From Deltaproteobacteria bacterium (lineage in GTDB: Bacteria > Myxococcota_A > Polyangia > JAAYKL01): a stretch of 64,000 nucleotides of DNA. The notes beneath the pieces were generated by a model. It saw only the letters and a program-made list of their open reading frames with translations. It was not told where the DNA came from and did no database searches. Of this stretch, positions 1 through 64,000 are shown piece after piece (the first letter of the stretch is position 1; every line of letters begins with the position of its first letter). The position numbers and the translations under genes were made by a program. The stretch is from contig JAQTNF010000007.1 of assembly GCA_028713995.1 (NCBI GenBank), positions 1,740 through 65,739 on the forward strand. The letters are read 5' to 3'.

Positions 1-1
1 G

Positions 2-1033
2 GTGAAGGTGGTCACGTCCATGAGCGACGCGGCCGCGCGGCACTCGGCCGGGCTCGAGCTCGACTACGGGCTTAAGAGCTCCACCTTGTCCACGCGGCTC
101 GGCTACGCATACGGCGGGCTGGGGCCGGGCCTGCACTTCGGCGTATCGCGCTCCGTGGCCCCGCGCGGCACGGGCTACGAGGTGGCCGGGGAGCCGCGCG
201 ACTGGTGGCAGGAGACGGTCAGCGGCCGGGCCAGCCTGTCCGTTCCCATCCTGGGCACGGATCGAAGCCAGTCGTTGTCGATCGGCTACTCGGTCATCCG
301 CGCGCGGCCCTGGGACGAGCCCGAGATCGCGTACGACCCCGAGGGCGATACTCCGGTCGTGCCGCGCGAGTACTTCCGGACCGGGCTCGAGTTCGGCTGG
401 GCCCTCGACACCACCATCTCGTCGCCCTACGGCATCACATCCGAGGAGGGCCGCGAGGTGTCGGCTTCCGTGGATCTCTACCACCCGGCGCTCGGCGGGG
501 ACCAGACCCTCGCCACGTTCCGCTACGCGTGGACCGAGTACCTGCGCACCCCGTGGCTCGACCACCACGTGTTCGTCCTCAAGCTCTCGGGCGGCGTGCA
601 CGTCAGCGATCCGCCGGAGCAGGCCTCGTTCTCCGCCGGCGGCTACGCGCAACAGAACGTGGTCGACGCCATCATGGGCGAGTCCTCGGCCGGGACGGCC
701 AGCCTGCGCGGCTACCCGCCGGGCCGCTTCCAGGGCGACCAGATCCATTCCGCGCGGCTCGAGTACCGCTTCCCCATCTGGTTCCCGGAGGCGGCCTACA
801 ACACGGTCCCGGCCTTCTTCAGCTCCGTGCGCGGCGGCGTGTTCTCCGACAACGTGCTCATCACCTTCGACGGGCTGAACCGGGACGACTGGAAGTCGAG
901 CGTGGGCGCGGAGATCGCGTGCGGCTTCGCCGTGGGCTACTACGTGCCCATGAGCCTGCGCGTGAGCTACGCGCGCGGCCTGATGGACGGCGGCATCCAC
1001 GAGGTCGTGGTGCTCGTCGGCTCCGGGCTGTGA
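2..1033 (+). CDS. Omp85/BamA-family outer-membrane beta-barrel protein, C-terminal part (5' end lies upstream of the window)
   Basis: ORF open from the window edge. Alternating amphipathic beta-strand pattern. Motif LRGYPPGRFQG...ARLEYRFPIW resembles the conserved Omp85 barrel motif. Stop at 1031-1033. Confidence 0.5.
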   Translation: MKVVTSMSDAAARHSAGLELDYGLKSSTLSTRLGYAYGGLGPGLHFGVSRSVAPRGTGYEVAGEPRDWWQETVSGRASLSVPILGTDRSQSLSIGYSVIRARPWDEPEIAYDPEGDTPVVPREYFRTGLEFGWALDTTISSPYGITSEEGREVSASVDLYHPALGGDQTLATFRYAWTEYLRTPWLDHHVFVLKLSGGVHVSDPPEQASFSAGGYAQQNVVDAIMGESSAGTASLRGYPPGRFQGDQIHSARLEYRFPIWFPEAAYNTVPAFFSSVRGGVFSDNVLITFDGLNRDDWKSSVGAEIACGFAVGYYVPMSLRVSYARGLMDGGIHEVVVLVGSGL

Positions 1034-1057
1034 GACAGCTGTTCCGGTCGGTTCTCA

Positions 1058-1822
1058 TCAGATGAGCTCGAACGTGATGTGGACGATCGTGATGATGTCC
1101 TTCTCGAGGGAGGTGGTGTCGTTGTTGCCTTCCCACGACGTCTGCGTGGAGTTCACCGGGTTCACGTTGATGACGCCCATGTCCGCGGCGCGCAGGTCGC
1201 CCAGGCGCGCGTCGCCGCCGGCCTGGCGGACGATGTTCTCGGCCCGGTTGCGCGCATCTCGGGCGGCCTCGGCCAGCATCTCGATCTTGAGCTCGCCGAG
1301 CTTGGTGTAGAAGTAGGCCGGGGCGGACGACGAGATGGGCACCCCGCGCTCGAGAAGCTGCGTGACCTCTCGGGAGATGCGCTCCACGCGCGCAACGTCC
1401 GTCGAGCGCACGCTCACGGTCTCACTCGTGGCGTAACCGCGGAACGCCTGGCGCTCGACGCGCTCCTCTCCGATGCCCACGTACTCGGTCTCGTAGCGCT
1501 CCTCGACGGTGGCGGACGAGGCGCGGATCTCCTGTTCCTTGACGCCCTGCTCCTTCAGGTAGGCGAGCGTGGTCTGCACGTAGCCGTGCAGGTTTCGGTA
1601 GGCCGCGGTGCGGTCCATGTCCTGGGTGGCGATGCTCGCGCTCCACTCGATCTGATCGGACATGATCTGCTTCTTCGCCGAGCCCGTGACCTGGATCGAG
1701 CGATCCGGCGGCTTCATCTTGACGCGCTCCCAGGAGCTTGCGGCGAGATACGTGGAGATCACGATCGCGATGCCGATGGCGATGAAGCTCCACGGCACGC
1801 GGCTCGGGGTGTTGTCGGTCAT
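1058..1822 (-). CDS. SIMPL-domain protein (DUF541, YggE-like periplasmic protein)
   Basis: N-terminal TM/signal segment WSFIAIGIAIVISTYLAA, then the typical SIMPL layout. Start moved to the second ATG (MTDNTP), which has a GGAAAGGGAG RBS; the ORF-track start is 1846. Confidence 0.7.
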   Translation of the reverse strand: MTDNTPSRVPWSFIAIGIAIVISTYLAASSWERVKMKPPDRSIQVTGSAKKQIMSDQIEWSASIATQDMDRTAAYRNLHGYVQTTLAYLKEQGVKEQEIRASSATVEERYETEYVGIGEERVERQAFRGYATSETVSVRSTDVARVERISREVTQLLERGVPISSSAPAYFYTKLGELKIEMLAEAARDARNRAENIVRQAGGDARLGDLRAADMGVINVNPVNSTQTSWEGNNDTTSLEKDIITIVHITFELI

Positions 1823-1970
1823 GCTCGGCTCCCTTTCCTGTCCCAAGGCTCTTGAACGCGGCTCCTACCTTATCACATTTTCCCGAGGCGTCTTTCACGG
1901 CGTTATGCCAAAATGTGCTCGCCCGGACTTCGGGTCGGGTGGAAGCAACGAGAGAGGTTGGTGAAGCCGA

Positions 1971-3512
1971 ATGGAACATGTTGACGCAATCGTACGCGCC
2001 TTCATCCCGACGTGTCTCGCTCTCGGCCTGCTCGCAGGCGGCTGCTCGAAGGAGAGCTCCGGCGGGCCGGCCTCGGACGCGGGCGACACCGCCACCGGAA
2101 CAGGGGAGGACGCCGGGCCGTCCAGCACCGACGAGTCGGCATGCCCGGACGACCAGGTGTGCACGCAGGTCACGGAAGACGGCGGCATGGGCTGTCAGAT
2201 CGACGGCGTGTTCCCGTCCGACGCGATCACCGGGTGCGACAAGGACCCCGCCATCTGCACCGGCAACTCCGCGTGTGTTCCTGCGAACAAGGAACAGACG
2301 GAATACGTATGCAGCACCAATTGCGGCACGTGCCCCGAAAACCAGACCTGTTCGAACGTGACCGGCAAGGGTCACTTCGGGTGCATGATCGGCGAGGTCT
2401 ACATACCCTCCGGCGCGCAGACCGGGTGCCACACGACCGGGTGCAAGGGCAACGCCACCTGCTTCTTCACTGACCAGGCGAAGACCGAATCGGTCTGCAT
2501 AGAGAACTGCTCGCCGTGCTATCCGGGGACCTGTCCGCAAGGCCAGGTGTGCACGTCCGGCATGTGTCTGGACGAGCCATGCACCGAGGGCTCGTGTGCC
2601 GACGGCGAGGTCTGCATCGCCGGATCGTGCATCCCCGACCCGGGCGACGGGCCTGGGCAGAACCCGGGCGTCACCTGCAACCTGCCGCCGCTCGAATGCG
2701 AGGGCGACGAGGCGTACTGCGGCGAGCTGATTGGGTTCGATCCCCCCAACAACCCCGGCGACGCGGGCTACGACCCGCTGCTCGGCTACATCGACTACCC
2801 TGTGAACGGCGAGACCTGGGACAACCAGTACCGCAGCTGGGCGCGGCGGGACGTGGTGATGATGATTGAGTACGCCGCGGCAAAGACGGCGTGCATGGCC
2901 GGGGGCTGGGAATTCGGCAACGGCGGCCCGGTCGGCTTGATCGACATGAGCGAGGAGAACGGCGCGATCCCCGGCACTTCGGACGGCACCCCCCAGCACC
3001 CCGCCGGCACTCACACGAACGGCTTCGACATCGATGTCGCCTATTTCCAGGCGAACACCCCGGACAACGATGTACGGCCGATCTGCAACCACTACCAGGA
3101 CAACGTCGACGTCCAGCATTGCACCGATCCGCCGAACCTGCTCGATCCCTGGCGCCAGGCCATGTTCGTGGGCGCGATCTTCGAGCACCCGAACCTGCGG
3201 GTGATCGGGTGCGACGGCAAGGTCGGCCCGATTCTCATGCACTACATCCAAGCCCTCTGCGCCGGCGGCTGGCTGACCACATACGCGTGCGCCAGCCAGC
3301 TCCTGACCTACGAGGTCACCAACATGGGCTATGGCTGGTACCACTCCCATCATCATCACATCCACGTCAGCTACACACGGCCGAGCAAGCGCGGAGGGCC
3401 CGCGGACGACCCGACATGCCTGGTTCCCGGGTGCGATCCCCCGGCGTTGGAACAGAACGTGGAGAAGACGGACCTCGTCCGGCCGCTCGCTCCGGTGCGC
3501 CGGCTGGAGTGA
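1971..3512 (+). CDS. Cysteine-rich secreted lipoprotein (about 60 Cys; disulfide-rich repeats)
   Basis: Signal peptide ending in the lipobox LLAGGC|S. Many C-x-x-C / GxC spacings. C-terminal segment DNVDVQHCTDPPNLLDPWRQAMFVGA recurs at the start of the 5072..6367 gene. GC-rich codon usage. Confidence 0.65.
   Translation: MEHVDAIVRAFIPTCLALGLLAGGCSKESSGGPASDAGDTATGTGEDAGPSSTDESACPDDQVCTQVTEDGGMGCQIDGVFPSDAITGCDKDPAICTGNSACVPANKEQTEYVCSTNCGTCPENQTCSNVTGKGHFGCMIGEVYIPSGAQTGCHTTGCKGNATCFFTDQAKTESVCIENCSPCYPGTCPQGQVCTSGMCLDEPCTEGSCADGEVCIAGSCIPDPGDGPGQNPGVTCNLPPLECEGDEAYCGELIGFDPPNNPGDAGYDPLLGYIDYPVNGETWDNQYRSWARRDVVMMIEYAAAKTACMAGGWEFGNGGPVGLIDMSEENGAIPGTSDGTPQHPAGTHTNGFDIDVAYFQANTPDNDVRPICNHYQDNVDVQHCTDPPNLLDPWRQAMFVGAIFEHPNLRVIGCDGKVGPILMHYIQALCAGGWLTTYACASQLLTYEVTNMGYGWYHSHHHHIHVSYTRPSKRGGPADDPTCLVPGCDPPALEQNVEKTDLVRPLAPVRRLE
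3101..3175. repeat. Imperfect direct repeat, copy 1 (~85% identity to 5069..5146)
   Basis: caacgtcgacgtccagcattgcaccgatccgccgaacctgctcgatccctggcgccaggccatgttcgtgggcgc. Confidence 0.7.
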
Positions 3513-3544
3513 CAGCCCGGGAGCGAATGGGTAGCGAAGTGCCC

Positions 3545-5030
3545 ATATGATCTCATCAAACCCCAACAAATCAAAGTTATGCAATTGGAGCACCTTTCTT
3601 ATTGCGCTTATTGCAATATGGGTTGTGATAACATTAATACAGATATCTAAAATCCATGCTGGATACTCGCCCGTGCTGTCCGATGAATTTGGATATTACC
3701 TGAATTCACTCGGTTTTGTAGAAACAAACAGCATTTCAGCGGCATTTACCCTTGGCCCGGCGGGCTCGCCCCTTCTTGGATGCGATGCACATGGATGCAT
3801 GTATCCTCTGTTGCATTACGGCATTGCAAAGATTTTCGGATGGCATAGTCGGTCGTTCATATATTTGAATATGGCATATATTATCGCAATGGCATTTATG
3901 ATATGGAGAATCAGGTTTTTAGATACAACGAAGAAGCTTTTGCTCGCGGTCGGCATTCTCTATTTCCCATTCTACTATCTATATTCATTTTCATACATGC
4001 AGGAATGCATGCACGCATTTATTGCCTTCACGTTGGGCTACCTCTTGATTCTGTTTTCGAGAAACACCATCAATTTATCACCATTTTATGCCTACACCAT
4101 TATCCTGTTCTTTGTCGGCTTATTCCGTCCACTGTGGTACTTCTGGATATGTGGGTTTGTCCCGTTTGTGTCAATCGCCAAGGTGCGACATACCTTGTTT
4201 TACGTAGTACCGGCGTACATGGCTTTCATGTTGTTCGTGACCACCTCGTTCTTCGAGCCCATTCCCAATTTTTTTTCCACAGTTACTAACGCATTATGCG
4301 CAGGACATGTGCTCGAGGCCATGCGGCTGTTATCTCTACACACGATGTCCAACGTTGTTAGTTATTTCTCATTCGGATTCAGTCTTATTGTATCGTGGTC
4401 GATCATCTATCTGTTTATCAACTTCAGTATTGTATTTTTTCTTATCGTCTGGATATGGCAAGCGGCAAGGACGAGGCAAAGCATATACATATCTCTGGCG
4501 ATAATTAATTTCATAAATTTGGCGCTACTGTTCGTCATGTACGATGCATTCGACTGGAGAGACATAAGAACAATGTCGCCGCTCATGTATTTCAATATTG
4601 TATTCATAGTGACATCGTTGCCTCGTATAAGATATGCGTATGTCATGCTCCTGATACCCACATTCATCATTAGCTACGCAATGTCGAACGACAGGATAGC
4701 GGAGAGGGACAAACCGGAGGGAACGGTTCTGGAAATGGATGGTATCAAGAAGGAGCTTTCGGGAATACTCGAAAAACCGGTCGTCTACCTTGAATCTATT
4801 CCGCCCGATTTTACGCCATGGTTTCTCGCATTTCCTCTGAAGAACGACAGTGGAATGAAAATGCACTATATTGCTCCATACTATAAGGGCATTCCGATGG
4901 CCGGCGATATTCACTATATATTTACAACGAACAAGCACCCGCGAAAGAGATTGATATGGCAACGTGATAAATACAAACTGTACGAGAACCCAATTGGGAT
5001 TGGGAATCGAATGCTCCTTCAACCCTGAAG
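3545..5030. other. Low-GC (~40%) cassette in a ~70% GC context (putative horizontally acquired DNA)
   Basis: Abrupt composition switch at both ends. The segment equals one ORF (3547..5028). No integrase or transposase is visible. Confidence 0.7.
3547..5028 (+). CDS. Polytopic membrane GT-C-fold glycosyltransferase (PMT/ArnT-like), encoded in low-GC DNA
   Basis: About 40% GC against ~70% flanks. 10-12 predicted TM helices. First extracytoplasmic loop carries a DE motif (LSDEFGYY) right after TM1, as in GT39/GT83 enzymes. Soluble C-terminal ~110 aa. The ORF fills the AT-rich segment exactly. Confidence 0.6.
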   Translation: MISSNPNKSKLCNWSTFLIALIAIWVVITLIQISKIHAGYSPVLSDEFGYYLNSLGFVETNSISAAFTLGPAGSPLLGCDAHGCMYPLLHYGIAKIFGWHSRSFIYLNMAYIIAMAFMIWRIRFLDTTKKLLLAVGILYFPFYYLYSFSYMQECMHAFIAFTLGYLLILFSRNTINLSPFYAYTIILFFVGLFRPLWYFWICGFVPFVSIAKVRHTLFYVVPAYMAFMLFVTTSFFEPIPNFFSTVTNALCAGHVLEAMRLLSLHTMSNVVSYFSFGFSLIVSWSIIYLFINFSIVFFLIVWIWQAARTRQSIYISLAIINFINLALLFVMYDAFDWRDIRTMSPLMYFNIVFIVTSLPRIRYAYVMLLIPTFIISYAMSNDRIAERDKPEGTVLEMDGIKKELSGILEKPVVYLESIPPDFTPWFLAFPLKNDSGMKMHYIAPYYKGIPMAGDIHYIFTTNKHPRKRLIWQRDKYKLYENPIGIGNRMLLQP

Positions 5031-5068
5031 AGGAGCTGCGGCCGCTCCGCAGCCGCTACCAGGAGGGC

Positions 5069-5146
5069 AACGTGGACGTCCACCGGTATTGCACCAATCC
5101 GCCGAACCTGCCCGATCCCCGGCACCAGGCCGTTTTCGTGGGCGCC
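5069..5146. repeat. Imperfect direct repeat, copy 2, just downstream of the low-GC cassette
   Basis: caacgtggacgtccaccggtattgcaccaatccgccgaacctgcccgatccccggcaccaggccgttttcgtgggcgc. Confidence 0.7.
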
Positions 5147-6367
5147 GCATGCTGCGCGCTGGTCCTTTTTTCGTGCGAAAAGGATCCGGATGCGCCGATC
5201 CCCACGACGGCCCAGTACACCATCCCGTCCGGGACAACCGCGCTCTCGTCCGCCTCTGAAGAGGTGCTCGAAGGAATCTACACGGTGACGGACGGGAGCT
5301 TGGACCTCGGGGACCAGGTCGTCCTGAAGTTCAACAAGGAGGGACTCACCATCGATTCCGGCAACGGGAACTACTTCTGCCTCAAGGCCGGTGAGCGTGA
5401 TTCCGAGATCTTCTTCCAGGGCTACTGGCGGTATGCGTTCGCCTACGAGGGCGGTCTCGCCTCAGCTCGTATCAAGAAGGAGGAGGGCGGAAGCGACATC
5501 CTGGCGGGAAAGGCGCCCGGCAGGATCATCATCCGCGGCGCCTATGGCCAAGAGGCGGGCACCCAGGACCAGCTGATGACCCTGTCATTCTCGCGACGTT
5601 TCTCGGATGCCGTGAAGAACAGCAGGTTCATGATCCTGGCCAACTTCGGAGGCGGGCGAAACTCCGACGGTTTTCCCGTCTCGCAGAACAGCATCGAGAT
5701 GCTTCAGTTCGCTCAACGGTTCGGCCACATGGGGGTCGAGGTCGATATCCGCGTCAGCAAGGATGGCGTGCCTTTCCTTTATCATGACGCGACCATCGAC
5801 GACAAAGCGTGCCGGGACGGACCGTTGGACGGACCCATCGACGACTATACATGGGAAGAGATTTCCAGCTCCGTCAGGCTGATTCGCGGCGAGAAGATCC
5901 CAAGCCTCGAAGACGCGCTGAGCTTCATTGTCGACAGTACCGACATGGAGTTCGTCTGGCTGGACATGAAAGTCGGCGACAACGCCGCCGCCAGGGTCAT
6001 CCCCATCCAAATGAAAACGCTCGCCAGGGCAAAGGAGCTGGGCAGGAACCTGCGGATCGTCTTCGGCGTTCCTACGCAACAAGTCATGGATGACTTCACG
6101 TCGTATCCCGGGTATGCGGACATCCCCTCCTTGTGCGAAATGACCGTCGACGACGTGCTGGAGCTCAATGCGGCGGCGTGGGGACCGCAATCGACCAGGG
6201 GACTGCAGGTCGATGGCCTCAAGAAGATCCATGACAAGGGAAAGATCGGGATAACCTGGTCGCTCGACGACAGCCGCACGATCGAGAAATTCCTCAACGA
6301 GACGAACTTCGACGGATTCCTGACCGATTACCCGTGCCTCGTGGCTTACCATCATTACATAAGATAG
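5072..6367 (+). CDS. Lipoprotein with a glycerophosphodiester phosphodiesterase (GDPD) domain
   Basis: GDPD core QNSIEMLQFAQRFGHMGVEVDIRVSKDGVPFLYHDATID. Putative lipobox LVLFSC|EKD. Proposed start is an in-frame GTG preceded by AGGAGGG. The ORF-track start (4964) lies in the AT-rich cassette, in a different frame from the cassette gene, and is probably spurious. Confidence 0.55.
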   Translation: MDVHRYCTNPPNLPDPRHQAVFVGAACCALVLFSCEKDPDAPIPTTAQYTIPSGTTALSSASEEVLEGIYTVTDGSLDLGDQVVLKFNKEGLTIDSGNGNYFCLKAGERDSEIFFQGYWRYAFAYEGGLASARIKKEEGGSDILAGKAPGRIIIRGAYGQEAGTQDQLMTLSFSRRFSDAVKNSRFMILANFGGGRNSDGFPVSQNSIEMLQFAQRFGHMGVEVDIRVSKDGVPFLYHDATIDDKACRDGPLDGPIDDYTWEEISSSVRLIRGEKIPSLEDALSFIVDSTDMEFVWLDMKVGDNAAARVIPIQMKTLARAKELGRNLRIVFGVPTQQVMDDFTSYPGYADIPSLCEMTVDDVLELNAAAWGPQSTRGLQVDGLKKIHDKGKIGITWSLDDSRTIEKFLNETNFDGFLTDYPCLVAYHHYIR

Positions 6368-6382
6368 CCGCCTTCCGCGCGC

Positions 6383-6616
6383 TCACGGGCCGGCATCCCT
6401 TTGGGCGCACACGTGGGCGGTGTTCTCGCAATTGTCTACGACCACCTCGTGCCCGGTGTCGCAGTACCGGGTCTCGTCCCCTGCGTCGGCGCAGTCCGTG
6501 TCCCCGACGCAGATGAGCGGCCCGTCGAGAGAATTCGGCATGCACGCGTCGTTCTTCCCGCAGCCCATGACGGCCGCGGCGGCCACGATCCCCGCCGTCC
6601 ATGCGATCATGCCCAT
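6383..6616 (-). CDS. Small cysteine-rich lipoprotein (77 aa)
   Basis: Strong RBS GAAGGAGGG 4 nt before the ATG. Signal peptide with lipobox AVMGC|GKND. 8 Cys in the mature part. Confidence 0.5.
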   Translation of the reverse strand: MGMIAWTAGIVAAAAVMGCGKNDACMPNSLDGPLICVGDTDCADAGDETRYCDTGHEVVVDNCENTAHVCAQRDAGP

Positions 6617-6632
6617 CGCGCCCTCCTTCGGC

Positions 6633-7739
6633 CTATTCGAGCAGGTCCTTCAGCTTCTCGATGAACGTGCGCGGCCGCGTCTCGATCTCGGTGCCGAGCT
6701 CCTTGCCCAGCTCGGCCACGAGCTCCTTCTGGCGCGCCGTGAGCTTGCGCGGGATGTCCACCTCCACGCGCACGAGCTCGTCGCCACGTCCGCTCCCGCG
6801 GAGCATCGGAACGCCCTTGCCCTTCAAGCGGTAGGTCTGGCCGCTCTCGGTGCCCGGCTTGATCCGCATCTTGACCGGCCCGTCCACGGTCGGCACATCC
6901 ACCTCGGCGCCGAGGACCGCCTGCGGGAAGCCGACCTTGATGGCGCACAGGAGGTTCATGCCGCGTCGCATGAAGATGGGGTGATCCTGCACGTGGATGA
7001 CGATGTGCAGGTCCCCGTCCGGCGCGCCGCCCCGGCCCTGCTCGCCCGCGCCCGGAATGATCTTGACCGCGCCGTCGTCCGCACCCGCCGGGATGCCCAC
7101 CTCGAACTGCTGGTCCTTGACCGAAAGCCCGCGGCCGTCGCACCCCGGGCAGCGGTTGCGCACCACCTCGCCCGCGCCGCCGCACGACGGGCACGTGGCG
7201 CTCATGGCGAAGATCCCGCTTTCCAGCCTCACGGTCCCCGTCCCTGAGCAGCGGCCGCACTTGTCCGGCGCGGTGCCCGGCGCGGTGCCCGAGCCCTGGC
7301 ACGTGTCGCAGCGCACCGGGCGTGGGATGGTCACGCGTACGTCCGTGCCGGAAACGGCCTGCTCGAGCGTGATCGTAAGATCGTATTGGAGATCGCGGCC
7401 CGGGTGTCCTCCCCTTCGTCGCGCGCGCGGCGCGCCGCCGAAGACCGAGCCGAAGATGGAGTCGAAGAAGTCGGCCATGGAGCCGATGTCCACCGCCCCG
7501 GGGCCGCCGTGGATGCCCGGCGCGTCGTGGCCGAACCGGTCGTAGCGCATGCGCTTGTCCGGATCCGAGAGCACCTGGAAGGCTTCGGTCAGCTCCTTGA
7601 ACTTCTCGGCCGCGCTCACGTCGTCCGGGTTCTGGTCCGGGTGAAACTTCATGGCGAGCTTGCGGTAGGCCTTCTTGAGCGCGTCCGGCGCCGCGTCGCG
7701 GCCCACCCCCAGGACCTCGTAGTAGTCGCGCTTGGGCAT
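6633..7739 (-). CDS. dnaJ: Chaperone DnaJ (Hsp40)
   Basis: J-domain with HPD motif (KFHPDQNPDD). G/F-rich linker. Four CxxCxGxG zinc-finger repeats. C-terminal substrate-binding domain. Confidence 0.9.
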   Translation of the reverse strand: MPKRDYYEVLGVGRDAAPDALKKAYRKLAMKFHPDQNPDDVSAAEKFKELTEAFQVLSDPDKRMRYDRFGHDAPGIHGGPGAVDIGSMADFFDSIFGSVFGGAPRARRRGGHPGRDLQYDLTITLEQAVSGTDVRVTIPRPVRCDTCQGSGTAPGTAPDKCGRCSGTGTVRLESGIFAMSATCPSCGGAGEVVRNRCPGCDGRGLSVKDQQFEVGIPAGADDGAVKIIPGAGEQGRGGAPDGDLHIVIHVQDHPIFMRRGMNLLCAIKVGFPQAVLGAEVDVPTVDGPVKMRIKPGTESGQTYRLKGKGVPMLRGSGRGDELVRVEVDIPRKLTARQKELVAELGKELGTEIETRPRTFIEKLKDLLE

Positions 7740-7748
7740 CGGCTCGGC

Positions 7749-9593
7749 CTAGGCGGACTCGCCCTCGTCGGCGTCCTTGCCTACGCCCGCGTACATGATC
7801 TCGGCGATTCGGAAGGCCGACTGCTCGAGCTGGGCGCGGATGCGCTTGATGTGCTCGACGTCCTCGCTCAGCATGGCCTGCTTCAAGGCCACGATGTCCG
7901 CACGGATCACCTCGCGATCTCCGGGACCGAGCACGTCGCCGTACTCCTCGAGGGCGTGCTCCGATGTGTAAAGCAAGGAGTCGCCCGCCACGCGCGCTTC
8001 GGCCAGGAGCCTGCGGTGCTCGTCGTCCACCTTGAGCGCGTCCGCCTCGGCGATGATGCGGTCGATGTCGATCTTGGTGAGGCCCGACCCGGCCGTGACC
8101 CGGATGCTGTGCTCCTTGCCCGTGCCGAGGTCCCGCGCCGAGACCGACACGATTCCGTTGGCGTCGATGTCGAACTGCACCTGGATCTGCGGCACGCCGC
8201 GCGGCGCGGGTGGGATGCCCGCGAGCTCGAACTTTGCGAGCGTGATGTTGTCCTTGGCCATGGGGCGCTCGCCCTGCATCACGTGGACGGGCACGAAGTT
8301 CTGGTTGTCGAGGCTCGTGGTGAAGATCTGGCGCTTGCGGGTGGGGATGGTCGTGTTGCGCTCGATGAGCTTCGTGAACACGCCGCCGCCGGTCTCCACG
8401 CCCAGGCTGAGAGGCGTCACGTCGAGCAGCAGCACCTCGGCCATCTCGCCGGCCAGCACCGCGCCCTGGATGGCGGCGCCCACGGCCACCACCTCGTCCG
8501 GGTTCACGCCGCGCACCGGCTTCTTGCCGAAGAACTCGGCCACCGACTCCTGCACCAGGGGCATGCGCGTCATGCCGCCCACCAGGATGACCGTGTCGAT
8601 CTGGGAGACGCCCACCCCGGAGTCGGCGAGCGCCTGCTTGCACGGGCCGAAGGTCTTCTTCACCAGGTCCTCCACGATCCCCTCGAGCTCCTGGCGCGTG
8701 ATGGTCGTGATGAGGTGCTTGGGGCCGAGCGCGTCGGCCGCGATGAAGGGCAGGTTGATCTCGGTTTCGAGGGACGACGACAGCTCGTGCTTGGCCTTCT
8801 CGGCCGCCTCCTTGAGCCGCTGCAGCGCCATCTTGTCGCGCCGCAGGTCGATCTTGTGCTCCTCGTTGAACCGGTCGGCCAGGAAGTCGACGATGCGTTG
8901 GTCGAAGTCCTCGCCGCCGAGAAACGTGTCGCCGTTGGTCGACTTGACCGCGAAGACGTCGTTCTCCATCTCCAGGATCGAGATATCGAACGTCCCGCCT
9001 CCGAGATCGTAGACGGCCACCTTTTCCACGCCCCCGCCCTTCTTGTCGATGCCGTAGGCGAGCGCCGCGGCGGTCGGCTCGTTGATGATGCGCTCCACGG
9101 TCAACCCGGCGATGAGGCCCGCGTCCTTGGTGGCCTGCCGCTGGGCGTCGTTGAAGTACGCCGGGACCGTGATGACCGCCCGGTTCACCTTCTCGCCCAG
9201 GTAGTCCTCGGCCACGGAACGCATCTCGGAAAGGACGATGGCCGAGATCTCCGGAGGGCTCATGAGCTTGCCGCGGCACGTGACCCACGCGTCGCCGTTC
9301 TGCGACTTGGTGATCTCGTACGGGCACATCTTGCGCTGGCGCTCCACCTCGAGCGACTCGAACGGGCGGCCCATGAGCCTCTTCACCGCGTAGATCGTAT
9401 TCGTCGGGTTGGTGATGGCCTGGCGCTTGGATGACTGACCCACGAGGCGCTGGCCGCTCTCGGCGACGGCGACCATGGACGGCGTGGTGCGGCTGCCCTC
9501 CGAGTTGGGGATGACGATGACCTCCTTGCCCTCCATCACGGCCACGCACGAGTTCGTGGTTCCGAGGTCGATACCGATGATCCGATCAGGCAT
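7749..9593 (-). CDS. dnaK: Chaperone DnaK (Hsp70)
   Basis: [22 protein letters not shown] and [11 protein letters not shown] Hsp70 signatures. 614 aa. Confidence 0.95.
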
Positions 9594-10269
9594 GGGGTTC
9601 CTCGCCGTCCGCCGCGTCGCCTTCCTGCGGGGCCGGGATCTCTTCCTGCGGCGCCGGCGCGGCTTCGGGGGTCGCGGCCTTGGGCTTCGCCACGATGACC
9701 ATGGCCGCCCGCAGCAGCCGGTCGCCGAGCATGTATCCCTTGCGCAGGTCCTGCACCACGTGGCCCGGCGGCACCGTGTCGTGCTCGACCTGGGTGAGCG
9801 CCTCGTGCAGGTTGGGGTCGAAGGCCGCGCCCACGCTTTCGATGGGCTTCACGCCGAATTTCTCCATGGCTCCGAGGAACTGGCGTCTTACAATCTCCAC
9901 TCCGCGCAGGATGGACTCCGCCTGTCCGTCGGGCTTGGTTGCGGACAAGGCGAGATCGAGGCTGTCGATCGCGGGCAGGAGCTCGTGCAGCACCTCGACC
10001 CGGCCGCGCGCGCGGTGGTCCTCCAGGTCGCGGCGCATGCGCTTGCGCAGGTTGTCGAGATCCGCCGCGGTGCGCAGCAGGCGGTCGTGCTCGGTCGCGA
10101 GCCTGGCCTCAAGCTCGGTGACTTTGGCGGCCGGATCCTCCACGACCTCGTCGGCGGCTTCGGCTCCGTCTTCTGCGAGCACGATCTCGTCATCGGCGGG
10201 CAGAGGCTCCCCAGCTTCCTTTGTCTCGTCGGCCACCTTTCCCAAATCCTTTTCTTTCGCCTCGGTCAA
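9586..10269 (-). CDS. grpE: Nucleotide exchange factor GrpE
   Basis: Acidic N-terminus. Long coiled-coil ([26 protein letters not shown]). C-terminal GrpE beta-domain. 8-nt overlap with dnaK. The exact start is uncertain; the ORF track uses a TTG. Confidence 0.8.
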
Positions 10270-10338
10270 AGATTTAGATTATGCGTAACCACTGCTAAAA
10301 TCAACACCCGACGGCCTGTTGCGACGAGGCTTCCCCCG

Positions 10339-10366
10339 GGGAATAAAGCCTCGCGAGGGGCGTTTC
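10339..10366 (+). promoter_or_regulatory. Candidate ECF-type promoter GGAAT-N17-CGTTT upstream of the ECF sigma gene
   Basis: Matches the common ECF -35 GGAAC/T and -10 CGT motifs with 16-17 nt spacing. About 25 nt upstream of the RBS. Confidence 0.35.
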
Positions 10367-10391
10367 CCCCAAGCAAGGAGGAGGCCAACGC

Positions 10392-11054
10392 ATGATCTCG
10401 GCCCGTTCAACGAAGAAGGCCCGCCAGGAGTTCGAGGCCGCGTGCGTCGAGCACCTGGACGCTCTGTACGCCGCGGCCCTGCGCATGGCGCGCAACCCGG
10501 TCGAGGCCGAGGAGCTGGTGCAGGACACCTACGTGAAGGCGTTCAGGTTCGTGCACAAGTTCGAGTGGGGCACGAACTTGAAGGCGTGGCTCTTCCGCAT
10601 CCTGACCAACACGTTCATCAACAGCTACAGGCACAGGGGCCACGAGCGGAGGTACGCGGAGCGGGCGGCCGTGGAGCCCATCTACGACGAGGTCCTCGAC
10701 CAGGAGGCGCGGGCCTACGCGGCCGACCCCGAAGCGCACGCCTTCTCCGCGTTCTTCAAGGAGGATCTGGAACGGGCCCTCGACGACTTGCCCGAGGAGT
10801 TCCGCCTGGTGGTGGTGCTCTCGGACATGCAGGAGCTCTCCTACAAGGAGATCGCCGAGATGATCGGCTGCCCCATCGGCACGGTCATGTCGCGGCTCCA
10901 CAGGGGTCGCAGGCTTTTGCAGCGCGAGCTCACCGACTACGCGGTGGAGGCGGGGCTCAAGGCGGGGCGGGCGCCGGAAGAGGTCGCGCGCGACGGGCAA
11001 GGCGGGGCGGGTCCGGCGGACATTTCCGAGTTCAGGAAGCGAAAGGGAAGCTAG
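10392..11054 (+). CDS. ECF-family RNA polymerase sigma-70 factor (RpoE-like)
   Basis: Sigma-70 region 2 ([26 protein letters not shown]...ILTNTFIN) and region 4 ([26 protein letters not shown]). RBS AAGGAGGAGG. Confidence 0.85.
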
Positions 11055-11055
11055 G

Positions 11056-11808
11056 ATGAGGTGCGAGGAATCGAAGAAGTACCTGGACACCTACATCGAC
11101 GGCGAGCTCGAGGCCGGGCTCATGCTCGAGGTGGAGACCCACCTCTCCGAGTGCCGCGCGTGCTCGTCGCTCGTGCTGCTCGGAAGGCGCATGCGCAAGG
11201 AGCTGCGGAGCCTCGGCCGGGTCCAGGCCCCGGACCACCTGCGCAGGCGCGTGCTGACCCTTTCGGGCCGGGGACGCCGCGCCCGCCTCGTCGCCGCCGC
11301 GATCGCCGTGCCCCTGGCCGCCGCCGCGGCCCTGCTCATCGTGCTCGGACCGCCGCTGCGGGGCGGAAGCGACGACGGCCCGGTCGCCGGCCTCCTCGAC
11401 GACGTGGTGCAGCGCCACGCGAGGGATCTGCCCATGGAGGTGAAGGCCTCGGATCCGGCCGAGGTCTCGTCATGGTTCCGCGGCAAGGTCGACTTCCCGG
11501 TGGTCGCGCCCGCGCTCACGCTCGCCAACGCCAGCTTCGAGGGCGCCAGGCTCTCGAACGTGCAGTCGGATCAGGCCGCGCACATGACGTACAGCGTGGA
11601 CGGACACCGCGTGACGCTCATGATCTTCAACCCGCGGGCCGTCGCGCTGTCCGGCGGGCGGCGGGTCAAGGTGGACGGCAGGGACGTGCTGCTCGGCCAC
11701 CGCCACGGCTACAACGTGGCCGTGCTCCTCGACGGCGACCTGGCCTACGCCCTGTCCTCGGACCTTCCCGAGAGCCGGCTCGTCTCGCTCATCCGCAGCA
11801 TCCACTGA
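11056..11808 (+). CDS. Anti-sigma factor (zf-HC2/RseA-type, membrane-spanning)
   Basis: Starts 2 nt after the sigma-factor stop. HxxxCxxC zinc motif (HLSECRACSS). Single TM (LVAAAIAVPLAAAAALLIVL). Periplasmic C-domain. Confidence 0.7.
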   Translation: MRCEESKKYLDTYIDGELEAGLMLEVETHLSECRACSSLVLLGRRMRKELRSLGRVQAPDHLRRRVLTLSGRGRRARLVAAAIAVPLAAAAALLIVLGPPLRGGSDDGPVAGLLDDVVQRHARDLPMEVKASDPAEVSSWFRGKVDFPVVAPALTLANASFEGARLSNVQSDQAAHMTYSVDGHRVTLMIFNPRAVALSGGRRVKVDGRDVLLGHRHGYNVAVLLDGDLAYALSSDLPESRLVSLIRSIH

Positions 11809-13048
11809 CGCCATCCCCGCCCACACGCCGCAGGCGGTCGCGCAAGGTGGAGCGCGGCACACCGATCTCGCGCGCCGCGGAGGCCACGTTGCCCTTGTGA
11901 GAAGACACGATTTCGCTCACGCGCGTGTCCGAAAGCTCTTCGAGCCTGAAGATCCTGCGCGGCAAGGCGCGCGGCGCGGTCGCGAGAGCGAAGTCGGACG
12001 CCGTCAAGACGGGATGCGGGCTTAAGGCCGCGGCGCGGTACAGGGCCGCTCTCAGCTCGCGCGCGTTGCCGGGCCAGTCGTGTGCGGCGAGGCGTTCCAC
12101 GGCGCCCGCGTCGAGCGAGCGCCGGCCCACGTCGTCGGCCATGGTGGCGAGAAAGTGCCGGCACAGGTCCGCGATGTCCTCGGGGTGATCACGCAGGGGC
12201 GCGGTCGCGATGCAAAGGGTGGACACGCGGTGGAAGAGATCCGCCCGGAACGCCCCCTGCGCCGCCATCTCGGACAGATCCCGGTTGGTGGCGGCCACGA
12301 GGCGCACCGACACCTCGCCCACGCCCTCCTGCCCGATGCGGCGCACCCGGCCGTCGTCGAGCACGCGCAAGAGCGCAGCCTGTTGGGCCATGGGCAGCTC
12401 GCCCAGCTCGTCGAGGAAGAGGGTGCCGCCGTGGGCTTGCTCGAACAGCCCCCTGTGGGCGGTCTGTGCGCCGGTGAACGCGCCGCGCTCGTGGCCGAAC
12501 AAGGCGTCTTCCAGCAGGGACGACGTGAGCGAGCCGCAGTTGACGGCTACGAACGGCCCGCTCCTTCGCGCCGAGCACTCGTGCAGGCCGCGCGCCACGA
12601 GCTCCTTGCCCGTGCCGGTCTCGCCCGTGACGAGCACCGGAGCCTTGAGGCGGCCGAGCCGCGCCACCTGCGCGCGCAAGAGACGCATGCGGGGCGAATT
12701 CCCCACGATCCCGAGCCCGACCGCCTCGGGTCTCGCCTGTGCCGGGACTGCCGGCCGCGCCTCGTCCGCCACGGCCACGCCCGCCGCGGTGAGCGCGAGC
12801 GAGAACGGGCCCACCGAGACGCGATCCCCGGGCGCGAACGCAGTCTCGGGCGCCCCGGGATCGTCCGGGTTGGTGCGCGCGCGCCACAGGCCGTCAGGGC
12901 CGCGCAGCACGACGAGGTGCCGCTCGGCCACGCCGCCCGCGGCCAGCACCAGATCGTTGGTCGGGTGCGAGCCGATGGTGAGCCCCTCGCCGCAAAGGGC
13001 ATGGTGGGTGACCGGGACGCTGCCGTGGTACAGGGTGATTCGTTCCAT
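11789..13048 (-). CDS. Sigma-54-dependent transcriptional activator with N-terminal FHA domain
   Basis: FHA-like N-terminus (GSHPTNDLVL...). AAA+ sigma-54 interaction domain (GETGTGKELVARGLH, GAFTGA, ESELFGHE-like FGHERGAFTGA). C-terminal Fis-type HTH. Start set at MERITLYHG, which has an AAGGAGG RBS. Confidence 0.85.
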   Translation of the reverse strand: MERITLYHGSVPVTHHALCGEGLTIGSHPTNDLVLAAGGVAERHLVVLRGPDGLWRARTNPDDPGAPETAFAPGDRVSVGPFSLALTAAGVAVADEARPAVPAQARPEAVGLGIVGNSPRMRLLRAQVARLGRLKAPVLVTGETGTGKELVARGLHECSARRSGPFVAVNCGSLTSSLLEDALFGHERGAFTGAQTAHRGLFEQAHGGTLFLDELGELPMAQQAALLRVLDDGRVRRIGQEGVGEVSVRLVAATNRDLSEMAAQGAFRADLFHRVSTLCIATAPLRDHPEDIADLCRHFLATMADDVGRRSLDAGAVERLAAHDWPGNARELRAALYRAAALSPHPVLTASDFALATAPRALPRRIFRLEELSDTRVSEIVSSHKGNVASAAREIGVPRSTLRDRLRRVGGDGVSGCCG

Positions 13049-13138
13049 TCCGGGCCTCCTTGAGAGCGTTTCCCCCCTCTCATCGGCCGCCCGGGCACAA
13101 AAGTTTCCGAAAAAAAGCGGGTCCGTCCCCTGCAACCC

Positions 13139-14122
13139 TCACTCCGCGAATCCCGCAGGCTCGAAGCCGGCCGCCTTCAGCATTGCGAGGTCGGCCTCGT
13201 ACCCCTGCCCCGGAGACGTCAGGTAGCCGTTCGTGAACATCGAGTTGGCCGGGTAGAGCGCGAGCGCCTGCAACGGACCCAGGATCCGCTCGCGGCCGCC
13301 GGCGATGCGGATCTCCTTGTCCGGATGCACGAAGCGGAACATGGCGAGCGCGCGCAGGGCGCCCTCGGGCGTGATGCGCTCCTCCGCGGCGAGCCGCGTC
13401 CCGGGGCGCGGATCGAGGAGGTTGACCGGGATGGCGTCCGCGCCGAGGTCCTTGAGGGCGAAGGCCACGTCCACGCGGTCCTCGAGGGTCTCGCCCGTGC
13501 CGAGGAGCACGCCGCTGCACAGCTCCATGCCCGCCGCCTTGGCCGCGCGCGCCGTGGCGACCCGATCCGGGAACGCGTGCGTCCCGCAGAGCGCCGGGAA
13601 GTGCCGCTCCGAGGTCTCCAGGTTGTGGTTGTAGCGGCCGACGCCCGCAGCCTCGAGCCGCGCGGCCTGGGATGCCACGAGCGATCCCAGCGAGACGCAC
13701 AGGGCGAGGGGCAGCTCGGCCTTGATGCGGCGCGCGGACTCGCACACGACGTCCAGCTCTTCTTCGCCCGGGGCGCGGCCGCTCGTCACGATGCAGTAGC
13801 GCGCGGCACCCAAGGCGTGCGCGCGGCGTGCGCCGTCCACGATCTCCTCGACGGACTGCATGTCGTAGCGCGGGATCTCGCCGTCCGATGCGGCGGACTG
13901 GCTGCAGTAGGCGCAGTCCTCCTGGCATCGCCCGCTCTTGGCGTTGCGGATCACGTGCAGCACCACGCCCCGGCCGAAACGCGCGCGCCGCAGGAGGAAC
14001 GCGCCGTGGAGCAGCTCGAGCAGATCGTCGTCGGGCGAGCGGAGCACGCCGAGCGCCTCGCTTCGCCCCACGTCGTGGCCGCCGAGCACCTCCCGCGCCA
14101 GGTCTCCGTATCGTGGCGTCAT
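13139..14122 (-). CDS. bioB: Biotin synthase BioB (radical SAM)
   Basis: CQEDCAYCSQ radical-SAM cluster motif. YNHNLETS and CSGVLLGTGET BioB signatures. ATGA start/stop overlap with the upstream larE-like gene. Confidence 0.8.
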   Translation of the reverse strand: MTPRYGDLAREVLGGHDVGRSEALGVLRSPDDDLLELLHGAFLLRRARFGRGVVLHVIRNAKSGRCQEDCAYCSQSAASDGEIPRYDMQSVEEIVDGARRAHALGAARYCIVTSGRAPGEEELDVVCESARRIKAELPLALCVSLGSLVASQAARLEAAGVGRYNHNLETSERHFPALCGTHAFPDRVATARAAKAAGMELCSGVLLGTGETLEDRVDVAFALKDLGADAIPVNLLDPRPGTRLAAEERITPEGALRALAMFRFVHPDKEIRIAGGRERILGPLQALALYPANSMFTNGYLTSPGQGYEADLAMLKAAGFEPAGFAE

Positions 14123-14931
14123 CGCACCGTCTTCGGCAGCGCCTCGTTCATGGAGCCGGTCCGGTATCCCTCGAGGTCGAGGCACACGTAGCGGTACCCG
14201 GCGTCCTTGCACGCGGCCACCACGCGCTCGCGTACGCCAGCGCCGACCGTCTCCGCGAGCCGCCCTGGCTCGACCTCCAAGCGGGCCACCTCGCCGTGGT
14301 CGCGCACGCGCAGGAGCGCAAGACCCAAAGAGCGCAGGGCCCGCTCGGCCTTGCCGATGCGCTCGAGCCGCGCGGCGGTGATCTCCACGCCGTATGGGAC
14401 GCGCGACGCCAGGCAGGCGTTGGCCGGCAGATCCGCGTTCGGCAGGCCGCGCTCCCTCGCGAGGCGCCGCACGTCGGCCTTGCCGAGCCCCATCTCAACG
14501 AACGGCGAGCGCACCTTGGCCTCGGCCGCCGCCGCGCGCCCGGGGCGGAAGTCGGAGAGGTCGTCCGCGTTGGTGCCGTCCACCACGACCTCGAAGCCCT
14601 CGCGCGTCGCGATGCGGCGCAGCTCGGCGAAGAGCTCGCGCTTGCAGTAGAAGCAGCGGTCGGGCGGGTTGGCGCGGTACTCGGGCGTGTCGAGCTCGTG
14701 CGTCTCGACGACCTCGTGGCGCACGCCGATGAGCCTCGCGAGCTGCCTCGCCCGCTCGAGCTCTTCCACGGAGTAGGTGTGGGACGTGGCGGTGACCGCG
14801 AGCGCGCGCCCTCCCAGGGCGTCGTGCGCCGCCGCCGTAAGCAGCGTGCTGTCCACGCCGCCCGAGTAGGCGACCACGGCCCCGCCCGTGTCCGCAAGGA
14901 GAGCCACGAGCGCCTCGTATCCGGGTTCCAT
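14119..14931 (-). CDS. LarE-family PP-loop ATP pyrophosphatase (sulfur transferase, TIGR00268-like)
   Basis: PP-loop SGGVDS. LarE active-site motif ACLASR. An additional CFYC pair suggests the [4Fe-4S]-binding, catalytic LarE subtype. RBS AAGGGAG. The ORF-track entry (14119..16095) is N-terminally over-extended. Confidence 0.75.
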   Translation of the reverse strand: MEPGYEALVALLADTGGAVVAYSGGVDSTLLTAAAHDALGGRALAVTATSHTYSVEELERARQLARLIGVRHEVVETHELDTPEYRANPPDRCFYCKRELFAELRRIATREGFEVVVDGTNADDLSDFRPGRAAAAEAKVRSPFVEMGLGKADVRRLARERGLPNADLPANACLASRVPYGVEITAARLERIGKAERALRSLGLALLRVRDHGEVARLEVEPGRLAETVGAGVRERVVAACKDAGYRYVCLDLEGYRTGSMNEALPKTVR

Positions 14932-14951
14932 CCGCAATGCTCCCTTCGTGG

Positions 14952-15908
14952 CTATTCGAACAGCGCGGTGCTCAGGTAGCGCTCGCCGGCGTCCGGCAGC
15001 ACGGTCACGATGAGCTTGCCCTCGTTCTCGGGCAGGGCCGCGAGCCGGCACGCGACCGCCGCGGCCGCGCCGCTCGAGATGCCGCAGGTGATGCCCTCCT
15101 CCAGGTGCAGGCGCCGCGCGTACGCGAACGCCTCCTCGTTGGAGACCGTGGCGATATCGTCGATGAGCGAGAGATCGAGCACGTCCGGCTTGAAGCCCGC
15201 GCCGATGCCCTGGATCTTGTGGGGTCCGGGTTTGGGCTCCTCGCCGGCGCGGATCGCGGTCAGCACGGGCGAGTGGATCGGCTCGACCGCCACGGAGCGG
15301 ACGGCCTTGTGCCTGGCCTGCTTCAGGTAGCGGCTCACGCCGGTGATGGTTCCGCCGGTGCCCACGCCCGCGACGAAGATGTCGACCTTGCCGTCCGTGT
15401 CGTCCCAGATCTCGGGCCCGGTGGTCTGGAAGTGGATGTCCGGGTTGGCCGGGTTCTTGAATTGCTGCGGTATGAAGAACCGCGCAGGATCCGACGCCTG
15501 CATCTCCTCGGCCTTGGCCACCGCGCCCTTCATGCCCTTGGCGCCCTCGGTGAGGAGCAGCCCGGCGCCGAACGCGGCGAGCATCTTGCGCCGCTCGATC
15601 GACATGGTGTCGGGCATGGTGAGGAGCAGCGGGTAGCCGCGGGACGCGCACACGAACGCGAGCGAGATACCCGTGTTGCCGCTCGTGGGCTCGATCACCG
15701 TGACCTCGCGCGAGCCCGGCTTCAGGATGCCGTCCCGCTCGGCCGCCCAGATCATGGCCGCGCCGATGCGACACTTGACCGAGTAGGCCGGGTTGCGGCC
15801 CTCGATCTTGGCGACCACCGTGGCGGGCAGCCCGCTCGTGATCCTGTTCAGCCGCACGAGCGGCGTGTTGCCGATGCTCATGGCGTTGTCCTCGAAAATC
15901 TTCGTCAT
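14952..15908 (-). CDS. cysK: Cysteine synthase A (O-acetylserine sulfhydrylase)
   Basis: PLP-lysine motif region ([15 protein letters not shown]), glycine loop GTGGTITG, 316 aa. RBS GGAGAGAG. Start at MTKIFEDN. Confidence 0.9.
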
Positions 15909-15934
15909 CGAACTCTCTCCTTTCCCGATCTTCT

Positions 15935-16375
15935 TCAGATCTGGTAGCTCGTCGGTCCGTCGTTCTTGACCCGCTGCCGGGTCGCCAGCTCGGCCAGGGT
16001 GACCTTCTCCAGCACACCGTCCATGGCCTCGGCCAGATCGCCCCACAAATCGCGCGCGGCGCAGTGATCGGCCCTCGTGCAACTGCCGCGGTCATTCACG
16101 CACGCGACCGGCGACACCTTGCCCTCGAGCGCCTCGAACACCTGGCGAATCGTGATATCCTTGGGATCATGCGCCAGCACGTAGCCGCCGCTCGGGCCGC
16201 GCACCGTGCGCACCAGCCCGGCCGACTTCAGGCCCGCCACCAGGTTGTGGATGTACTTGCCCGAGATCTCCTGGTTCCTGGCGATCGTGTCGACCAGCAC
16301 CGGGCCTTGCCCGTGCTGCAGCGCCAGCTCCAGCATGACCCGCAGCCCGTACCGGCCTTTCGTGGAAACCTTCAT
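15935..16375 (-). CDS. Rrf2-family transcriptional regulator (CymR/IscR-like)
   Basis: N-terminal wHTH ([13 protein letters not shown]). A C-x6-C-x5-C cluster-ligand-like segment. Start at [10 protein letters not shown]. Confidence 0.8.
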
Positions 16376-16563
16376 CCGTTCGACTCCGTGGACCTCATGA
16401 CCGGTCTCTAGCACGCAAATTCCTATTGTCAATCGGTTAAGTTGACTATTGATCGCAAGACGACCGGATCGCAATGCGACGAGGTGGACATTTGCCCGGA
16501 TTCCCTTGACTTTTCCTAGGGTATCACTACTTTTTGCGAGTACCTTCCGCGAAAGGGGCTCCC
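16376..16563. promoter_or_regulatory. AT-rich divergent intergenic region (Rrf2 regulator / GNAT) with repeated TTGTCAA / TTGACTA motifs
   Basis: ctATTGTCAATCGgttaagGTTGACTATTGATCG, and a TTGACT -35-like hexamer before the GNAT gene. Confidence 0.35.
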
Positions 16564-17169
16564 ATGAGCGACAACGGCGCGACCCACAGAATCAAGGACG
16601 GGCGGCAGATCGTGATCCGTGAGCCGCGGTTGGACAAGGATCTCGACAGGCTGGTGGCCTTCCTCTGCGGCCTGCCGGACGACATCCGCAACTACATGCG
16701 GTACGACGTGCACGACAGGGGCATCTGCGCCGAGCGCTTGAAGCAGCTCGACGGCAAGAACCACTGGCGCCTCATCGCCGAGCTCGAAGGAAAAATCGTG
16801 GCCGACGGCACGCTGGATCGGGAGCCGTTCGGGTGGACGCGGCACGTGGCCGACCTGCGCGCCATCGTGGATCCGGACCACTACCACATGGGCATCAGCA
16901 CCATCCTGTGCAGGGCGCTCATCGCGCTGGGCTCCCAGGCCGGCGTCGAGAAGCTGTACACCGAGGTGGTTGCCGAGCAGGCCGACATCATCAAGGTGGT
17001 GAAGCGCGTGGGGTTTGTGCACGAGGTGACGCGCAAGCAGTACGCCAAGGGCCAGGACGGCCGGCTGCACGATCTCCTCATCTTCTCGAACGATCTCGAC
17101 GCGGTGTGGAGGAAGCTCGAGGATCAACTGAACGAGCTCGACGTGCCCCCCTACTACTCCGGCGGCTGA
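16564..17169 (+). CDS. GNAT-family N-acetyltransferase
   Basis: Acetyl-CoA-binding motif A-like segment (VGFVHEVTRKQYAKGQDG). 201 aa. RBS AAAGGGG. Confidence 0.7.
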   Translation: MSDNGATHRIKDGRQIVIREPRLDKDLDRLVAFLCGLPDDIRNYMRYDVHDRGICAERLKQLDGKNHWRLIAELEGKIVADGTLDREPFGWTRHVADLRAIVDPDHYHMGISTILCRALIALGSQAGVEKLYTEVVAEQADIIKVVKRVGFVHEVTRKQYAKGQDGRLHDLLIFSNDLDAVWRKLEDQLNELDVPPYYSGG

Positions 17170-17433
17170 CGCGCCGGGCCTTTTCCGCCGTAGTGAGTCG
17201 CTCGAAGGGCAGGAATGGGGGTAGGAATGGGAGCCTCATGTCACCGAAAGACCTGCACCTCGCCGGCATGGTGTACGATCCCCCCAGATGGGGAGGTCGC
17301 ACATGAAGAACCTGATGTGGACACTCGTAGCCGGCTCCCTCTCCCCGCCCAAACGGATCAACGCGAATCAACTGATGAATCTGCGGAAGTTGCAGTCCTT
17401 GTCCGGATCTCCACGCTTCTATATGATCGCAGC

Positions 17434-17961
17434 ATGACCGACGACCCGAGCGTCACCTACCTCGAAGATCTCCTGCGAGCGCTCACGAGCGGAGGCGTTC
17501 GCTTCGTCATCGCAGGCGGAGTGGCTGTGGTTCTGCACGGCATCGAACGCACGACGATGGACCTCGACATCGCGCTCGAGCTGTCGCCCGGGAACGTGAG
17601 GAGGTTCCGTGACGCCATGGATTCCCTGGGCCTGCGGCCGCTCGTGCCGGTGCCCGTCGAGGCACTGTCCGATCCGGAGCTGGTCCGGGTGATGGTCGAG
17701 GAGAAGCATGCCATCGTGTTCATGCTCGCTGACCCTCGAATGCCCTTGCGCAAGGTCGATGTCTTCCTCACCGAGCAGCTCAGCTACGAGAACCTCGCGG
17801 CGGACTCGGTCCCGGTCGAGATCCCCGGAATTTCGCTGCGGATCGTTTCGCTCGAGCGTCTGCTCGAGTTGAAGCGAGCCGTCGACCCGCCGCGGGAAAA
17901 GGACATCTTCGACATCCGGGCCATCGAGCGCCTCTTGCGCAAAGGACAATCAGATGTCTGA
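17434..17961 (+). CDS. Nucleotidyltransferase-fold protein (Pol-beta superfamily)
   Basis: G-x13-D-x-D motif (GGVAVVLHGIERTTMDLDIAL). C-terminal helical segment LLELKRAVDPPREKDIFDI, typical of NTase partners. The ORF-track start (17215) includes an unlikely leader; M74 was chosen. Confidence 0.45.
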   Translation: MTDDPSVTYLEDLLRALTSGGVRFVIAGGVAVVLHGIERTTMDLDIALELSPGNVRRFRDAMDSLGLRPLVPVPVEALSDPELVRVMVEEKHAIVFMLADPRMPLRKVDVFLTEQLSYENLAADSVPVEIPGISLRIVSLERLLELKRAVDPPREKDIFDIRAIERLLRKGQSDV

Positions 17962-18160
17962 CAACCTTGCGGACATCATCCGCGCCATCCCGGAGGAGGC
18001 CTTCCGCGAGCCGCGAAACCCGCTTGAGAGCCTGACCAGCCTGGAGCGGCTCCGGTGGCTGCAACAGACCGCCTACTTCATCTGGAGGCACAAAGGCGCA
18101 GCCTATCACGATACCGCGTCGTCCGTTCCGGACCGAGGAAAGGGCGCATCGGAGGGGTAG
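17954..18160 (+). CDS. Small hypothetical protein (68 aa) abutting the NTase gene
   Basis: ATG 5 nt before the upstream TGA stop. Contains RHKGAAYH (Rx6H, HEPN-like spacing). Confidence 0.3.
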   Translation: MSDNLADIIRAIPEEAFREPRNPLESLTSLERLRWLQQTAYFIWRHKGAAYHDTASSVPDRGKGASEG

Positions 18161-18230
18161 GGGCCGCCCGTTCTCGTCAGAGACGCGTCCCGCTTGCCGT
18201 ACCCGCGCGGGCCGGGTAACGTGTGCGGCC

Positions 18231-20444
18231 ATGCTCGACCTCGTCCGTGATCTCAATGAACGTCAGCTCGAAGCCGCGAGGCACGTGGACGGGCCGCTGC
18301 TCGTCATCGCGGGCGCGGGCTCCGGAAAGACGCGCGTCATCACCTACCGCATCGCGAACCTGGTCATGAACCACGGCGTGCCGCCGCGCCGGATCATGGC
18401 CGTGACCTTCACCAACAAGGCCGCGGGCGAGATGAAGGAGCGCGTGGCGCGCCTGCTCGGGCAGGACGCCATCGATTGCTGGGTGTCCACGTTCCACGCG
18501 TCGTGCGCGCGGCTCCTGCGCATCCACGGCGAGCGCGTCGGCGTCAATCCGCGCTTCACCATCTACGACGACCAGGACCAGAAGGCCATGGTCGCGCGGT
18601 GCTTGAAGGAGCTCGACTTCGGCGACAAGATCTTCCCGCCGCGCGCCGTGCAGTCCGAGATCAACAAGGCGCGCCAGGAGCTCAAGGGACCGCAGGAGTA
18701 CGAGGCGCACGATTTCTACCGCGAGAAGGTGAGGCGCGCCTACGAGCTCTACGAGAAGCGCATGCGCGAGGCCTGCGCCCTCGACTTCGGCGACCTGCTT
18801 TACAGGCCCGTGCGCGCCATGCGCGACGATCCGGAGCTCGCCGCTGAGATTGCGGGCCGCTTCTCGTTCGTGCTCGTGGACGAGTTCCAGGACACGAACC
18901 TGGCCCAGCTCGAGCTCGTGCGCCTCCTCGGGCGGCCGCACCGCAACGTGTGCGTGGTGGGCGACGACGACCAGTCCATCTACAGCTGGCGCGGCGCGGA
19001 CGTGGGCAACATCCTCGACTTCGAGAAGCACTTCCCGGGCGCGCGCGTGGTCACCCTCGATCGCAACTACCGCTCCACCTCGCGCATTCTCAAGGCCGCG
19101 CACGGCGTGGTGAGCAAGCTCGCGGATCGCCGTCCCAAGGAGCTGTGGACGAAGAACCCCGACGGCGAACCGGTCACGCTGGTGGAGGCGCCGGACGAGC
19201 GCGAGGAGGCGCGGCTCGTGGCGCGGGCCGTGCAGGAGCTCGTCTCGGAGGGCACGCCGCTTTCGGAGCAGGCCGTGTTCTACCGCGTCAACGCCCAGTC
19301 GCGCGTGTTCGAGGAGGTCCTTCGCACCTACGACATCCCGCACCGCGTGGTGGGCGGAATGCGCTTCTACGAGCGCGCCGAGGTGAAGGACGTGCTCGCC
19401 TACCTGCGCCTCGTCCAGAACCCGGCCGACGCGGCCTCCTTCCTGCGCGTGGTCAACACGCCCTCGCGCGGCATCGGCAAGACCACCATCGACAGGCTCA
19501 TGGCCCTCGCGGCCGGCCGCGGGGTCTCGCCCGTGGACGCCATCGAGCTCGCGGCGGGTACGGACATCGGCTCGGCCCAGGTGAAGCGTCTCACCGAATG
19601 GAAGGGCCTCCTCGATGCGTGGCGGCTCGAGATCGATGCGGGCCCCGCGGCCCTCGCGCGCCGCATCCTCGAGGAGACGGGCTATGTGGAGGGCCTCACG
19701 CGTGAGAACAACGCCGAAGCGGACGCGCGCCTCGAAAACCTCGAGGAGCTCGTGGGCTCCATCGCGGACTTCGAGCGCGAGGCCGAGTCTCCCACGCTCG
19801 ATGCGTTCCTCGAGCTCGTCACCTTGCGCTCGGACGTGGACGAGACGCGCTTCGACGGCGAGGAGCTGACCCTCATGACCGTGCATTCGGCCAAGGGCCT
19901 CGAATTTGACGCGGTGTTCGTGACCGGGCTGGAGGAGGGCATGTTCCCGTACAGGTCCGCGGCCGATCGCGGGCTCGGCTCTGATCCGAAAGAGACGGCC
20001 GAGGAGCGCAGGCTCTGCTACGTGGCCATGACCCGCGCCCGCAAGAGGCTGTTCCTCACCCTGGCGAGCCGCCGCCAGATCTTCGGCAACACGCGCTGCG
20101 AGCCGCCGTCGAGGTTCCTCTCGGACATTCCGGCCGACATCCTGCTCGACGTGACGCCTCGCCCCAAGGTTGTTCCGGTGAGGGCCCCGGTGACGGGACG
20201 CGCACCGGGACAGGTGCCGGGACGCGTCGCGGCGGTCCCGCGGCATCGCGAGACGTGGGTCGACCGCAGCTTCGACCAGACCGCCGAATCCATGCCGGCG
20301 CTCGAGGGTCGCACGGTCCGTCACGCGCGTTTCGGCGTCGGAAAGGTCCTCGCCGTGCACGAGGGCGCCGTGCCCAAGGTCGACGTTTCGTTCCCCGGCT
20401 TCGGGAAGAAGACGATCCTCTTGAGCTACCTCGAGCTGGACTGA
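18231..20444 (+). CDS. uvrD: UvrD/PcrA-family ATP-dependent DNA helicase (superfamily 1)
   Basis: Walker A AGAGSGKT. Motif II DEFQDTN. Motif III VGDDDQSIYSWRGA. Motif V/VI (TVHSAKGLEFD, VAMTRAR). 737 aa. Confidence 0.9.
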   Translation: MLDLVRDLNERQLEAARHVDGPLLVIAGAGSGKTRVITYRIANLVMNHGVPPRRIMAVTFTNKAAGEMKERVARLLGQDAIDCWVSTFHASCARLLRIHGERVGVNPRFTIYDDQDQKAMVARCLKELDFGDKIFPPRAVQSEINKARQELKGPQEYEAHDFYREKVRRAYELYEKRMREACALDFGDLLYRPVRAMRDDPELAAEIAGRFSFVLVDEFQDTNLAQLELVRLLGRPHRNVCVVGDDDQSIYSWRGADVGNILDFEKHFPGARVVTLDRNYRSTSRILKAAHGVVSKLADRRPKELWTKNPDGEPVTLVEAPDEREEARLVARAVQELVSEGTPLSEQAVFYRVNAQSRVFEEVLRTYDIPHRVVGGMRFYERAEVKDVLAYLRLVQNPADAASFLRVVNTPSRGIGKTTIDRLMALAAGRGVSPVDAIELAAGTDIGSAQVKRLTEWKGLLDAWRLEIDAGPAALARRILEETGYVEGLTRENNAEADARLENLEELVGSIADFEREAESPTLDAFLELVTLRSDVDETRFDGEELTLMTVHSAKGLEFDAVFVTGLEEGMFPYRSAADRGLGSDPKETAEERRLCYVAMTRARKRLFLTLASRRQIFGNTRCEPPSRFLSDIPADILLDVTPRPKVVPVRAPVTGRAPGQVPGRVAAVPRHRETWVDRSFDQTAESMPALEGRTVRHARFGVGKVLAVHEGAVPKVDVSFPGFGKKTILLSYLELD

Positions 20445-22057
20445 GCCTTGACCCTGTCGAGCTCGCGCAGGATGGCCTCGCGGTCCGCGGGATCGGCCGA
20501 GTCGAGGAGCTCCTTCTCCATCTCGTCCGCCTTGTCGAACTCGTTGGCGCGCGCCATGATCACGATTGCGGCGATCCGAAGGGCGTCGCCCGACGTGCCT
20601 TCGAGGCGGGACGCGAACGCCAGGCAGGCGTTGGCCGCGCCGGCCGGCCACCTGTAGGTGTGGGCCGGCAGGTACAAGGTGAAGTACGCGTCTATCTGGT
20701 GCTGTCGCCAACCGGGCACGTAGGGCCTCGCGCCGAGGAGCATGACGGCGACCTGTTGGTGCTGGAGGGGATCCTCGGAGTCGGCCTTGAGATCCGCCAC
20801 CGACCGCACCTTGCGGGTGGGGGAGAGGTATCGCTGTGCGCCGGCAAATCGCGTGCGGTAGGCGCCGAGGGGGCGCACGTGATCGAAGAGCACCACCGTG
20901 TCCGCGGAGGTCATCTGCTCGATGGCCCGCGCGGCCGCCGCCCAGTCCGCTCGGGTCGTCGTGGTCAGGTTGTGCGCGAGGTCCGTCCCAGATGAGACCA
21001 AGAAGACCGCAATCGCGACGCCCGCGGCAACGGGAAGGATCCTCCCGCCCGACGCCCACAGATCGCCGGCCCGCCGGCCGGCGAGCCCGATGACGAACGC
21101 GAGCGGAGGGAGGAAGAAGAACGAGTAGCGCGGGTAGTAGGGCTGATCGGCCGGGGTGCTGAGGAAGAAGAGGGTCGCGAAGCCGAGCGGACAAGCGAAG
21201 AGCGCCCACCACCACCAGGGCGCGGTCGGGTCGCGTCCCGGGCCTTTGCGGGCGAGGACGAACGCGAGCGCGGCGAGCGCGACCGGCCAGCAGGGGATCG
21301 ATTGCCCGAGGATCGGCGCGAGCTCGGTCGCGAACCGGCCGAGACCGCGGAACTGGATGAATCCTTCGGCGGCGTACCGCGACAGCTGGTGTCGCGCGAT
21401 GACGGCGAACGGCAGGCTGACGAGGAGGATGCCCGCCGCGGCCGTCCCGATCGGGATGGCGGATCGGCTCCTCGCCCAGCGAGCCCATTCGGAACGGGCT
21501 TTCGGAACCAGGATCAGGATGGCCGCGGCGAGGAAGATGGGGGGCTCGAGAGCGCGAGAGAACGGGAGCGCGAGACCCGACGCAACGGACAGCGCGGCGG
21601 CCGTGCGCTTTTGGTCGCGCAGCCAGACGTCGGTCGAGGCCGCGAACGCCAGCATGAGGAACATGGGCAACGCGTACGGGCGTGCGTAGGCCGTGTACTC
21701 GGCGAAGGTCGGCGATACGGCGAGCACGAGGACCGGGAGAAAGGCCATGTGTCCGAGCCCCGCGCGCAGGCAGAGCAGGCCCATAAGGATGAGGCTTCCG
21801 ACGCCGAACGCCGCGGACAGGGCGCGTTGCCTCGCGTCGCCTTGTCCGACCACGCGCTCGAACAGGGCATTCAAGAGCGGATCCAAAGGTGGTTGCTGTT
21901 GGACGAGCGACGTGTAGGACGTGCGGTGAAGATGACGGCTGTAAGAGCTCACCTGCAAGAGCTCGTCTATATGGTACGGCTCGTCGAAGACGGCCGCGAC
22001 GATCACGATCGTCCCCAGGATCACGGCCGCCGCCACAAGCCAGACTTCCTTTCTCAC
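20426..22057 (-). CDS. PMT/ArnT-like GT-C membrane glycosyltransferase (GT39-like) with soluble C-terminal domain
   Basis: VFDEPYHIDEL matches the PMT loop-1 FDEVHF motif. About 11 TM helices. GTG start overlapping (GTGA) the stop of the upstream oxidoreductase, with an AGGGAG RBS. The ORF track over-extends the 5' end to 22669. Confidence 0.6.
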   Translation of the reverse strand: MRKEVWLVAAAVILGTIVIVAAVFDEPYHIDELLQVSSYSRHLHRTSYTSLVQQQPPLDPLLNALFERVVGQGDARQRALSAAFGVGSLILMGLLCLRAGLGHMAFLPVLVLAVSPTFAEYTAYARPYALPMFLMLAFAASTDVWLRDQKRTAAALSVASGLALPFSRALEPPIFLAAAILILVPKARSEWARWARSRSAIPIGTAAAGILLVSLPFAVIARHQLSRYAAEGFIQFRGLGRFATELAPILGQSIPCWPVALAALAFVLARKGPGRDPTAPWWWWALFACPLGFATLFFLSTPADQPYYPRYSFFFLPPLAFVIGLAGRRAGDLWASGGRILPVAAGVAIAVFLVSSGTDLAHNLTTTTRADWAAAARAIEQMTSADTVVLFDHVRPLGAYRTRFAGAQRYLSPTRKVRSVADLKADSEDPLQHQQVAVMLLGARPYVPGWRQHQIDAYFTLYLPAHTYRWPAGAANACLAFASRLEGTSGDALRIAAIVIMARANEFDKADEMEKELLDSADPADREAILRELDRVKAQSSSR

Positions 22058-23271
22058 GCCGGCTCCCTGCCGATTCTCTCGAGCACGGCGGACGCGACGG
22101 TCCGTCCGATGCTGATCGATGCGGTGGCGGCCGGCGACGGAGCGTTCAAGACATGGACCATGCGGTCGGCGTGGACGATGCGGAAGTCGTCGCTGAGCGC
22201 TCCGTTGCGCTCCAGCGCCTGGGCGCGCACGCCCGCGCCACCTTGCCGCACGTCGCGGACGTCGAGCTCGGGCACGAGCCTTTGCAGCGCCCGCACGAAC
22301 GCCCGCTTCGACAGTGAGCGCAGCGCCTCGCCGAGCCCCATGCGCCAGTGGCGCGCGGCCATGCGCCAGAAGCCGGGGTAGAGCACGAATTCGAGAACGT
22401 CCCCGGCCGAGAAGCTCCACTTGCGGTAGCCGTGGCGCTTCAAGGCGAGCACCGCGTTCGGCCCCGCCTCGAGCCCGCCGCGGATCATGCGCGTGAAATG
22501 AACCCCGAGGAACGGGAAGGCCGGATCCGGAACCGGGTAGACCAGGTTCCGCACCAGTTGCGCCCGCTCCGGCACGACCTCGTAGTACTCGCCGCGGAAC
22601 GGCACGATGCGAAGCCCCGGATCGACGCCCGCGAGCCTCGCCACGCGATCGGACTGAAGGCCCGCGCAATTGACCAGGAACCCGCAGCGCACCTCGCCCC
22701 TCGAGGTCTCAAGCACCATGCCGCCCTCTTCCCGGACGACGCCCTTGAGCCGGGTCGACAGGCGCACCTCCCCGCCGGCCTCGCGCACGCGCTTCGCGAA
22801 CGCCTCCGTGACCGAGCAATAATCGACGATGCCGGTCTCGGGCACGTGCAGGCCCGCGATCCCGGACACGTGCGGCTCGAGCTCGCGGATCTCCTCGGGC
22901 CCGATCCGGCGCAGGCCGGAAAGGCCGTTGAGGCGGCCGCGCTGCTCGAGCTGGTCGAGGGCCGTGAGCTCGGAGGGGCTGGTCGCGACCACGAGCTTGC
23001 CGCAGCGCTCGAAAGCGATGCCGTGCTCCGCGCAGAAGCGGTAGAGGCTATCGCGCCCCTCGGCGCAGTTCTTCGCCTTGAGCGAGCCCGGCTTGTAGTA
23101 GAGCCCGGAGTGGATCACGCCGCTGTTGTTGCCGGTCTGGTGGGCCGCGAGGCGATCCTCGGCCTCGAGGACGACGACCGAGAGCCCGGGGCTTCGCACG
23201 AGCGCCATGGCCGTGGCCACGCCCACGATTCCGCCGCCGATCACCGCCACGTCGAAAGTGTTGCTTTCCAT
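22054..23271 (-). CDS. FAD-dependent oxidoreductase, L-2-hydroxyglutarate oxidase (LhgO)-like
   Basis: N-terminal dinucleotide-binding fold (DVAVIGGGIVG). Roughly 400 aa, the DAO/LhgO family size. Start set at MESNTFD. Confidence 0.7.
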   Translation of the reverse strand: MESNTFDVAVIGGGIVGVATAMALVRSPGLSVVVLEAEDRLAAHQTGNNSGVIHSGLYYKPGSLKAKNCAEGRDSLYRFCAEHGIAFERCGKLVVATSPSELTALDQLEQRGRLNGLSGLRRIGPEEIRELEPHVSGIAGLHVPETGIVDYCSVTEAFAKRVREAGGEVRLSTRLKGVVREEGGMVLETSRGEVRCGFLVNCAGLQSDRVARLAGVDPGLRIVPFRGEYYEVVPERAQLVRNLVYPVPDPAFPFLGVHFTRMIRGGLEAGPNAVLALKRHGYRKWSFSAGDVLEFVLYPGFWRMAARHWRMGLGEALRSLSKRAFVRALQRLVPELDVRDVRQGGAGVRAQALERNGALSDDFRIVHADRMVHVLNAPSPAATASISIGRTVASAVLERIGREPA

Positions 23272-23395
23272 CCTTCCGGAAGGGGATCCTGCCATGGCGA
23301 CATTATTCGACATCGGGGTGGGCAAGGTCAATCGGGCAGCAGGGATCGGGGCAGTCTATGTGGCGGGGCTTGACCCCATCTCCCGTCGGACAGCA

Positions 23396-24715
23396 TTACC
23401 CGTCCATCCCGACCTTGCGCCTGCGCTCGCGCATGTGGGGATCGGACGTGTCCGGCTCGAGCTTCAGGACGACCTCGTCGCCCTTGAGCGGCCTGTAGAA
23501 CTCGCGCCACAGGGTGCAAAACATGGCCTCGAGCTCCTCGGGGGAGAGGCGCAAGGGGCGGGCGACCACGTGCGCGCCGTTGTACTTCGCCCAGCGACGG
23601 TGCAGGAGCCGGCCCTGGCGCGCGAGCCTGTCGAAGTGCAAAGAGCCCGGGTAGGGCGTGAAGATGAAGAACTCGGCCGTGCGGATGCGCGCCTCGCGGC
23701 ACAGCTCGAGGATGGAGTCCGTAAGCGCGGGATCATCCCAGTCGCGGCCGATGCCGAACGACGCGAAGAACCCGATGCCGCGGTCCTCGAGCATGCGCAC
23801 CAGATCCGCCACCTCTCGGCGCAGATCCTCATCGCCCCCAAGAGCGCGGATGGACTTGGGGTCCACGTTGAGCGTGCAATAGAAGGTGGTCGCGCCGGCG
23901 CGCGCGAGGAGGTCGAGGAACGAAGGGTCCGTGTTGAGCGCCATGGTGGACGACACGAAGAGCTTCTTGCGCAGCGGCGCGAGCGCCTCGAGCAGCTCCT
24001 TCGACCACGCCTCGAGCCGGCGGCTCGGGAAGAACAGCATGTCGTCGGCCAGGTACACGTTCTCGTGGCGCAGGCCCCGGATCTCCTCGACGATCCTGTC
24101 GATGGGGCGCAGCCGGATGCGGTGCCCCATGTGCGTCGGGATGGCGCACATCCCGCAGTTGTAGGTGCAGCCCCGCGAGAGCTGGACCAGATCCTCGTGC
24201 CAGTCGTAGCCCTGCTTGTTGTAAAAGATCTCGCGCCGCGGGATCGGCATCTTCGCCAGATCGAGGCTCGTGCCGCCATGGTAAGTCGGCTTCAACGCTC
24301 CGCGGCGTGCATCGTCGAGGATGGCCGCCCACGTGGGCTCTCCTTCGCCGACGTTCACCGCATCCGCGTGCACGAGGCACTCGTCCGGCATCGTCGACGG
24401 GAAGAAGCCGCCCATCACGACCTTCTTCCCGGCGGCCCGGTAGCCGTCCGCGAGCTCGAAGGCGCGCGTGGCCTGGGGCGTGAAGCAGTTGACGGCCACG
24501 AGGTCGGTCTTCGCCCCGAAGTCGACCGGGTCGCCGCGGTTGTCGTCGACGAGCTCCACCTCCACGTCCTTCGGCGTGAGCGCGGCCAGGATGGGGATGC
24601 CGAGAGAGGGCGGCGTGGTGAAGTTGCCGAGGAAGTGGTCGACGAGCTCGCGATCGAGATCCGGAATGCTCTCCAGGAACTTTTTGAACCTGGGGTAGAC
24701 GAACGTGACCTTCAT
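23396..24715 (-). CDS. B12-binding-domain radical SAM protein
   Basis: N-terminal cobalamin-binding Rossmann region. CTYNCGMC (CxxxCxxC) radical-SAM motif. Confidence 0.8.
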   Translation of the reverse strand: MKVTFVYPRFKKFLESIPDLDRELVDHFLGNFTTPPSLGIPILAALTPKDVEVELVDDNRGDPVDFGAKTDLVAVNCFTPQATRAFELADGYRAAGKKVVMGGFFPSTMPDECLVHADAVNVGEGEPTWAAILDDARRGALKPTYHGGTSLDLAKMPIPRREIFYNKQGYDWHEDLVQLSRGCTYNCGMCAIPTHMGHRIRLRPIDRIVEEIRGLRHENVYLADDMLFFPSRRLEAWSKELLEALAPLRKKLFVSSTMALNTDPSFLDLLARAGATTFYCTLNVDPKSIRALGGDEDLRREVADLVRMLEDRGIGFFASFGIGRDWDDPALTDSILELCREARIRTAEFFIFTPYPGSLHFDRLARQGRLLHRRWAKYNGAHVVARPLRLSPEELEAMFCTLWREFYRPLKGDEVVLKLEPDTSDPHMRERRRKVGMDG

Positions 24716-24716
24716 G

Positions 24717-26672
24717 CTAGCCGCCGCGGTTCTCCTCGTCGAGGCGGCGCAGGCCCTCGAGCAGCAGCATCTCGGCGGTCATATTGATGACCCGATCGCC
24801 GGCCTTGAAGTCGGGCGCGAGCCTGAACGTGCCGTCGCGGAACTTGAGCATGGCGAAGAAGGCCTCCTCGCCGCACAGGTTCTCGAAGAACGCGTTGTAG
24901 ATGTCGCCGTTCACGAAATGGATCTCGCCGCGCTTGTTCTCCATGACGAGCTTGAGCTGGCCGGTCTTGCGGCCGTGGGCCAGGATCTGCACCAGATCGG
25001 GCAGCGACATCTCGCGCAGGGATCCGGCCACGCCGCCCGCGGCGGTCGCGGTCTGCGCCTGCTCCAGGATGCGGTTGATCTTGCCCACCACGATGTCGAC
25101 CGGGGAGGGCTTGACGACGTAGTCGAGCGCGCCCAGGCCGAAGCCCTTGTCCACGTCGCCCGCGGCGGTGCGCGCCGTGAAGTAGATGAACGGGATGCCC
25201 TTGGTCTTGGGATCGGCGTCCAGCTTCTTCTTGAGCTCGAAGCCGTCCACGGGTTGCAGCTCCACCTCGGACAGGATGAGGTGCACCGGCGACTCGTAGA
25301 TGGCCTTGATGGCCGCGTCGGACGTGGTCGCGGTGCGCACCTTGAACCCGCGCGAGGTGAGCTGCAGGTCGAGGATCGCGCACTGCTCCGGATCCGCGTC
25401 GACCACGAGCACGGTCTGGGCGCCGGTCAGGAGCTGGCGCTTCAGGTCCTCGCCGGCCACCACGGCGCCGAACAGGTCGACCAGGTTCTCGTCGAAGATC
25501 TTTCCCCTTGCGGCCTTGAGCACGTTCATGGCGTCGGTCGTGGTGAGGATGCGCCGGTAGGGATTGCGCGCGTTCATGGTGAGGTCGCTGAACGTGTCGG
25601 CCATGGCCAGGATGCGCGCCCCGAGCGGGATCTCCTTGCCGCGTAAGCCCTCGGGGAAGCCCTGTCCGTCGGCGCGCTCGTACATGTGGCGCAGCGCGGC
25701 GAGCGTCTCGGTCGGCAGGGAGACCGACTCGAACAGCCGGACCGGCGTCTCGAAGCGCTTCTCGGCCGTGGTGCGGTGTCCATCCCACTCTGCCACGTTG
25801 AAGGGCGTCAGGTGGTAGGGGCTGCCCTTGCCGATGTCGTGCAGCAGCGCCGCCATGGTGTTGGCCGCGGTCTCGCGCGCCGACAGACCGATGCGCTGGC
25901 ACATCTTCTCCGCATGGCGTCCGGTCAGCACCGAATGGCCGGCCAGATCGCCGCGGCTCGTCTCGAGCAGGGAGACCATGACCTTGAGCACCTCGACGAT
26001 GGTCGCGCCTCCGGCCGCGGCCCCTGCGGCCGTGGTGCCCGTGGGCTGGCGCGTCGAGTTCTTCTCCATTTCCTCGGCCGAGATGTAGCGCTCCGCGCTG
26101 CTGGTGGTGACCAGGGCCGCGGCCATCTGCGCTTCGTCGAGCAGGTTGCGCTCGTAGACGTCCATCATGGTGTGGAACTGCAGGAAGCTGTCCTTGTCGA
26201 GCCCCGCGAAGGCGTGGATGTCGCCCTTGTAGAACTTCTGGATGGCCGCCTTGATCGCGGCCGGGCGCGCCACGTAGAAGCGGACCTTCGCCACCTTGCC
26301 CGCGATGCAGATCTCGCGTTCGATTTCCAGGTTGGCCGGGTCCGCGGTCACGACCGACAGCATGTTCTCACGCTCGTCGAAGAGGATCGGGAAGACCTGG
26401 TGCTTCACCGCGAGGTTGAGCGGTATGCGATCCAGGATCTGCTTGCCGATGTCGGCCTTGCGCAGCTTGTCCGCGGTCACGAAGCGGGTCCGGCTCCATT
26501 GGGCGATCTGCTTGAGCAGGGTGGCCTCGTCGATGGCCAGGGACTCGATGAGCGCCTCTTCGATCGAGCCGCCGTAGTTCTGCAGGTGGTGCAAGGCGGC
26601 CTGGTACTTCTCCCGGGTGATGACGCCCGCGGCGAGAAGCTTGTCGGCCAGCTCTGTCAGAGATTTCGGCAT
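24717..26672 (-). CDS. Composite signalling protein: MshEN (T2SS-E N-terminal) domain - HD-GYP phosphodiesterase - receiver (REC) - DUF4388
   Basis: N-terminal GSPII_E-N-like helices. HD-GYP segment (HDIGK ... GQGFPEGLRGKEIPLGARILAMADTFSDLT). REC with the conserved acidic pocket (LVVDAD ... D ... K). C-terminal DUF4388 (LPDLVQILAHGRKTGQLKL ... GEIHFVNGDI). Confidence 0.7.
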   Translation of the reverse strand: MPKSLTELADKLLAAGVITREKYQAALHHLQNYGGSIEEALIESLAIDEATLLKQIAQWSRTRFVTADKLRKADIGKQILDRIPLNLAVKHQVFPILFDERENMLSVVTADPANLEIEREICIAGKVAKVRFYVARPAAIKAAIQKFYKGDIHAFAGLDKDSFLQFHTMMDVYERNLLDEAQMAAALVTTSSAERYISAEEMEKNSTRQPTGTTAAGAAAGGATIVEVLKVMVSLLETSRGDLAGHSVLTGRHAEKMCQRIGLSARETAANTMAALLHDIGKGSPYHLTPFNVAEWDGHRTTAEKRFETPVRLFESVSLPTETLAALRHMYERADGQGFPEGLRGKEIPLGARILAMADTFSDLTMNARNPYRRILTTTDAMNVLKAARGKIFDENLVDLFGAVVAGEDLKRQLLTGAQTVLVVDADPEQCAILDLQLTSRGFKVRTATTSDAAIKAIYESPVHLILSEVELQPVDGFELKKKLDADPKTKGIPFIYFTARTAAGDVDKGFGLGALDYVVKPSPVDIVVGKINRILEQAQTATAAGGVAGSLREMSLPDLVQILAHGRKTGQLKLVMENKRGEIHFVNGDIYNAFFENLCGEEAFFAMLKFRDGTFRLAPDFKAGDRVINMTAEMLLLEGLRRLDEENRGG

Positions 26673-26762
26673 CCCACCTGTTCCCGCGGACCCTCGGACG
26701 GTTCCTTCCCAATGGTTAAAAACCTATTTTAGCCGAACGACGACGAAAAGCAAAAGCCGGCT

Positions 26763-27689
26763 TCAAAGGATGGGGCGTAGCGGCACGGGCATGAAGACGA
26801 GCGCGAAGAGGAGCACGCACGTCCAGCCGATCGCCCTGTGCCGCGGCGAGAGCACCTCGTCGTCCGTGGGCGGATGCGAAAGGCCCCGCTTGCTCACCGC
26901 GCCGAAGACGAGCAGGAGCGCCCCCATCACGAGCCAGTTCGAGCCGGGCAGCACGTACATCCACGCGTCGGCGCGCGGGGACGCCGCGTGCAGGTAGTCC
27001 CAGGCGCCCCTGCCCGCGGTGCAAAGCCCCAGCAGCACGAGCCCCGCGTGGGCGAGGCGCGAGATGCGGGCGTGGGACTTGCCCCACAGGGCGTACGCGA
27101 TGTGGCCGCCGTCGAGCTGGCCGACCGGAATCAGGTTGACCATGGTCACGAGCAGGCCGATCCAGCCGGCCCAGGCGAGCGGGTGCAGCACCACGTCGTG
27201 GCCCGCGGGGATGGGACCGACCGCGACGCGCTTGAGGAACATGTAGAGCAGCGACTGACCTTCCATCATGCCGCCGGCCTGCATCGGCTCGACCGGCGAG
27301 AGGCGAAGCCCCGCGAGCAGCACCGGCAGGGCCACGGCCACACCCGCCAGCGGTCCGGCCGCTCCGATCTCCATGAGCGCGTCGCGCGAGCGGATGCGGC
27401 CGCGCATGACGATGACCGCGCCCAGGGTGCCGAACAGGGAAACGGGGAATGGAATGAAGTACGGCAACGACACGTCGACCCGGTTGCGCCGCGCCATCAC
27501 GTAGTGGCCGGCTTCGTGGCAGGCCAGGATGGCCATGAGCGCACCCATGTGCATGAGACCATTGCGGACGGCCTCGCCCCACGTCGACGCGGCGGAGTAC
27601 GCGCCGCCCGCGAAGAACGTGGAGAGAAGCGTGAGCGCGAACAGGACCGCGTGGAGCGCGGGGTTGCGCCTCCGTACGGGCTCAGCCAC
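26763..27689 (-). CDS. Site-2 protease family (M50) membrane metalloprotease
   Basis: HEAGHYVMA (HExxH) inside a TM helix. Multiple TM helices. LDGG motif (GQLDGGH). Confidence 0.8.
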   Translation of the reverse strand: MAEPVRRRNPALHAVLFALTLLSTFFAGGAYSAASTWGEAVRNGLMHMGALMAILACHEAGHYVMARRNRVDVSLPYFIPFPVSLFGTLGAVIVMRGRIRSRDALMEIGAAGPLAGVAVALPVLLAGLRLSPVEPMQAGGMMEGQSLLYMFLKRVAVGPIPAGHDVVLHPLAWAGWIGLLVTMVNLIPVGQLDGGHIAYALWGKSHARISRLAHAGLVLLGLCTAGRGAWDYLHAASPRADAWMYVLPGSNWLVMGALLLVFGAVSKRGLSHPPTDDEVLSPRHRAIGWTCVLLFALVFMPVPLRPIL

Positions 27690-28149
27690 GGTCGCCGCCC
27701 ATCATGGCCTTGCGAAGCGCCGCGAGCGCGCCGTCGAGGGTGGCTCGCACCTCCACGCTCCCCACCGTCACCTTGCAGCCGGCCGGCCCCACGGACGGAT
27801 CCTCGGCCACGCGCACGCCGCGCGCGGCGGCCATGGCGTCGACGTCCGAGCGCGCCCGGTCCCCGGGGTGCACGTGGATGACGAGGGATCCCGCGTCGCC
27901 CGCGGCAGCGAGCGCCTGCCCGTAGATGCCGTCTAGCGTTGATGGGTCGAGCTCCACCGCTTGCCCCACGATGCGCCGCGCGCACAAGAGAGCCAGATCC
28001 ACCACATCGCCGCGCAGCTCGTCCTCGATCCGGGCGCGCATACGGATGAGCGACGCGGAATGTGCGAGGGCGTCCGCGGCCGGATCGCCGCCCTCGAGCG
28101 CCGTTTTGCCCGAAGCTGTCTCAGGGGTTTTCTTGATCACCCGGCCCAT
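27682..28149 (-). CDS. FliH/SctL-family-like protein (stator-type protein of T3SS / rotary ATPases), orphan
   Basis: C-terminal pattern LDPSTLDGIYGQAL ... LVIHVHPGDRARSDVD ... DPSVGPAGCKVTVGSVEVRATLDGAL matches the FliH/SctL C-domain consensus. RBS GAGGAGG. Overlaps both neighbouring genes. Confidence 0.45.
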   Translation of the reverse strand: MGRVIKKTPETASGKTALEGGDPAADALAHSASLIRMRARIEDELRGDVVDLALLCARRIVGQAVELDPSTLDGIYGQALAAAGDAGSLVIHVHPGDRARSDVDAMAAARGVRVAEDPSVGPAGCKVTVGSVEVRATLDGALAALRKAMMGGDRG

Positions 28150-28693
28150 GCGGTGCCTCCTCAAGGATCCTGCGGATGCGGGCGCGCATGCGGCTCGGCT
28201 CGCCCGGCCCCACAACGGCTCCGGCCAGGCAGGCCATGCGGGCAAGCGCATCCCCGTCGCTCGCGGCAATCCGCTCGGCCACGGCTGCCGCCGCGTCCGG
28301 GCTGCGAGAGAGGGCCACGGCCAGCGCGGCCAGGGCCTTGCGCCGCGCGGACGGAGCATGGTCAGTGGGCGACAGGGCGGCCGCCACGTCTGACCGATCG
28401 AGCGCCTCGCCGAGCCTTTCGAGCGCATCCGGATTCTCCCACGCCCGGGCGGCGAAGGACGGTGCCGCCGTGGCGGCCTGCGGGCCCATGGCCGCGCGCA
28501 CGGCCCGCGTGAGGCTTTCGGGATCCGGTCCGGCCTCGATCACGGCCAGCACCTCCTCGACCGCAGCTGCGGTCTCGGCCGGGAGCACGTGCCAAGGCCC
28601 CTCACCCGCCCTGCGTCCCCGCGCGTGCGCCAGCGCGGCCAGACCCAGGATCCGCCCTCCGCGACGCAGCAGCCTCGCCTCGCCCGTGCTCAT
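28121..28693 (-). CDS. Ala/Arg-rich hypothetical protein (helical repeat-like)
   Basis: Sits upstream in the same operon. Start placed at MSTGEARLL after a GGGAGG RBS. No recognisable domain. Confidence 0.35.
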   Translation of the reverse strand: MSTGEARLLRRGGRILGLAALAHARGRRAGEGPWHVLPAETAAAVEEVLAVIEAGPDPESLTRAVRAAMGPQAATAAPSFAARAWENPDALERLGEALDRSDVAAALSPTDHAPSARRKALAALAVALSRSPDAAAAVAERIAASDGDALARMACLAGAVVGPGEPSRMRARIRRILEEAPHGPGDQENP

Positions 28694-28773
28694 CGCCATC
28701 GCCTCCCGGCACATCGGCTTCGGCTGCCATATCACGACCACGCTCCGGCAGGAACCCGCCATGACCGTGGATC

Positions 28774-28793
28774 GTAATCGAAAATTCGATTAC
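28774..28793. promoter_or_regulatory. Perfect inverted repeat GTAATCGAA-AA-TTCGATTAC in a divergent intergenic region (candidate operator)
   Basis: 9-bp arms and a 2-bp spacer. AT-rich in a GC-rich genome. 44 bp upstream of the 28837 ATG and adjacent to the minus-strand operon start. Confidence 0.5.
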
Positions 28794-28836
28794 TATCTAA
28801 CTGTGTAGGGTCAAGCACCATGAAGGAGAAACGCTG

Positions 28837-30150
28837 ATGCATAAGATAGACGGGATACTGTGGCTCGGAGCGTTCCTCGGCGTGCTCGTGCTCGCGGGCT
28901 GCGGGGACGAGAGCACCACGGGTGGCAACATCGGCGATGATACGAGCGGGGACTCGGACGCGGACACGGATGGTGACACGGACAGCGACGCGGACACGGA
29001 TGGTGACACGGACGGCGACACGGACACGGATGGTGACACGGACGGCGACAGCGACGCGGATTCCGATGCGGACACAGACACCGACACCGAGACGCAATGC
29101 GTGGACAACGACAACGACGGATGGTGCTCCAGCCTCGACTGCTCGGACACGGACTCCGCGGTCAACCCGGACGCCGACGAGATCCCGAACAACGGGATCG
29201 ACGAAGACTGCGACGGCGTGACAGACGAGGTCGACACCGGACCGATTGAGGACACCGACACCGAGACCGGGCCCATCGAGCAGGACTGCTCGGGGTGCGT
29301 GGGCGTGGGCAACACGCTCGACAACATGCTGTGCGCCATCGACCTGTGCGACTCGAGCACCGTGCTCGGCAACACCTACGCCTCGCCGACCGGCTCGAAC
29401 ACGACGGGAACCTATGCCGCGGTGGCCCGGTTCGGCGACGCCACCAACGATCTGGCGCCCAAGCTCAACGGATCGTACGCGCTCATGGCGAGCGGCACGG
29501 CCACGGGCACAATCCACACCATGCCCATGGGCGGCAACTCAAAGACCGATCCGTTTTCCAAGAACAAGTTCCAGGAGATCTACGACGTGATGGAGTGGAA
29601 GCTGCGGCTCAAGGCGCCCCCGGGCGCCGCCGGATTCAAGGTCAACTACGTGTTCTTCTCCGAGGAATACGACGAGTATGTGGGGTCGCAGTACAATGAT
29701 AAATTCTACATCTTCATCGAGGCGCCGAGCACCAACAACGGCAAGCGCACGGTGATCAACTTCACCAATTGCCGCAACCCGGCCAAGTACAAGGACTTCG
29801 TGTGCGACGGGGCCACGATGGACTACTGCGTGGACGGCCAGTACTACTGCTACATCGCCATCAACACGGCGCTCTCGGAGTGCTGCTGGTACGGCGGATG
29901 CCCCAAGGGCAAGTGGACCACGGACGTCGCCGGGACGGGCTATTCGTGCGCCGCGAACCAGATGATGGACAGCTCGAACACGGGATCGTCCACGGGCTGG
30001 CTCGCGACCGAGTGGGCCGTGCAGCCGGGCGAGGAGTTCAATCTCATCTTCCACGTCCACGACACGTCGGATGAGATCCTGGATTCCGAGGTCATCCTCG
30101 ACTCCTTCCAGTTCATGGGCAAGGTCACGCCCGGCACGCATCCGGATTGA
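28837..30150 (+). CDS. Secreted lipoprotein: poly-acidic DTD repeat linker, MopE-like putative metal-binding cysteine motif, C-terminal choice-of-anchor-L-like domain
   Basis: RBS AAGGAG. Lipobox VLAGC|GDE. About 60 aa of D-T/S/G/A-D repeats. DNDNDGWCSSLDCSDTD...EDCDGVTDE motif. The C-domain segment FKVNYVFFSEEYDEYVGSQYNDKFYIF resembles choice-of-anchor L. Confidence 0.7.
   Translation: MHKIDGILWLGAFLGVLVLAGCGDESTTGGNIGDDTSGDSDADTDGDTDSDADTDGDTDGDTDTDGDTDGDSDADSDADTDTDTETQCVDNDNDGWCSSLDCSDTDSAVNPDADEIPNNGIDEDCDGVTDEVDTGPIEDTDTETGPIEQDCSGCVGVGNTLDNMLCAIDLCDSSTVLGNTYASPTGSNTTGTYAAVARFGDATNDLAPKLNGSYALMASGTATGTIHTMPMGGNSKTDPFSKNKFQEIYDVMEWKLRLKAPPGAAGFKVNYVFFSEEYDEYVGSQYNDKFYIFIEAPSTNNGKRTVINFTNCRNPAKYKDFVCDGATMDYCVDGQYYCYIAINTALSECCWYGGCPKGKWTTDVAGTGYSCAANQMMDSSNTGSSTGWLATEWAVQPGEEFNLIFHVHDTSDEILDSEVILDSFQFMGKVTPGTHPD
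28945..29098. repeat. Tandem GAC-ACG-GAY(-GGY) codon repeat encoding a poly-acidic linker
   Basis: Unit gacacggatggtgacacggacggc is repeated. Confidence 0.8.
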
Positions 30151-30151
30151 C

Positions 30152-30937
30152 ATGACCGAGGCACGCAGAGCGCAAAGCGTCCACTGCGGCGACTGCGGAG
30201 GAGCGCTTGAGAAGGGGCGGCCCAACTGCCCGTACTGCGGCGCGCTCATCGATCTCGTCGATGCGCGGCTGACCGCCTACTGTGGCGAGTGCCTGGCCAT
30301 GTCGCCCGACGGCGCCATGTTCTGCTGCGAGTGCGGGCGAAAGCTCGGCGCACAGGACGCGGGCGTGGAGGAGACGGACTCCACGTGCCCGCGCTGCCAG
30401 GTGCGCCTGCGCAGGCGCGAGGTCGGGCGGCACCGCGCGTTCGAATGCGCCATGTGCTACGGGCTGTTCGTGGGCGTGGACGATCTCGAGCTCATCGTCC
30501 GCGAGCAGGAGGAGCGCGTCAGCGATCCCGGAGCCGCGGGCGGTCCGCAAAGGGCCACTCTCCCGGGCGATCCGGTCGCGTACCTCAAGTGTCCCGTGTG
30601 CGGGACGTCCATGAACCGGCTCAACTACGGCCGGTTCTCCGGCGTGATCATCGACTTCTGCCGCAGGCACGGCTACTGGCTCGACGCGGGCGAGCTCGAG
30701 AAGATCGCCAGGTTCGTGGCCACGGGCGGGCTCGCCAGGAAGTACGAGCGCGAGGTGGAGGAGCTCAAGATGGAGAAGGAGCGCCTCTCGAGCCTGCCCA
30801 CGTTCGGCGAAGCCCCGGGCGCCAAGTACGATCTGCGCGACGACTCGGTCTTCACCGGCCGCGGCCGCGGCATCGGCAGCTTCGGAGACGACATCACGCA
30901 GATCGTGGACATGATCTCGAGCCTGTTCCGGCGCTGA
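30152..30937 (+). CDS. Zinc-ribbon domain protein with C-terminal zf-TFIIB-like finger
   Basis: ATG 1 nt after the upstream stop. Four CxxC pairs (CGDCGG, CPYCGA, CGEC..CCECG, CPRC). C-terminal CPVCGTSM...IDFCRRHGYWLDAGELEKI matches the transcription-factor zinc-finger (PF13453-type). Confidence 0.65.
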   Translation: MTEARRAQSVHCGDCGGALEKGRPNCPYCGALIDLVDARLTAYCGECLAMSPDGAMFCCECGRKLGAQDAGVEETDSTCPRCQVRLRRREVGRHRAFECAMCYGLFVGVDDLELIVREQEERVSDPGAAGGPQRATLPGDPVAYLKCPVCGTSMNRLNYGRFSGVIIDFCRRHGYWLDAGELEKIARFVATGGLARKYEREVEELKMEKERLSSLPTFGEAPGAKYDLRDDSVFTGRGRGIGSFGDDITQIVDMISSLFRR

Positions 30938-30989
30938 GTCCTACGCCGGAAATTTCGGGCGACGCGCACGAGGGTGCTAACTTCGTGTC

Positions 30990-31751
30990 ATGGTGCGGAT
31001 TCCAAAGCGCAGATCCGCGCTCTTCACGGTCGCCGCGGCAACGGCGCTCGCGCTCGCATGCGGGTGCGGGGCGCCGGCCAAGAAGCACACGACGAGCCCG
31101 TCCGGCCACGCGGCCCACAGAGAGCCGGTGCGCGGCAAGGCGCCGTCCGCGAGCGAGGACACGCGCGCGGCCACGCTCGGCCGGCAGGGGGGCTGGGGCC
31201 TCACGTCGGACAAGGTGCGCGAGGTCTCGCCGCTCGTCGTGAGGGCCGCTCGGGAAAACCGTCTGCCCGAGGATCTCGTCTACGGCATCATCTGGGTGGA
31301 GTCGCGGTTCAATCCCAAGGCCGTCTCGCCGGTGGGCGCGCGCGGGCTCATGCAGCTCATGCCAAAGACGGCCGGTTATCTGGCGGGGCTCATCGACTGG
31401 CGCGGGACACACCAGGAGTTCGATCCGGAGTTCAACATCGCGGCGGGCAGCTACTACATCGCGAGGCTCATCGACGAGTTCAACGGCGACGTGGATCTCG
31501 CGCTTGCGGCCTACAACGCGGGTCCCACCAATGTGCGGCGCTGGATGCGGGGCACGGGCCTGCCGCCGGTCTCGGTCGAATACTTCACGATGGTGCAGAC
31601 CGCGCGGTCGTTCTTCAAGGGACGCACGCCGGACGGACGGCCCGGCGTGACCGACGGGGATCTCGACCGCCTGGGCCTCGCGATTCTGATCGCCGGCCTG
31701 TCGACAAAGGACGTGGGCCTCGACCGGCCCGACGATCCTCACCCGTTCTGA
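30990..31751 (+). CDS. Lytic transglycosylase (SLT domain) with signal peptide/lipoprotein-like N-terminus
   Basis: Catalytic ES motif IIWVESRFNPKAVSPVGARGLMQLMP. AYNAG motif. N-terminal KRR + hydrophobic + CGC. Confidence 0.8.
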   Translation: MVRIPKRRSALFTVAAATALALACGCGAPAKKHTTSPSGHAAHREPVRGKAPSASEDTRAATLGRQGGWGLTSDKVREVSPLVVRAARENRLPEDLVYGIIWVESRFNPKAVSPVGARGLMQLMPKTAGYLAGLIDWRGTHQEFDPEFNIAAGSYYIARLIDEFNGDVDLALAAYNAGPTNVRRWMRGTGLPPVSVEYFTMVQTARSFFKGRTPDGRPGVTDGDLDRLGLAILIAGLSTKDVGLDRPDDPHPF

Positions 31752-31776
31752 AGGTCCGAGCCGTTTCGCGGAAGGA

Positions 31777-32184
31777 TCATTCGCCGTCCGTGTCGGGGAG
31801 GCAGATGAGGCAGGGCCACATCTTGGCATAGACGCCGGTCTCGCAGCAGACACGGTTGCCGTTGCACATCATGTCGTCGTGCACGGTTCCCTTCTGCTGG
31901 TCGCAGGCGGGTTGCGACATGCACTCGAATTGGCACTCGGCGGGCCCGGTGTCGCTGTCGCCGTCGGAGTCCGAATCGCCGTCCGAGTCCGAGTCGCCGT
32001 CCGAGTCCGAATCACCGTCGGAGTCCGAACCGCTGTCGGCAGCTGTTTCCGTGCCGGTATCTGTCTCTTCCCCGGTGTCCGTTCCCCCGGCATCCGTGTT
32101 CAATGAGGGGGGGTTGCTGTTGCAAGCAACGATCAGGATTCCCAGAAAACTAACCAGAGCGCAAAAGAACATACCGTGCTTCAT
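31777..32184 (-). CDS. Small secreted lipoprotein with SDSDGD repeat linker and C-terminal Cys-rich knot
   Basis: RBS AAGGAG. Lipobox LIVAC|NS. (SDSDGD)x5. 10 Cys in the last 50 aa. Confidence 0.7.
   Translation of the reverse strand: MKHGMFFCALVSFLGILIVACNSNPPSLNTDAGGTDTGEETDTGTETAADSGSDSDGDSDSDGDSDSDGDSDSDGDSDTGPAECQFECMSQPACDQQKGTVHDDMMCNGNRVCCETGVYAKMWPCLICLPDTDGE
31951..32040. repeat. Tandem 18-nt repeat (gtcgccgtccgagtccga)n encoding (SDSDGD)n
   Basis: Five near-identical units. Confidence 0.8.
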
Positions 32185-32329
32185 GTCGGTGCTCCTTAAG
32201 CTTCGCCGCGGCCATGCATGCCGGACGACGACTCCGCTATCGGTTTTGGAGTGGTCCCATCCGCTTCGCTCGGCTCACGAAAATGCCGTTCGCGGCATGA
32301 CGAGGCGCGGGTGATGCCGCGGGACCGCC

Positions 32330-32521
32330 CTACTGTTGCCTGGGGGGCCCCGCGGTGGTTCCGGCCGAAGGGGGCTCCGATTCAAGAGTCGGCTTCCGGA
32401 CGTCCTCTTCAAGGGGGGCATTCTGCTGTTTTTGCGCCTTGCGTTGCTGCTTCTCGTCTCTCTTTCGCTGCTTCGCCATATCCTTCTGGCGTTTCTCAAA
32501 CTTGTAGTTGACCTTCGCCAT
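32330..32521 (-). CDS. Small highly basic Lys/Arg/Gln-rich protein (63 aa)
   Basis: RBS GAAGGGAAGG. MAKVNYKFEKRQKDMAKQRKRDEKQQRKAQKQQ. Divergent from the RRM protein gene. Confidence 0.4.
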   Translation of the reverse strand: MAKVNYKFEKRQKDMAKQRKRDEKQQRKAQKQQNAPLEEDVRKPTLESEPPSAGTTAGPPRQQ

Positions 32522-32734
32522 GCGCCTTCCCTTCTGTTCGGTTGTTCCACGCAGGAACGTATCACGGGGATGGAGCGGAAAGAAAAAACCCTTTCTTGTG
32601 GCTAATCTTCGCAAAGAGGTCTATTCTTTTCCAGAATTCGCCCGGGTGTTCCAGGCGGAACGAAGAACCGGCGCGATCCTTTCCGAGCATTCGCTGCGGT
32701 TCCACTCCACGCTCGGAAGAGGAAACGAAACACA

Positions 32735-33031
32735 ATGAAAATCTACGTCGGCAACATCCCATTCAGCATGGATGAAGGCGGGCTTCGCAAGCTCTTCGCG
32801 GAATTCGGCGAGGTCGACACGGTCAACGTGGTCACGGATCGCGAGAGCGGACGTCCTCGCGGATTCGCCTTCGTCGAGATGCAGGACGGGGATGCGCGCA
32901 AGGCCATCGGCGGGCTCAACGAGCGCGAGGTGGACGGTCGTCGGCTGAACGTGAACGAGGCCCGTCCCCGCGAAAATCGTGGTGGTGGTGGTGGCGGCGG
33001 CGGCGGCGGCGGCCGGCGCGGCGGTTGGTGA
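32735..33031 (+). CDS. RNA-binding protein, single RRM with glycine-rich tail
   Basis: RNP-2 IYVGNI and RNP-1 RGFAFVEM. C-terminal GGGGGGGGGGGRRGGW. Confidence 0.85.
   Translation: MKIYVGNIPFSMDEGGLRKLFAEFGEVDTVNVVTDRESGRPRGFAFVEMQDGDARKAIGGLNEREVDGRRLNVNEARPRENRGGGGGGGGGGGRRGGW
32978..33030. repeat. GGY trinucleotide microsatellite (ggtggt...ggcggc...) encoding the poly-Gly tail
   Basis: cgtggtggtggtggtggcggcggcggcggcggcggc. Confidence 0.8.
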
Positions 33032-33286
33032 GCCTCCCTTCACCCGCGGCGGAAGGAATCGGCATCGAAGCGAAGACGCCGGACGCACCGTCCCGCCACA
33101 AGCGGCCGGAGCCTCACCCGGCGCGTTCGGGAACGGTTCGATGCCTCGGTTGCGGCGGATCTTTCCTGTCGTGGGATCGCACTCGCAACCGCCTGTGCGC
33201 GTCCTGCGCGAAACGTAGATAAGAACGATATCCGATCGCCCGTTCGGCCTGTGGATCGGCCGGCATCGAAGTGTTATGGCAGGTCC

Positions 33287-33940
33287 ATGAGGCATTGGGT
33301 CGTGATCCTCGCGGCATCCGTCGCCCTGCATGGGCTTCTCTTTATCGCGCTCTTCCCGCCCGCGCCCCGGACCTCGAACGAAGCGCGGCCGCACGCCGAG
33401 GCCGAGCTCCTCATCGCCCCGAAAGCGACGCCAGGTCCGGCTTTGCCCGCGGCCGCCCCGCTTCGCGCGACATCGGCGAGACCGCGTCCGAAGCGCGTCA
33501 CGTCCGCGCAGTCGGCCATTTCGGAGATCGCAGTGGAGACCGGCCCGATCGCGGGCCCGACTCAGTCCGCTTCCAGGGCGATCGAGCTCGCAGGCGCCCT
33601 GGGCCCGGCAGTACCGGACTCATCCGCCGCGGTTTCCGATCCCGTGCCGCCCGCGGCCGTTCCTGCTCCCGACTACAGGCGCATCGCTTCCGACTGCTCG
33701 AGGCGCATCGAGAGCGTGCTGCGCTATCCGGCGCTCGCGAGGCGCGGCCGCATCGAGGGCACGGCCACGGTGCGCTTCCTGGTCGACGGGAGCGGGACCC
33801 CGCGGCGTCCCGACCTGGTGTCATCTTCGGGCCACCGCCTTCTCGACGAGGAGGCGCTCGCCGCGGTCGTGCGCGCCGCGCCTTTCCCCTCCTGCGACAG
33901 ACCCCTGGTCGTGCCCGTGGTGTTCGCGCTGAAACGGTAG
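33287..33940 (+). CDS. TonB-family energy transducer (C-terminal TonB domain)
   Basis: N-terminal TM (WVVILAASVALHGLLFIALF). Pro/Ala-rich spacer. C-terminal YPALARRGRIEGTATVRFLVDGSG TonB-C motif. Confidence 0.7.
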   Translation: MRHWVVILAASVALHGLLFIALFPPAPRTSNEARPHAEAELLIAPKATPGPALPAAAPLRATSARPRPKRVTSAQSAISEIAVETGPIAGPTQSASRAIELAGALGPAVPDSSAAVSDPVPPAAVPAPDYRRIASDCSRRIESVLRYPALARRGRIEGTATVRFLVDGSGTPRRPDLVSSSGHRLLDEEALAAVVRAAPFPSCDRPLVVPVVFALKR

Positions 33941-34052
33941 GCGCGCAAGGGTGCGTCCCTTTGCCCGAACCGGCCGAGAAAATCGTGGCGTATTCGGGCG
34001 CCGTGCGTAAGAATCGACTCGTAATGCCATGAGACACCGTTGGGAGGCGCCC

Positions 34053-37000
34053 ATGTGCCAGGTTCGCGTCATGCTCGGATTGTCCGGTCCGCTGCTTTCG
34101 CTCTCGCTCCTCGGCCTCGCCGGATGCGACCGCGGCCGTGACGGGCACGCGCCCCGCGCCTCGGCGCCCAAACCCGTGCCAGCGACGACCCGCCAGACGC
34201 CGAAGAACTCGAACCGGTGGCTCAACGACGTGCAGGAGCGCATCGCGAACGAGGAGTATCGCGTCGCGCGGCAGGACGATTGGAGCTTCGCCGCCGCGAA
34301 CCGGGCGCACAATCTGCGCGCGCGGTTCCGGGACGGCGCTGCGCGCATCGAGCCGCGCGAGAGCGTGGCCGGCCAGGGACACTGGGCTGCGACGCTCGCG
34401 GTGACCGGGTTCGGCCGCGAGGGCGCCGTGCTGGACGTGGATCGCGGCGAGGCGCGCTCCGGGGCGTGCGACGACAAGGCAGGGCCGGGCGCCACGGATG
34501 AGTGTTTGAAGCGGTTGGAGATCGTTCGGGACGGGCTCGTCGAGTGGTGGGGCAACTGGGTCGACGGGATGGAACAGGGGTTCGACGTGGCCGAGCGGCC
34601 CGAGGGCGTGGGCGAGCTCGCGATCCGCGTGGAGGTCGAGGGGCTCGAGGCCAAGCAGGACGGCCCGACCGGCGCGCTGCTGCGCCAGAACGGCGAGCTG
34701 CGCTTGGCTTACTCGGGCCTGTCTGCCAAGGACTCGGCCGGCAAGGCGCTGCCCGCGCGCATGGCCGTCGGGGCGGACTCGATCCTGTTCTTTGTCGACG
34801 ACGATGACGCAACATACCCCGTCGTCATCGATCCGCTCCTCACCTCGCCCGCCTGGACCGCGGAGAGCGACCAGGCAGGCGCCCAGTTCGGGTATTCGGT
34901 CGCGTCCGCGGGTGACGTGAACGGCGATGGGTTCAGCGATGTCATCATCGGGGCGCCATACTACGACGGCCTGACAGACGAGGGCGCAGCATTCGTGTTC
35001 CATGGATCATCATCTGGCCTTTCGACCTCGGCCAACTGGACCGTGAAGGGCGGACAGGCGAGTGCGCTTTTCGGCAACTCCGTCGCTTCGGCAGGAGATG
35101 TGAACGGCGACGGGTACGAAGACGTCATTGTTGGCGCTTATGCTTTTGACAACGGCCAGACCGACGAGGGCCGCGTCTTCGTCTACCACGGCTCGTCCAC
35201 CGGCCTCTCGACCACTCCAGCGTGGACCGCGGAGAGCGACCAGGCGAGCGCGGAATTCGGAATCTCGGTGTCGTCGGCCGGCGACGTGAATAGCGATGGA
35301 TATGCGGATGTCATCGTAGGCGCACACAAGTTCGCCAACGGCCAGGCCGCCGAAGGCCGAGCGTACGTGTATCACGGCTCGGCTTCCGGGCGGTCAGCGA
35401 CAGCCAACTGGACAGCGGAGGGTGATCAGATCGGCGCACACTTCGGCACCGCCGTCGCGTCGGCAGGAGACGTGAACGGCGACGGGTACACGGACGTCAT
35501 CATCGGCGCTCCTGACTATGACAAAGGAATCACGGATGAAGGCGCGGCATTCGTTTTCCACGGCTCGGCCTCGGGTCTTTCTTCCACATACTGGATCGCC
35601 GGAAGCATGCAGGCGAACTCCAACTACGGCGGCTCCGTCTCGTCCGCCGGAGATGCGAATGGCGACGGGTACGCGGATGTCATCGTCGGCGCTCGAAACT
35701 ACGACAACGGCCAGACCGACGAAGGCCGCGTCTTCTTCTACAAGGGTGGTCCGGACGGCCTCTCGCCGTCCGCGGATTGGACGAACGAGAGCAACCAGGC
35801 GAATTCCGGGTACGGGAAATCGGTCGCCGGGGCAGGGGATGTGAACGGAGACGGATACTCCGACTTCATCGTCAGCGCTCACCGATATGACAACGGCCAA
35901 ACGGACGAAGGTCGGGTTTTCGTGTACTACGGCTCCGCCAGCTCCTTCTCCTCCACCGGTGCCTGGACGGTGGAGAGCGACCAGGCGGAGGCGCTCTTGG
36001 GCAACTCGGTGTCTTCTGCCGGTGATGTCAACGGCGACGGCTACTACGACATCATCATCGGCTCATCCTACTACGACAACGGCCAGACCGACGAAGGCCG
36101 CGCCTACGTCTACTACGGTTCCGCCGCCGGCCTTGCGACGTCTTCCGGTTGGACCGCTGAGAGCAATCAGGCGAACGCGGTGTTCGGATATTCCGTCTCC
36201 TCGGCCGGTGACGTGAACGGCGACGGGTACGCCGACGTCATCGTCGGCGCCGACTATTACTCCAACGGCCAAACCGGTGAGGGGCGCGCCTACATCTATC
36301 ACGGCGCGGCGTCCGGTCTCTCCACCACCGCGGCCTGGAGCGACGAAGGCAACGAGGCCAACGCGCTCTTCGGAAAATCCGTATCCGCTGCCGGGGACGT
36401 GAATGGCGACGGCTACGGCGATGTCATCGTGGGTGCGCCTTCGTACGGCAACGGTCAATCCGGTGAAGGAAGAGCGTTCGTCTACCATGGATCGACCTCC
36501 GGTCTGTCGGCCACACCCGACTGGACAGCGGAGGGCGACCAAGTCAACGCATGGTTCGGCTTCTCCGTTGCCGCTGCAGGGGATGTGAATGGCGATGGGT
36601 ACGGCGATATCATCGTAGGCGCCAATCAATACGACAATGACCAAACCAACGAGGGCCGGGCGTTCGTGTTCCACGGTTCTGTTTCGGGACTATCGGCCGC
36701 TGCCGACTGGACCGCTGAGAGCGATCAGGCGGACGCGGAATTCGGTCGCTCCGTGGCGTCTGCCGGGGATGTGAACGGCGACGGCTACGGTGATGTCGTT
36801 GTAGGAGCACCCTACTACGACAACGGCCAGACCGACGAGGGCCGCGCATACGTCTATTATGGCTCCGCCACCGGGCTCGCGGCGACCGCGAACTGGATCA
36901 AGGAGAGCGATCAGCCGAACTACGCGTTGGGGTATTCCGTTTCCTCCGCCGGCGACGTGAACGGCGACGGATATGGGGATGTCATCGTCGGCGCCCCAAA

Positions 37001-40000
37001 TCCAACGGGGAATGGTAACAATAACGGCTTCGCATATGTTTTCTACGGCTCGGCCTCGGGGCTCGGAGTTGCGGCTGATTGGACCGCCAGTGTGAATCCT
37101 GTCAATTTCGGCATGTCGGTCGCTACTGCAGGAGATGTCAACGGCGACGGGTACAGCGATGTTGTCATCGGCTCGCCCCGTTACGGAAACGGCCAGACCC
37201 TCGAGGGCCGAGCGTACGTGTACCATGGCTCTGCCAGCGGATTGGCGACAACCGCCGGTTGGGGTGCCGAGAGCAACCAGGCGAGCGCCTCCTACGGCTG
37301 GTCCGTTGCATCCGCCGGGGACGTGAACGGGGACGGTTACTCGGATATCGTTATTGGTTCCTATATGTACGACAACGGCCAGTCGAACGAAGGCCGCGCG
37401 TTCCTCTACTACGGCAACGGCGGTGCGGGCCTCTCCGTTCGCCCCCGGCAGTTCAACGCCGACGGCGACCCGCAGATGCAGGCGTTCGCCAAGGCCGAGA
37501 CGGGCAACATCCAGATCCAGATACCGGCGCGCTCCGATCGCGGCCGCACCAAGGTCAAGCTCGAGTACGAGATCCAGCCGCACACGACGCCGTTCGATGG
37601 AACGGGGCTGCGGCGGTCGGCGAGTTGGACCGACACGGGCAACCCCGCGGACGGCGTGAACGATCTCACCGAGACCGTGAGCGGGCTTTCGGGAGGCGAC
37701 TACCACTGGCGCGCGCGGCTCGTCTACCACCCTTCCTCACCGGGCGGTGGCGAGCACTCGCGATGGATCGTGTACGACAGGATCGGCTCGTGGCAGCCGG
37801 ACTTCCGCATCTCGGTCGAGAAGAAGCCCGACGGCGAGACCTGCGGCGGCGCCGGCGAGTGCCTGAGCGGCAACTGCGTGGCGGGCACGTGCTGCTTCGA
37901 CCCGTGCGCGACGCCGCCGGATTGCAAGGTCCCGCCGGCCACCTGCCCGGGCGGCACGGCCTGCTCCTACGAGAACGCCGCGGACGCCACCCAATGCCTC
38001 GGCGGAGGCGGCCTGTGCAAGGGCGGCGAGTGCGTGACGAACGAGTGCTATCTCGGCGCGTGGTACGCGAGCGGCCAGCCCACGGAAGGCTGCAAGTTCT
38101 GCGACCCGGCCACGAGCCGGACCGCGTGGACCGACCGTCCCAACACGTACCCGGACTCCTGCGGCACGGCCGCCTGCCCGGCCGACGCCTGCTCCGGCGG
38201 AGCGTGGCTCGACTACGGCGCGTCCTGCCAGCTCACGTGCAACGGCTTCGGGATCTGCGGCTCGTCGTGCGCGTGCACGCCGGCCACGACCGCCTGCTCG
38301 GCCGCAGGCTGCTGCCAGTCCGCTTGCGCTCCGGCCACGGGCTGCTACACCACCGCCGGCTCGTGCGGCGGGACCGACACGTGCAACGCCAACGTGCTCA
38401 CGGTGGGAAACTCGTGCACCGGCTGCGCGCTGAACGGCGCCATCGGCGCATGCGCGGGCGGCGCGACCTACACATGCAACTCGAGCGTGCACCCCACGTG
38501 CGAGAGCCGCTCGTGCAATGGGGCCACGTACTATTGCACGAACGGGGGCGGCATCTGGCAGTGGCGCACGGGCACGGGCTGCGACGACGGGGCCCTGTGC
38601 ACGTACGGGGACGCGTGCGGCGGCGGGACGTGCAGCGGCACGGCGGTGAGCTGCACGGACACGGCGTGCGTGGACCGGACGTGCAACGGGACGAGCGCCT
38701 GCGCCGAGAGCTACATGAGCGGGTCGACCTCGTGCGGCGCCACGGCTTGTCCCGCGGACTCGTGCACCGGGCTGACGTGGCACAACTACGCAGCGACCTG
38801 CACGCGCTATTGCAACGGGTCGGGGAACTGCAACACCTGCTCCTGCGCGCCCGTCGACGTGACGTGCACGGCCGGCGGGTGCTGCCAGGCCGCATGCGAT
38901 GCCGCGACCGGGTGCTCGAGCGCAGCCGGATCCTGCGCGGACGTATGCGGCGCGACGACGCTCGAGGTGGCGCGCACCTGCTCGGGGTGCGGGGCGAACG
39001 GCGCCTCGGGCACATGTGCCGGCACGACGCACGCCTGCAGCGCGGGGAAGGCCTGCGCGCAGGTGACCTGCGGCGGAACGGCGTACACCTGCACGAACGA
39101 CGGCGGCACGTGGCAGTGGCGCGCGTCGGCCGCCTGCAACGACGGGAACGCCTGCACTTACAACGACACCTGCTCCGGGGGCGCGTGCCAGGGGCAGCCC
39201 ATCACGTGCACGTCGGACACGTGCATGACGCGGACGTGCAACGGCACCTCCACGTGCACCGAGAATGCGGCCATCCTCGGCACCCCCTGCGGGACCTCGG
39301 CATGCCAGGCGGACGCGTGCGACGGGCTTGTGTTCGAGAACTACCCGGCGACGTGCAACCGAACCTGCGATGGCGACGGCACGTGCCAGACGTGCACGTG
39401 TACGGCGACAACGACGAGCTGCGCGGCGGGGTCGGGCTGCTGCACGGCGATCTGCAACCCGACGACCGGGTGTGCAACCCAGCCGGGGACTTGTGGCGGG
39501 GGAGGGGACACGTGCGGCGCCGAGGTCCTGACCGTCGGACAGGTCTGCAACGGGTGCGGCTCAAATGGCGCGGAAGGGACTTGCGTCGCGGGCGGGACGT
39601 TCACGTGCAGCGACGCGGTGCACGACGAGTGCGAGCTCGCGAGCTGCGGCGGGAACCCGCTCTACTGCGTGGAGGACCTCATTGACGGCTGGGGCTGGAA
39701 CACGGATCCGGCCTGCGACGACGGCGACGCGTGCACCCACGACGACGCATGCGCGGGTGGCGCCTGTGCCGGGACGCCCATGGAGTGCGTGTCGGACGCC
39801 TGTAAAACGCGGGCCTGCAACGGCACATCCGAGTGCGACGAGCAGGACGTGGACGCGGGCACGCCGTGCGGCGCGGAAGACTGCCCCGCAGACTCGTGCG
39901 GCGGGACGACATGGAGCGACTACCCGGCCGCGTGCGAGCGGGCCTGCGACGGCGCTGGTGCGTGCGCGGGTTGCGAATGCCAGCCGATGACCGACGCGTG

Positions 40001-41777
40001 CTCGGCCTCGGGCTGCTGCCAACCCGTGTGCGTGAACGCGACCGGCTGCGCCACGGTTGCCGGGACCTGCGCGGACGCGTGCGGCGGCCCGGTGATGACC
40101 GTCGCGCGCACGTGCTCGGGGTGCGGCGCCGACGGCGCGGCCGGAGCGTGCTCGGGCGCGGACCACGCCTGCGACGCTCTCGTGGAGTGCGAGGCGCGCA
40201 GCTGCGGCGGGCACATGTATTATTGTACCAACGTCGGTGGAATCTGGTCGTGGCGCCAGGGCCTCGAGTGTGACGACGGCGAGCCGTGCACATACGGCGA
40301 CCGGTGCTCGGGCGACGTGTGCCAGGGGACGTCGATCACGTGTCAGTCGGACGCGTGCATGGCGCGCTCGTGCGACGGCACGGCCTCCTGCGCCGAGACT
40401 CCCAAGCCGGACACGACCTCGTGCGGGGAGCAGCCGTGCCCGACAGGCGGGTGCAGCAGCGGAAGCTGGGCCGCATACGACAAGACCTGCGACGTCAAGT
40501 GCGACGGGGCGGGATCGTGCGAGGCCACCTGCGACTGCGAGCCGGTCGAGGAGCAGACCTGCACGGCGTCCGGCTGCTGCGACGCCGCGTGCTCGAACGC
40601 GCTCGGGTGCTACACGGTGGCCGGCACGTGCTCCGGCACTGACACCTGCGCGGCAAACCTGCTCGTCATCGATCCGTCGTGCGCGGGCTGCGGCCCGAAC
40701 GGCGCGAACGGAACGTGCGGCCCGAGCGGCTCGTACGCGTGCACGGACGCGGATCACGCGGAGTGCGACGCCCGGACCTGCGGCGGCACTCTCTACTACT
40801 GCACCAACGCGGGAGGGACGTGGGCTTGGCGCGCCTCGGCAGCCTGCGTGGACGGCGACGATTGCACCTACGGCGACTCCTGCGGTGCCGGGGCCTGCGC
40901 CGGCGTCGCCCTGACCTGCGACGACGGCAACTGCCTCGACCGCTACTGCGACGGCTCGAGCACCTGCGGCGAGTCCGTGCTCGAAAACGGCGAGCCCTGC
41001 GACGACGGCAACCCCTTGACCGACGGCGACGAATGCATTGCGGGGGGCGTCTGCGCCGGCCTCGAGGCCGGAGGCTGCGATCTGCCGATCGAGGCGGCTT
41101 TGCTGCCGTTCGCGGAGAACGGCTCCACCACGGGTCGCTCAAGCCACGTGAACGACTACGGCGAGCTGTGCGGCGGCTACGTACAGCCGGCGTCCGACGT
41201 GGTGTACGAGGTTGACCTGCACGCTGGCGACGAGCTGCGGGTGACCGTCACTCCTGACGCCGGCTTCAATACCGCCATCCGTCTCATCGCGGCGTGCGCC
41301 GATGGTCTCGACTGCCTCGGGTCGCGCAACGCGGCGGGCGCTGGCGGGGAGGAGGTCCTCGACTACACGACCACCGGGGACGGGGCCGTGACGGTCGTCG
41401 TCGAGGGCGTAGGCACGGGCGCGAACGGCGACTACCACGTCGATATCCGGCTCCTCAACGAACCGATCGACGCGGGCGGAGACGGCGGCGACGCGGCGAC
41501 CGACACGGACACGGATTCCGATTCCGATTCCGATGCCGACGCGGATTCCGATGTCGATTCCGACACGGATGCGGACACGGACGCCGATTCCGACACGGAC
41601 GCGGACGCCGATACCGACGGCGATGCCGATACCGATACCGATACCGACACAGGCACCGACACTCACGTGGACACGGGCACCGGCACGGACGGGGACGGGG
41701 GCGGCGAAGGCACGGACTCACGCATGGGCGGGTCGACAGGGAGCCACGGTTGCGGCTGCTCCGTGATCGGGGCATAG
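34053..41777 (+). CDS. Giant (~2570 aa) secreted lipoprotein: 14 FG-GAP/integrin-alpha-type repeats, beta-sandwich domain, 5-6 tandem ~185-aa Myxococcus-type cysteine-rich repeats, poly-acidic DTD stretch, GCGC C-terminus
   Basis: RBS GGGAGG before MCQVRV. Lipobox LGLAGC|DRG. Repeats SAGDVNGDGYxDVIVGA...NGQTDEGRAYVYHGS with ~61 aa period. Repeats YYCTNxGGxWQWR..CDDGxxCTYxDxCxGGxC..RxCNGTSxC. Ends ...HGCGCSVIGA, like a MYXO-CTERM GCGC motif but without the following TM helix. Confidence 0.85.
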   Translation: MCQVRVMLGLSGPLLSLSLLGLAGCDRGRDGHAPRASAPKPVPATTRQTPKNSNRWLNDVQERIANEEYRVARQDDWSFAAANRAHNLRARFRDGAARIEPRESVAGQGHWAATLAVTGFGREGAVLDVDRGEARSGACDDKAGPGATDECLKRLEIVRDGLVEWWGNWVDGMEQGFDVAERPEGVGELAIRVEVEGLEAKQDGPTGALLRQNGELRLAYSGLSAKDSAGKALPARMAVGADSILFFVDDDDATYPVVIDPLLTSPAWTAESDQAGAQFGYSVASAGDVNGDGFSDVIIGAPYYDGLTDEGAAFVFHGSSSGLSTSANWTVKGGQASALFGNSVASAGDVNGDGYEDVIVGAYAFDNGQTDEGRVFVYHGSSTGLSTTPAWTAESDQASAEFGISVSSAGDVNSDGYADVIVGAHKFANGQAAEGRAYVYHGSASGRSATANWTAEGDQIGAHFGTAVASAGDVNGDGYTDVIIGAPDYDKGITDEGAAFVFHGSASGLSSTYWIAGSMQANSNYGGSVSSAGDANGDGYADVIVGARNYDNGQTDEGRVFFYKGGPDGLSPSADWTNESNQANSGYGKSVAGAGDVNGDGYSDFIVSAHRYDNGQTDEGRVFVYYGSASSFSSTGAWTVESDQAEALLGNSVSSAGDVNGDGYYDIIIGSSYYDNGQTDEGRAYVYYGSAAGLATSSGWTAESNQANAVFGYSVSSAGDVNGDGYADVIVGADYYSNGQTGEGRAYIYHGAASGLSTTAAWSDEGNEANALFGKSVSAAGDVNGDGYGDVIVGAPSYGNGQSGEGRAFVYHGSTSGLSATPDWTAEGDQVNAWFGFSVAAAGDVNGDGYGDIIVGANQYDNDQTNEGRAFVFHGSVSGLSAAADWTAESDQADAEFGRSVASAGDVNGDGYGDVVVGAPYYDNGQTDEGRAYVYYGSATGLAATANWIKESDQPNYALGYSVSSAGDVNGDGYGDVIVGAPNPTGNGNNNGFAYVFYGSASGLGVAADWTASVNPVNFGMSVATAGDVNGDGYSDVVIGSPRYGNGQTLEGRAYVYHGSASGLATTAGWGAESNQASASYGWSVASAGDVNGDGYSDIVIGSYMYDNGQSNEGRAFLYYGNGGAGLSVRPRQFNADGDPQMQAFAKAETGNIQIQIPARSDRGRTKVKLEYEIQPHTTPFDGTGLRRSASWTDTGNPADGVNDLTETVSGLSGGDYHWRARLVYHPSSPGGGEHSRWIVYDRIGSWQPDFRISVEKKPDGETCGGAGECLSGNCVAGTCCFDPCATPPDCKVPPATCPGGTACSYENAADATQCLGGGGLCKGGECVTNECYLGAWYASGQPTEGCKFCDPATSRTAWTDRPNTYPDSCGTAACPADACSGGAWLDYGASCQLTCNGFGICGSSCACTPATTACSAAGCCQSACAPATGCYTTAGSCGGTDTCNANVLTVGNSCTGCALNGAIGACAGGATYTCNSSVHPTCESRSCNGATYYCTNGGGIWQWRTGTGCDDGALCTYGDACGGGTCSGTAVSCTDTACVDRTCNGTSACAESYMSGSTSCGATACPADSCTGLTWHNYAATCTRYCNGSGNCNTCSCAPVDVTCTAGGCCQAACDAATGCSSAAGSCADVCGATTLEVARTCSGCGANGASGTCAGTTHACSAGKACAQVTCGGTAYTCTNDGGTWQWRASAACNDGNACTYNDTCSGGACQGQPITCTSDTCMTRTCNGTSTCTENAAILGTPCGTSACQADACDGLVFENYPATCNRTCDGDGTCQTCTCTATTTSCAAGSGCCTAICNPTTGCATQPGTCGGGGDTCGAEVLTVGQVCNGCGSNGAEGTCVAGGTFTCSDAVHDECELASCGGNPLYCVEDLIDGWGWNTDPACDDGDACTHDDACAGGACAGTPMECVSDACKTRACNGTSECDEQDVDAGTPCGAEDCPADSCGGTTWSDYPAACERACDGAGACAGCECQPMTDACSASGCCQPVCVNATGCATVAGTCADACGGPVMTVARTCSGCGADGAAGACSGADHACDALVECEARSCGGHMYYCTNVGGIWSWRQGLECDDGEPCTYGDRCSGDVCQGTSITCQSDACMARSCDGTASCAETPKPDTTSCGEQPCPTGGCSSGSWAAYDKTCDVKCDGAGSCEATCDCEPVEEQTCTASGCCDAACSNALGCYTVAGTCSGTDTCAANLLVIDPSCAGCGPNGANGTCGPSGSYACTDADHAECDARTCGGTLYYCTNAGGTWAWRASAACVDGDDCTYGDSCGAGACAGVALTCDDGNCLDRYCDGSSTCGESVLENGEPCDDGNPLTDGDECIAGGVCAGLEAGGCDLPIEAALLPFAENGSTTGRSSHVNDYGELCGGYVQPASDVVYEVDLHAGDELRVTVTPDAGFNTAIRLIAACADGLDCLGSRNAAGAGGEEVLDYTTTGDGAVTVVVEGVGTGANGDYHVDIRLLNEPIDAGGDGGDAATDTDTDSDSDSDADADSDVDSDTDADTDADSDTDADADTDGDADTDTDTDTGTDTHVDTGTGTDGDGGGEGTDSRMGGSTGSHGCGCSVIGA
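34850..37430. repeat. Array of 14 diverged ~183-bp tandem repeats (FG-GAP units) inside the giant CDS
   Basis: Recurring ...gccggngacgtgaacggcgacgggtac... every ~183 nt. Confidence 0.8.
38040..41000. repeat. Array of 5-6 diverged ~560-bp tandem repeats (Cys-rich module) inside the giant CDS
   Basis: The YYCTNxGGxWQWR anchor recurs at ~38530, 39085, 39665, 40225 and 40795. Confidence 0.75.
41497..41665. repeat. Tandem GAY-NCS-GAY repeat encoding a poly-acidic DTD/DSD stretch near the end of the giant gene
   Basis: gacacggacacggattccgattccgattccgatgccgac... Confidence 0.8.
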
Positions 41778-41793
41778 GAGAGGAGTGGGACGC

Positions 41794-42756
41794 ATGAGAA
41801 GCCAGCCAACCGTTGCCATCCTCGTCGCGGCCTGCCTCGCCCTATGGGCCGAGTCCGCGCGCGCCGGGACCGACGACGAGGCCAAGGCCCTGTTCCGGAG
41901 CGGAGTGGCCCTCTTCAAAGATGGCGACTACCGGGCCTCGGCCGAGGCGTTCGAAAAGGCTTACGCGCTCAAGCCCACGTACAAGCTGCTCTACAACATC
42001 GGGCAGGCCCGGGCCGCGGCGCACGAGTACGACCTGGCCATCTCGGCCTTCGAGCGCTATCTGGTGGACGGCGGCGACGAGCTCGACTCGGCGCGGCGCG
42101 ACGAGGTGCTCGCGGAGATCGCCAAGATGCGCCCGCTCGTGGGCTTCCTGGAGATCCGCGGGCCGGATGGGCTCACCCTCCTCGTGGACGGCCGCGAGCG
42201 CGGTCGGACGCCGTTGCAGGGCAAGCTCATGCTGACCGTGGGCAAGGCGCACCGCGTGGAGGTGCGCGACGGCGGCAAGCCCCTCATCATCAAGGACGTG
42301 CAGGTTTACGGCGGCACGATCGAGGTGGTGGAGGCGGCGCGGGAGGCCGGGCCGGAGCCGGAGTCCGCCCCCTTCGCGCAGCCTGCGAAGGAGCCCACCT
42401 CGCCTCCCACCAAGGCGCCCGAGCCGGCCGTCAACGACACACTGTGGGTCGCCGGATGGATCACTCTCGGGACCGGGGCCGCCGCGCTCGTCGCGGGCGG
42501 GGTCCTGGGCGGTCTGGCCCTGTCGCAGTCGGGTACGCTCGACGAGGTGTGCCCCGGCGGCGGCTGCTCGCCGAACCGGGAGGCCGAGGTGAAGGCCCTC
42601 GACTCCATGGCTCTCGGGGCCGACATCCTGCTCGGAGTCGGGGCGGCGGCGGCCGCGGCCGGGGTGGTGATGCTCCTGTGGCCGGCAAAGGAAGGCGAGA
42701 GCGCCGCGGCGGTGGTCCCCATGCCGGGAGGCGCGGCGGCCATGGTCGCCTTCTAG
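41794..42756 (+). CDS. TPR-like + PEGA-domain protein with C-terminal TM segments
   Basis: RBS GAGAGGAG. Signal peptide VAILVAACLALWAESARA. TPR-like helices. PEGA segment (GFLEIRGPDGLTLLVDGRERGRTPL). Gly/Ala-rich TM helices. Confidence 0.65.
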   Translation: MRSQPTVAILVAACLALWAESARAGTDDEAKALFRSGVALFKDGDYRASAEAFEKAYALKPTYKLLYNIGQARAAAHEYDLAISAFERYLVDGGDELDSARRDEVLAEIAKMRPLVGFLEIRGPDGLTLLVDGRERGRTPLQGKLMLTVGKAHRVEVRDGGKPLIIKDVQVYGGTIEVVEAAREAGPEPESAPFAQPAKEPTSPPTKAPEPAVNDTLWVAGWITLGTGAAALVAGGVLGGLALSQSGTLDEVCPGGGCSPNREAEVKALDSMALGADILLGVGAAAAAAGVVMLLWPAKEGESAAAVVPMPGGAAAMVAF

Positions 42757-42770
42757 CGAGGAACGAGGCG

Positions 42771-43058
42771 ATGCATCGCGTCAATCTCAAGGTGCTGTGT
42801 GCATTCGCAGCCCTGCTCGCGGGCCCGGTCGCGGCCTGCGAGGCCGTGATCGAGGACTACGAGGTGAAGACCTGCGATCCGGATCCGCCCGCGAGCTGCG
42901 CGGACCTCGGCGACACGGACGCGGAGCGCGTCGGGTGCTGCACGGACGGAGCCAAGGCCGTGTGGTGGTGCGAGGGCGGCGCGCTCAAGAGCCTCGACTG
43001 CGGCGAGCTCACCTGCGACTACGACACCAAGCTCAAGACCATGGCCTGCGTCGACTGA
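42771..43058 (+). CDS. Small cysteine-rich lipoprotein (95 aa)
   Basis: RBS GAGGAACGAGG. Lipobox PVAAC|EA. 10 Cys. Lies in-frame at the end of a longer spurious ORF-track entry (41844..43058). Confidence 0.55.
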   Translation: MHRVNLKVLCAFAALLAGPVAACEAVIEDYEVKTCDPDPPASCADLGDTDAERVGCCTDGAKAVWWCEGGALKSLDCGELTCDYDTKLKTMACVD

Positions 43059-43135
43059 CCGGGAATGCGCGCCCGAAGGAACGGTGGTAGAGTGGTCAAA
43101 TCCAGGCCCTTTAGGGCTCCTCAAGGAGGTTCCTC

Positions 43136-45706
43136 ATGATCCGCAAAGCCGCGCCGCTGCCCGTGGCGGCCTTCCTCATTGCCCTCGCGGCGCTTCCCGG
43201 TGGGGCGGGCGCGCAGAGCTACGTCAAACCCACCTCGGGCGTGCTGCTCCCCTCGCCGTCGCTGACCGAGGCGAACGACGCGACGGCCATCGCGGTCAAC
43301 CCGGCCAACCTGGGCTTCCTCGATGCGTGGAGCTTCGTCTATGCGGGTGCGTTTCTCAAGGACGACCCACCCTTCCACCAGGTCGGCGAGGGTCACGGGC
43401 TGTTCCTGGCCGTTCCGATCGGGCCGCTGGGCTTCGGCATCGCCACGGAGTTCATGACCCCGCCCTCGACCACGCGCTCCTGGCAGGGCCTCGACGAGCG
43501 CACCCGGCTGTCGCTCTCCGTTGCCGTCAACTTCAACCGGGCCGTGGGTCTCGGCCTCGCGTACCGCCACTTCTTTTCGAGCAACGCCTGGTACGGGCTC
43601 GACGGGCTCGACCTGGTGGACATCGGCCTGTCCGTGCGCCCGGTCAATCAGCTGGCCCTGTCCGTGTTCGTGGCCGACATGAACACGCCCACCGTCCGCA
43701 CCGATCCCAGCGGCGCGGGATTCGGCGGCCTGCGCGTCAAGACGCCCCTTCGCGTGAACGTGGGCCTGACCGTGCGCCCGTTCGGCAACGATCGCATGGG
43801 CCTGGGAGGCGAGCTTGCCTACCTGCACGCCACCGACGACTTCCAGCGCACGGACGCCTCCGGGCTGCTGACGCTCATGATCGTGGACGGCCTCACCTTG
43901 CGCGGACGCTTCGGCGTGGAGGGCCTGAGCGGAGACCAGCCGGATCCGACCTATTTCGTGGACGGATCCCTCCTCGTCGATTTCGAGAACTTCGGCATCG
44001 GGATGGGCATGTACTCCCAGGTCGGCCCCAAGAACAGCCGCGATTCGGTCGAGGCCGTGGCCTGGTCCGTGCGCTTCTCGGGAGATGCGGCGCCGGCCCT
44101 GTGGGTGCCCTGCCGCGTGCCGGTCGTCACCCTCACGGAGCAGCCCGACACCTACGGATTCACCGAGCTCGTGGCCCTGTTCGAGCGCATGCAGCGCGAC
44201 CGCGGCGTGGAGGTGGTCCTCCTGCGCCCGGATCCGGGCACGCTCTCTCTTGCGCAGGCCGAGGAGGTGCGAAGGCGCATCCTCAGCCTGCAGGAGGACG
44301 GCAAGAAGGTGGCCTGCTACCTGACCGAGGCAACGGGCCCCGTGTACCTGGCGTGCGCCGCGGCCGACCATGTCTGGCTCAACCCGGCGGGAGGCGTGCG
44401 CCTCGCGGGCCTGTCGACCAGCGCCATCTTCGTCAAGAACCTGCTCGACAAGATCGGCGTCAAGGCCGACATCCTGCGCGTGGGCGAATACAAGAGCGCG
44501 CCCGAGTCGCTCACCCGCACGGGCCCGAGCGAGGCCTCCGACGAGGCCATGAACGCGTTCCTCGACTCGGTCTACGACCGGCTGCTCACGGATCTCGCAG
44601 CGGATCGCGGCTTCGGCACCGTGGACGCGACCCGCGCCATCGTGGAGCAGGGCCCATACGTGGCCCACGAGGCGCTCGGCGTGAGGCTCGTCGACAAGCT
44701 CGTCACCGGCGACGCGATCGAGGACGAGCTGCGCGAGCTGGTCGGCGGCCCGCTCCTCATCGACGACGAGTACGGCAAGGTCGAGCTGCGCCACCGCCGC
44801 TACCTCGACGCGCCGGCCGTGGCGGTCGTGCACGTGCGCGGCGACATCGTCGACGGCGACAGCGTGGACGTGCCGTTCCTCGACATCCACATGACGGGCG
44901 CGCGCACCCTCACAAAGGTCCTTCGGGACCTGCGCGAGGACAGCCGCGTCGCGGCCGTGGTGCTGCGCATCGACAGCCCCGGCGGTTCGGCATTGGGATC
45001 GGATCTCGTCTGGCGCGAGGTCATGAAGCTACGCGCGACGAAGCCCGTGGTGGCGTCGCTCGGCGCGGTGGCCGCCTCGGGCGCGTACTACATCGCGTCC
45101 GCGGCGCACGAGATCTACGCGGAGCCCACCACGCTCACCGGGTCCATCGGCATCTTCTACGGCAAGGCCGACCTCTCGGGCCTCCTGTCCAAGATCGGCG
45201 TCAACGTCACGACGTACAAGCGCGGCGCGCACGCGGACATGGAGTCGTGGGTGCGGGAATACACGCCCGAGGAGCGCCAACGCCTGTCGGGGCAGATCAA
45301 GGAGTACTACCAGATGTTCCTCGACCGGGTGGTCGAGGGACGGGGCCGCGGGTTCACGCGCGAGATCGCGAACAAGGTCGGCCGCGGGCGCATCTGGTCC
45401 GGAGAGGACGCGCGCTACTACCTGCTCGTGGACGAGATCGGCGGCTACGCAGAGGCGCTCGAGCGGGCGCGCGCGCTCGGCAACGTGCACCCCGACACGG
45501 TCGTCTTCGAGTATCCGGAGCCCCAGCACGGGCTGTTGCAGATCGCGGCGAGGATGCTCGGCGTCGGCCAGCGCGAGCCGTCGGTCGTGGACGCCCTGCT
45601 CATGAACGCAGCGCTCAAGAAGACGCTCTCCGCCGCGTTCCCCTTCAGCCTGATCGATCCCGGCGCGCCCCAGGCGCGGCTGCCCTACGCCTTCATCGAG
45701 CCGTAG
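43136..45706 (+). CDS. sppA: Signal peptide peptidase SppA (protease IV, 67K two-domain type) with ~300-aa N-terminal beta-rich extension
   Basis: RBS AAGGAGG. Signal peptide. Two S49 ClpP/crotonase-fold domains (VVLRPDPGT ... and VVLRIDSPGGSALGSDLVWREV ... with the catalytic Ser/Lys region). Confidence 0.8.
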   Translation: MIRKAAPLPVAAFLIALAALPGGAGAQSYVKPTSGVLLPSPSLTEANDATAIAVNPANLGFLDAWSFVYAGAFLKDDPPFHQVGEGHGLFLAVPIGPLGFGIATEFMTPPSTTRSWQGLDERTRLSLSVAVNFNRAVGLGLAYRHFFSSNAWYGLDGLDLVDIGLSVRPVNQLALSVFVADMNTPTVRTDPSGAGFGGLRVKTPLRVNVGLTVRPFGNDRMGLGGELAYLHATDDFQRTDASGLLTLMIVDGLTLRGRFGVEGLSGDQPDPTYFVDGSLLVDFENFGIGMGMYSQVGPKNSRDSVEAVAWSVRFSGDAAPALWVPCRVPVVTLTEQPDTYGFTELVALFERMQRDRGVEVVLLRPDPGTLSLAQAEEVRRRILSLQEDGKKVACYLTEATGPVYLACAAADHVWLNPAGGVRLAGLSTSAIFVKNLLDKIGVKADILRVGEYKSAPESLTRTGPSEASDEAMNAFLDSVYDRLLTDLAADRGFGTVDATRAIVEQGPYVAHEALGVRLVDKLVTGDAIEDELRELVGGPLLIDDEYGKVELRHRRYLDAPAVAVVHVRGDIVDGDSVDVPFLDIHMTGARTLTKVLRDLREDSRVAAVVLRIDSPGGSALGSDLVWREVMKLRATKPVVASLGAVAASGAYYIASAAHEIYAEPTTLTGSIGIFYGKADLSGLLSKIGVNVTTYKRGAHADMESWVREYTPEERQRLSGQIKEYYQMFLDRVVEGRGRGFTREIANKVGRGRIWSGEDARYYLLVDEIGGYAEALERARALGNVHPDTVVFEYPEPQHGLLQIAARMLGVGQREPSVVDALLMNAALKKTLSAAFPFSLIDPGAPQARLPYAFIEP

Positions 45707-45758
45707 AAACCGGATGAGGTTCGCGGACTTTCTGGCCGAGGAGCGGAGGCTGAGTCGC

Positions 45759-46820
45759 TCAACCGGCGTCGCCGGCGTCGAACCCCGCGTCGAACCCTCC
45801 GTCGAACCCCCCATCGATATCCGAATCCGAATCCGAGTCCGAGTCGGTGTCGGTGTCGGCATCCGTGTCCGTGTCGCCGCCGCCAGGCAGGCAATAGTCC
45901 ACTGATTTCGGCGCGGTCGCGCTTGTTGCGAGCCCCGCCTCCGTGAACGTCTCGCAGGCGTATCCGTCGGCGCCGCGGCAGTCGGCTGCGCCCCCGCATT
46001 TCCTGAAGCACCCTCCATAGTACGATGCTCCGATGACGCCTATGCAGCTTCCGTTGTCTCCGCATCCCGTCCACGTGGCGGTGTCGAAGCAGCTCCTGGA
46101 GCAGTAGCCGTTGGGGAAGGTGACGGATTTGGTGCCGAATGTCGCGGAGGTGATGCACGCGGTCGCGCCGGAGGCGCCGCCGCAGTCGGCGGTCGCCGTG
46201 GCGGTCTTGCATGGCGCGCCGAGCTTGCTCGTGGGCAGGCAGAACTTGGCGGTCGTGGTGCTGAGGCCCGGATCGATGCCCGAGTCGGCGAACGTCACGC
46301 AGGAGTACCCGTCTTCGGCGCGGCACTCGGCGTCCGACGCGCACTTCTCGACGCACCTGCCGACGAACAGGTTGGGCGCGATCCCGACGCACTTCGCGTT
46401 GGATCCGCACCCCGTCCCGTACGTCGGATCCGAGCAGCTCTTGGAGCAGTAGCCGCCCAGCCAGACGACGCTCACTCCGGTGACCGATGTCGTCTCCATG
46501 CAGGTGGGCATGACCGAACCGCCGCAATCCGTCGTCGCGGTGGCCGCGGTGCATGCGGCGCCGTAGTCGATCTCCCCGGCGTCGGGCGCGGTGTCGCTCT
46601 CCGTGTCCGATCCCCCGTCCGCGTCCGAGTCCGTGTCGCTGTCCGAATCCGTGTCGCTGTCCGAGTCCGAGTCGCTGTCCGAGTCCGAGTCCACGTCCGT
46701 GTCAGACGCGTCGATCCCCGCGTCGGAGGATCCGTCTGCCTGCGAGACCACGCACCCCGGCGCAAGCCACACGACCGCGAGAACAGCGAGAACGATCCAC
46801 ATTCCGAAAGACGCGCGCAT
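45759..46820 (-). CDS. Secreted lipoprotein with N- and C-terminal poly-acidic (DSD/DTD) stretches and two ~110-aa Cys-rich repeats
   Basis: RBS AAGGGAGG. Signal peptide with LAPGC. (DSDSDSD) runs at both ends. Duplicated TAT(A)TDCGG...GYCS(K/R)SC...GCG(S/D)N..C(V/I)G module. Confidence 0.7.
   Translation of the reverse strand: MRASFGMWIVLAVLAVVWLAPGCVVSQADGSSDAGIDASDTDVDSDSDSDSDSDSDTDSDSDTDSDADGGSDTESDTAPDAGEIDYGAACTAATATTDCGGSVMPTCMETTSVTGVSVVWLGGYCSKSCSDPTYGTGCGSNAKCVGIAPNLFVGRCVEKCASDAECRAEDGYSCVTFADSGIDPGLSTTTAKFCLPTSKLGAPCKTATATADCGGASGATACITSATFGTKSVTFPNGYCSRSCFDTATWTGCGDNGSCIGVIGASYYGGCFRKCGGAADCRGADGYACETFTEAGLATSATAPKSVDYCLPGGGDTDTDADTDTDSDSDSDSDIDGGFDGGFDAGFDAGDAG
46600..46745. 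repeat. Tandem (gtccga/gtcgct) repeats encoding DSDSD
   Basis: A second, shorter run lies at 45800..45880 in the same gene. Confidence 0.75.
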
Positions 46821-46926
46821 GGAGACCTCCCTTTATTGCGGGCAATACGGCCCGCTCCCGGTCAAGAAAGACCTATTATAGCGCCTGACGGCCCGGACCG
46901 GGATGGGATAGTTCGTCGCCACGGTG

Positions 46927-48648
46927 TCAGTATCGACGGGGCCCGTTTCGCACGGTTTGGGCGGGCCTCATAACGAGCATGGCCTTCTGGCGCGCGCGCT
47001 CCCTCGGGTCGGCCACGAACAGGGGGCTGCCGTCCTCGTCGACGCGCGCCGCGTACAAGGCCGCGGCCAGGGTGCCCGGCAGCGGGATGAAGCCTTGAAC
47101 CTGCCGCAGGCGCTGGCCGCGTCGTGCGAGCCAGGCGCCCGTGAGATCCGCGTCCGCGGCCGCGCAGCCCGGGAAGCCGTAGATGAAGTAGGGGACCAGG
47201 TACTGCTGCTTGCCCGCGCGCCTACTGGCCTCGAGGAAGCGGCGCTCAAACTCCTCGAACAGACCGATCTCGGGCTTGCGCATGCGGCGAAGGACGTCCG
47301 ACGCCACGTGCTCGGGCGCGACCTTGAGGTGGCCGCCCGTGTGGCGCGCCGCAATCGCCTCGACGAAGCGCGGATCGCGCAGGGCGAGGTCGTGCCGGAT
47401 GCCGCTCGCGAGCAGCACGCGACGCACGCCAGAAAGGCGCGAGGCGTCGTCGAGCACGGCGAGGAGCGGACCGTGGTCCGCGGACAGGTGGCGGCAGATG
47501 GCCGGATGGAGGCACGAGGATCTTCGGCACGCGCGGCAGCGCTCCCTGGCGCTGGTGACCGCCGAAAAGGCGTTGGCCGTGGGCCCGCCCACGTCGGAGA
47601 TCGTGCCCTTGAAGCCCGCGAAGCGCGCGAGCGCATGGATCTCGTCGAGGATCGAGGCGGCCGAGCGGAAAGAGACGACCCGTCCCTGGTGCACGGCGAG
47701 CCCGCAGAACGAGCATCCTCCGGGACAGCCGCGGTGAGAGATGACGGACCAGCGCACGGTCTCGAGGGCCGGCACGGGCTCCCGGTACGAGGGGTGCGAG
47801 GTGCGCGAGAACGGCAGCGCGAAGATCCGATCCAGCTCATCGAGGTCGACGTCGGGCCTCGGCTCGGCCACCACCCACCCCTCGGCGTGGCGCTGCCGCA
47901 CCCGGCCCGCGAAGAACGGCCTCGAGGTCGCTTCGAGGGCCTCGGTCGCGGATACGAGGAGCCTCAGATCCGCGGCCACGTCCTCGTATCCGGGAAGCTC
48001 CACGTCGACGCCGGGAACGGGCACAGGAGGATCCCGCGTGAGACGCGCCGTGCCTGGGATGCCGGCGAGGTCCCGGCCGGCCGAGAGCCGCGCCGCGATC
48101 TTGAGCACCGGCGCCTCGCCCGCGCCGTAGACGAGCAGATCCGCGCGCGAGTCCACGAGGACCGAGCGCCGCACCGCGGCCTTGCGGGGATCGAAGTAGA
48201 CGAAGCGTCGCAGGCTCGCCTCGATGCCGCCGAGCACCACGGGCAGGCCCGGGAAGGCCTCGCGCACGCGGTTCGCGTACACGATGGTCGCGTTGTCGGG
48301 ACGGTCGCCGCCCCGGCCGCCCGGCGCGTACGCGTCGTCGCGGCGCCTGCGCATGTCCGCGGTCCAGTTGTTGACGATCGAGTCCACGGCCCCGGCCGTG
48401 ACCCCCGCGAACAGGGCCGGCCGCCCGAGCCGCGCGAAGTCGGCCGTGGAGCGCGCGTCGGGCCTCGCCACGATGCCCACCTTGTACCCCGCGGCCTCGA
48501 GCACGCGGCCGATGACCGCGGCGCCGTGGCTCGGGTGGTCGAAGTAGGCGTCGCCCGTGACGAGCAGCACGTCGAGCTCGCGCCATCCCCGCGCGTCCAT
48601 CTCGTCGCGGGTCATGGGCAGGAGGGGGCTTGCGCGCCGCTCCGTCAC
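46927..48648 (-). CDS. ygiQ: YgiQ-family radical SAM protein (UPF0313)
   Basis: N-terminal YgiQ domain (MTRDEMDARGWRELDVLLVTGDAYFDHPS aligns with the E. coli YgiQ start). CPGGCSFC radical-SAM motif. ATGA overlap with the upstream gene. Confidence 0.8.
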   Translation of the reverse strand: MTERRASPLLPMTRDEMDARGWRELDVLLVTGDAYFDHPSHGAAVIGRVLEAAGYKVGIVARPDARSTADFARLGRPALFAGVTAGAVDSIVNNWTADMRRRRDDAYAPGGRGGDRPDNATIVYANRVREAFPGLPVVLGGIEASLRRFVYFDPRKAAVRRSVLVDSRADLLVYGAGEAPVLKIAARLSAGRDLAGIPGTARLTRDPPVPVPGVDVELPGYEDVAADLRLLVSATEALEATSRPFFAGRVRQRHAEGWVVAEPRPDVDLDELDRIFALPFSRTSHPSYREPVPALETVRWSVISHRGCPGGCSFCGLAVHQGRVVSFRSAASILDEIHALARFAGFKGTISDVGGPTANAFSAVTSARERCRACRRSSCLHPAICRHLSADHGPLLAVLDDASRLSGVRRVLLASGIRHDLALRDPRFVEAIAARHTGGHLKVAPEHVASDVLRRMRKPEIGLFEEFERRFLEASRRAGKQQYLVPYFIYGFPGCAAADADLTGAWLARRGQRLRQVQGFIPLPGTLAAALYAARVDEDGSPLFVADPRERARQKAMLVMRPAQTVRNGPRRY

Positions 48649-50102
48649 GCGAGCCTCCTTCCCTGGCGCCTGGGATAGCGCGCCTTGCGCGGGGTGCGGG
48701 CGCGTTTCAGATCCTCATCGACGGCCTTCCGGGCGAGCGCGGGATCGAGGCCGCGCGCGTTCTCGAGATAGAGCCGCAGGGTCGAGGCAAGGAGCTTCTG
48801 CGACGGCGCGTGGGTCCCGCGCATCTTTTGCCACAGGAAGTCGGCGAGCTCCATGTAGCGCGCGAACGGTGAACCGCCTTCGCGCACGAGCGCGTCGGAT
48901 GTCGGGAAGCCGCCGTTGTTGTGCACGAGATCGAGGGAGCGCGCGGTGCGCTTCACGCGCTGCATGGCGTCGAAGCCGATGGTCGAGGTCTCCAGGATCT
49001 CGTACGGCGCGGACGGGCTGTAGACCATGCGGAACGGCCCGTCGTGCCGCGCGATGGGCGCGCCGCGAAGGCGTTTCAGGATGCCGAGCTGGATCTCGTG
49101 GGGCCCCGCGTCGAACAGGCGATCGAACCCCGCGGCCAGGCTCTCGAGCGTCTCGCCGGGCAGGCCGGCCACGAGGTCCGCGTGCACGTGGGCGTTCGTC
49201 TCCTTCGCGAGCAGGCGCACCGTCGCGAGGGCCTTGTCGGGATCCTGCCTGCGACCCACGCGCGCCGCGACCTCCGGGTCGAGCGTCTGGATCCCGGCCT
49301 CGAGCTGCAGCGTGCCGGGCAAGAAGGCCGCGATGAGCGGGAGCAGGGGCTCAGGCAGATGGTCGGGCACGAGCTCGAAGTGCACGTGGGCGCCCGGCTC
49401 GAAGCGCTCGAGGAAGAAGCGCAGGATGGCCGGAGTGACGGCCAGGTGCAGGGCGCGGTCCACGAACTTGAAGCGCCGCGCGCCGCGGGACCACAACCCT
49501 TCCAGCGCGCCAAGGAGCTTCGCCTCGGGGACCCTGCGCACCTTGTCGTCGAGCGCCGAGAGGCAGAACTCGCAGGCATACGGGCACCCGCGCGACGCCT
49601 CCACGTAGACGTTGCGGTGCGCGAGATCCTCGGCGTCGTACAGGTCGTAGGGCAAGGCGAGGCTCCCGAGATCGGGCGGCGGGGCCTGAACGACGCGCGA
49701 AGCGGGCCGCTCGCCCTTGAGCAGCTGCTCGCACAGGACCGCGAACGCGAGCTCGCCCTCGCCCTTGATCGTGTCGTCCGCGAGCGACACGATGCGCTGC
49801 CCTTCGGTCTCGTGGCTCACCTCGGGTCCGCCCAGGACCACGGCCACGTCCGGGCGCAGGGCCTTCAGCCGGGCAACGAGATCGAGCGCCGCGTCCGCGT
49901 TCCACACGTACACGCCCAGGCCCACCACGCGCGGGCGCTCGCTGAGGATGCGCTCGAGCATGTCCGAAGGGCGATCCGCGAGGGTGAATTCCAGGATGCG
50001 CGCGCGCCCGGCGAGCGGGCCCAGGTTGGCGAGCAGCAGGCGCGAGGCGAGGCTCGCGTGGCTGTACCTGGCGTTCACCGCGGCGATGACGATGTCGCTC
50101 AT
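48645..50102 (-). CDS. B12-binding-domain radical SAM protein
   Basis: N-terminal MSDIVIAAVNARYSHASLA, typical of the B12-rSAM class. CPYACEFC motif. Start overlaps the tatD stop. Confidence 0.8.
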   Translation of the reverse strand: MSDIVIAAVNARYSHASLASRLLLANLGPLAGRARILEFTLADRPSDMLERILSERPRVVGLGVYVWNADAALDLVARLKALRPDVAVVLGGPEVSHETEGQRIVSLADDTIKGEGELAFAVLCEQLLKGERPASRVVQAPPPDLGSLALPYDLYDAEDLAHRNVYVEASRGCPYACEFCLSALDDKVRRVPEAKLLGALEGLWSRGARRFKFVDRALHLAVTPAILRFFLERFEPGAHVHFELVPDHLPEPLLPLIAAFLPGTLQLEAGIQTLDPEVAARVGRRQDPDKALATVRLLAKETNAHVHADLVAGLPGETLESLAAGFDRLFDAGPHEIQLGILKRLRGAPIARHDGPFRMVYSPSAPYEILETSTIGFDAMQRVKRTARSLDLVHNNGGFPTSDALVREGGSPFARYMELADFLWQKMRGTHAPSQKLLASTLRLYLENARGLDPALARKAVDEDLKRARTPRKARYPRRQGRRLA

Positions 50103-50884
50103 GAAAGGCCGAACAGGCGCCTCGCGTTGGCTGTCGTGAGAAGCGCCGCGTCCTCGAAAGAGAGCCCGCGCAAGGAGGCGAGGGCGCGCACCACGAAAGC
50201 CGCGTGCCTCGGCTCCACGTCGTTCGCCTCAACGCCTTCGAGCCCGATGGACGGGGCATCGGTCTCCACGAGCACCCGATCCACAGGGGCCGCGGCCGCG
50301 CTCGAACGCGCCCTGTCCGCGCCCGGTCGCGTGATCGCGCCGCCGAACGCCACGTGCAGCCCGAGAGCGAGGAAGCGCCGCATGAGCTCCGGGCCGCGCG
50401 AGAACGCGTGGACCACGCCTTTTACCGGCGCCGGTCGGCGCTTCAGGATCGCGAGCATCTCCTCGAACGCGCTCCGGCAGTGGAGCAGGACCGGAAGCCC
50501 GAGCGCCGCGGCCACGTCGAGCTGGCTTTCGAAGGCGCGCACCTGTCGCTCGCGGTCGCAGCCCTCGATCTTGAAGTCGAGGCCGATCTCGCCCACGGCC
50601 ACGGCGTTGTGCCCGCGCAGGAGCCGCTCGAGGCGCCCGAGGTCGAGCTCCTCGGATGAGACCCACGGGTGGAGCCCGAATGCCACAAAGACCCCGTTCC
50701 GGCCGGACAGGGCCGCGAGCGGATCCCACGATGCGGTGTCGTAGGCCGCGGCGACGACGCGGGTCACACCGGCCTCGGAAGCGCGCGCGAGAACGCCGTC
50801 CACGTCCGCGGACAAGGGCGCGATCGTCAGATGGCAGTGCGTGTCCACGATCCCGGCCGCCGGCGCTGTGTCCCGCGATTGCAT
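50099..50884 (-). CDS. tatD: TatD-family metal-dependent hydrolase (DNase)
   Basis: VDTHCHL start motif. Conserved His/Glu/Asp ligands (GEIGLD, HCR, VHAF, ETDAP). Confidence 0.8.
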   Translation of the reverse strand: MQSRDTAPAAGIVDTHCHLTIAPLSADVDGVLARASEAGVTRVVAAAYDTASWDPLAALSGRNGVFVAFGLHPWVSSEELDLGRLERLLRGHNAVAVGEIGLDFKIEGCDRERQVRAFESQLDVAAALGLPVLLHCRSAFEEMLAILKRRPAPVKGVVHAFSRGPELMRRFLALGLHVAFGGAITRPGADRARSSAAAAPVDRVLVETDAPSIGLEGVEANDVEPRHAAFVVRALASLRGLSFEDAALLTTANARRLFGLS

Positions 50885-50982
50885 CGGACGAGGCGTACGG
50901 CCCGTTGCCGGGCAGTGTCAAGCGACCGGGAGACGGGTTTGTTGGCGCCAGGGCCGCGCTCCGGTGCTAAGCTCGCGAGGTC

Positions 50983-51753
50983 ATGCTCATGCTCCCTCTC
51001 CAGTCCGGAAGCTCGGGGAACTGCGTCTTCGTGGAGGCCGCGGGAGTGCGCCTTCTCGTCGACGCGGGGGTGAGCGGCGTGCAGGCCGAACGGCGGCTCG
51101 CGGCGGCCGGCGTCGACATCCGGACCGTGGACGCGCTCCTCGTGTCGCACGACCACTCGGATCACGTGCGCTGCGCCGGGGTCTTCCAGCGCAAGTACAA
51201 GATCCCCATCCTCGCCACGGAGAAGACGCTCGACGCGGCCGAGCGCTGGTCGCCTCTCGGGAGGCTCTTCGACGTGCGCCCCTTCACCTCGGGCGACACG
51301 GTGCGCCTGGGGCCCTTGTCGATCGAGACGGTGCGCACCCCGCACGACGCCGCGGACGGCGTGGGCTTCGTGGTGGACGACGGGAGGCGCAGGCTCGGCG
51401 TCCTCACCGATCTGGGCCACGTGTTCGACGGGCTCGCGCAGCTCGTCTCGTCGCTCGACGCGGTGCTCCTCGAGAGCAACCACGACGTCGCCATGCTCGA
51501 GGGCGGACCTTACCCCGCGTTCCTGAAGAGCCGCATCCGCGGTCCGGCCGGGCACATCTCGAACGACGAGGCGGCCGCGCTCCTGCGAGGCGCCGCGCCG
51601 CGGCGGATGGCGTGGGCGTGCCTCGCGCACCTGTCCCACGAGAACAACACGCCGAGGCTCGCGCTCGAGACGCACCGCGCCCTGGGCGCGAAGGGCCTGC
51701 AACTGCACGTGGCGAGCCGCAGCGCGGCCGGACCCGCGCTCGAGGTGGGGTAG
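50983..51753 (+). CDS. MBL-fold metallo-hydrolase (YycJ/beta-lactamase-like)
   Basis: HxHxDH motif (SHDHSDH). Downstream D/H metal ligands. Confidence 0.8.
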   Translation: MLMLPLQSGSSGNCVFVEAAGVRLLVDAGVSGVQAERRLAAAGVDIRTVDALLVSHDHSDHVRCAGVFQRKYKIPILATEKTLDAAERWSPLGRLFDVRPFTSGDTVRLGPLSIETVRTPHDAADGVGFVVDDGRRRLGVLTDLGHVFDGLAQLVSSLDAVLLESNHDVAMLEGGPYPAFLKSRIRGPAGHISNDEAAALLRGAAPRRMAWACLAHLSHENNTPRLALETHRALGAKGLQLHVASRSAAGPALEVG

Positions 51754-51759
51754 GGGAGA

Positions 51760-53994
51760 CTATTTCGTTTTCCCGAATTTCGCCCGATACGCCCAGGTGA
51801 GGATCGTGTCGCGGTACGCGGTCAGGTCGTCGACGACGTCGGGCCGCGAGGCGGACAGGTCCTTTCGCTCCAGGGGATCCGCGCGGAAATCGAAGAGCTG
51901 CTGCAGGCCGCTCCAGCCCATCTGATGGAGCACGAAGTCCCCCTTGCGCACGGACACCCGCGCGAGGGGCTCCTTGTCCTTCGCCACGTACTCGGGCAGG
52001 AAGAACTGCTGCATGATCGGCCGGCCGTCGTCGCGCCTGCCCTGGATCTGGGGCAGGAGGCTGTTGCCCGCGAGCTGGGGAGTCCTCAAACCGACCATGT
52101 TGAGCAGCGTCGGCATGACGTCGATGTCGCTCGCGACCTGCCGGATGCGACGCCCGCCCGAGTAAGGGCTCCAGAAGGCCATCGGGATCCACGTGACCGC
52201 CGTGGACAGATCGTAGTCCTGGTGGAACTTGCGGTGCGGCGGATCAAAGGCCTGCCCATGATCGGCCGTGAGCGCGACGACGTATGGGCGGTCGCCGAGG
52301 CGCTGCGCGACGGCCGCGAGCAGCTTGTCGACGTACTTGTCGACGGTCCTCACCTCCGCGTCGTAGATGTCCGACTCGGTCCCGCCGGGGAACGGCTCGA
52401 CGCCGGGCGCGAGCCTGTGGGGATAGTGCGCGTCCGTGTAGTGGACCCAGAGGAAGAACCTGTCCTTGGCCGCGAGCTTGTCGAGCCAGCCGATGGCCGC
52501 CGTCGTCACGCCCTCCCCGCTCTTGTGGCGCTCGTCCTTGTTCACCGCCGAGGAGTCCACGGTGCCGAACCCCCGGTAGAGCCACCTGATCTTCTTCGCG
52601 AAGTAGTCGTCCGGCGCCACGGCCACGGTCTCGTAGCCGGCCTTGCCGAACACGTCGGCCATCGTCTTCTGGGTCCCGCGCCAGCCCGACGTGGGGCGGC
52701 GCGACGGCGTCCGCGCGATCTGGCTGGCGTGCAGCGAGGTCATGATCGACGGGAAGCTGAGCCGCGTGGAAGGACCCTCGCTGAACGCGGCATCGAACAC
52801 GGCCGCCGACCTGGACCGCTCGACGAGGAGCGGCGTCGTGGGGCGCTTGTAGCCGTAGAGGCTCATGTGCATGGCCGAGAACGCGTCGACCGTGACGAGG
52901 ATGACCGGCATGGCCCGCGGTGTCGGGGTGGCCGGATAGTCGTGACGGCCGGGCCTCGCCAGGGGCGACTTGATGAGCGCGCCGTCGCGGCCGTTGCAGT
53001 CCTGATCCACGCCGTCGCCCGGGATCTCCACCGCGCCGGGGTGCACCGCCGGGTTCAAGGGGGCGCAGTCGCCCTGGCCGAACCAGACCGAATAGCCGTC
53101 CCGATCGATGTCGAACAGGGCCATGGAGGCGCGGGAGATCGGGGTCAGGGGGCCCGAGGCGGAGGCGACGAGGATGTCGGCCCCGACGAACGAGCGGGGC
53201 AGGACCGCGGACGTGAGGAGGCCGGCCGCGAACACGAGGGCCCAGGCCGCGCCCGCGATCCTGCGTCCGATCCTTCCCAGGGGGAAGCGCCGTCGCAGGA
53301 AGACGAAGAGCGCGAAGAGCGTGAGCCCGCCCGCCGAGACGAGCGGCGCCCGCCAGGGCACGAGCGAACCGACGTTTCGCCACAGGACGGCCGTCGCGAT
53401 CGCCGCAGCGAGCGCGACCATTCCGACGAGCGCCGCGATGACCACGGCAGGGGCGGGCGGCTTGCGGACGAGGCCGGCGAGGAGGGTGCCCGTGCGGCTC
53501 CACGCGGGCCACAGGAGCCCGGTCGCGAGGAACGCGCCGACAGAAGCGGCGAACGCGAGCACGGCCATGAAGAACGGCGTTTGTACCGCGACCACGATCT
53601 CGTCGAGGACCGCGAGCGCCGCAAGGGAGGCCGCCGCGAACCAGAGCGCGAGGGCGGCGAGGCGCGCGATGAAACGCCCGCGCACGTGCGGGTCGGCGGA
53701 CCACAACCAGCCGCGCGCCGAGAGCCACTTGAGGGAGATGAGCTCCTGCGCCGGAGCGCGGCCGCAAAGGTACGTCGCGAGCAGGCCCGCGGGAATGATC
53801 GCGCAGAGCGCCGCCGCCCCGTACAGAAATGCCGAGATGAGCACCGCGCAGGCGATGATCGCCGGGCGGGCGCCGTCCTGCACGCCGTCGACGACGAGGG
53901 CCACGAGCTCGGCGACGAAGAAGGCCGAAAAAAGGCGCAGGCTCCACGCGGTCGCGAATCGCAGGTTCCGGATCACGGCGGCATCATTCCTCAT
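51760..53994 (-). CDS. Sulfatase/alkaline-phosphatase-superfamily membrane protein (LtaS/EptA-like transferase) with a MopE-like metal-binding motif
   Basis: N-terminal 5+ TM helices. Periplasmic sulfatase-fold domain (VILVTVDAFSAMHMS ... TADHGQ). Motif GDGVDQDCNGRDG. Start set at MRNDAAV; the ORF-track start is 54243. Confidence 0.65.
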   Translation of the reverse strand: MRNDAAVIRNLRFATAWSLRLFSAFFVAELVALVVDGVQDGARPAIIACAVLISAFLYGAAALCAIIPAGLLATYLCGRAPAQELISLKWLSARGWLWSADPHVRGRFIARLAALALWFAAASLAALAVLDEIVVAVQTPFFMAVLAFAASVGAFLATGLLWPAWSRTGTLLAGLVRKPPAPAVVIAALVGMVALAAAIATAVLWRNVGSLVPWRAPLVSAGGLTLFALFVFLRRRFPLGRIGRRIAGAAWALVFAAGLLTSAVLPRSFVGADILVASASGPLTPISRASMALFDIDRDGYSVWFGQGDCAPLNPAVHPGAVEIPGDGVDQDCNGRDGALIKSPLARPGRHDYPATPTPRAMPVILVTVDAFSAMHMSLYGYKRPTTPLLVERSRSAAVFDAAFSEGPSTRLSFPSIMTSLHASQIARTPSRRPTSGWRGTQKTMADVFGKAGYETVAVAPDDYFAKKIRWLYRGFGTVDSSAVNKDERHKSGEGVTTAAIGWLDKLAAKDRFFLWVHYTDAHYPHRLAPGVEPFPGGTESDIYDAEVRTVDKYVDKLLAAVAQRLGDRPYVVALTADHGQAFDPPHRKFHQDYDLSTAVTWIPMAFWSPYSGGRRIRQVASDIDVMPTLLNMVGLRTPQLAGNSLLPQIQGRRDDGRPIMQQFFLPEYVAKDKEPLARVSVRKGDFVLHQMGWSGLQQLFDFRADPLERKDLSASRPDVVDDLTAYRDTILTWAYRAKFGKTK

Positions 53995-54088
53995 TTTCCC
54001 GGTGGGCACAACAAGCCCAGGAACAATCCCTGACCGACGGTCCGCGATAAGATAGAATGAGATGTACGCGCAAAAGGAGGGACGACGC

Positions 54089-54844
54089 ATGAGGAGGCTC
54101 GTTTCGGTTCTGGTCGCGTTCGCGGCTCTGTCGGGAGCGGCGTTCGGGTGCGACGGCGGCAAGGGGGACGGCGCGCTCGCGTCATTCTCGGGCAGCGAGT
54201 GCAAGAAGGACGGGTACGAGGGACTGTTGATGCCCCTGCTCACTTTGCCGAGCAGCGGCGGCTACGACGGGTTGCAGTGCATCTCGTGGAAGCGCGCGGC
54301 GGACGGGACGCTCGAGGTCGACCTCGTCAACTTCCCTGGAGCGTGTGGGGCCCGGTACGAGGGCGAGGCCGCGCTCGAGAACGCCCACACGCTGCGGCTC
54401 GCGGCGCTGAACCCGAGCTGCGAGATCGCGTCGTGCGGATCGTGCATCTACGACTGGTCGTACGAGGTCGAGGGCGTGGCCGCGGACGCGGACTTGAAGC
54501 TCGTCATGGAGGAGAACGCGTGCCCCGACGGCGAGGAAGGCGCCAGGGTGGACGAGGCGACCATCCCCAAGGCGCGCCTGTCCGCGGGCATCATGTGCCG
54601 CTACGTGGACAGCGGGGTCATGGAATGGGTCGCGGGCTGCGGCGCGCTGCACCTGCCGTGCGGGACGGGCAGCGGCATGTGCCCGGAGGAGCCCGTGCCC
54701 TGCCAGGGCGACCTCGTGTGCAACGCCACGGGCGTGGGGAGCGACGAGGTGTGCATGCAGCCGTGCTCCACGTCGTCGCAATGCCCCCTGCCCGACGTGC
54801 TCACGTGCGACGGCGAGGTCTGCCGCCTCACCGAGACCTGGTAG
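54089..54844 (+). CDS. Cysteine-rich lipoprotein
   Basis: RBS AAAGGAGGG. Lipobox AAFGC|DGG. 24 Cys. Confidence 0.6.
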   Translation: MRRLVSVLVAFAALSGAAFGCDGGKGDGALASFSGSECKKDGYEGLLMPLLTLPSSGGYDGLQCISWKRAADGTLEVDLVNFPGACGARYEGEAALENAHTLRLAALNPSCEIASCGSCIYDWSYEVEGVAADADLKLVMEENACPDGEEGARVDEATIPKARLSAGIMCRYVDSGVMEWVAGCGALHLPCGTGSGMCPEEPVPCQGDLVCNATGVGSDEVCMQPCSTSSQCPLPDVLTCDGEVCRLTETW

Positions 54845-54845
54845 A

Positions 54846-57587
54846 TCAGGGCGTCCGGATCGCGACCAGCTCCAGGCAGGCGACGGCCGGCTCGCCCGAG
54901 GAGCCCGACAGCACGAGCGTGACCGAACCTTCGCCGGGGCGCACCGCGACCTCGAACGGCGAGCCCGACTTCCCGGGCTGTGAGATGTTCGTCGCGGCCG
55001 AGCTTCCGATCGCGAGCGAGGCGCGGACGCCGGAGCCGGAGCGCATGTACAGCCGGCCCTTGACGGAGGTCGCGGCCGACGGGAGGTCGAAAACCGCCTC
55101 GGTCCTGCCATGGCCCGGCACGCCGATGGCGAGGCAGGATCTGAGCTTGCCTCCCACGTCGCCGGCCGTGACGAGCCGGGGCGCGAGGTCGTGCTCGGCG
55201 CAGCCCGGGGACGGATCGCGGGTGAGGGGACGAACGCACGCGCATTTCGGGCTCATGGACACGCGCCATGGCCCTTCGCGGTGCGGCACCGAGAGCACCG
55301 AAGGGCCGGAGCGCTCGCCCGCGAGCCAGTCCCGGTCCACGGCCGCCTGGCCCGCCGCGACCGCGGCGCCGAAGCCGAGCACGACCACGGACACAAAGGC
55401 GATCGCGAGCCCCTTGTACACGGTCGCCATGCGCGCCTCGCCGAGCAGGCGGGGCAGGGGGCGGGCCTTCAGGAACAGACCCGCCACGGCCGCGAGGAGC
55501 ACGAGCATTCCCGCGACGGTGATGAGGTTCTCGACGGCCGTGTCGCGATACGCGAGCACGACGTCGCCGTCGCTCACGTCCCCCACGGACGACAGGGTCA
55601 TGCCGAACGCGCCGCGCGCGGCGATTGGCAGGGCCCGCCCGCCCTCGGTCGCGTGCCACTTGCGGTACGGCGGCTGGCCCACGAGGAGCCGCGAGCGCGA
55701 GGTGGCCCCGGACACGCGGATGACGCGGCGCTCGTCGCTCCACGAGACGACCTGCGCGCTGCCGCCGCCTTCGAGCGACACCGGGTACGCGACCGGCCCC
55801 TTCACCCGGTAGACGTGCTCCTCGCCCGCGGCTTGAAGCTCCTCGAGGCGCGGGCTCTTGAGGGGCCACCGCGACACCACGACCGACGCGCCGAGGGCGG
55901 CCATGGCGTCCGGGCTCGTGGTGTGGTTCACCCACTTGAAGTTGTTGGCCGGGATGATCTTGGTGGGCAGAAGGCCGAAGCCCGCGTCCGCGAAGGCGAA
56001 CATGGGGTAGCGGCCGCCGTATCCCGCCTTCTCGAAGTACACGGCCCTGCGCAGCCCGTTCTTGCGCCGCCTGCCCTCGTCGTCGAGCGCGCGCCGGATC
56101 GCGGACACGTGCGCGGCCTCGCCCGAATTGGCGAGCGTGAGCGGACGGGCCACGGGGCTCTTCACGAAGCCCGGCAACGACGACGCGAGCGCGAACATCA
56201 CGGGGGAAAGAACGACGGCCGCGGCCACGGTGAGCCAGGGCGTGTCGGCGACCTTGCGGACCTTCGTCGCGAGCGCGGCGAGGAGCCCTTGTCCGACGGT
56301 GGAGAGCCCGGCGCCGGCCATGGCGTACCACAGGGGCTTCATGGGGATGGAGAACCTGCGGTACTGCATGTTCGCGAACGTCTCGCCCATGAGGCCCAGG
56401 TCGAGGCCCATGACGAGATCCATGGAGCCCACCACCAGGAACGCCGCGAAGAGCAGGAGCACGAGCCAGCGGAACCGGCCGCCGAGCGCGATGAGCCGCA
56501 CCGCGCCCATGAGCGCCAGCACCGACACGAGCGCCATCTGGTTGTCGAAGAGACGGCCCTGTGCGGCGCGGCCCATGAGATCCTCGAGCGGGCCCCACAG
56601 GGCGCCGTAGGCGGTGTAGGCGTCCTTGGCGAGCATCATGCGCGCGACCCACACGAGGCCCACGATCCCGGCCGCGAAGAGCGCCACGATGATGCGGATC
56701 GCGCCGCGCTCGGCCCCGGGGGAGGAGTCCCGCCCCGCGCCGAACAGGCGCACCGCGAAAATCAGCACGCCCGCCGCCAGGATGGTCATGGAGTTCATGG
56801 GGTGCATCCACAAGGACACCCCGGACAGGAGCACGGCAACGGCCAGGCGGCGCGTGGTGCCCTTCTCGGCGAGGCGCCACAGGGCGAGCACCGCGAAGAG
56901 CCATACGCCCATGCCGAGCGTCTGCGGCCACACGCCGTGGAACATGGCGTACACCCAGCCGCCCTCCCGGTCGCCGCCCGCGTCGAGCGCGAGGGCGAGG
57001 CCCGCAAACGCAGCGCCCCACGGACCTGCCACGCGCCGCGCCACGGCCGTGGCCGCGAGCGCCGGGATGAGCCACACGAGCACGATGCCGAACGCGTAGC
57101 TCGCGGGCAGCGGCACGAGCCCGAACGTGACGAGGTGCGCGAGGCCGGTGACCAGGTACGCGGGCGTGGAGTACAGGTCGCCGAACGGGTAGCCCGTGCC
57201 GATGCGGTCGGTCCAGCCGAAGAAGCGCGCCGAAGGGATGAGGTCGTGCACCAGGATATCCGTGGCCAGGTAGTGGTTGGCGTGGTCCTGGCTGATGGGC
57301 GGCTGGCCGAGCGCCACGGGGCCCATGGCGATGAGCGTACCGGCCGTCACGATCAGGTACGGCCAGGCCTCGCGCGCGAGCTCCCGCCACGACGGGCGCA
57401 CGCGCTCAAAGAGCCGTCTTGCCTGCGGGGTCGCGGCGCGCCACAGGACGGGCGCGGCCAGCATGAACAGCGCGGTCGCGGTCCATCGGGCGGGCAGGCC
57501 CGCCGGGATCAGGAACGAGGCGAGGGCCAGGGCCGCGGCGAGCGCCGTGCCTGTCAGGTGTCCGTATCGTGTGAGCCAAGCGCGCAT
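54846..57587 (-). CDS. Large polytopic membrane protein (GT-C/YfhO-like topology) with C-terminal extracytoplasmic domain
   Basis: Twenty or more hydrophobic helices over the first ~640 aa, then a ~270-aa soluble domain. Family not assigned from sequence alone. Confidence 0.55.
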   Translation of the reverse strand: MRAWLTRYGHLTGTALAAALALASFLIPAGLPARWTATALFMLAAPVLWRAATPQARRLFERVRPSWRELAREAWPYLIVTAGTLIAMGPVALGQPPISQDHANHYLATDILVHDLIPSARFFGWTDRIGTGYPFGDLYSTPAYLVTGLAHLVTFGLVPLPASYAFGIVLVWLIPALAATAVARRVAGPWGAAFAGLALALDAGGDREGGWVYAMFHGVWPQTLGMGVWLFAVLALWRLAEKGTTRRLAVAVLLSGVSLWMHPMNSMTILAAGVLIFAVRLFGAGRDSSPGAERGAIRIIVALFAAGIVGLVWVARMMLAKDAYTAYGALWGPLEDLMGRAAQGRLFDNQMALVSVLALMGAVRLIALGGRFRWLVLLLFAAFLVVGSMDLVMGLDLGLMGETFANMQYRRFSIPMKPLWYAMAGAGLSTVGQGLLAALATKVRKVADTPWLTVAAAVVLSPVMFALASSLPGFVKSPVARPLTLANSGEAAHVSAIRRALDDEGRRRKNGLRRAVYFEKAGYGGRYPMFAFADAGFGLLPTKIIPANNFKWVNHTTSPDAMAALGASVVVSRWPLKSPRLEELQAAGEEHVYRVKGPVAYPVSLEGGGSAQVVSWSDERRVIRVSGATSRSRLLVGQPPYRKWHATEGGRALPIAARGAFGMTLSSVGDVSDGDVVLAYRDTAVENLITVAGMLVLLAAVAGLFLKARPLPRLLGEARMATVYKGLAIAFVSVVVLGFGAAVAAGQAAVDRDWLAGERSGPSVLSVPHREGPWRVSMSPKCACVRPLTRDPSPGCAEHDLAPRLVTAGDVGGKLRSCLAIGVPGHGRTEAVFDLPSAATSVKGRLYMRSGSGVRASLAIGSSAATNISQPGKSGSPFEVAVRPGEGSVTLVLSGSSGEPAVACLELVAIRTP

Positions 57588-57663
57588 GGGCGACCCGAAA
57601 CTAACCCGAATCCGCGGGGATGGGGAGGCCTATCCGCAGGCAGTGCCAGATCCCTTCTATGAC

Positions 57664-59289
57664 CTACTTGCGCCACACCTCGATGATGTGCGTGGGGGGG
57701 CCTGACGGGACGGTGACCGACGCGACGCGGCCCTTCCAGGACACCGTTTTCGGCGCGGCCGGCATCCCGTCCACCGTGATCGTGGAACCGGCCGGGAAAT
57801 GGCGGGCCGGGATGTACATCTCGCACGGCCCGGACGACCCGTTTTCGGTGAACGAAACCGTGAACATCCCCAGGGTCTGGTTGAAGTTTGTGACGAGCGG
57901 CGCGCCGGGGATGGCGCGCGCATACGGCCGGTCCACCCCGGCGACAAGCCAGGTGAGCGAGCCGTCGTCGTCGAGCAGGCTGTGGCTCTTCTCATCGTCA
58001 CGACCGTACGACCAGTACATGCCGCTCGCGAACCAACCGTCGAGCGCCTCGTACTGATCCCCCAGGAACGTCTTGCCGAGCACCGTGTCCCGGGGCACGC
58101 CGAACTCGCCGAGCCAGAGTGGCATCTTGAGGCGCAAGGTGTCTTCAATCATCGACTCGAACGCGTTGAAAACGTTGTCCACGTCGATCTCATAGACATG
58201 CGTGGCCTCGACGCCGGTCCCATAGTAGTGCGGAGCATAGACGAGGCCGTCGACCGCGAAGTTGGGCAGGGCCGTCGCTTTGCCGGAGTTGCGCATGCTG
58301 TTGGGCTCGACGAACATCAGCTTCCTGGGTGAAATCCCGCGCAGGCGGGTGATGATATCCTCATAGAACGGCGCCAGGTGCTGTTGATCGAAATGGGCGA
58401 GTGCAGCCGAGCCCCAGGACGGCTCGTTGTACAGATCGAAGCCGATGACGGCCGGACGGTCCTTCACGGCCTCGGCCAGACGCGCAAACGATTCGATGTA
58501 GTGGTCGCGCAACTCGGGCATGGCGAAAAATCGATCATAACAGGCCATCACTTCCTTCGCGAAGTAGTTGAGGGCCCATGGCTCCTTGGGAACGTAGGTC
58601 GCGTAGTATTCCTCCAGGCAGGCCCAGCGCGGCGCGCCGTCCCCCCAGAAGCCCCGGCCGAAGAGATCCTGGTGCATGTCCAGCACCACCCACAGGCCCG
58701 CGGCGGCCAGCCGATCGACCCACTCGACCACACCGGAAATGTACTGGTCGTTGAATTTCCCTTCCTCGGGCTCGATGGCCTCCCAGAAGACCAGGAAACG
58801 AACGGTATTGAAGCCCCAGGCCACCATGTTCTGGATATCGGCGTCGCTGGCCGCCGGAAGGAAATCGGGCGTGTACTTGGCGTCGCCGCTGAAGTTGACA
58901 CCGCGCAGGATGACGGTGCGGCCCTGCATGTCCTGGAGCCAAATGTCGGCGGTCCAAAGCAGTTCGTCGTTCCCGTCGCCGCCATCCGCCCCGCCATCGT
59001 CTACGCCGCCCGTGTCCGTGTCCGTGTCCGCATCGCCATCCGTGTCGGCGTCCGTGTCGGCGTCCGTGTCGGCGTCCGTGTCGGTGTCTGTGTCCGAATC
59101 CGCGTCCCCGCTGGTGGTGTCCGTGTCGTCGCCGGTGTCCTCGCTGGTGGTGTCCGTGTCGTCGCCGGTGTCCCCGCTGGTGGTGTCCGTGTCGTCGCCG
59201 ACGGTTTTAATCCCCCCCTCGCAGCCGAGCAGCCCCACGGTCAATACCGCGAGACCTGTCCTCGACAACCGATGATTTTTCATCCGCAT
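57664..59289 (-). CDS. Glycoside hydrolase family 5 lipoprotein with poly-acidic DTD linker
   Basis: Lipobox LLGC|EGG. About 70 aa of DTD/TSGD repeats. GH5 catalytic acid/base in DLYNEPS and nucleophile in LWLGEFG. Confidence 0.8.
   Translation of the reverse strand: MRMKNHRLSRTGLAVLTVGLLGCEGGIKTVGDDTDTTSGDTGDDTDTTSEDTGDDTDTTSGDADSDTDTDTDADTDADTDADTDGDADTDTDTGGVDDGGADGGDGNDELLWTADIWLQDMQGRTVILRGVNFSGDAKYTPDFLPAASDADIQNMVAWGFNTVRFLVFWEAIEPEEGKFNDQYISGVVEWVDRLAAAGLWVVLDMHQDLFGRGFWGDGAPRWACLEEYYATYVPKEPWALNYFAKEVMACYDRFFAMPELRDHYIESFARLAEAVKDRPAVIGFDLYNEPSWGSAALAHFDQQHLAPFYEDIITRLRGISPRKLMFVEPNSMRNSGKATALPNFAVDGLVYAPHYYGTGVEATHVYEIDVDNVFNAFESMIEDTLRLKMPLWLGEFGVPRDTVLGKTFLGDQYEALDGWFASGMYWSYGRDDEKSHSLLDDDGSLTWLVAGVDRPYARAIPGAPLVTNFNQTLGMFTVSFTENGSSGPCEMYIPARHFPAGSTITVDGMPAAPKTVSWKGRVASVTVPSGPPTHIIEVWRK
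58995..59205. repeat. Tandem repeats (12-nt gtccgtgtcggc x3; 30-nt gctggtggtgtccgtgtcgtcgccggtgtcc x3) encoding the acidic linker of the GH5 lipoprotein
   Basis: Perfect and near-perfect units read directly from the sequence. Confidence 0.85.
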
Positions 59290-59462
59290 GATTTATTATA
59301 ACATATCGTTTCCTTTGGTGCGACCGATTGATGCCAAGGCAGCGCGGTAGCGGCGGACGCTCAAGGAGGGGAGCTCGCCCCGAGCCGGCACCGCCCGCCC
59401 GTCCCTCCCGCCGTCTGCGCCCGCGGCTGACGTGCCTCGAGGTCCCGTGTATGATGCCGTCC

Positions 59463-60029
59463 ATGGAGCGGCTTTTGATCGCGGGAATCCTCGGCGGCAC
59501 GTTCGATCCGCCCCACGTCGGGCACCTCGCCCTGGCGCGCATCGCGCTCGCCTCGGGGCTCGTGGACCGCGCGTGGCTCGTGCCGTGCCTGAGACACCCG
59601 CTCGGCAAGGAGCCCGCGCCGTTCGAGGACCGCGTGGCCATGTGCCGCCTGCTCGTGCAAGGCGAGCCGGCCATGGATGTGCTCGAGATCGAGCGCGAGA
59701 TCGACGGCCCCGGCCGCACCCTCGACCTCGTCAACGCGCTGCGCGCGGCCCATCCGAACGTCGCGCTGCGGCTGCTCGCCGGCTCGGACATCTGGCACGA
59801 GCGCCACCTGTGGCACCGCTACGACGAGGTGGCCCGGCTCGCGCCGCCGATCTTCGTGCGCCGCGAGGGCGCGCCGCCCATCGCTGAGCCGTGCCTCGAC
59901 GCGCCGCCTCTGGTGAGCTCGAGCGAGCTGCGCGCGATCCTGGCGCGCGGGGAACGGCCCGCGGGGCTTGCGCCGGAGCCGGTGCTGGCCTACATCGAGG
60001 CGCACGGCCTCTACGGGTGCAAACCATGA
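59463..60029 (+). CDS. nadD: Nicotinate-nucleotide adenylyltransferase
   Basis: GGTFDPPHVGH (HxGH) motif. SxxxxR motif (SSSELRA). Start chosen at MERLLIAGILGG; alternative ATGs lie at 59451/59454. Confidence 0.8.
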   Translation: MERLLIAGILGGTFDPPHVGHLALARIALASGLVDRAWLVPCLRHPLGKEPAPFEDRVAMCRLLVQGEPAMDVLEIEREIDGPGRTLDLVNALRAAHPNVALRLLAGSDIWHERHLWHRYDEVARLAPPIFVRREGAPPIAEPCLDAPPLVSSSELRAILARGERPAGLAPEPVLAYIEAHGLYGCKP

Positions 60030-60892
60030 GCCACACGATCTTCATCCTGGGCGCGGGCAGCGTGGGCGGCTCCCTGGGGCTGTCGCTCTCGTTCGCGGGC
60101 AGGCGGGTCACGGGCGTGTACTCGCGCAGCGCGGATCGGGCGCGCGGCGCGGCCGAGGCGATCGGCACCGTGCCGTACCACGGCGACCTGTCGCGGGCCC
60201 TCATCGAGGCGGAGGTCGTCATCGTCGCGGTCCCGGATCCGTCCATCGAGGAGGTGGCGCATGAGGTGACGCGGCGCGAGCTGTGCGCCGCCGGCCAGGT
60301 CTGGCTGCACTGCTCGGGTCTGCTCGGACGTGCGGCCCTGGCCCCACTCGCGGGGCTCGTGGCGGGCATCGGCGCGTTCCACCCGGCCATGGTCTTCCCG
60401 CCCGGCCGCCTCACGATCGTCCCGGCCGGGGTGCGCTTTTCCGTGGAGGGCGACGAACCGGCGCTCGTGGCCGCGACGCGCCTGGCCCACGACCTCCACG
60501 GCGTTGCCGTGCCCGTCCCTCGCGAAGCGCGCCCCGCCTACCACGCGGCCATGGTGCTCGCGAGCAACGCACTGCTCGCGCTCCTATCCGAGGGGGGCGC
60601 CGTTCTGCGTGCGGCCGGGGTGGACGAGAGCCAGATCGAGCCCATGATCCTGTCGCTCGCCTCCGGTACGCTCGAGCGGGCGAACGAGTCGGGCGTGGAC
60701 GCGGCGCTGACCGGGCCCGTGCGAAGGGGCGACGCCGCGGCCGTGGCGAGGCACCTTGGGGCCCTCGCCGCCTTCCCCGAGACCCGCGAGCTTTACCGAC
60801 AGGCCCAACTCGCCTGCTTGCGCCTCGCGCGCCGCCTCGCGGAGCTCGACGACAAGACCCTCGCGGCCCTCACCGAGGCGCTTCGCCCGTGA
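60026..60892 (+). CDS. Rossmann-fold NAD(P)-binding protein (DUF2520/ProC-like)
   Basis: ATGA overlap with nadD. GxGxxG (ILGAGSVGG). Confidence 0.6.
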   Translation: MSHTIFILGAGSVGGSLGLSLSFAGRRVTGVYSRSADRARGAAEAIGTVPYHGDLSRALIEAEVVIVAVPDPSIEEVAHEVTRRELCAAGQVWLHCSGLLGRAALAPLAGLVAGIGAFHPAMVFPPGRLTIVPAGVRFSVEGDEPALVAATRLAHDLHGVAVPVPREARPAYHAAMVLASNALLALLSEGGAVLRAAGVDESQIEPMILSLASGTLERANESGVDAALTGPVRRGDAAAVARHLGALAAFPETRELYRQAQLACLRLARRLAELDDKTLAALTEALRP

Positions 60893-62124
60893 CGCGCGTG
60901 CTCCTCGCGCCGGTCGGATCCTGGGGCGACGTGCGGCCCATGCTGGCGCTGGGCAGGGCGCTTGCCGCGTCGGGCCACGCGGTCTCGCTCGCGGCGCCTC
61001 CCGACTTCGAGGCCGAGGCGGGCCGTCTCGGCTTCGCCTTCCACGCCGTGGGGCGTTCAGCCGAGGCCTTCTTGCACAACGAGTCCGCGGCCGTGGTCGC
61101 GCGGCCGATCGAGCGGCTCAAGGTGACGAGCCGCTACCTGGTCGAGGAGCTCTCCGTGCAGTTCGAGGGGCTCGCGCGCGCCGCGAAAGGAGCGGAGCTC
61201 GTCGTGGGCGCTTCCTTGCAGTTCGCCGCGCGGTCCGTGGCCGAGGCGCTTGGGCTGCCGTGCCGCTTCGTGGTTTTCTGCCCGCAGGCCCTGCGCTCGG
61301 CGAGCCACCCGCCGGTGATCGTTCCGTGGCAATCGATGCCGGGATCTGCGAACCTGTTTCTGTGGCGCGCGTCGGACCTGTTCTACGACCGGCTGCTCAC
61401 GAAAGCGCTCAACCGCTGCCGCGCCGATCTTGGGCTCGCATCTGTGCGGCGCTACACGGGTCACATGAACGCCGTGCCGATGATCGTGGCTTCGGACGAA
61501 GCGCTCGCGCCCGTCCCCGACGACGTGCGGCCGCGACCGGTGCAGAGCAGCGCATGGCACCTCGATGACGACGAAGCTCTCTCGCCGGACCTGGAGGCGT
61601 TCCTCGCCGTGGGCGAGGCGCCCCTGTACATGGGCTTCGGCAGCATGACCGATCCTGAGCCGGAGAGAACGACCGCGATCCTGGCCGAGGCCTCGCGGAT
61701 CTCGGGAACGCGTATGGTGCTCGCGCGAGGATGGGCCGGGTTGGGGAGGGATCCGCTGCCGGACGAGATCCTTGCGATCGATCGCGCCCCGCACGCGACG
61801 CTCTTTCCCCGCGTCGCGGCGGCCGTGCACCACGGCGGTGCGGGCACGACGGCTGCAGCGGCGCGCGCCGGCATCCCTCAGCTCATCGTTCCGCACCTGC
61901 TCGACCAGTTCTTCTGGGGCGCGCGCATCTATCGCCTGGGGCTCGGCCCGAGGCCGATCCCGCGATCGAAGCTCACGGTCGAGCGACTCGCCGGCGCATT
62001 CGCGGCTCTGCGCTCCGATCCGGAATACGCGCAGCGCGCGAGGATCATGGGCGAGACCATCCGCGGCGCGGACCGCCTGGCCGAGACCGCGAGTCGGCTC
62101 ACGTCGGGGACTCTTCGCCCTTGA
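60889..62124 (+). CDS. GT1-family glycosyltransferase (MGT/UDP-glycosyltransferase type)
   Basis: GTG start overlapping the upstream TGA (GTGA). N-terminal acceptor domain with PxGSxGDVxP-like motif (APVGSWGDVRPM). C-terminal UDP-sugar motif HHGGAGT...PQL..P...DQ. Confidence 0.75.
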   Translation: MTRVLLAPVGSWGDVRPMLALGRALAASGHAVSLAAPPDFEAEAGRLGFAFHAVGRSAEAFLHNESAAVVARPIERLKVTSRYLVEELSVQFEGLARAAKGAELVVGASLQFAARSVAEALGLPCRFVVFCPQALRSASHPPVIVPWQSMPGSANLFLWRASDLFYDRLLTKALNRCRADLGLASVRRYTGHMNAVPMIVASDEALAPVPDDVRPRPVQSSAWHLDDDEALSPDLEAFLAVGEAPLYMGFGSMTDPEPERTTAILAEASRISGTRMVLARGWAGLGRDPLPDEILAIDRAPHATLFPRVAAAVHHGGAGTTAAAARAGIPQLIVPHLLDQFFWGARIYRLGLGPRPIPRSKLTVERLAGAFAALRSDPEYAQRARIMGETIRGADRLAETASRLTSGTLRP

Positions 62125-63508
62125 ACGCGGAGCATGCCGCCGAAAGCACGGCCACAACTGCGGCGACGAGGATCGCGATCTCGAAGGCGCGGTAGTCGGA
62201 CGCGCTCCACGGGTGCCCGCTCGTGCCGCCCGCGGCGCGGAACACGGCAGTGGCCGCGGCCACCCCCATCATCATGCCCAGGTTGCGCGAGAGCGCGACG
62301 AGGCTCCCGGCGATGCCCTGCCGGCTTTGGGGCGCGGCGCCCATGAGCGCGCTCGAGTTGGGCGAGATGAAGATGCCGGTGCCGAGGCCCACCACGCCGG
62401 AGCACGCGGCGATGACCTGGATGGCCGTGCCCGGCCCGGTGAGGGAGAGGCCGGCGAGCCCCGCGGCCACGAGCAGCATGCCGAAGGTCGACAGCCCGCG
62501 GCTCCCGAGCCTGTCCGACGCCCAGCCCGACGGCGTGGCGACGAGGGCCATGGCCACGGGCTGCGCCGAGAGCACGAGCCCGGCCGTGGCCGGAGGGAGC
62601 CCGCGTCCTTCCACGAGCAGGAAGGGCAAAAGGATGTTGGGCACGAACAGCGCCAAATAATTGCCGAGCGCGGCCAGCGCGGCCAGCGAGAACACGCGCG
62701 AGCGGAACAGGCCGAGGTCGACGAGCGGGTAGGAGCGGCGCGACTCGATGCGGACGAACAGGGCCAGGATTGCCGCGCCCGCGCCCGCACCGCCCAGCGT
62801 CTGCCACGACGTCCATCCGAAGCGCTGGCCCTCGGCGACCGAGAGGAGGAGGAGCGGCAGGCCGAGGAGCATGGCCACGGCGCCGCCCACGTCGAAACCG
62901 GCGCGCTCGGCGCGCTTGGGCGGGGGCGGCAGGCAGGCGAGCCCGATTGCGAAGATGACCACCGAGAGCGGCACGTTGACGAGAAACGTCGATCGCCAAC
63001 CCCACGCGGAGATGATGAGCCCGCCCACCAGCGGACCGCTCGACAGTCCGATGTACGTGCACGTGGCGAGCATCCCGAGGGCGCGGCCGCGCTCCTTGCC
63101 CGGGAAGCTCGTCGTAAGGAGCGCCGGGCCGGCCACCATGACCATGGCGCCCGCCACCCCTTGCAGCACGCGGCCCGCCACGAGGAGCGCGAAGCTCGGC
63201 GCGAGGCCGCACAGGAGCGAGGCGAGCCCGAGCAGAACGTAGCCGGACCGGAAGATCGTCCGGTGCGAGAGCATGTCGCCGGCCCGGCCGGCCACGGGCA
63301 GAAGCGCCGTGACGATCACCAGGAAGGCGAGCATGACCCAGCGCGAGAGCTCGAGGGTGACGCCCAGATCGCGCCCCACGGCCGGCAGCGCCAGCGAGAC
63401 CGTCGAGCTGGTCACGGACGTGAACAGGGTGCCGGCGCCCACGGCGAAGAGCACACGGCCCGGCCGGACGGCGGCCATATCGGGCGGACGGACAGGCTGC
63501 GGTCTCAC
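62099..63508 (-). CDS. MFS transporter (DHA2-like, 14 TM)
   Basis: Hydropathy of a 14-helix MFS. Motif A-like G(R/K) loops. Alternative ATG start at 63478. Confidence 0.75.
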   Translation of the reverse strand: MRPQPVRPPDMAAVRPGRVLFAVGAGTLFTSVTSSTVSLALPAVGRDLGVTLELSRWVMLAFLVIVTALLPVAGRAGDMLSHRTIFRSGYVLLGLASLLCGLAPSFALLVAGRVLQGVAGAMVMVAGPALLTTSFPGKERGRALGMLATCTYIGLSSGPLVGGLIISAWGWRSTFLVNVPLSVVIFAIGLACLPPPPKRAERAGFDVGGAVAMLLGLPLLLLSVAEGQRFGWTSWQTLGGAGAGAAILALFVRIESRRSYPLVDLGLFRSRVFSLAALAALGNYLALFVPNILLPFLLVEGRGLPPATAGLVLSAQPVAMALVATPSGWASDRLGSRGLSTFGMLLVAAGLAGLSLTGPGTAIQVIAACSGVVGLGTGIFISPNSSALMGAAPQSRQGIAGSLVALSRNLGMMMGVAAATAVFRAAGGTSGHPWSASDYRAFEIAILVAAVVAVLSAACSAFKGEESPT

Positions 63509-63519
63509 GGGGAAGCCCG

Positions 63520-63993
63520 CTACGGCCCTTCGCTACCCGGTCCGAACGACCGCGCGAAGAGATCGCGGATCGCGGCGCGGCCCTCGGGCGTGAGCGAGCG
63601 CGTGCCCGTGCCGCAGAAGCGCAGGTGGGTCACCACGGGCGGCGGCACCGCGACCCAGTCGGATCCGCGCCACGCGAACCAGCCCCTTCGCTCCTGATCG
63701 AAGACCTGCAAAGGTTTTCTCCAGCGGCGGGCCAGCTCCGCGGCCCAGCCCGTGCCGCCCTTGAAGGTCTTGTCGGGCTGGATGACGCCCACGGCGAAGA
63801 CCTCGCCGGCCGAGCTGACCTGGTGCCAGATGGATTGCATGATCTTGCGGAAGTCCGCCGTGCGCGGATAGTTGCGGTGCATGTGCGCCGACAGGTACGT
63901 GAAGCTCACGTCCCCCTGCCGCAGCTCCTCGTCGTCGAGCACGACGAGCCCGCGGCTTCGGGCCACCGCGCGGCCCACGAACGTGTAGTTCAC
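63520..63993 (-). CDS. Hypothetical protein (5' end may extend past the window edge)
   Basis: The ORF reaches within 7 nt of the window end, and the ORF track starts it on a GTG. No assignable domain. Confidence 0.35.
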   Translation of the reverse strand: MNYTFVGRAVARSRGLVVLDDEELRQGDVSFTYLSAHMHRNYPRTADFRKIMQSIWHQVSSAGEVFAVGVIQPDKTFKGGTGWAAELARRWRKPLQVFDQERRGWFAWRGSDWVAVPPPVVTHLRFCGTGTRSLTPEGRAAIRDLFARSFGPGSEGP

Positions 63994-64000
63994 CTCGGCC

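Follow-up and report, generated by a model that had tools for sequence, protein, structure and literature searches.

GT-C genes are variable, transferable components of envelope glycosylation systems. The enzymes themselves, and three-component periplasmic glycosylation, are defined in PMC11127046, where the three-component systems include GtrA/GtrB/Gtr* in Shigella and Salmonella and the GT136 system in Citrobacter. Other GT-Cs use undecaprenyl-phosphate sugars to O-glycosylate proteins: PMT/GT39, the streptococcal PgfS-PgfM1, and GtrB-PgtC2 (PMC12041528). The Arn pathway comprises the ArnB aminotransferase, the ArnC GT2, the ArnE/F flippase, and the GT-C enzyme ArnT (GT83).

The locus described here lies in a window of 64 kb (the whole stretch of DNA that was analysed, 64,000 nt) from a MAG named 'Deltaproteobacteria bacterium', with ~69% GC. 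It occupies a core chromosomal region, beside grpE-dnaK-dnaJ. The reading that we favour, with a probability of about 0.7, joins three elements: positions ~3545-5019 are promoterless DNA acquired from a low-GC donor; this DNA encodes a GT-C glycosyltransferase of an unnamed family; and the repeat flanking it is the scar of a rearrangement. The donor probably was a distant, Bacteroidota-like bacterium. The features are as follows.

1971-3512, + strand: gene A, encoding a 513-aa Cys-rich putative lipoprotein with lipobox LAGGC (NCBI MDD5306176.1, 'hypothetical protein').
3056-3175, + strand: upstream repeat copy, codons 362-402 of gene A, from a conserved part of its family (sequence alignment).
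3513-3546, + strand: host-type spacer, 34 nt, from the gene A stop to the ATG of the presumed foreign gene, lacking both a terminator-like site and a good Shine-Dalgarno sequence.
3545-5019, no strand assigned: low-GC segment (~0.43), read as foreign and essentially ORF-sized.
3547-5028, + strand: gene for a 493-aa polytopic GT-C-fold protein (NCBI MDD5306177.1, 'hypothetical protein'; ORF list, family search, AF2 model).
3682-3687, + strand: codons for D46-E47, the acidic pair opening the first extracytoplasmic helix after TM1 (family conservation, AF2 model).
5020-5145, + strand: downstream repeat copy, derived by decay from a piece of gene A (or of a recently made duplicate) and continuous in frame with the GDPD gene.
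5061-5074, + strand: AGGAGG at 5061-5066, a 5-nt spacer, and GTG at 5072-5074, the best start for the GDPD gene (sequence inspection).
5072-6367, + strand: GDPD-family putative lipoprotein gene (NCBI MDD5306178.1, annotated from 4994), with lipobox LFSC at 5165-5176.

An earlier note on this DNA had claimed a sharp GC drop at 3545 with a return at ~5030, and a single ORF filling the AT-rich segment. Window GC and codon-position GC3 were computed, and confirm both claims. GC is ~0.66-0.70 outside and 0.38-0.47 within ~3545-5019 in sliding windows, and 30-nt windows place the edges at ~3540-3550 and ~5015-5020. Successive 200-nt windows descend from 0.605 (3401-3600) through 0.445 to a minimum of 0.375, then rise through 0.515 (4901-5100) to 0.64. 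No other such trough occurs in the 64 kb, where the lowest other 1-kb value is 0.598. The ORF is intact on the + strand, and its GC1/2/3 values are 0.40/0.36/0.53; GC3 is 0.79-0.96 for all 42 other likely ORFs of the 64 kb, and 0.80-0.96 for the adjoining genes. The trough and the GC3 contrast thus support the note's view of the segment as foreign and single-ORF in composition. The insert is exactly ORF-sized, without flanking foreign DNA.

GC3 also bears on residence time. Regression over the protein family predicts a GC3 of 0.38 from GC1+2 (residual SD 0.035), and the observed 0.53 lies ~4 SD above this. A GC3 raised in this way is what amelioration leaves on a resident gene, and it speaks against an assembly chimera. 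During long residence, third codon positions would have drifted toward host GC as the ORF and its family-invariant residues stayed intact, which suggests that the gene has been kept by selection.

That no mobility gene accompanies the segment, as the note had it, is supported: there is no integrase, transposase, or recombinase nearby, no tRNA in the 64 kb, and no terminal inverted or direct repeat at 3545/5019. The neighbours are Omp85, SIMPL, GDPD, dnaJ, dnaK, grpE, sigma factors, bioB, and uvrD. The segment thus lacks the marks of a genomic island, mobile element, or integron cassette (a recombinase, a tRNA or att site, exact flanking repeats). This absence had been called unusual; in itself it is not, for an old, partly ameliorated single-gene acquisition. 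Searches found no phage, plasmid, or viral relatives. Nor did scans with gene A, the GDPD protein, and DnaJ find an empty-site relative. Gene A had no match among genome contigs, and its closest homologues (62-65% identity) lie in unrelated, non-syntenic contexts. Metagenome scans gave no match to the GDPD protein; with DnaJ, the best matches (63-65% identity) have dnaK adjacent and no Omp85, SIMPL, gene A, or GDPD.

The 493-aa protein had been called a PMT/ArnT-like GT-C glycosyltransferase with a loop-1 DE motif. GT-C identity and the motif are borne out by fold comparison and by a conserved Asp-Glu pair in 101 family sequences; the likeness to PMT and ArnT holds at the level of fold, and fails at the level of sequence. 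The AF2 model (pLDDT 93.3; a run from only 4 sequences gave pLDDT 57 and was set aside) contains ~12-13 long helices over residues 8-387, followed by a small alpha/beta C-terminal domain, in keeping with the 7-13 transmembrane helices of the GT-C superfamily. It is structurally similar to solved GT-C enzymes, and catalytic members of that superfamily match it best. In the model TM1 is a helix over residues 8-35; D46/E47 open the helix that follows (45-60), in the first extracytoplasmic loop, where acidic residue(s) are conserved in GT-C enzymes. All 101 sequences share D46; E47, Y50, G83, Y86, N108, E153, R194, N269, P430, and Y441 each occur in at least 90% of them. The window protein keeps all 11 of these invariant or nearly invariant residues, and D46, judged by conservation, is the candidate catalytic base. 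The final ~10 residues run past the C-termini of homologues, into the junction.

At the sequence level, the window protein matches no Pfam model at E <= 0.1 and no NCBIfam model; none of the 101 family members matches a GT-C Pfam model (PMT, PMT_2, and ArnT included) at E <= 0.01; and a profile search of PDB sequences found no GT-C. Lacking any PMT, PMT_2, or ArnT model match or PDB sequence match, the protein is not a member of GT39 or GT83.

The family is large, with 695 clusters at 50% identity recovered by exhaustive search (E <= 1e-3); word-indexed homology search under-reports it, with 4-5 matches. Every named member looked up is a 'hypothetical protein' (records from Aquimarina, Algoriphagus, Gammaproteobacteria, and Spirochaetota). 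Bacteroidota account for 12 of 14 genome loci, and in most the GC of the gene follows that of its flanks. The window protein sits on a long branch. Its nearest sampled relatives are from Bacteroidota (32-37% identity), and the closest are low-GC-type proteins; a high-GC-type homologue, P0141, lies only slightly farther off (distance 1.59, against 1.30).

Many of the homologue loci share a neighbour set, conserved in 8-9 of 15 and missing in 6 of 15. It includes an aminotransferase of WecE type (542 bits, above the curated cutoff) and a PgfS/ArnC-like GT2 (PF00535) aligned over its full length, along with an ArnF-like small flippase, a WecD-like acyltransferase, a methyltransferase, and a polytopic protein, c3. 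The last has no PDB sequence match, and comparison by hhalign (probability 7%) rejects it as a distant paralogue of the GT-C. A GT2 and a small flippase encoded with the GT-C, the hallmark of a three-component system, are found in loci L011, L012, L014-L017, and L022-L024. The window has neither: tblastn with the partner proteins from five homologue loci (E <= 1e-3) found none of them in the 64 kb.

The flanking genes are of host type. Gene A (GC3 0.87; identical to P0005) belongs to a family of 233 matches, mainly from Deltaproteobacteria/Myxococcales MAGs, and matches nothing in Pfam, NCBIfam, or PDB. Its H..D / HxH motifs raise the possibility of a LAS-type metallopeptidase; searches gave no confirmation, and this serves as a lead only. 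The GDPD gene matches PF03009 (E = 3.6e-16). Its GC3 of 0.80 is within the host range of 0.79-0.96, and co-acquisition with the GT-C gene is not claimed. Putative lipoprotein signal peptides, each ending in a candidate lipobox, can be read directly from the sequence in both (gene A, ...CLALGLLAGG-C; GDPD gene, ...AVFVGAACCALVLFS-C, its N-terminus depending on the start codon chosen), in support of the note's placement of the foreign ORF between two (putative) lipoprotein genes, all in the same orientation.

The note had also described a 78-bp, ~85%-identical direct repeat bracketing the unit, and took it as a mark of insertion or recombination. The repeat is real, and longer: two blocks, 3113-3175 versus 5083-5145 (87%) and 3056-3100 versus 5020-5064 (73%), join into ~120 versus 126 nt with two 3-nt indels. 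In the upstream copy the residues N366, R369, C372, H383, C384, P388, L391, D392, P393, and R395 are family-invariant. The downstream copy, detected by tblastn of gene A on the window at E = 1e-8, has lost 5 of the 10 covered invariant residues and shows pN 0.20 versus pS 0.17. Its nearest match is gene A itself (56% aa), with which it has the derived NVDV and PPNL motifs in common. Read in this way, the repeat is not a target duplication or att site; it is, to judge from alignment and substitution pattern, a rearrangement scar, a neutrally decayed 120-nt partial duplicate of gene A at the right junction. The duplicate could have originated as templated filler, as a truncated tandem duplication, or as a paralogue remnant.

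The in-frame fusion of the downstream copy to the lipobox of the next gene, likewise proposed earlier, is confirmed. Within the fragment, a GGG insertion and a GTC-to-GTG change made the AGGAGG and the GTG. The GDPD gene now seems to take its Shine-Dalgarno sequence, its GTG start, and the N-region of its signal peptide from this fragment; in the NCBI and Logan annotations it starts at TTG 4994 instead of 5072. The GT-C gene follows gene A by 34 nt and precedes the likely GDPD start by 43 nt, all on the same strand. No terminator-like site separates the three genes, promoter and terminator scans are at background level, and neither junction shows significant RNA structure (z = -1.8 and -0.9). 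Common strand, close spacing, and lack of a terminator make it most likely that the GT-C gene is transcribed by read-through.

Several other explanations were weighed against this reading. The gene might be native, its AT-richness a by-product of encoding a membrane protein rich in Ile, Phe, Tyr, Asn, and Lys; the protein is indeed FYMINK-rich (0.39) and GARP-poor (0.20). Third positions, however, are free of amino-acid constraint, and they depart from host values; moreover, homologues from ~70% GC organisms have gene GC of 0.69-0.71 and GC3 of 0.89-0.94, so the fold does not require AT-rich coding. A native origin is thus barely credible. Equally hard to credit is an assembly or binning chimera, in which a Bacteroidota read path entered a Deltaproteobacteria contig. 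In its favour, the DNA comes from a MAG, and the two assemblies available were probably built from one read set; yet over window positions 1-7678 the independent Logan assembly of SRR22315509 shows 100% identity, so that two assemblers give identical sequence through both junctions. Furthermore, each junction falls at an end of the ORF, and beyond the segment the contig resumes the same genome; a GC3 ~4 SD above family expectation would not be seen in a Bacteroidota gene newly spliced in; and among 5.8 billion proteins there is no homologue above 37% identity and no second context. A silent or decaying passenger is easier to imagine: the foreign gene might be untranslated from 3547, or have no donor substrate, and so be functionless here. 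There is no recognisable Shine-Dalgarno sequence before ATG 3547, one program's gene call, P0001, starts at the internal ATG 3898, removing TM1 and D46/E47, and the 64 kb holds no GT2, aminotransferase, flippase, or c3 partner. Against this, 493 codons remain intact in stop-prone AT-rich DNA though GC3 rose by ~0.15, all 11 conserved family residues persist, and codon positions 1 and 2 moved far less than position 3, as purifying selection predicts. We regard the passenger explanation as unlikely.

Two further alternatives concern parts of the favoured reading, and both seem improbable. One holds that the repeat copies are products of homology-driven (Campbell-type) or site-specific integration, the repeat being the cassette's recombination site. 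The copies do run in the same direction on either side of the foreign ORF, and the right copy abuts the right GC boundary exactly; the left copy, by contrast, lies inside gene A, 370 nt before the low-GC start. The enclosed unit therefore includes 337 nt of host gene A along with the spacer and the foreign ORF, and the copies do not bracket foreign DNA alone, as the earlier note had supposed. Deletion between them would yield a gene A::GDPD fusion, an implausible ancestor; no recombinase is present; and the fragment is closest to gene A and neutrally decayed, as duplicated host DNA should be. The other alternative grants the GT-C-like fold and denies glycosyltransferase function, making the protein a polymerase, a ligase, or a non-catalytic GT-C-like subunit of the PIG-U/GAB1 kind. 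Its best structural matches are catalytic enzymes, however, an invariant Asp with an adjacent Glu comes right after TM1, and a polyprenyl-phosphate GT2, a sugar aminotransferase, and an ArnF-like flippase are encoded by genes linked to those of the family.

If the protein is a glycosyltransferase of a resident foreign gene, as favoured here, what might it do? Enzymes of this family would take a sugar from a polyprenyl-phosphate carrier at the outer face of the inner membrane, with Asp46 in the first extracytoplasmic loop acting as catalytic base, and pass it to an envelope acceptor: glycan, lipid, or protein. In Bacteroidota, the GT-C would perform the last step of an Arn/Gtr-like module. Its other parts would be the aminotransferase of WecE type, for dTDP-4-amino-4,6-dideoxyhexose; the WecD-like N-acyltransferase or the methyltransferase; the ArnC/PgfS-like GT2, loading the sugar on undecaprenyl phosphate; the ArnF-like small flippase; and the second polytopic protein. 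On the strength of this WecE/GT2/ArnF-like linkage, the family may be a new glycosyltransferase family, one that would add a 4-amino-4,6-dideoxyhexose-type sugar in the periplasm. In the window, the GT-C gene alone would have been captured, so a host-made lipid-linked sugar would be needed; as the usual partners are absent from the 64 kb, the donor substrate in this host is hypothetical. A speculative and rather doubtful extension has the orphan GT-C domesticated in a three-gene envelope operon, transferring a sugar from host undecaprenyl phosphate to the Ser/Thr-rich tethers of the flanking lipoproteins or to another envelope acceptor. Were this true, the locus would record the cross-phylum transplant of a single gene of a new glycosyltransferase family, in which the same rearrangement used a duplicated coding fragment to give the downstream gene a new ribosome-binding site, start codon, and signal-peptide N-region.

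Together, these results do not overturn current understanding: the transfer is tidy but fairly ordinary. They do draw attention to a GT-C family that has no name and no Pfam or NCBIfam match, and that comprises ~700 clusters at 50% identity. The window itself would be a clean natural case of an ORF-sized, cross-phylum acquisition caught mid-amelioration, in which a duplicated piece of coding sequence has apparently been turned into the translation start of the next gene and the N-region of its signal peptide.

Comparison with the described systems brings out both likeness and difference. Compared with the Arn pathway, the aminotransferase of the homologue loci is WecE-type rather than ArnB, the GT-C matches neither ArnT nor PMT_2 models, and there is an extra polytopic partner, c3. 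Unlike enzymes of the PMT/GT39 and PgfS-PgfM1 type, the window family has no PMT, PMT_2, or YfhO sequence match. With the Gtr and GT136 systems it shares a final GT-C-fold enzyme, and the GT-C as the variable component; in the Bacteroidota and Gallionellaceae homologue loci, too, the GT-C is linked to a small flippase-like protein and to a polyprenyl-phosphate glycosyltransferase of GT2. In contrast, the family has no sequence relationship to Gtr*, GT136, or any other named GT-C family, and the window GT-C stands alone, with no GtrA/GtrB-type partners and no phage carrier found. Finally, amelioration of horizontally transferred genes is a concept reportedly due to Lawrence and Ochman, and the window gene resembles other ameliorating genes in its atypical GC and in a GC3 shifted toward the host relative to GC1+2. 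It differs in that the insert is confined to one ORF, carries no mobility genes, and lies in a housekeeping neighbourhood.

The compositional break is confined to one gene. In 200-nt sliding windows, GC content lies at 0.63-0.70 up to about position 3500, first reads 0.445 and reaches a minimum of 0.375 across 3501-5000, and is back at 0.64 by 5001-5200; 30-nt windows place the steps at about 3540-3550 and 5015-5020. There is no second comparable trough in the 64 kb, every other 1-kb window being at least 0.598. (GC also dips mildly, to 0.60 at 32-33 kb and to 0.62 at 58-59 kb; a 2582-aa ORF at 34029-41777 is of host-type composition, with GC3 of 0.85.) A single ORF fills the trough:

1971-3512, + strand: gene A, 513-aa Cys-rich putative lipoprotein, identical to NCBI MDD5306176.1 (PHU25_02535) from a "Deltaproteobacteria bacterium" MAG, 77-kb contig
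3547-5028, + strand: the AT-rich ORF, 493 aa, NCBI MDD5306177.1, "hypothetical protein"
5072-6367, + strand: the GDPD gene, next after the AT-rich ORF, NCBI MDD5306178.1, "glycerophosphodiester phosphodiesterase family protein"

GC at the three codon positions of the AT-rich ORF is 0.40/0.36/0.53, against GC3 of 0.80-0.96 in its neighbours, and it alone of 43 likely window ORFs has GC3 below 0.79. Homology with Bacteroidota proteins begins at about residue 3, and the GC step falls within about 5 nt of the ATG. The C-terminus runs about 10 residues beyond those of homologues, and the stop codon (TGA, 5026-5028) lies within the first bases of the downstream repeat copy. The insert is ORF-sized. 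The region around it is housekeeping: gene order is Omp85-family protein, SIMPL, gene A, insert, GDPD, dnaJ, dnaK, and grpE, and the window also holds an ECF sigma/anti-sigma pair, a sigma-54 activator, bioB, and uvrD. We found no tRNAs within the 64-kb window, no terminal repeats (inverted or direct) at either GC boundary, and no relatives of the gene on phage, plasmid, or viral contigs. The event is a conventional horizontal acquisition, unusually clean.

What does the gene encode? Pfam returned a sub-threshold viral-family match only, NCBIfam returned none, and a 101-sequence profile found no GT-C among PDB sequences. Exhaustive HMMER searching with a four-sequence profile recovered 695 family representatives at E <= 1e-3, each standing for a 50% identity cluster; 113 of them reach E <= 1e-30, and lengths are mostly 450-510 aa. 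In the 101-sequence alignment D46 is invariant and ten residues are at least 90% conserved: E47, Y50, G83, Y86, N108, E153, R194, N269, P430, and Y441. The AlphaFold2 model built from that alignment (pLDDT 93.3, pTM 0.93) places the first transmembrane helix at residues 8-35, followed by an extramembrane segment whose first helix begins at D46-E47; about eleven further long helices reach residue 387 and give way to a small C-terminal alpha/beta domain. Structural matches include ALG9, ALG3, PIG-U, AftB, ALG6, Pmt1/2, STT3, PimE, PglB, and AftD; Foldseek matches include AftA (3e-4), AglB, ArnT, and PglB, each with probability 1.0 and TM about 0.5. GT-C enzymes have 7-13 transmembrane helices, an extracytoplasmic domain after the first, and lipid-linked donors (PMC11127046). 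These features fit that description, so the earlier note's call of a GT-C glycosyltransferase with a loop-1 DE motif stands at the level of fold. A kinship with GT39 or GT83 was not borne out: GT-C Pfam models match 0 of the 101 family members.

Family distribution points to Bacteroidota. Twelve of the 14 loci found by genome scan belong to that phylum (Ferruginibacter, Aquimarina, Chitinophagaceae, Flavobacteriaceae, Catalimonadaceae, Cytophagales, Paludibacter, and Algoriphagus); the others come from one Desulfobulbaceae and one Gallionellaceae MAG, and cluster look-ups added Gammaproteobacteria and Spirochaetota MAGs. At most Bacteroidota loci homologue GC (0.25-0.34) tracks flank GC (0.27-0.36). 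At the Desulfobulbaceae, Catalimonadaceae, and Gallionellaceae loci (L018, L020, and L022) it lies 0.06-0.17 below the flanks (0.38/0.44, 0.30/0.47, and 0.44/0.51, respectively), which suggests repeated movement of the family between lineages. By corrected distance, the nearest relatives of the window protein are low-GC-type Bacteroidota proteins (1.30); high-GC-type members, about one-fifth of family representatives by amino-acid composition, lie mostly at 2.0 or more, with homologue P0141 at 1.59. Among 5.8 billion proteins there was no homologue more than 37% identical and no other context for the gene. Because the branch is long, the true donor is unsampled.

Residence in the host has left its own mark. 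Regression over 13 homologues (GC3 = 2.08*GC12 - 0.40, where GC12 is the mean of GC1 and GC2; residual SD 0.035) predicts GC3 of 0.38; the observed 0.53 is about 4 SD higher. Such an excess is what amelioration should leave in a gene resident in a high-GC genome. It argues against very recent arrival and against a splice artefact. That the low-GC block is an assembly chimera is thus scarcely credible; a separately built Logan contig (run SRR22315509) matches window positions 1-7678 at 100% identity and spans both junctions. Equally remote is a native gene that is AT-rich through its own bias: three high-GC-type homologues on contigs of about 70% GC are encoded at GC 0.69-0.71 and GC3 0.89-0.94, so the fold does not force AT-rich coding. 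Codon positions 1 and 2 have shifted far less than position 3, the ORF is intact, and D46 and all ten conserved residues are kept, from which we infer purifying selection in the host. A silent passenger is unlikely, with a minor but real chance; a non-catalytic GT-C-like protein has little chance.

The flanking direct repeat noted earlier is real. Segments 3113-3175 and 5083-5145 are 87% identical, and the match extends leftward at 73% (3056-3100 and 5020-5064). Joined up, the upstream copy measures 120 nt and the downstream copy (the fragment) 126 nt, the latter carrying two 3-nt insertions. The upstream copy encodes gene A residues 362-402, including ten family-invariant residues, and a tblastn search of the window with the gene A protein picks up the fragment (E = 1e-8). 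Among 120 gene A family members the fragment is nearest to gene A itself (56% amino acid identity), and both carry the derived NVDV and PPNL in place of the consensus AEAY and PPHL. The fragment therefore comes from gene A's own lineage rather than a distant paralogue. It lacks five of the ten invariant residues (N366, C372, H383, L391, and R395) and the nearly invariant W394, and pN (0.20) about equals pS (0.17), a sign of neutral decay.

The fragment spans 5020-5145: its first base coincides with the right GC boundary, and its reading frame continues past the last into AACCALVLFS-C, which forms the GDPD protein's hydrophobic core and lipobox. The repeat is a rearrangement scar and not the mark of a mobile element, and there is only a slim chance that it is a recombination site. 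Three origins are possible: illegitimate joining with filler templated on sequence 1.9 kb upstream; tandem duplication of 3056-5019, the second copy truncated by deletion into the GDPD signal peptide; or a recent tandem duplication of gene A, of which the fragment is what is left. By rough estimate, fragment divergence (about 0.18-0.2 per site) and the foreign gene's GC3 shift (about +0.15, equilibrium near 0.9) are roughly compatible with a single event.

A GGG insertion in the fragment (CAGGAC to CAGGAGGGC) and, separately, a GTC-to-GTG change created AGGAGG, a 5-nt spacer, and GTG (5061-5074). Of the five in-frame candidate starts, this one has much the best ribosome-binding context. (NCBI and Logan place the GDPD start at TTG 4994.) Identity between the copies is 73% 5' of this GTG and 87% 3' of it. 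The fragment thus appears to supply the ribosome-binding site, start codon, and signal-peptide N-region (MDVHRYCTNPPNLPDPRHQ-AVFVGAACCALVLFS-C) of the GDPD gene. The putative GDPD lipoprotein has a predicted mature N-terminus of C-EKDPD and an N-terminal region of about 190 aa without Pfam or NCBIfam match; its gene has GC3 of 0.80, the low end of the host range, and a JGI metagenome scan found no close relatives. The family of gene A is large and unannotated (233 matches, mostly Deltaproteobacteria/Myxococcales MAGs), and searches of Pfam, NCBIfam, and PDB sequences yielded no match for the gene A protein. Some 30 of its Cys are fully or almost fully conserved, as are H343, H348, D355, and an HHHHxH run (460-465) resembling a metal site.

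How might the acquired gene work here? The three genes share a strand and are separated by 34 nt and, counting to the 5072 start, 43 nt; they have no terminator-like site between them, and promoter-like matches do not exceed background. Read-through from gene A would be the simplest route for transcribing a promoterless foreign ORF. The enzyme would need a host-made lipid-linked sugar. Both flanking putative lipoproteins have Ser/Thr-rich stretches right after the predicted lipidated Cys, and streptococcal GT-Cs O-glycosylate such tethers using undecaprenyl-phosphate sugars (PMC12041528). From these tethers and that precedent comes the idea that the enzyme glycosylates its neighbours' tethers, which, joined to the reading of a domesticated three-gene operon, is quite unlikely.

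Neighbour clustering identified a set of genes recurring at 8-9 of 15 homologue loci:

c3: polytopic protein of about 400 aa, without known family
GT2: about 310 aa, PF00535, aligning full-length to the PgfS and ArnC models
WecE-type dTDP-4-amino-4,6-dideoxyhexose transaminase: 542 bits against a curated cutoff of 375
methyltransferase
WecD-like acyltransferase
ArnF-like/EamA protein: 122 aa

None of these partners is detectable in the 64-kb window. At locus L022, the WecE, GT2, ArnF-like, and c3 genes adjoin the homologue. The c3 gene does so at 8 of 15 loci (L011:9468-10670, L012, L014-L016, L022-L024); its product has invariant D41, H45, and K201-P-S-F204, shows no kinship with the GT-C family in an hhalign comparison, and could be an obligate partner missing from the window. 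Directly 5' of the homologue in Ferruginibacter and Chitinophagaceae (L011:6066-7925, L012, L017) lies an HSP70 paralogue (619 aa; 43% identity with window DnaK, 7749-9593); in the window, dnaK lies 2.7 kb away on the opposite strand, and the proximity is probably coincidence. A deoxyhypusine-synthase-like gene (PF01916) lies 31 nt 5' of the gene for homologue P0003 on a Bacteroidota-type metagenome contig (L004:8995-9969, L006:2072-3046). The Aquimarina loci (L014-L016) encode two or three extra large polytopic proteins of about 650-780 aa carrying TPR repeats at the C-terminus (for example L015:5642-7864 and L015:218-2185); by BLAST they group with the GT-C family, and they flank the same WecE/GT2 module.

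The recurrent neighbour set has the layout of Arn- and Gtr-type periplasmic glycosylation, in which a GT2 attaches a sugar made in the cytoplasm to undecaprenyl phosphate, and a GT-C transfers it once it has been flipped across the membrane (PMC11127046). The case comprises an unnamed GT-C family and a single-gene transfer across phyla. The window protein would act as a GT-C of the Gtr*, ArnT, or PMT type, yet it stands outside every named sequence family.

Follow-up and report, generated by a model that had tools for sequence, protein, structure and literature searches.

The LarE of T. maritima holds a [4Fe-4S] cluster on C92, C95 and C172 and can be recharged with IscS and cysteine (PMC9283937); the genes larB, larC and larE are commonly found without larA, in about 15% of genomes (PMC11796402). 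Biotin synthases are divided into type I, represented by the E. coli enzyme (1r30), and type II, represented by those of Blautia obeum and Veillonella (PMC10813225). It is not settled how BioB recovers its sulfur between turnovers, particularly in the case of the type II, or anaerobe-type, enzyme, which uses a [4Fe-5S] species and complements E. coli, but whose sulfur donor is unknown and for which a hunt for helper genes found none (PMC10813225). A precedent for a gene-linked Fe-S helper that some BioBs need is offered by BsaP, a mycobacterial auxiliary protein for biotin synthase (PMC11099021). The CymR system, for its part, pairs an Rrf2-family regulator with CysK and governs genes of sulfur and cysteine metabolism.

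In a 64,000-nt stretch of DNA from a landfill bacterium (hereafter the window), the genes rrf2, cysK, larE and bioB lie in single file on the minus strand at 13139-16375 (Table 1), with intergenic distances of 26 nt (rrf2/cysK), 20 nt (cysK/larE) and -4 nt (larE/bioB) and an AAGGAG upstream of the cysK ATG. An earlier reading of this DNA, made from its letters and predicted reading frames (the sequence-only reading), had called these four genes and had proposed that bioB is translationally coupled to larE through an ATGA overlap; profile scores and coordinates bear out the calls, and the overlap is where it was said to be. CysK, LarE and BioB all score above their equivalog cut-offs (434 bits against 351, 316.6 bits against 150 and 357 bits against 225, respectively). 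The gene for a sigma-54-dependent activator, probably outside the unit, begins 90 nt past the bioB stop. Neither a consensus scan nor the fold of the intergenic DNA revealed a terminator between the two, the 61 nt 3' of bioB showing no advantage in folding over shuffled sequence (z 0.52), and a consensus promoter scan of the locus returned no promoter at its threshold.

Table 1. Features of the rrf2-cysK-larE-bioB locus, in positions of the window
Feature	Position	Strand	Details
Candidate operator/promoter	16425..16449	(-)	Imperfect inverted repeat ATAGTCAA-N9-TTGACAAT; predicted by a looser custom script
Rrf2-family transcription regulator	15935..16375	(-)	146 aa; PF02082 134 bits
Cysteine synthase A, CysK (O-acetylserine sulfhydrylase)	14952..15908	(-)	318 aa; TIGR01139 434 bits; PALP domain
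LarE, PP-loop ATP-dependent sulfur insertase of nickel-pincer nucleotide cofactor synthesis	14119..14931	(-)	270 aa; CXXC-C subtype; TIGR00268
larE stop/bioB start overlap	14119..14122	(-)	ATGA; read from the sequence
Biotin synthase BioB	13139..14122	(-)	327 aa; TIGR00433; Radical_SAM and BATS domains
Sigma-54-dependent activator (neighbour, probably outside the unit)	11789..13048	(-)	AAA+ and HTH_8 domains; PF00158 211 bits

The LarE encoded here shares with the T. maritima enzyme an SGGxDS PP-loop (SGGVDS, residues 23-28) and CXXC-C ligands near the same positions: Cys93, Cys96 and Cys173, at least 90% conserved among 71 homologues, against C92, C95 and C172. The sequence-only reading was therefore correct in recognizing the motif of a [4Fe-4S]-type LarE. 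In an alignment with the L. plantarum LarE (5udq; E 7e-48), the third Cys falls one residue off C176 of that protein, and S176, R208 and R210 align with S180, R212 and R214, which bind the phosphate of P2CMN; across the 71 homologues R208 and R210 are invariant and S176 nearly so. The same reading had remarked that no larB or larC was visible, which is true of the window; the two genes nevertheless lie side by side elsewhere in the genome, on contig C6 (LarB 284 bits, LarC 466 bits), so that, as in T. maritima, larB and larC accompany larE in the genome, and the window's LarE is the only one there. The differences from T. maritima are that larE is not beside larB and larC but is coupled to bioB after cysK and the Rrf2 gene, that no larA was found (Lar_N, PF09861, is unmatched in a genome 97% complete), and that this LarE is known from its sequence alone. 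A missing LarA does not bar the protein from membership of the LarE family, since larB, larC and larE occur without larA in the share of genomes cited above. We conclude that the window's LarE is most likely an ordinary nickel-cofactor enzyme doing its usual job.

Among the Rrf2-type models tried on the regulator, only that of the Rrf2 superfamily passes; the protein misses the equivalog cut-off for CymR (NF047409, 128 bits against 195) as well as that for IscR (TIGR02010, 114 bits against 208). It contains three Cys, at positions 92, 99 and 105, with the spacing of Fe-S-binding Rrf2 proteins, from which it is probably an Fe-S-binding member of the family. Although its pairing with CysK recalls CymR, these three Cys are as in the IscR/NsrR-type Fe-S sensors, and CymR is not known to have them; a further difference is that larE and bioB would be among the genes regulated at this locus. 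In B. subtilis, cymR also precedes the desulfurase-mnmA pair yrvO-mnmA, which resembles the Rrf2...MnmA order of the relative G024 described below. The candidate operator precedes the rrf2 start by 50-74 nt and includes a -35-like hexamer, TTGACA. An exact-seed search for inverted repeats upstream of rrf2 found none, the imperfect repeat having come from the looser script only; the motif CCGATTGACA is also present upstream of the orthologous rrf2 of G024 (locus L107).

The BioB of the window has the full architecture of the type I and type II enzymes, with the radical-SAM motif CQEDCAYC (CxxxCxxC at C66, C70 and C73) and the YNHNLETS motif. Alignments to 8vdw, 8vcw and 1r30 place C110, C142, C202 and R277 at the auxiliary-cluster positions C97, C128, C188 and R260 of E. 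coli, and His56 at E. coli position 43. All type I ligand positions are therefore occupied, an assignment at the level of sequence from which the bound cluster is not readable. The best PDB matches are 8vdw (237 bits) and 8vcw (204 bits), both of which show the type II signature, Ser97 and Cys43, in the alignment; the window's BioB is thus nearer in sequence to these than to the E. coli enzyme (158 bits), yet it departs from their signature, keeping the type I Cys97 and having His in place of Cys43. All of 120 close homologues, which come from many phyla and are annotated as BioB, share the H43/C97 combination. The second BioB of the genome, on contig C40, has C43 with S97 or G97, as do the LarE-linked BioBs of relatives. 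Of the other biotin genes, bioD (150 bits) and bioA (462 bits) were found on contigs C5 and C91, away from bioB.

Gene order in relatives, a check that the sequence-only reading had named, is conserved as far as larE and bioB are concerned. The two are linked in 11 of the 21 genomes of the window's family, and also in G024, L011 and L012, usually with gaps of less than 60 nt; over at least eight genera, in which LarE is 42-54% identical and the flanks vary, the pair is the most constant part of the neighbourhood. All bioB-linked LarEs fall into one clade of the LarE tree (SH-aLRT 97), which indicates that the linkage arose once. Elsewhere it was seldom seen, at 2 of 56 and at 1 of 65 loci. In most members of the family the linked BioB is the only BioB. 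Beside the linked larE of relatives lie genes for cysteine desulfurase, ThiS, ThiF and MnmA, as in the order ThiS-cysteine desulfurase-LarE-BioB-ThiF of G002. The nearest cluster, in G024 of another family, reads Rrf2-CysK-LarE-MnmA-ThiF-CBS-methyltransferase-Cys_Met_Meta_PP (CGL)-BioB, with the same types of LarE and BioB 6.6 kb apart and five genes between them; the distance is 1.7 kb in G004 and 3.4 kb in G017, and in eight genomes of the family larE and bioB are on separate contigs. Close homologues of this BioB elsewhere occur among cys/met, desulfurase, MnmA, ThiF, NadA and NifU genes without LarE, and at 65 metagenomic LarE loci the adjacent gene was LarB/LarC in about 16, NifS in 5, MnmA in 5, CysK in 4 and BioB in 1. 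Searches for LarE-BioB fusions, by word sharing and hence weak, gave as partners of LarE in its longer homologues HAD hydrolases, LarB (AIRC) and an ABC ATPase, and, with a type II BioB (BioB2) as query, mainly BioB-BioA together with a single BioB-NadA and a single BioB-BioY; BLAST of LarE against long BioB-containing proteins gave no match. A literature search on larE together with bioB returned unrelated word matches only, and the titles and abstracts of nine of the twelve papers naming both LarE and biotin synthase give no sign that the gene linkage is treated.

We think it likely that the locus is one transcription unit of co-regulated housekeeping sulfur enzymes, with no new pathway, in which a canonical LarE works with larB-larC towards the nickel-pincer cofactor. 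On this account the Rrf2 protein, probably sensing through an Fe-S cluster, would control the unit from the AT-rich palindromic site upstream; CysK would make cysteine; and LarE is predicted to adenylate P2CMN and pass on a cluster-bound sulfide, which a cysteine desulfurase may replenish from cysteine, the products of the distant larB-larC pair joining it to give the nickel-pincer cofactor. BioB would convert dethiobiotin to biotin, with BioA and BioD supplied from elsewhere in the genome. The genes may be clustered because all depend on cysteine-derived sulfur and on the supply of Fe-S clusters, a shared dependence that would allow one regulator to tune the expression of all of them to sulfur or Fe-S status. 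Three observations count against the housekeeping account: the pair outlasts both the divergence of LarE and the turnover of its flanks, hinting at selection on the pair itself; LarA is missing from a genome of such completeness; and neither a consensus promoter nor a terminator was found at the locus.

The sequence-only reading had instead suggested that LarE might be an enzyme dedicated to BioB, which fails because larB-larC exist in the genome and its LarE is the sole copy. Comparison across relatives points the same way, for LarE tracks LarC, not BioB: among 61 related genomes, 47 have LarE with LarC, 13 have neither, only one, 86% complete, has LarE without LarC and none has LarC without LarE, whereas BioB occurs without LarE in 8 and LarE without BioB in 3, and all 14 carriers of the larE-bioB pair that were checked for LarC have it. 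We therefore regard as doubtful the broader proposal that LarE, beside or in place of its nickel-cofactor role, hands cluster-bound sulfide or persulfide to BioB so as to re-sulfurate or rebuild its auxiliary cluster, the operon being a cysteine-to-biotin relay. The translational coupling and the recurrent, closely spaced adjacency in relatives invite such a proposal, but the linkage has a single origin and is rare elsewhere. It would provide type II BioB with a sulfur donor, a role for which no helper gene has been identified, and the linked BioBs of relatives are indeed type II-like, with Cys43 and Ser97 or Gly97; the window's own BioB, however, has the type I Cys97, and across relatives the presence of LarE is independent of BioB type, type II-like or Gly97 BioBs occurring without LarE in five genomes of the same class and many LarE-bearing genomes having an unlinked, E. 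coli-like BioB. BioB is likewise present and LarE absent in Bacteroides thetaiotaomicron (control searches), and type II BioBs can stand in for the E. coli enzyme in that LarE-free host (PMC10813225). As to chemistry, a [4Fe-5S] species is common to the [4Fe-4S] LarE (PMC9283937) and type II BioB (PMC10813225), but the known reaction of LarE needs an adenylated carboxylate, which the substrate of BioB does not offer. BioB helpers do exist in other lineages, as BsaP illustrates (PMC11099021); BsaP, however, is small and shows no relationship to LarE.

It is also unlikely that the adjacency has no functional meaning, being a lineage-specific leftover of gene order that was made once, has partly eroded and was here re-created by a deletion inside a larger sulfur cluster. 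The single clade of linked LarEs, the graded separations in G024, G004 and G017 and the eight family genomes with the two genes on different contigs would all suit such a history, but the 4-nt overlap and the tight packing behind one regulator gene imply co-expression at least, the pair outlasts its flanking genes over several genera, and the sulfur genes that recur around it are no chance assortment. Least credible, to the point of being very improbable, is that LarE and a BioB-like radical-SAM enzyme act jointly on another substrate in a new C-S bond-forming pathway. The copy on C40 could leave the window's BioB free to diverge, and its clade has an invariant His at E. coli position 43; against this, its score on the equivalog model is 357 bits, it keeps all of the radical-SAM and YNHNLETS motifs and the auxiliary-cluster residues, the 120 close homologues are annotated as BioB, and the LarE-linked BioB is the sole BioB in most of the family, while LarE keeps its P2CMN-binding residues and the operon contains no extra biosynthetic genes.

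The larE-bioB pair, conserved and translationally coupled, offers an inexpensive way into the question of how BioB is supplied with sulfur. Were the [4Fe-4S] LarE of this myxobacterial lineage also to give sulfide to the BioB coupled with it and so recharge that enzyme's auxiliary cluster, which we think improbable, LarE would be the missing sulfur-delivery factor sought for the type II enzyme. The locus also points to a little-noticed BioB subtype, H43/C97. As the comparative evidence makes LarE an ordinary nickel-cofactor enzyme, the locus is mainly an example of sulfur-gene gathering, illustrating how cysteine synthesis and sulfur-consuming cofactor enzymes may be brought together under one Rrf2 regulator.

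The four genes of the operon share one strand, with intergenic spacings of 26 nt and 20 nt and then a 4-nt ATGA overlap between larE and bioB. CysK, LarE and biotin synthase (BioB) were assigned by scores above curated NCBIfam equivalog cut-offs, and both coordinates and family scores bear out the sequence-only reading's description of four genes, ATGA coupling and a LarE motif. A sigma-54-dependent activator gene begins 90 nt past bioB; no terminator was detected between the two.

Features of the operon, its surroundings and the rest of the genome (window positions unless a contig is named)
Feature	Position	Strand	Remarks
Operon, four co-directional genes	13139-16375	minus	
Rrf2 regulator	15935-16375	minus	passes only the Rrf2 superfamily model; below CymR and IscR cut-offs
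cysK	14952-15908	minus	equivalog 434 vs cut-off 351
larE	14119-14931	minus	equivalog 317 vs cut-off 150
bioB	13139-14122	minus	equivalog 357 vs cut-off 225
Sigma-54-dependent activator	11789-13048	same as bioB	N-terminus weakly FHA/YscD-like
dnaJ-like ORF (KRDYYEVLGV motif), dnaK and grpE by position	6633-10278	minus	upstream of the region; judged by eye
Second BioB	C40:6143-7057 (L002:1501-2415)		type II signature: Cys43, Ser97, extra Cys before R260
PF11823 'putative Se/S carrier', 68 aa	C6:75511-75735 (L009:2287-2490)		directly upstream of larB-larC

The operon's LarE combines the PP-loop SGGVDS motif with Cys93, Cys96 and Cys173, the same CXXC-C pattern as T. maritima LarE (C92, C95, C172), in which Chatterjee et al. 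found that it binds a [4Fe-4S] cluster and that the enzyme is catalytic when sulfur comes from IscS and cysteine (PMC9283937). In an alignment with L. plantarum LarE (5udq, E 7e-48) its third cysteine falls one position past the sacrificial Cys176, and across 71 homologues there is little or no variation in the three cysteines and the Ser/Arg residues. Natural fusions among the homologous proteins P0005, P0023, P0032 and P0003-P0027 comprise LarE-LarB (AIRC domain), many LarE-HAD hydrolases and one BioB-NadA. Word-sharing searches of limited reach for LarE-BioB fusions turned up none.

This LarE is the only copy in its genome (G000; 4.98 Mb, 97% complete, from landfill metagenomes). The statement that larB and larC are missing holds inside the window alone, because the two sit side by side on contig C6, preceded by a small PF11823 gene whose product may serve nickel-cofactor synthesis as a sulfur carrier. 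The LarA N-terminal domain was not found in G000; about 15% of genomes are known to combine larB, larC and larE with no larA (PMC11796402). Alongside this complement G000 has six DUF362 (PF04015) genes, on C40, C21, C91, C80, C71 and C93 (L207-L212), and bioD and bioA lie on contigs other than the operon's.

Across 61 related genomes, LarE and LarC occur together in 47 and are both missing from 13, with LarE alone in one (an 86%-complete genome) and LarC alone in none; for LarE and BioB the corresponding counts are 45 with both, 5 with neither, 3 with LarE only and 8 with BioB only. The joint LarE/LarC absences represent repeated events, since they are scattered inside families (f5, f6, f10) that otherwise have both. 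Elsewhere in the class, LarE-bearing genomes mostly carry an unlinked, E. coli-like BioB (RFCMGAAW), and LarE-less genomes include one (G035) with a type II BioB (auxiliary [4Fe-5S]) and four with a C43/G97/H128 variant; two additional genomes with a larE-bioB pair (L011, L012) both have LarC. The distribution of LarE is therefore that of a nickel-pincer pathway enzyme, tied neither to BioB nor to BioB type, and the suggestion of a LarE dedicated to BioB finds little support. The four variant BioBs (L217-L220, in G041, G059, G030 and G051, all of one family of the class) combine Cys43 and Gly97 with a His in place of C128 (BioB residues in E. coli numbering throughout), another unusual auxiliary-cluster ligand set.

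The larE-bioB order nonetheless recurs among relatives, a point that the sequence-only reading had proposed to check: of the 21 genomes in the window's own family, 11 have larE immediately 5' of bioB and co-directional with it. The same arrangement is present at a second locus of G024, which belongs to another family, and in two MAGs that are more distantly related. A quick maximum-likelihood tree groups every bioB-adjacent LarE into a single clade (SH-aLRT 97), consistent with one origin and partial loss afterwards. The family pairs are flanked upstream by ThiS and cysteine desulfurase and downstream by ThiF or MnmA, with nadA and thiG nearby; a larE-bioB-mnmA-thiF order also occurs in relatives. 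Few larE-bioB pairs turn up elsewhere (2 of 56 species-level and 1 of 65 metagenomic loci); the commonest LarE neighbour there is LarB or LarC, then cysteine desulfurase, MnmA, CysK, ThiF and Rrf2. In unrelated lineages (L027, L032, L132, L172; Thermoleophilia MAGs and metagenome contigs), LarE has Rrf2 and CysK genes within 1-3 kb on its own strand, with the order variable and BioB absent; Rrf2-cysK-larE may be a more widespread association than larE-bioB.

The window's version is not typical of the family. The closest match to its LarE and BioB is in a one-stranded G024 cluster: Rrf2 (59% identical), CysK (85%), LarE (60%), MnmA, ThiF, a CBS-domain PALP enzyme, a methyltransferase, a Cys/Met PLP enzyme and BioB (66%). 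The LarE-linked BioBs of the rest of the family instead resemble the second BioB of G000, which lies behind a response-regulator gene with no adjoining LarE; these and the second BioB have Cys43 with Ser97 or Gly97, matching the type II signature of Lachowicz et al. (PMC10813225). Among 120 homologues of the window BioB (P0150-P0268; 59-75% identity, some labelled Syntrophales, Deltaproteobacteria or Verrucomicrobia), all but one (Gln43) have His43, alongside C97, C128, C188 and R260, and PDB scores place this clade nearer type II enzymes than E. coli. Three of them neighbour cysteine/methionine, desulfurase, MnmA, ThiF, NadA and NifU genes, with LarE absent. G000 thus holds both an H43/C97 and a type II BioB, which possibly serve different oxygen regimes.

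The Rrf2 regulator appears to be an Fe-S sensor, to judge by Cys92, Cys99 and Cys105, whose spacing is that of the cluster ligands in Rrf2 proteins that bind Fe-S. An imperfect palindrome with TTGACA, 50-74 nt 5' of rrf2, is a candidate operator; its core, CCGATTGACA, is found again upstream of the G024 rrf2 orthologue. Bacillus and Staphylococcus have a pairing reminiscent of Rrf2 with CysK in their CymR-CysK regulatory complex (PMC2869319), but the regulator here appears Fe-S-sensing.

The simplest account, and in our judgement probably the right one, is that housekeeping enzymes which all need Fe-S clusters and sulfur derived from cysteine are brought together in one co-regulated operon. 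A bolder reading, that LarE recharges BioB, draws on the persistence of the larE-bioB pair across genera when flanking genes change, on the [4Fe-5S] chemistry common to both enzymes, on the unknown sulfur donor of type II BioB (PMC10813225) and on the precedent of BsaP, a helper of mycobacterial BioB (PMC11099021). We consider it improbable: the co-occurrence data from the 61 genomes speak against it, type II-like BioBs exist in genomes without LarE, Bacteroides thetaiotaomicron has BioB and no LarE in control searches, and type II BioBs function in E. coli, itself without LarE (PMC10813225).

The operon's components are all known, and together they form a variant of sulfur-gene clustering specific to this lineage; the one part of the locus that we single out as worth experiment is the LarE-BioB coupling.

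Follow-up and report, generated by a model that had tools for sequence, protein, structure and literature searches.

Why do several otherwise unrelated secreted proteins encoded in the 64-kb stretch of DNA analyzed here (hereafter, the window) share long acidic runs in which Asp alternates with small residues? A six-frame scan of the 64 kb for segments with at least 8 Asp per 20 aa detected exactly six Asp-rich tracts and none elsewhere, all in the coding frame of five genes for exported proteins; the cytoplasmic proteins of the window contain no such tract. The tracts comprise 25-77 aa, with an Asp content of 43-50% and a net charge per residue of -0.43 to -0.50, and the Asp-X (D-X) alternation is strict, X being mostly T, S, A or G and nearly all Asp residues falling on one parity (24/25, 13/13, 15/15, 16/16 and 24/24). 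Between 18 and 49 segments pass the 8-in-20 test in the five proteins, compared with a maximum of 18-23 in 2000 within-protein shuffles; the 18 segments of the 135-aa protein match, but do not exceed, its shuffle maximum. The genes themselves are real, given the GC3 of 0.79-0.90 compared with the GC2 of 0.45-0.62 in all five ORFs and the presence of homologs or Pfam/NCBIfam domains for each of them. In NCBIfam, the tracts of the window align solely to the SD-repeat regions of SdrC, SdrD, ClfA and ClfB.

Four of the six tracts follow a lipobox Cys, and the other two are C-terminal. The earlier note had the acidic run start directly at the signal peptide cleavage site; this proved incorrect, the onset being 11, 28, 9 and 8 residues past the Cys. 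The choice-of-anchor-L lipoprotein (28837..30150, + strand) starts with a signal peptide and an L-A-G-C lipobox recognized from the translation by the lipobox rule (28837..28902), the Cys of which (Cys22) is invariant in an alignment of 47 sequences. The putative tether (28936..29085; aa 34-83, Asp 25/50, net charge per residue -0.50), which begins 11 residues past the Cys, is followed by a MopE-type Cys/Asp motif (aa 101-131) and a choice-of-anchor-L β-sandwich domain, both identified by profile matches (29137..30150; PF11617, 32.7 bits; NF038133, 49.8 bits with a cut-off of 27). AlphaFold predicts no secondary structure for residues 24-90 (pLDDT 37-50); the domain, from aa 141, is modeled with pLDDT mostly of 82-99, falling to 47 around aa 351-360, and its fold yields weak CBM/MAM/gingipain-adhesin matches. 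Nearly all homologs possess the tract, at a very variable length (10-80 aa). The 135-aa lipoprotein (31777..32184, - strand) combines a signal peptide with an I-V-A-C lipobox (32122..32184; Cys21, lipobox rule) and a (DSDSDG)n tract (31951..32037; aa 50-78) that is preceded by a T/E/G-rich stretch, sets in 28 residues past the Cys and is likewise modeled without secondary structure (pLDDT 50-58). The rest of this protein (31777..31950) is a small six-Cys module, C-x3-C-x6-C...C-x6-CC, with a W-P-C-L-I-C tail. The module, modeled with pLDDT 81-89, aligns with proteins P0256, P0290 and P0278; it had been labeled a Cys-knot, which a fold search does not confirm (no significant PDB match).

The GH5 lipoprotein (57664..59289, - strand) has a signal peptide with an L-L-G-C lipobox (59221..59289; Cys23, lipobox rule) and, 8 residues past the Cys, a 77-aa tract (58966..59196; aa 32-108) that consists of three 11-aa units DDTDTTSGDTG followed by (DT/DA)n. 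Profile matches for the remaining region (57664..58965) indicate a GH5 catalytic domain (PF00150, 91.7 bits) and a GH5 C-terminal domain (PF18564, 39.1 bits), endoglycoceramidase-like (NF051847, 148 bits, under its cut-off of 700). The 120 homologs inspected are mostly lipoproteins with linkers of 5-20 aa, and none of those with a recognizable signal peptide has an acidic run of more than 10 aa after the Cys, so that the 77-aa tract was gained within this lineage.

The 353-aa Cys-rich protein (45759..46820, - strand) contains two tracts. The lipobox in its signal peptide (46752..46820; Cys23, lipobox rule) is an atypical A-P-G-C; the ortholog P0291 has a canonical P-V-G-C (L-P-V-G-C) at this site. 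The N-terminal tract (46605..46724; aa 33-72) begins 9 residues past the Cys and precedes two copies of a ~110-aa Cys-rich domain (45876..46604), an internal duplication noticed previously and borne out by self-BLAST (43% identity, E=6e-33); the homologs have the pattern 'PGGYC...DCR..EGY.C' in common. The C-terminal tract (45801..45875; aa 316-340) is followed by (D-G/A-G-F) 12-nt repeats as far as the stop codon. The giant 2582-aa FG-GAP protein (+ strand) has a signal peptide with an L-A-G-C lipobox (34029..34127; Cys33, lipobox rule) and no D-X tract behind it. Its tract (41481..41660; aa 2485-2544) comes after the last folded region and is followed by a 38-aa tail that, from the translation, is rich in Gly, Thr and Asp and ends in ...GSHGCGCSVIGA-stop (41661..41777); an NCBIfam profile search returned no match of this tail to the MYXO-CTERM model. 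Three other lipoproteins of the window (30990-31751, 54062-54844 and 6383-6616) have short or non-acidic linkers and, accordingly, lipoprotein biogenesis in itself does not depend on the tether.

The same architecture is common among relatives. In 77 related loci (1.13 Mb) from uncultured Myxococcota/Polyangia genomes, all of them metagenome bins, we identified 110 D-X tracts of 11-145 aa, 78 of which lie behind a lipobox by the strict rule and most of the other 32 on inspection, ~90% altogether; the gap between the Cys and the tract has a median of 14-15 residues (interquartile range ~11-18). Predicted lipoproteins account for ~10% of all ORFs in these loci, and ~35% of them carry a tract. 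Tracts are also found at C-termini and between domains, so that the N-terminal module proposed in the earlier note describes the prevailing arrangement but not the only one. Queries that combine signal peptide and tract retrieve hundreds of lipobox plus D-X proteins with at least 15 unrelated Pfam families, including LTD, Lcl_C, YHYH, RCC1, M28, alkaline phosphatase, FGE-sulfatase, sulfatase, GH43, AhpC and others; together with the tract-free GH5 homologs, this diversity substantiates the view of the tract as a portable linker. Because the same spacer recurs on many unrelated lipoproteins of uncultured Myxococcota, it represents a real, lineage-wide linker convention, apparently undescribed so far, rather than a new machine.

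On analogy and predicted disorder, the best-supported reading is that of a spacer: D-X tracts are probably polyanionic, intrinsically disordered tethers or stalks. An (Asp-X)n run, typically of 25-80 residues and up to ~145, with Thr, Ser, Ala or Gly as X, stands between the lipid-modified Cys and the first folded domain of many exported lipoproteins, parted from the Cys by a non-repetitive segment of ~10-18 residues. With about one negative charge per two residues and no hydrophobic or basic residues, such a chain should be unable to collapse or fold, and is therefore expected to form an extended, compaction-resistant polyelectrolyte stalk. The stalk would keep the domain soluble and away from the anionic membrane surface, would lack cleavage sites for common proteases of the trypsin or chymotrypsin type and, as a long disordered N-terminal linker, could serve efficient Lol-dependent outer-membrane trafficking as in E. 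coli; its carboxylate array would inevitably bind Ca2+/Mg2+. Physically, the tracts resemble the staphylococcal Ser-Asp repeats: the stalks of SdrC/D/E are disordered, highly extended and compaction-resistant by AUC, SAXS and CD (PMC10367597), with a net charge per residue of -0.41 to -0.48, compared with -0.43 to -0.50 in the window. By position, they resemble the disordered linkers found at the N-terminus of outer-membrane lipoproteins in E. coli; half of these lipoproteins have one of more than 22 residues (bioRxiv 10.1101/2021.01.05.425367).

The DNA of the tracts bears on whether any such function has to be invoked. The best tandem arrays found with TRF are 30-nt units in the choice-of-anchor-L gene (x3.5 at 92%), 33-nt units in the GH5 gene (x2.9 at 96%, along with 12 nt x6.8 at 82%) and 18-nt units GACTCGGACTCGGACAGC in the N-terminal tract of the 353-aa protein (x3.8 at 94%); the 135-aa protein gene has 18-nt units (x4.6 at 87%) and the giant gene gives matches of 68-88%. 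The perfect or near-perfect units described previously are thus a property of about half of the tracts, the remaining arrays matching at 66-87%. Repeat number, which the earlier note expected to differ between strains, does vary between sister genomes: in orthologs with domains 82-95% identical, Asp alternation is kept but tract length (75 vs 103, 23 vs 33, 51/43/59, 31 vs 37 and 37 vs 31 residues) and X residues (e.g., DSDGDSDSDG vs DSDSDSDSDS) differ. Such turnover, the recent in-frame 33-nt and 30-nt duplications, the lineage-restricted distribution with the recent gain in GH5, and X codons that all conform to RSN (ACN, AGY, GCN, GGN), which makes them mutational neighbors under the genetic code, would fit a largely neutral by-product, in which slippage during replication lengthens GAC-rich hexanucleotide repeats in any disordered linker that can accommodate them and the acidic sequence has no function of its own. 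We nevertheless consider this quite unlikely: Asp occupies every second position despite synonymous mixing of GAC and GAT at background frequency (GAT share 25% in tracts vs 21%), Ser comes from two unlinked codon families (TCN 31, AGC 12), in 124 of 125 cases the tract belongs to an ORF that spans at least 100 aa and reads it in the Asp frame, the ortholog P0291, with only 62% identity to the 353-aa protein, has preserved both tracts, and the tracts are limited to exported proteins, mostly just behind the lipobox, and missing from the cytoplasmic proteins of the window. These patterns suggest that selection acts on the protein and not on the DNA alone; tract length would be set by gain and loss of 6-33-nt codon units through duplication, and selection would favor alternating Asp and a small polar X, not the exact sequence. 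The description of the repeats as slippage-prone is borne out in part, by the recent duplications, with considerable codon heterogeneity on the other side. That the repeats were collapsed, expanded or chimeric in assembly is hardly credible. At least four related contigs stop inside a D-X tract (L009, L041, L057 and L076), which implies that such repeats break short-read assemblies and makes absolute lengths in bins uncertain; but more than 70 independent assemblies and hundreds of database proteins show the architecture, all tracts are in frame with conserved flanking domains, and no perfect tandem stretch in the window exceeds 60 nt (the longest measure 60, 46 and 39 nt in three tracts and 15-22 nt in the remaining three), with unique codon variants interrupting every tract.

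If the acidic sequence matters, its role could be more specific than that of a stalk. A dedicated Ca2+- or mineral-binding module, in which the Asp array chelates divalent cations, is conceivable although we would not favor it; chelation could stiffen the stalk, link the protein to LPS, exopolysaccharide or the surface of a mineral, or serve to store cations. DxDxDG is the core of many Ca2+ loops and occurs 7, 3, 2, 1 and 1 times in the five proteins, in an extended chain the alternation brings all carboxylates to a single face, the choice-of-anchor-L tract is followed by a MopE-type 'putative metal-binding motif', and clusters of acidic residues in low-complexity sequence are known to bind cations (PMC6821194). 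Against specific coordination, no thrombospondin-type-3, EF-hand or RTX model of Pfam or NCBIfam matches at E<=0.01, residues at X, among them the Gly of DxDxDG, swap freely between orthologs, and length is unconstrained (11-145 aa); binding would be of a non-specific polyelectrolyte type, compatible with a stalk and not an alternative to it. It is unlikely that the tract is a sorting or surface-export signal that routes lipoproteins to the cell surface or outer-membrane vesicles, as the equivalent in Myxococcota of the negatively charged export signal known from lipoproteins of Bacteroidota. Surface exposure and vesicle packing in Bacteroidota take no more than two acidic residues close to the Cys (PMC5080379; PMC6222051, PMC10319031), and the tracts are acidic and N-proximal, with Asp or Glu at +2 in 31% of D-X lipoproteins vs 11% of tract-less ones (~42% vs ~8% in the related loci alone). 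However, the signal in Bacteroidota is a short one, strictly confined to positions +2 to +6 (PMC5080379), whereas the tracts of the window start 8-28 residues after the Cys; residues +2 to +6 there (GDEST, NSNPP, VVSQA and EGGIK) have no motif in common, nor does the segment between Cys and tract across 164 proteins, a run of 30-145 aa is far longer than a signal needs, and C-terminal and inter-domain tracts would have no place in such a scheme. By analogy with the staphylococcal SD repeats, which are modified with GlcNAc (PMC3794999) by SdgA/SdgB and thereby guarded against proteolysis (PMC10367597), Ser and Thr between the Asp residues might be O-glycosylated to form a protease-protected glycan brush. 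Thr and Ser are indeed the commonest X in the window (57 and 43 of the X codons), but Ala and Gly replace them freely and no glycosyltransferase adjoins any of the five genes, making such a glycan array very unlikely.

Within the stalk model, the choice of residue calls for a separate comment. Lol sorting in E. coli depends on linker length and disorder alone, and GS repeats can substitute (bioRxiv 10.1101/2021.01.05.425367). No bacteria are more enriched in low-complexity regions than the myxobacteria, in which Asp contributes 15% of the residues of these regions vs a bacterial background of 6% (PMC6821194). Since a linker that only has to provide spacing could be non-acidic, the marked bias toward Asp points to a further function outside the stalk model, such as cation binding, charge or sorting.

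A scan of all six frames of the 64 kb for windows with at least 8 Asp per 20 residues detected exactly six tracts, all located in the 28.9-59.2 kb interval and each sharing the reading frame of one of the five ORFs in which the earlier note had described acidic runs. Four tracts are N-terminal, namely those in the genes for a choice-of-anchor-L protein (28837-30150, plus strand; tract 28936-29085, plus), a 135-aa protein (31777-32184, minus; tract 31951-32037, minus), a 353-aa Cys-rich protein (45759-46820, minus; tract 46605-46724, minus) and a GH5 family protein (57664-59289, minus; tract 58966-59196, minus). The other two are C-terminal, one in the same 353-aa gene (45801-45875, minus) and one in the gene for a giant FG-GAP repeat protein (34029-41777, plus; tract 41481-41660, plus). 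The five ORFs have GC3 of 0.79-0.90 versus GC2 of 0.45-0.62, as in real genes of this genome. The tracts are 25-77 residues long and consist of 43-50% Asp, with nearly all of the remainder being Thr, Ser, Ala or Gly, and they carry a net charge of -0.43 to -0.50 per residue. In a parity test on the window proteins, the Asp residues fall on one parity in 24/25, 13/13, 15/15, 16/16 and 24/24 cases; therefore, the repeat unit is the dipeptide Asp-X (D-X hereafter). Because a tract by itself raises the Asp content of its protein, within-protein shuffling is a weak null model, and our argument rests on the parity test together with the cross-genome data.

Using a rule-based test that calls for a basic n-region, a hydrophobic core and a lipobox of the form [LVI][ASTVI][GAS]-C, we predict that four of the five tract proteins are SPase II substrates, with the lipoboxes L-A-G-C (choice-of-anchor-L protein), I-V-A-C (135-aa protein), L-L-G-C (GH5 protein) and L-A-G-C (giant protein). 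The lipoprotein signal peptides that had been assigned to the tract proteins are thus canonical in these four, whereas the 353-aa protein contains the atypical A-P-G-C, with a Pro at -2 that lies outside the PROSITE-type rule (P-V-G-C in its orthologue, the database protein P0291). The tracts had also been thought to follow the cleavage site directly; actually, they start 11, 28, 9 and 8 residues past the Cys in the choice-of-anchor-L, 135-aa, 353-aa and GH5 proteins, respectively. The linker is short or non-acidic in three other predicted lipoproteins of the window (6383-6616; an SLT transglycosylase at 30990-31751; and 54062-54844), and a fourth (1971-3512) has a weaker, Ser/Gly/Asp/Thr-rich one. 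The five genes do not form a dedicated cluster, being interspersed with unrelated genes for zinc-ribbon, SLT transglycosylase, TonB, TPR, S49 peptidase, two radical-SAM, sulfatase and membrane proteins. The GC content is about 52-73% per 2-kb window, mostly 65-72%. An island of low GC at 4001-6400 (52% compared to about 68% elsewhere) could be horizontally acquired and holds a possible lipoprotein with a weak match to glycerophosphodiester phosphodiesterase.

The domains attached to the tracts are diverse. The 28837-30150 product matches the choice-of-anchor-L model NF038133 (49.8 bits, cut-off 27, E=2.9e-13) and has 428 database homologues, and the GH5 product matches PF00150 (91.7 bits, gathering threshold 23.5) as well as the GH5 C-terminal domain (39.1 bits, threshold 22), so that both domain assignments of the earlier note hold above the family cut-offs. 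The GH5 product also aligns with the endoglycoceramidase equivalog NF051847, but at 148 bits against a cut-off of 700, and therefore we do not assign this function. The giant product contains 14 FG-GAP repeats (E=2.8e-120). The Cys-rich duplication noted in the 353-aa product is borne out by two internal copies that are 43% identical (E=6e-33), and this protein has a full-length orthologue (P0291) at 62% identity. The 135-aa product contains a six-Cys module common to several small database proteins; its interpretation as a Cys-knot gained no support from a Foldseek search of the PDB, in which nothing was significant and the best hit was a β-defensin (E=7).

Three window proteins, namely the choice-of-anchor-L, GH5 and DnaK products, have no exact counterpart in the public gene-position collection. 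The closest relatives of the window proteins share 60-67% identity with them and belong to bins of uncultured Myxococcota, Polyangia and 'Deltaproteobacteria'. In the choice-of-anchor-L family, nearly every full-length homologue has a D-X tract of 10-80 residues downstream of its lipobox. For GH5, we inspected the best 120 of 253 homologues: these are mostly Myxococcota lipoproteins with linkers of 5-20 residues, and none of those with a recognizable signal peptide has an acidic run longer than 10 aa after the Cys. Given that these homologues lack a long acidic run, the 77-residue tract of the window protein was gained by insertion within this lineage. Scanning species-representative genomes yielded 77 related loci (1.13 Mb) from bins of this kind with 152 Asp-rich tracts, 110 of which are D-X tracts by a stricter definition; 124 of 125 tracts in these loci lie in long ORFs and are read in the Asp frame. 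A lipobox precedes 78 of the 110 D-X tracts under the strict rule and, on inspection, most of the other 32 as well, with a median distance of 14-15 residues between the Cys and the tract. Roughly 35% of the predicted lipoproteins in the related loci have a tract, or 25% when the choice-of-anchor-L family is left out, and predicted lipoproteins account for about 10% of the ORFs, all these shares being rough figures because ORF calling was crude. Database searches with signal peptide plus tract revealed further lipobox-plus-D-X proteins of 72-1067 residues. Across 61 such proteins, at least 15 unrelated Pfam families are represented, including LTD, Lcl_C, YHYH, RCC1 propeller, peptidase M28, alkaline phosphatase, FGE-sulfatase, sulfatase, GH43 and AhpC, and most proteins of this type have no known domain. 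The presence of the tract on many unrelated families, and its addition to a GH5 protein whose homologues lack it, agree with the proposal that the tract is a portable module. Its description as an N-terminal linker applies to four window tracts and most of those in the related loci, which lie near a lipobox, but not to the tracts that are C-terminal or located between domains. The choice-of-anchor-L lipoproteins are heavily expanded (e.g., in the bins binchicken_co129_650, BLK3-3.bin.217 and CSMAG_306), with up to 11 paralogues per bin, one bin having yielded 11 loci, and with tandem paralogues within single loci.

One of the closest known counterparts is the R region of the staphylococcal Clf/Sdr MSCRAMMs, which likewise consists of alternating Asp-X, with a charge per residue of -0.41 to -0.48, and is encoded by short tandem codon units. 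In the 353-aa gene, the 18-nt unit GAC-TCG-GAC-TCG-GAC-AGC at 46623-46691 fits the staphylococcal SD consensus, GAYTCNGAYTCNGAYAGY, and the SD region of the Clf/Sdr models gave the sole NCBIfam alignments to the window tracts (14-32 bits against cut-offs of 999-2500). The staphylococcal region forms a disordered stalk between the anchor and the functional domains that has been shown experimentally to be highly extended and to resist compaction via electrostatic repulsion (PMC10367597). Unlike this C-terminal region of Gram-positive bacteria, which adjoins the LPXTG wall anchor and spans peptidoglycan, the tracts considered here belong to Gram-negative Myxococcota, are N-terminal beside the lipobox Cys, and have mostly Thr, Ala or Gly besides Ser in the X position. 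None of the five window translations contains LPXTG, and none matches a Clf/Sdr family over the whole protein. The window tracts thus share the long, highly negative Asp-X array but the resemblance is one of working rather than family membership, and is convergent, not homologous.

A second parallel comes from Escherichia coli, where one in two outer-membrane lipoproteins possesses a disordered N-terminal linker that is required for Lol-dependent sorting and in which length and disorder, but not sequence, matter (bioRxiv 10.1101/2021.01.05.425367). The linkers of RcsF, Pal and NlpD lie between the sorting residues and the globular domain, exceed 22 residues and are disordered, as is the case for the tracts, but are neither repetitive nor polyanionic; the role of linkers in Lol trafficking is known from E. 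coli only, and Myxococcota sorting rules differ. An AlphaFold model of the choice-of-anchor-L protein, built with a 47-sequence alignment, predicts no secondary structure for residues 24-90 (pLDDT 37-50), followed by a domain from residue 141 (mostly 82-99) with weak matches to CBM, MAM and cleaved-adhesin-like β-sandwiches. In the model of the 135-aa protein, the tract has pLDDT of 50-58 and the Cys module, the only part modeled with moderate confidence, 81-89. The predicted Cys-to-domain linkers, about 120 and about 60 residues, respectively, would accordingly be disordered and longer than the 22 residues of the E. coli type.

Taken together, the best-supported interpretation, which leans on these models and analogies, is that the D-X tract is a polyanionic, intrinsically disordered tether. 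It would behave as an extended stalk, matching the staphylococcal one in charge density and patterning, and would take the place of the disordered N-terminal linker of outer-membrane lipoproteins, whereas the C-terminal and between-domain tracts would fit a generic extracytoplasmic linker. Protease resistance and cation binding might be expected from the tract composition. This is not a new molecular machine.

Given the abundance of Asp, the tract may instead be a dedicated Ca2+-binding module, and DxDxDG strings are indeed present in the window tract proteins. Their Gly, however, is not conserved between orthologues, and searches of Pfam and NCBIfam at E<=0.01 gave no match to thrombospondin type 3, EF-hand or RTX repeats, so we rejected thrombospondin-type and EF-hand repeats. 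The second alternative to a tether is a sorting signal comparable to the Bacteroidota LES, in which acidic residues downstream of the lipidated Cys (2-4 residues at +2 to +6) mark surface and vesicle lipoproteins (PMC5080379). Asp or Glu occupies +2 in 31% of the D-X lipoproteins compared to 11% of those without a tract, but position and length argue against this reading, the tracts being 25-145 residues long, starting at about +10 to +29 and occurring also at C-termini. Furthermore, no motif is conserved across 164 D-X lipoproteins, and neither K-(D/E)2 nor S-D-D-D-D is found in the window proteins (+2 to +6: GDEST, NSNPP, VVSQA, EGGIK and DRGRD), and hence a sorting signal is disfavored. It is rather improbable that the tract is an O-glycosylation array. 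A further parallel to the tether is offered by the Pro/Thr- or Ser/Thr-rich inter-domain linkers of secreted glycoside hydrolases, which differ in being neutral and often glycosylated; these resemble the D-X tracts as lineage-typical, low-complexity, length-variable spacers reused on unrelated exported enzymes.

The remaining alternatives concern the DNA. The units had been described as perfect or near-perfect tandem repeats, which applies to three TRF arrays, in the choice-of-anchor-L gene (30-nt units x3.5, 92%), the N-terminal tract of the 353-aa gene (18-nt units x3.8, 94%) and the GH5 gene (33-nt units x2.9, 96%), but not to the others, with 66-87% match; perfect tandem runs reach at most 60, 46 and 39 nt in three tracts, and no more than 15-22 nt in those that remain. 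The good arrays and perfect runs imply recent unit duplications. The tracts cannot be classed as simple perfect microsatellites, and their heterogeneity in the window is sufficient for unique assembly. Among orthologues from sister bins, with folded domains 82-95% identical, the tract lengths differ (75 versus 103; 23 versus 33; 51 versus 43 versus 59; 31 versus 37; and 37 versus 31 residues), and so does X (e.g., DSDGDSDSDG... versus pure DSDSDS...), while Asp is retained at each alternate position; the orthologue at 62% identity to the 353-aa protein still has both of its tracts, with changed sequences. Neutral slippage accounts for this turnover but leaves unexplained the confinement to exported proteins and the conserved Asp parity. 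Codon usage points in the same direction: GAT makes up 25% of Asp codons in the tracts and 21% in the background, which we count as equal, and Ser is encoded by both TCN (31) and AGC (12), which argues that the amino-acid pattern, rather than the DNA repeat as such, is maintained. An assembly artefact, a possibility that the earlier note had named as refuting its reading, is excluded as the reason why the tracts exist. A minimum of four related contigs (L009, L041, L057 and L076) end inside a D-X tract, so short-read assembly struggles with the longest arrays and some of the length differences may be technical. Assemblies of Myxococcota bins therefore break repeatedly at such repeats.

Three elements are already known separately: stalks of acidic dipeptide repeats, lipoprotein linkers that are disordered, and myxobacterial low-complexity regions rich in Asp. 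A possible further parallel is offered by lipobox proteins of haloarchaea that have acidic Gly/Asp/Ser linkers; linker composition is not discussed in the haloarchaeal lipobox literature that we examined. Myxobacteria top the bacterial ranking for low-complexity regions, in which Asp is enriched (Ntountoumi et al. 2019, PMC6821194), and the supplement of that study includes an Enhygromyxa salina chitinase whose residues 31-61 form (GD)n, haloarchaeal DTDTDSD tracts and, in a different context, cytoplasmic ribosomal proteins of Haliangium with DS tails. That work is a compositional catalogue, with no link to lipoprotein signal peptides, D-X periodicity or a clade-wide tether. In the open-access literature, we found nothing specific on Myxococcota lipoproteins with acidic or Asp-rich linkers, nor a description of what appears to be new here, namely the combination of a clade-wide lipobox plus (Asp-X)n tether, a fixed offset from the Cys, many families and codon-unit turnover.

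The lipobox plus (Asp-X)n makes the exported lipoproteome of a large, uncultured Myxococcota branch recognizable; this signature can flag secreted proteins having no known domain and explains both contig breaks in repeats and spurious names such as 'SdrC/ClfA-like' and 'surface protein G'. This is an annotation trap: the database protein P0271 and NCBIfam matches carry staphylococcal adhesin names, given by automatic pipelines purely because of the acidic repeat. The clade serves as a natural experiment on the requirements of a lipoprotein tether, ordinary linkers having been swapped for a strong polyelectrolyte, with the charge pattern kept and the length drifting, and converges on the same dipeptide-repeat solution as the staphylococcal SD stalks. 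The effect of linker charge on Lol trafficking, surface exposure or vesicle loading, and cation binding all become testable. A far-reaching extension that we consider rather improbable is that the tether, rather than being a passive spacer, is a clade-specific functional device of these possibly predatory bacteria, which, together with the post-Cys segment of ~10-18 residues, would single out lipoproteins for exposure outside the outer membrane or for vesicle loading. Jointly, the tethers would then form a Ca2+/Mg2+-bridged surface polyanion layer, a proteinaceous counterpart of teichoic acid, with length tunable per gene via codon-repeat turnover.

The giant protein, a predicted lipoprotein of 2582 aa, comprises, as read from the translation, the FG-GAP array (period 186 nt, 11.6 copies by TRF), about six large Cys-rich repeats and a possible pre-peptidase-C-terminal-like region ahead of the acidic tract. 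Its tail (41661-41777) ends in ...GSHGCGCSVIGA-stop, with neither a hydrophobic helix nor a basic cluster, and the ORF that follows (41785-42756) encodes a TPR protein that is separate from it and has a signal peptide of its own. A MYXO-CTERM signal, which would require a Gly-Cys motif and, after it, a transmembrane helix plus an Arg cluster at the very C-terminus, was rejected given the lack of helix, Arg cluster and model match at E<=1. The tail keeps the Gly-Cys core of such a signal but not its other parts, in contrast to the database protein P0283 with its D-X tract, GCGC, helix and RRR, and may represent a truncated or variant C-terminal sorting signal, present in addition to the N-terminal lipobox.

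A MopE-type 'putative metal-binding' Cys/Asp motif (PF11617) is present in two window proteins, the choice-of-anchor-L protein (29137-29229, plus) and a sulfatase-domain protein (51760-54243, minus), and in the related loci as 'DNDCDG...DEP' segments adjoining D-X tracts. Directly upstream of the 353-aa gene, on the same strand and 107 bp away, are two radical-SAM genes (46927-50102, minus), one YgiQ-type (Radical_SAM_N) and the other B12-binding with DUF4080, which probably represent coincidental housekeeping context. The six-Cys module of the 135-aa protein (~35 residues, 31831-31950; C-x3-C-x6-C-x~12-C-x6-CC) matches no Pfam family and no PDB fold. It recurs in the database proteins P0256, P0290, P0278 and P0343, in the N-terminus of P0025 and at ~aa 2100 (+1 frame) of the related locus L038, and is mobile, being found either by itself or, upstream of choice-of-anchor-L domains, as an insert between two D-X tracts. 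No modifying enzyme adjoins the 135-aa gene in the window. The C-terminus of this protein (31777-31830) bears a W-x-C-L-I-C motif (MWPCLICLPD) that recurs near the C-terminus of small lipobox-plus-D-X metagenome proteins (P0250, P0251, P0260, P0266 and P0277), with variants such as ...AGWKCLICSF..., ...MWNCLICPNN... and ...TWKCLICDDFG..., and these proteins could constitute a family of small Cys-containing, lipopeptide-like products.
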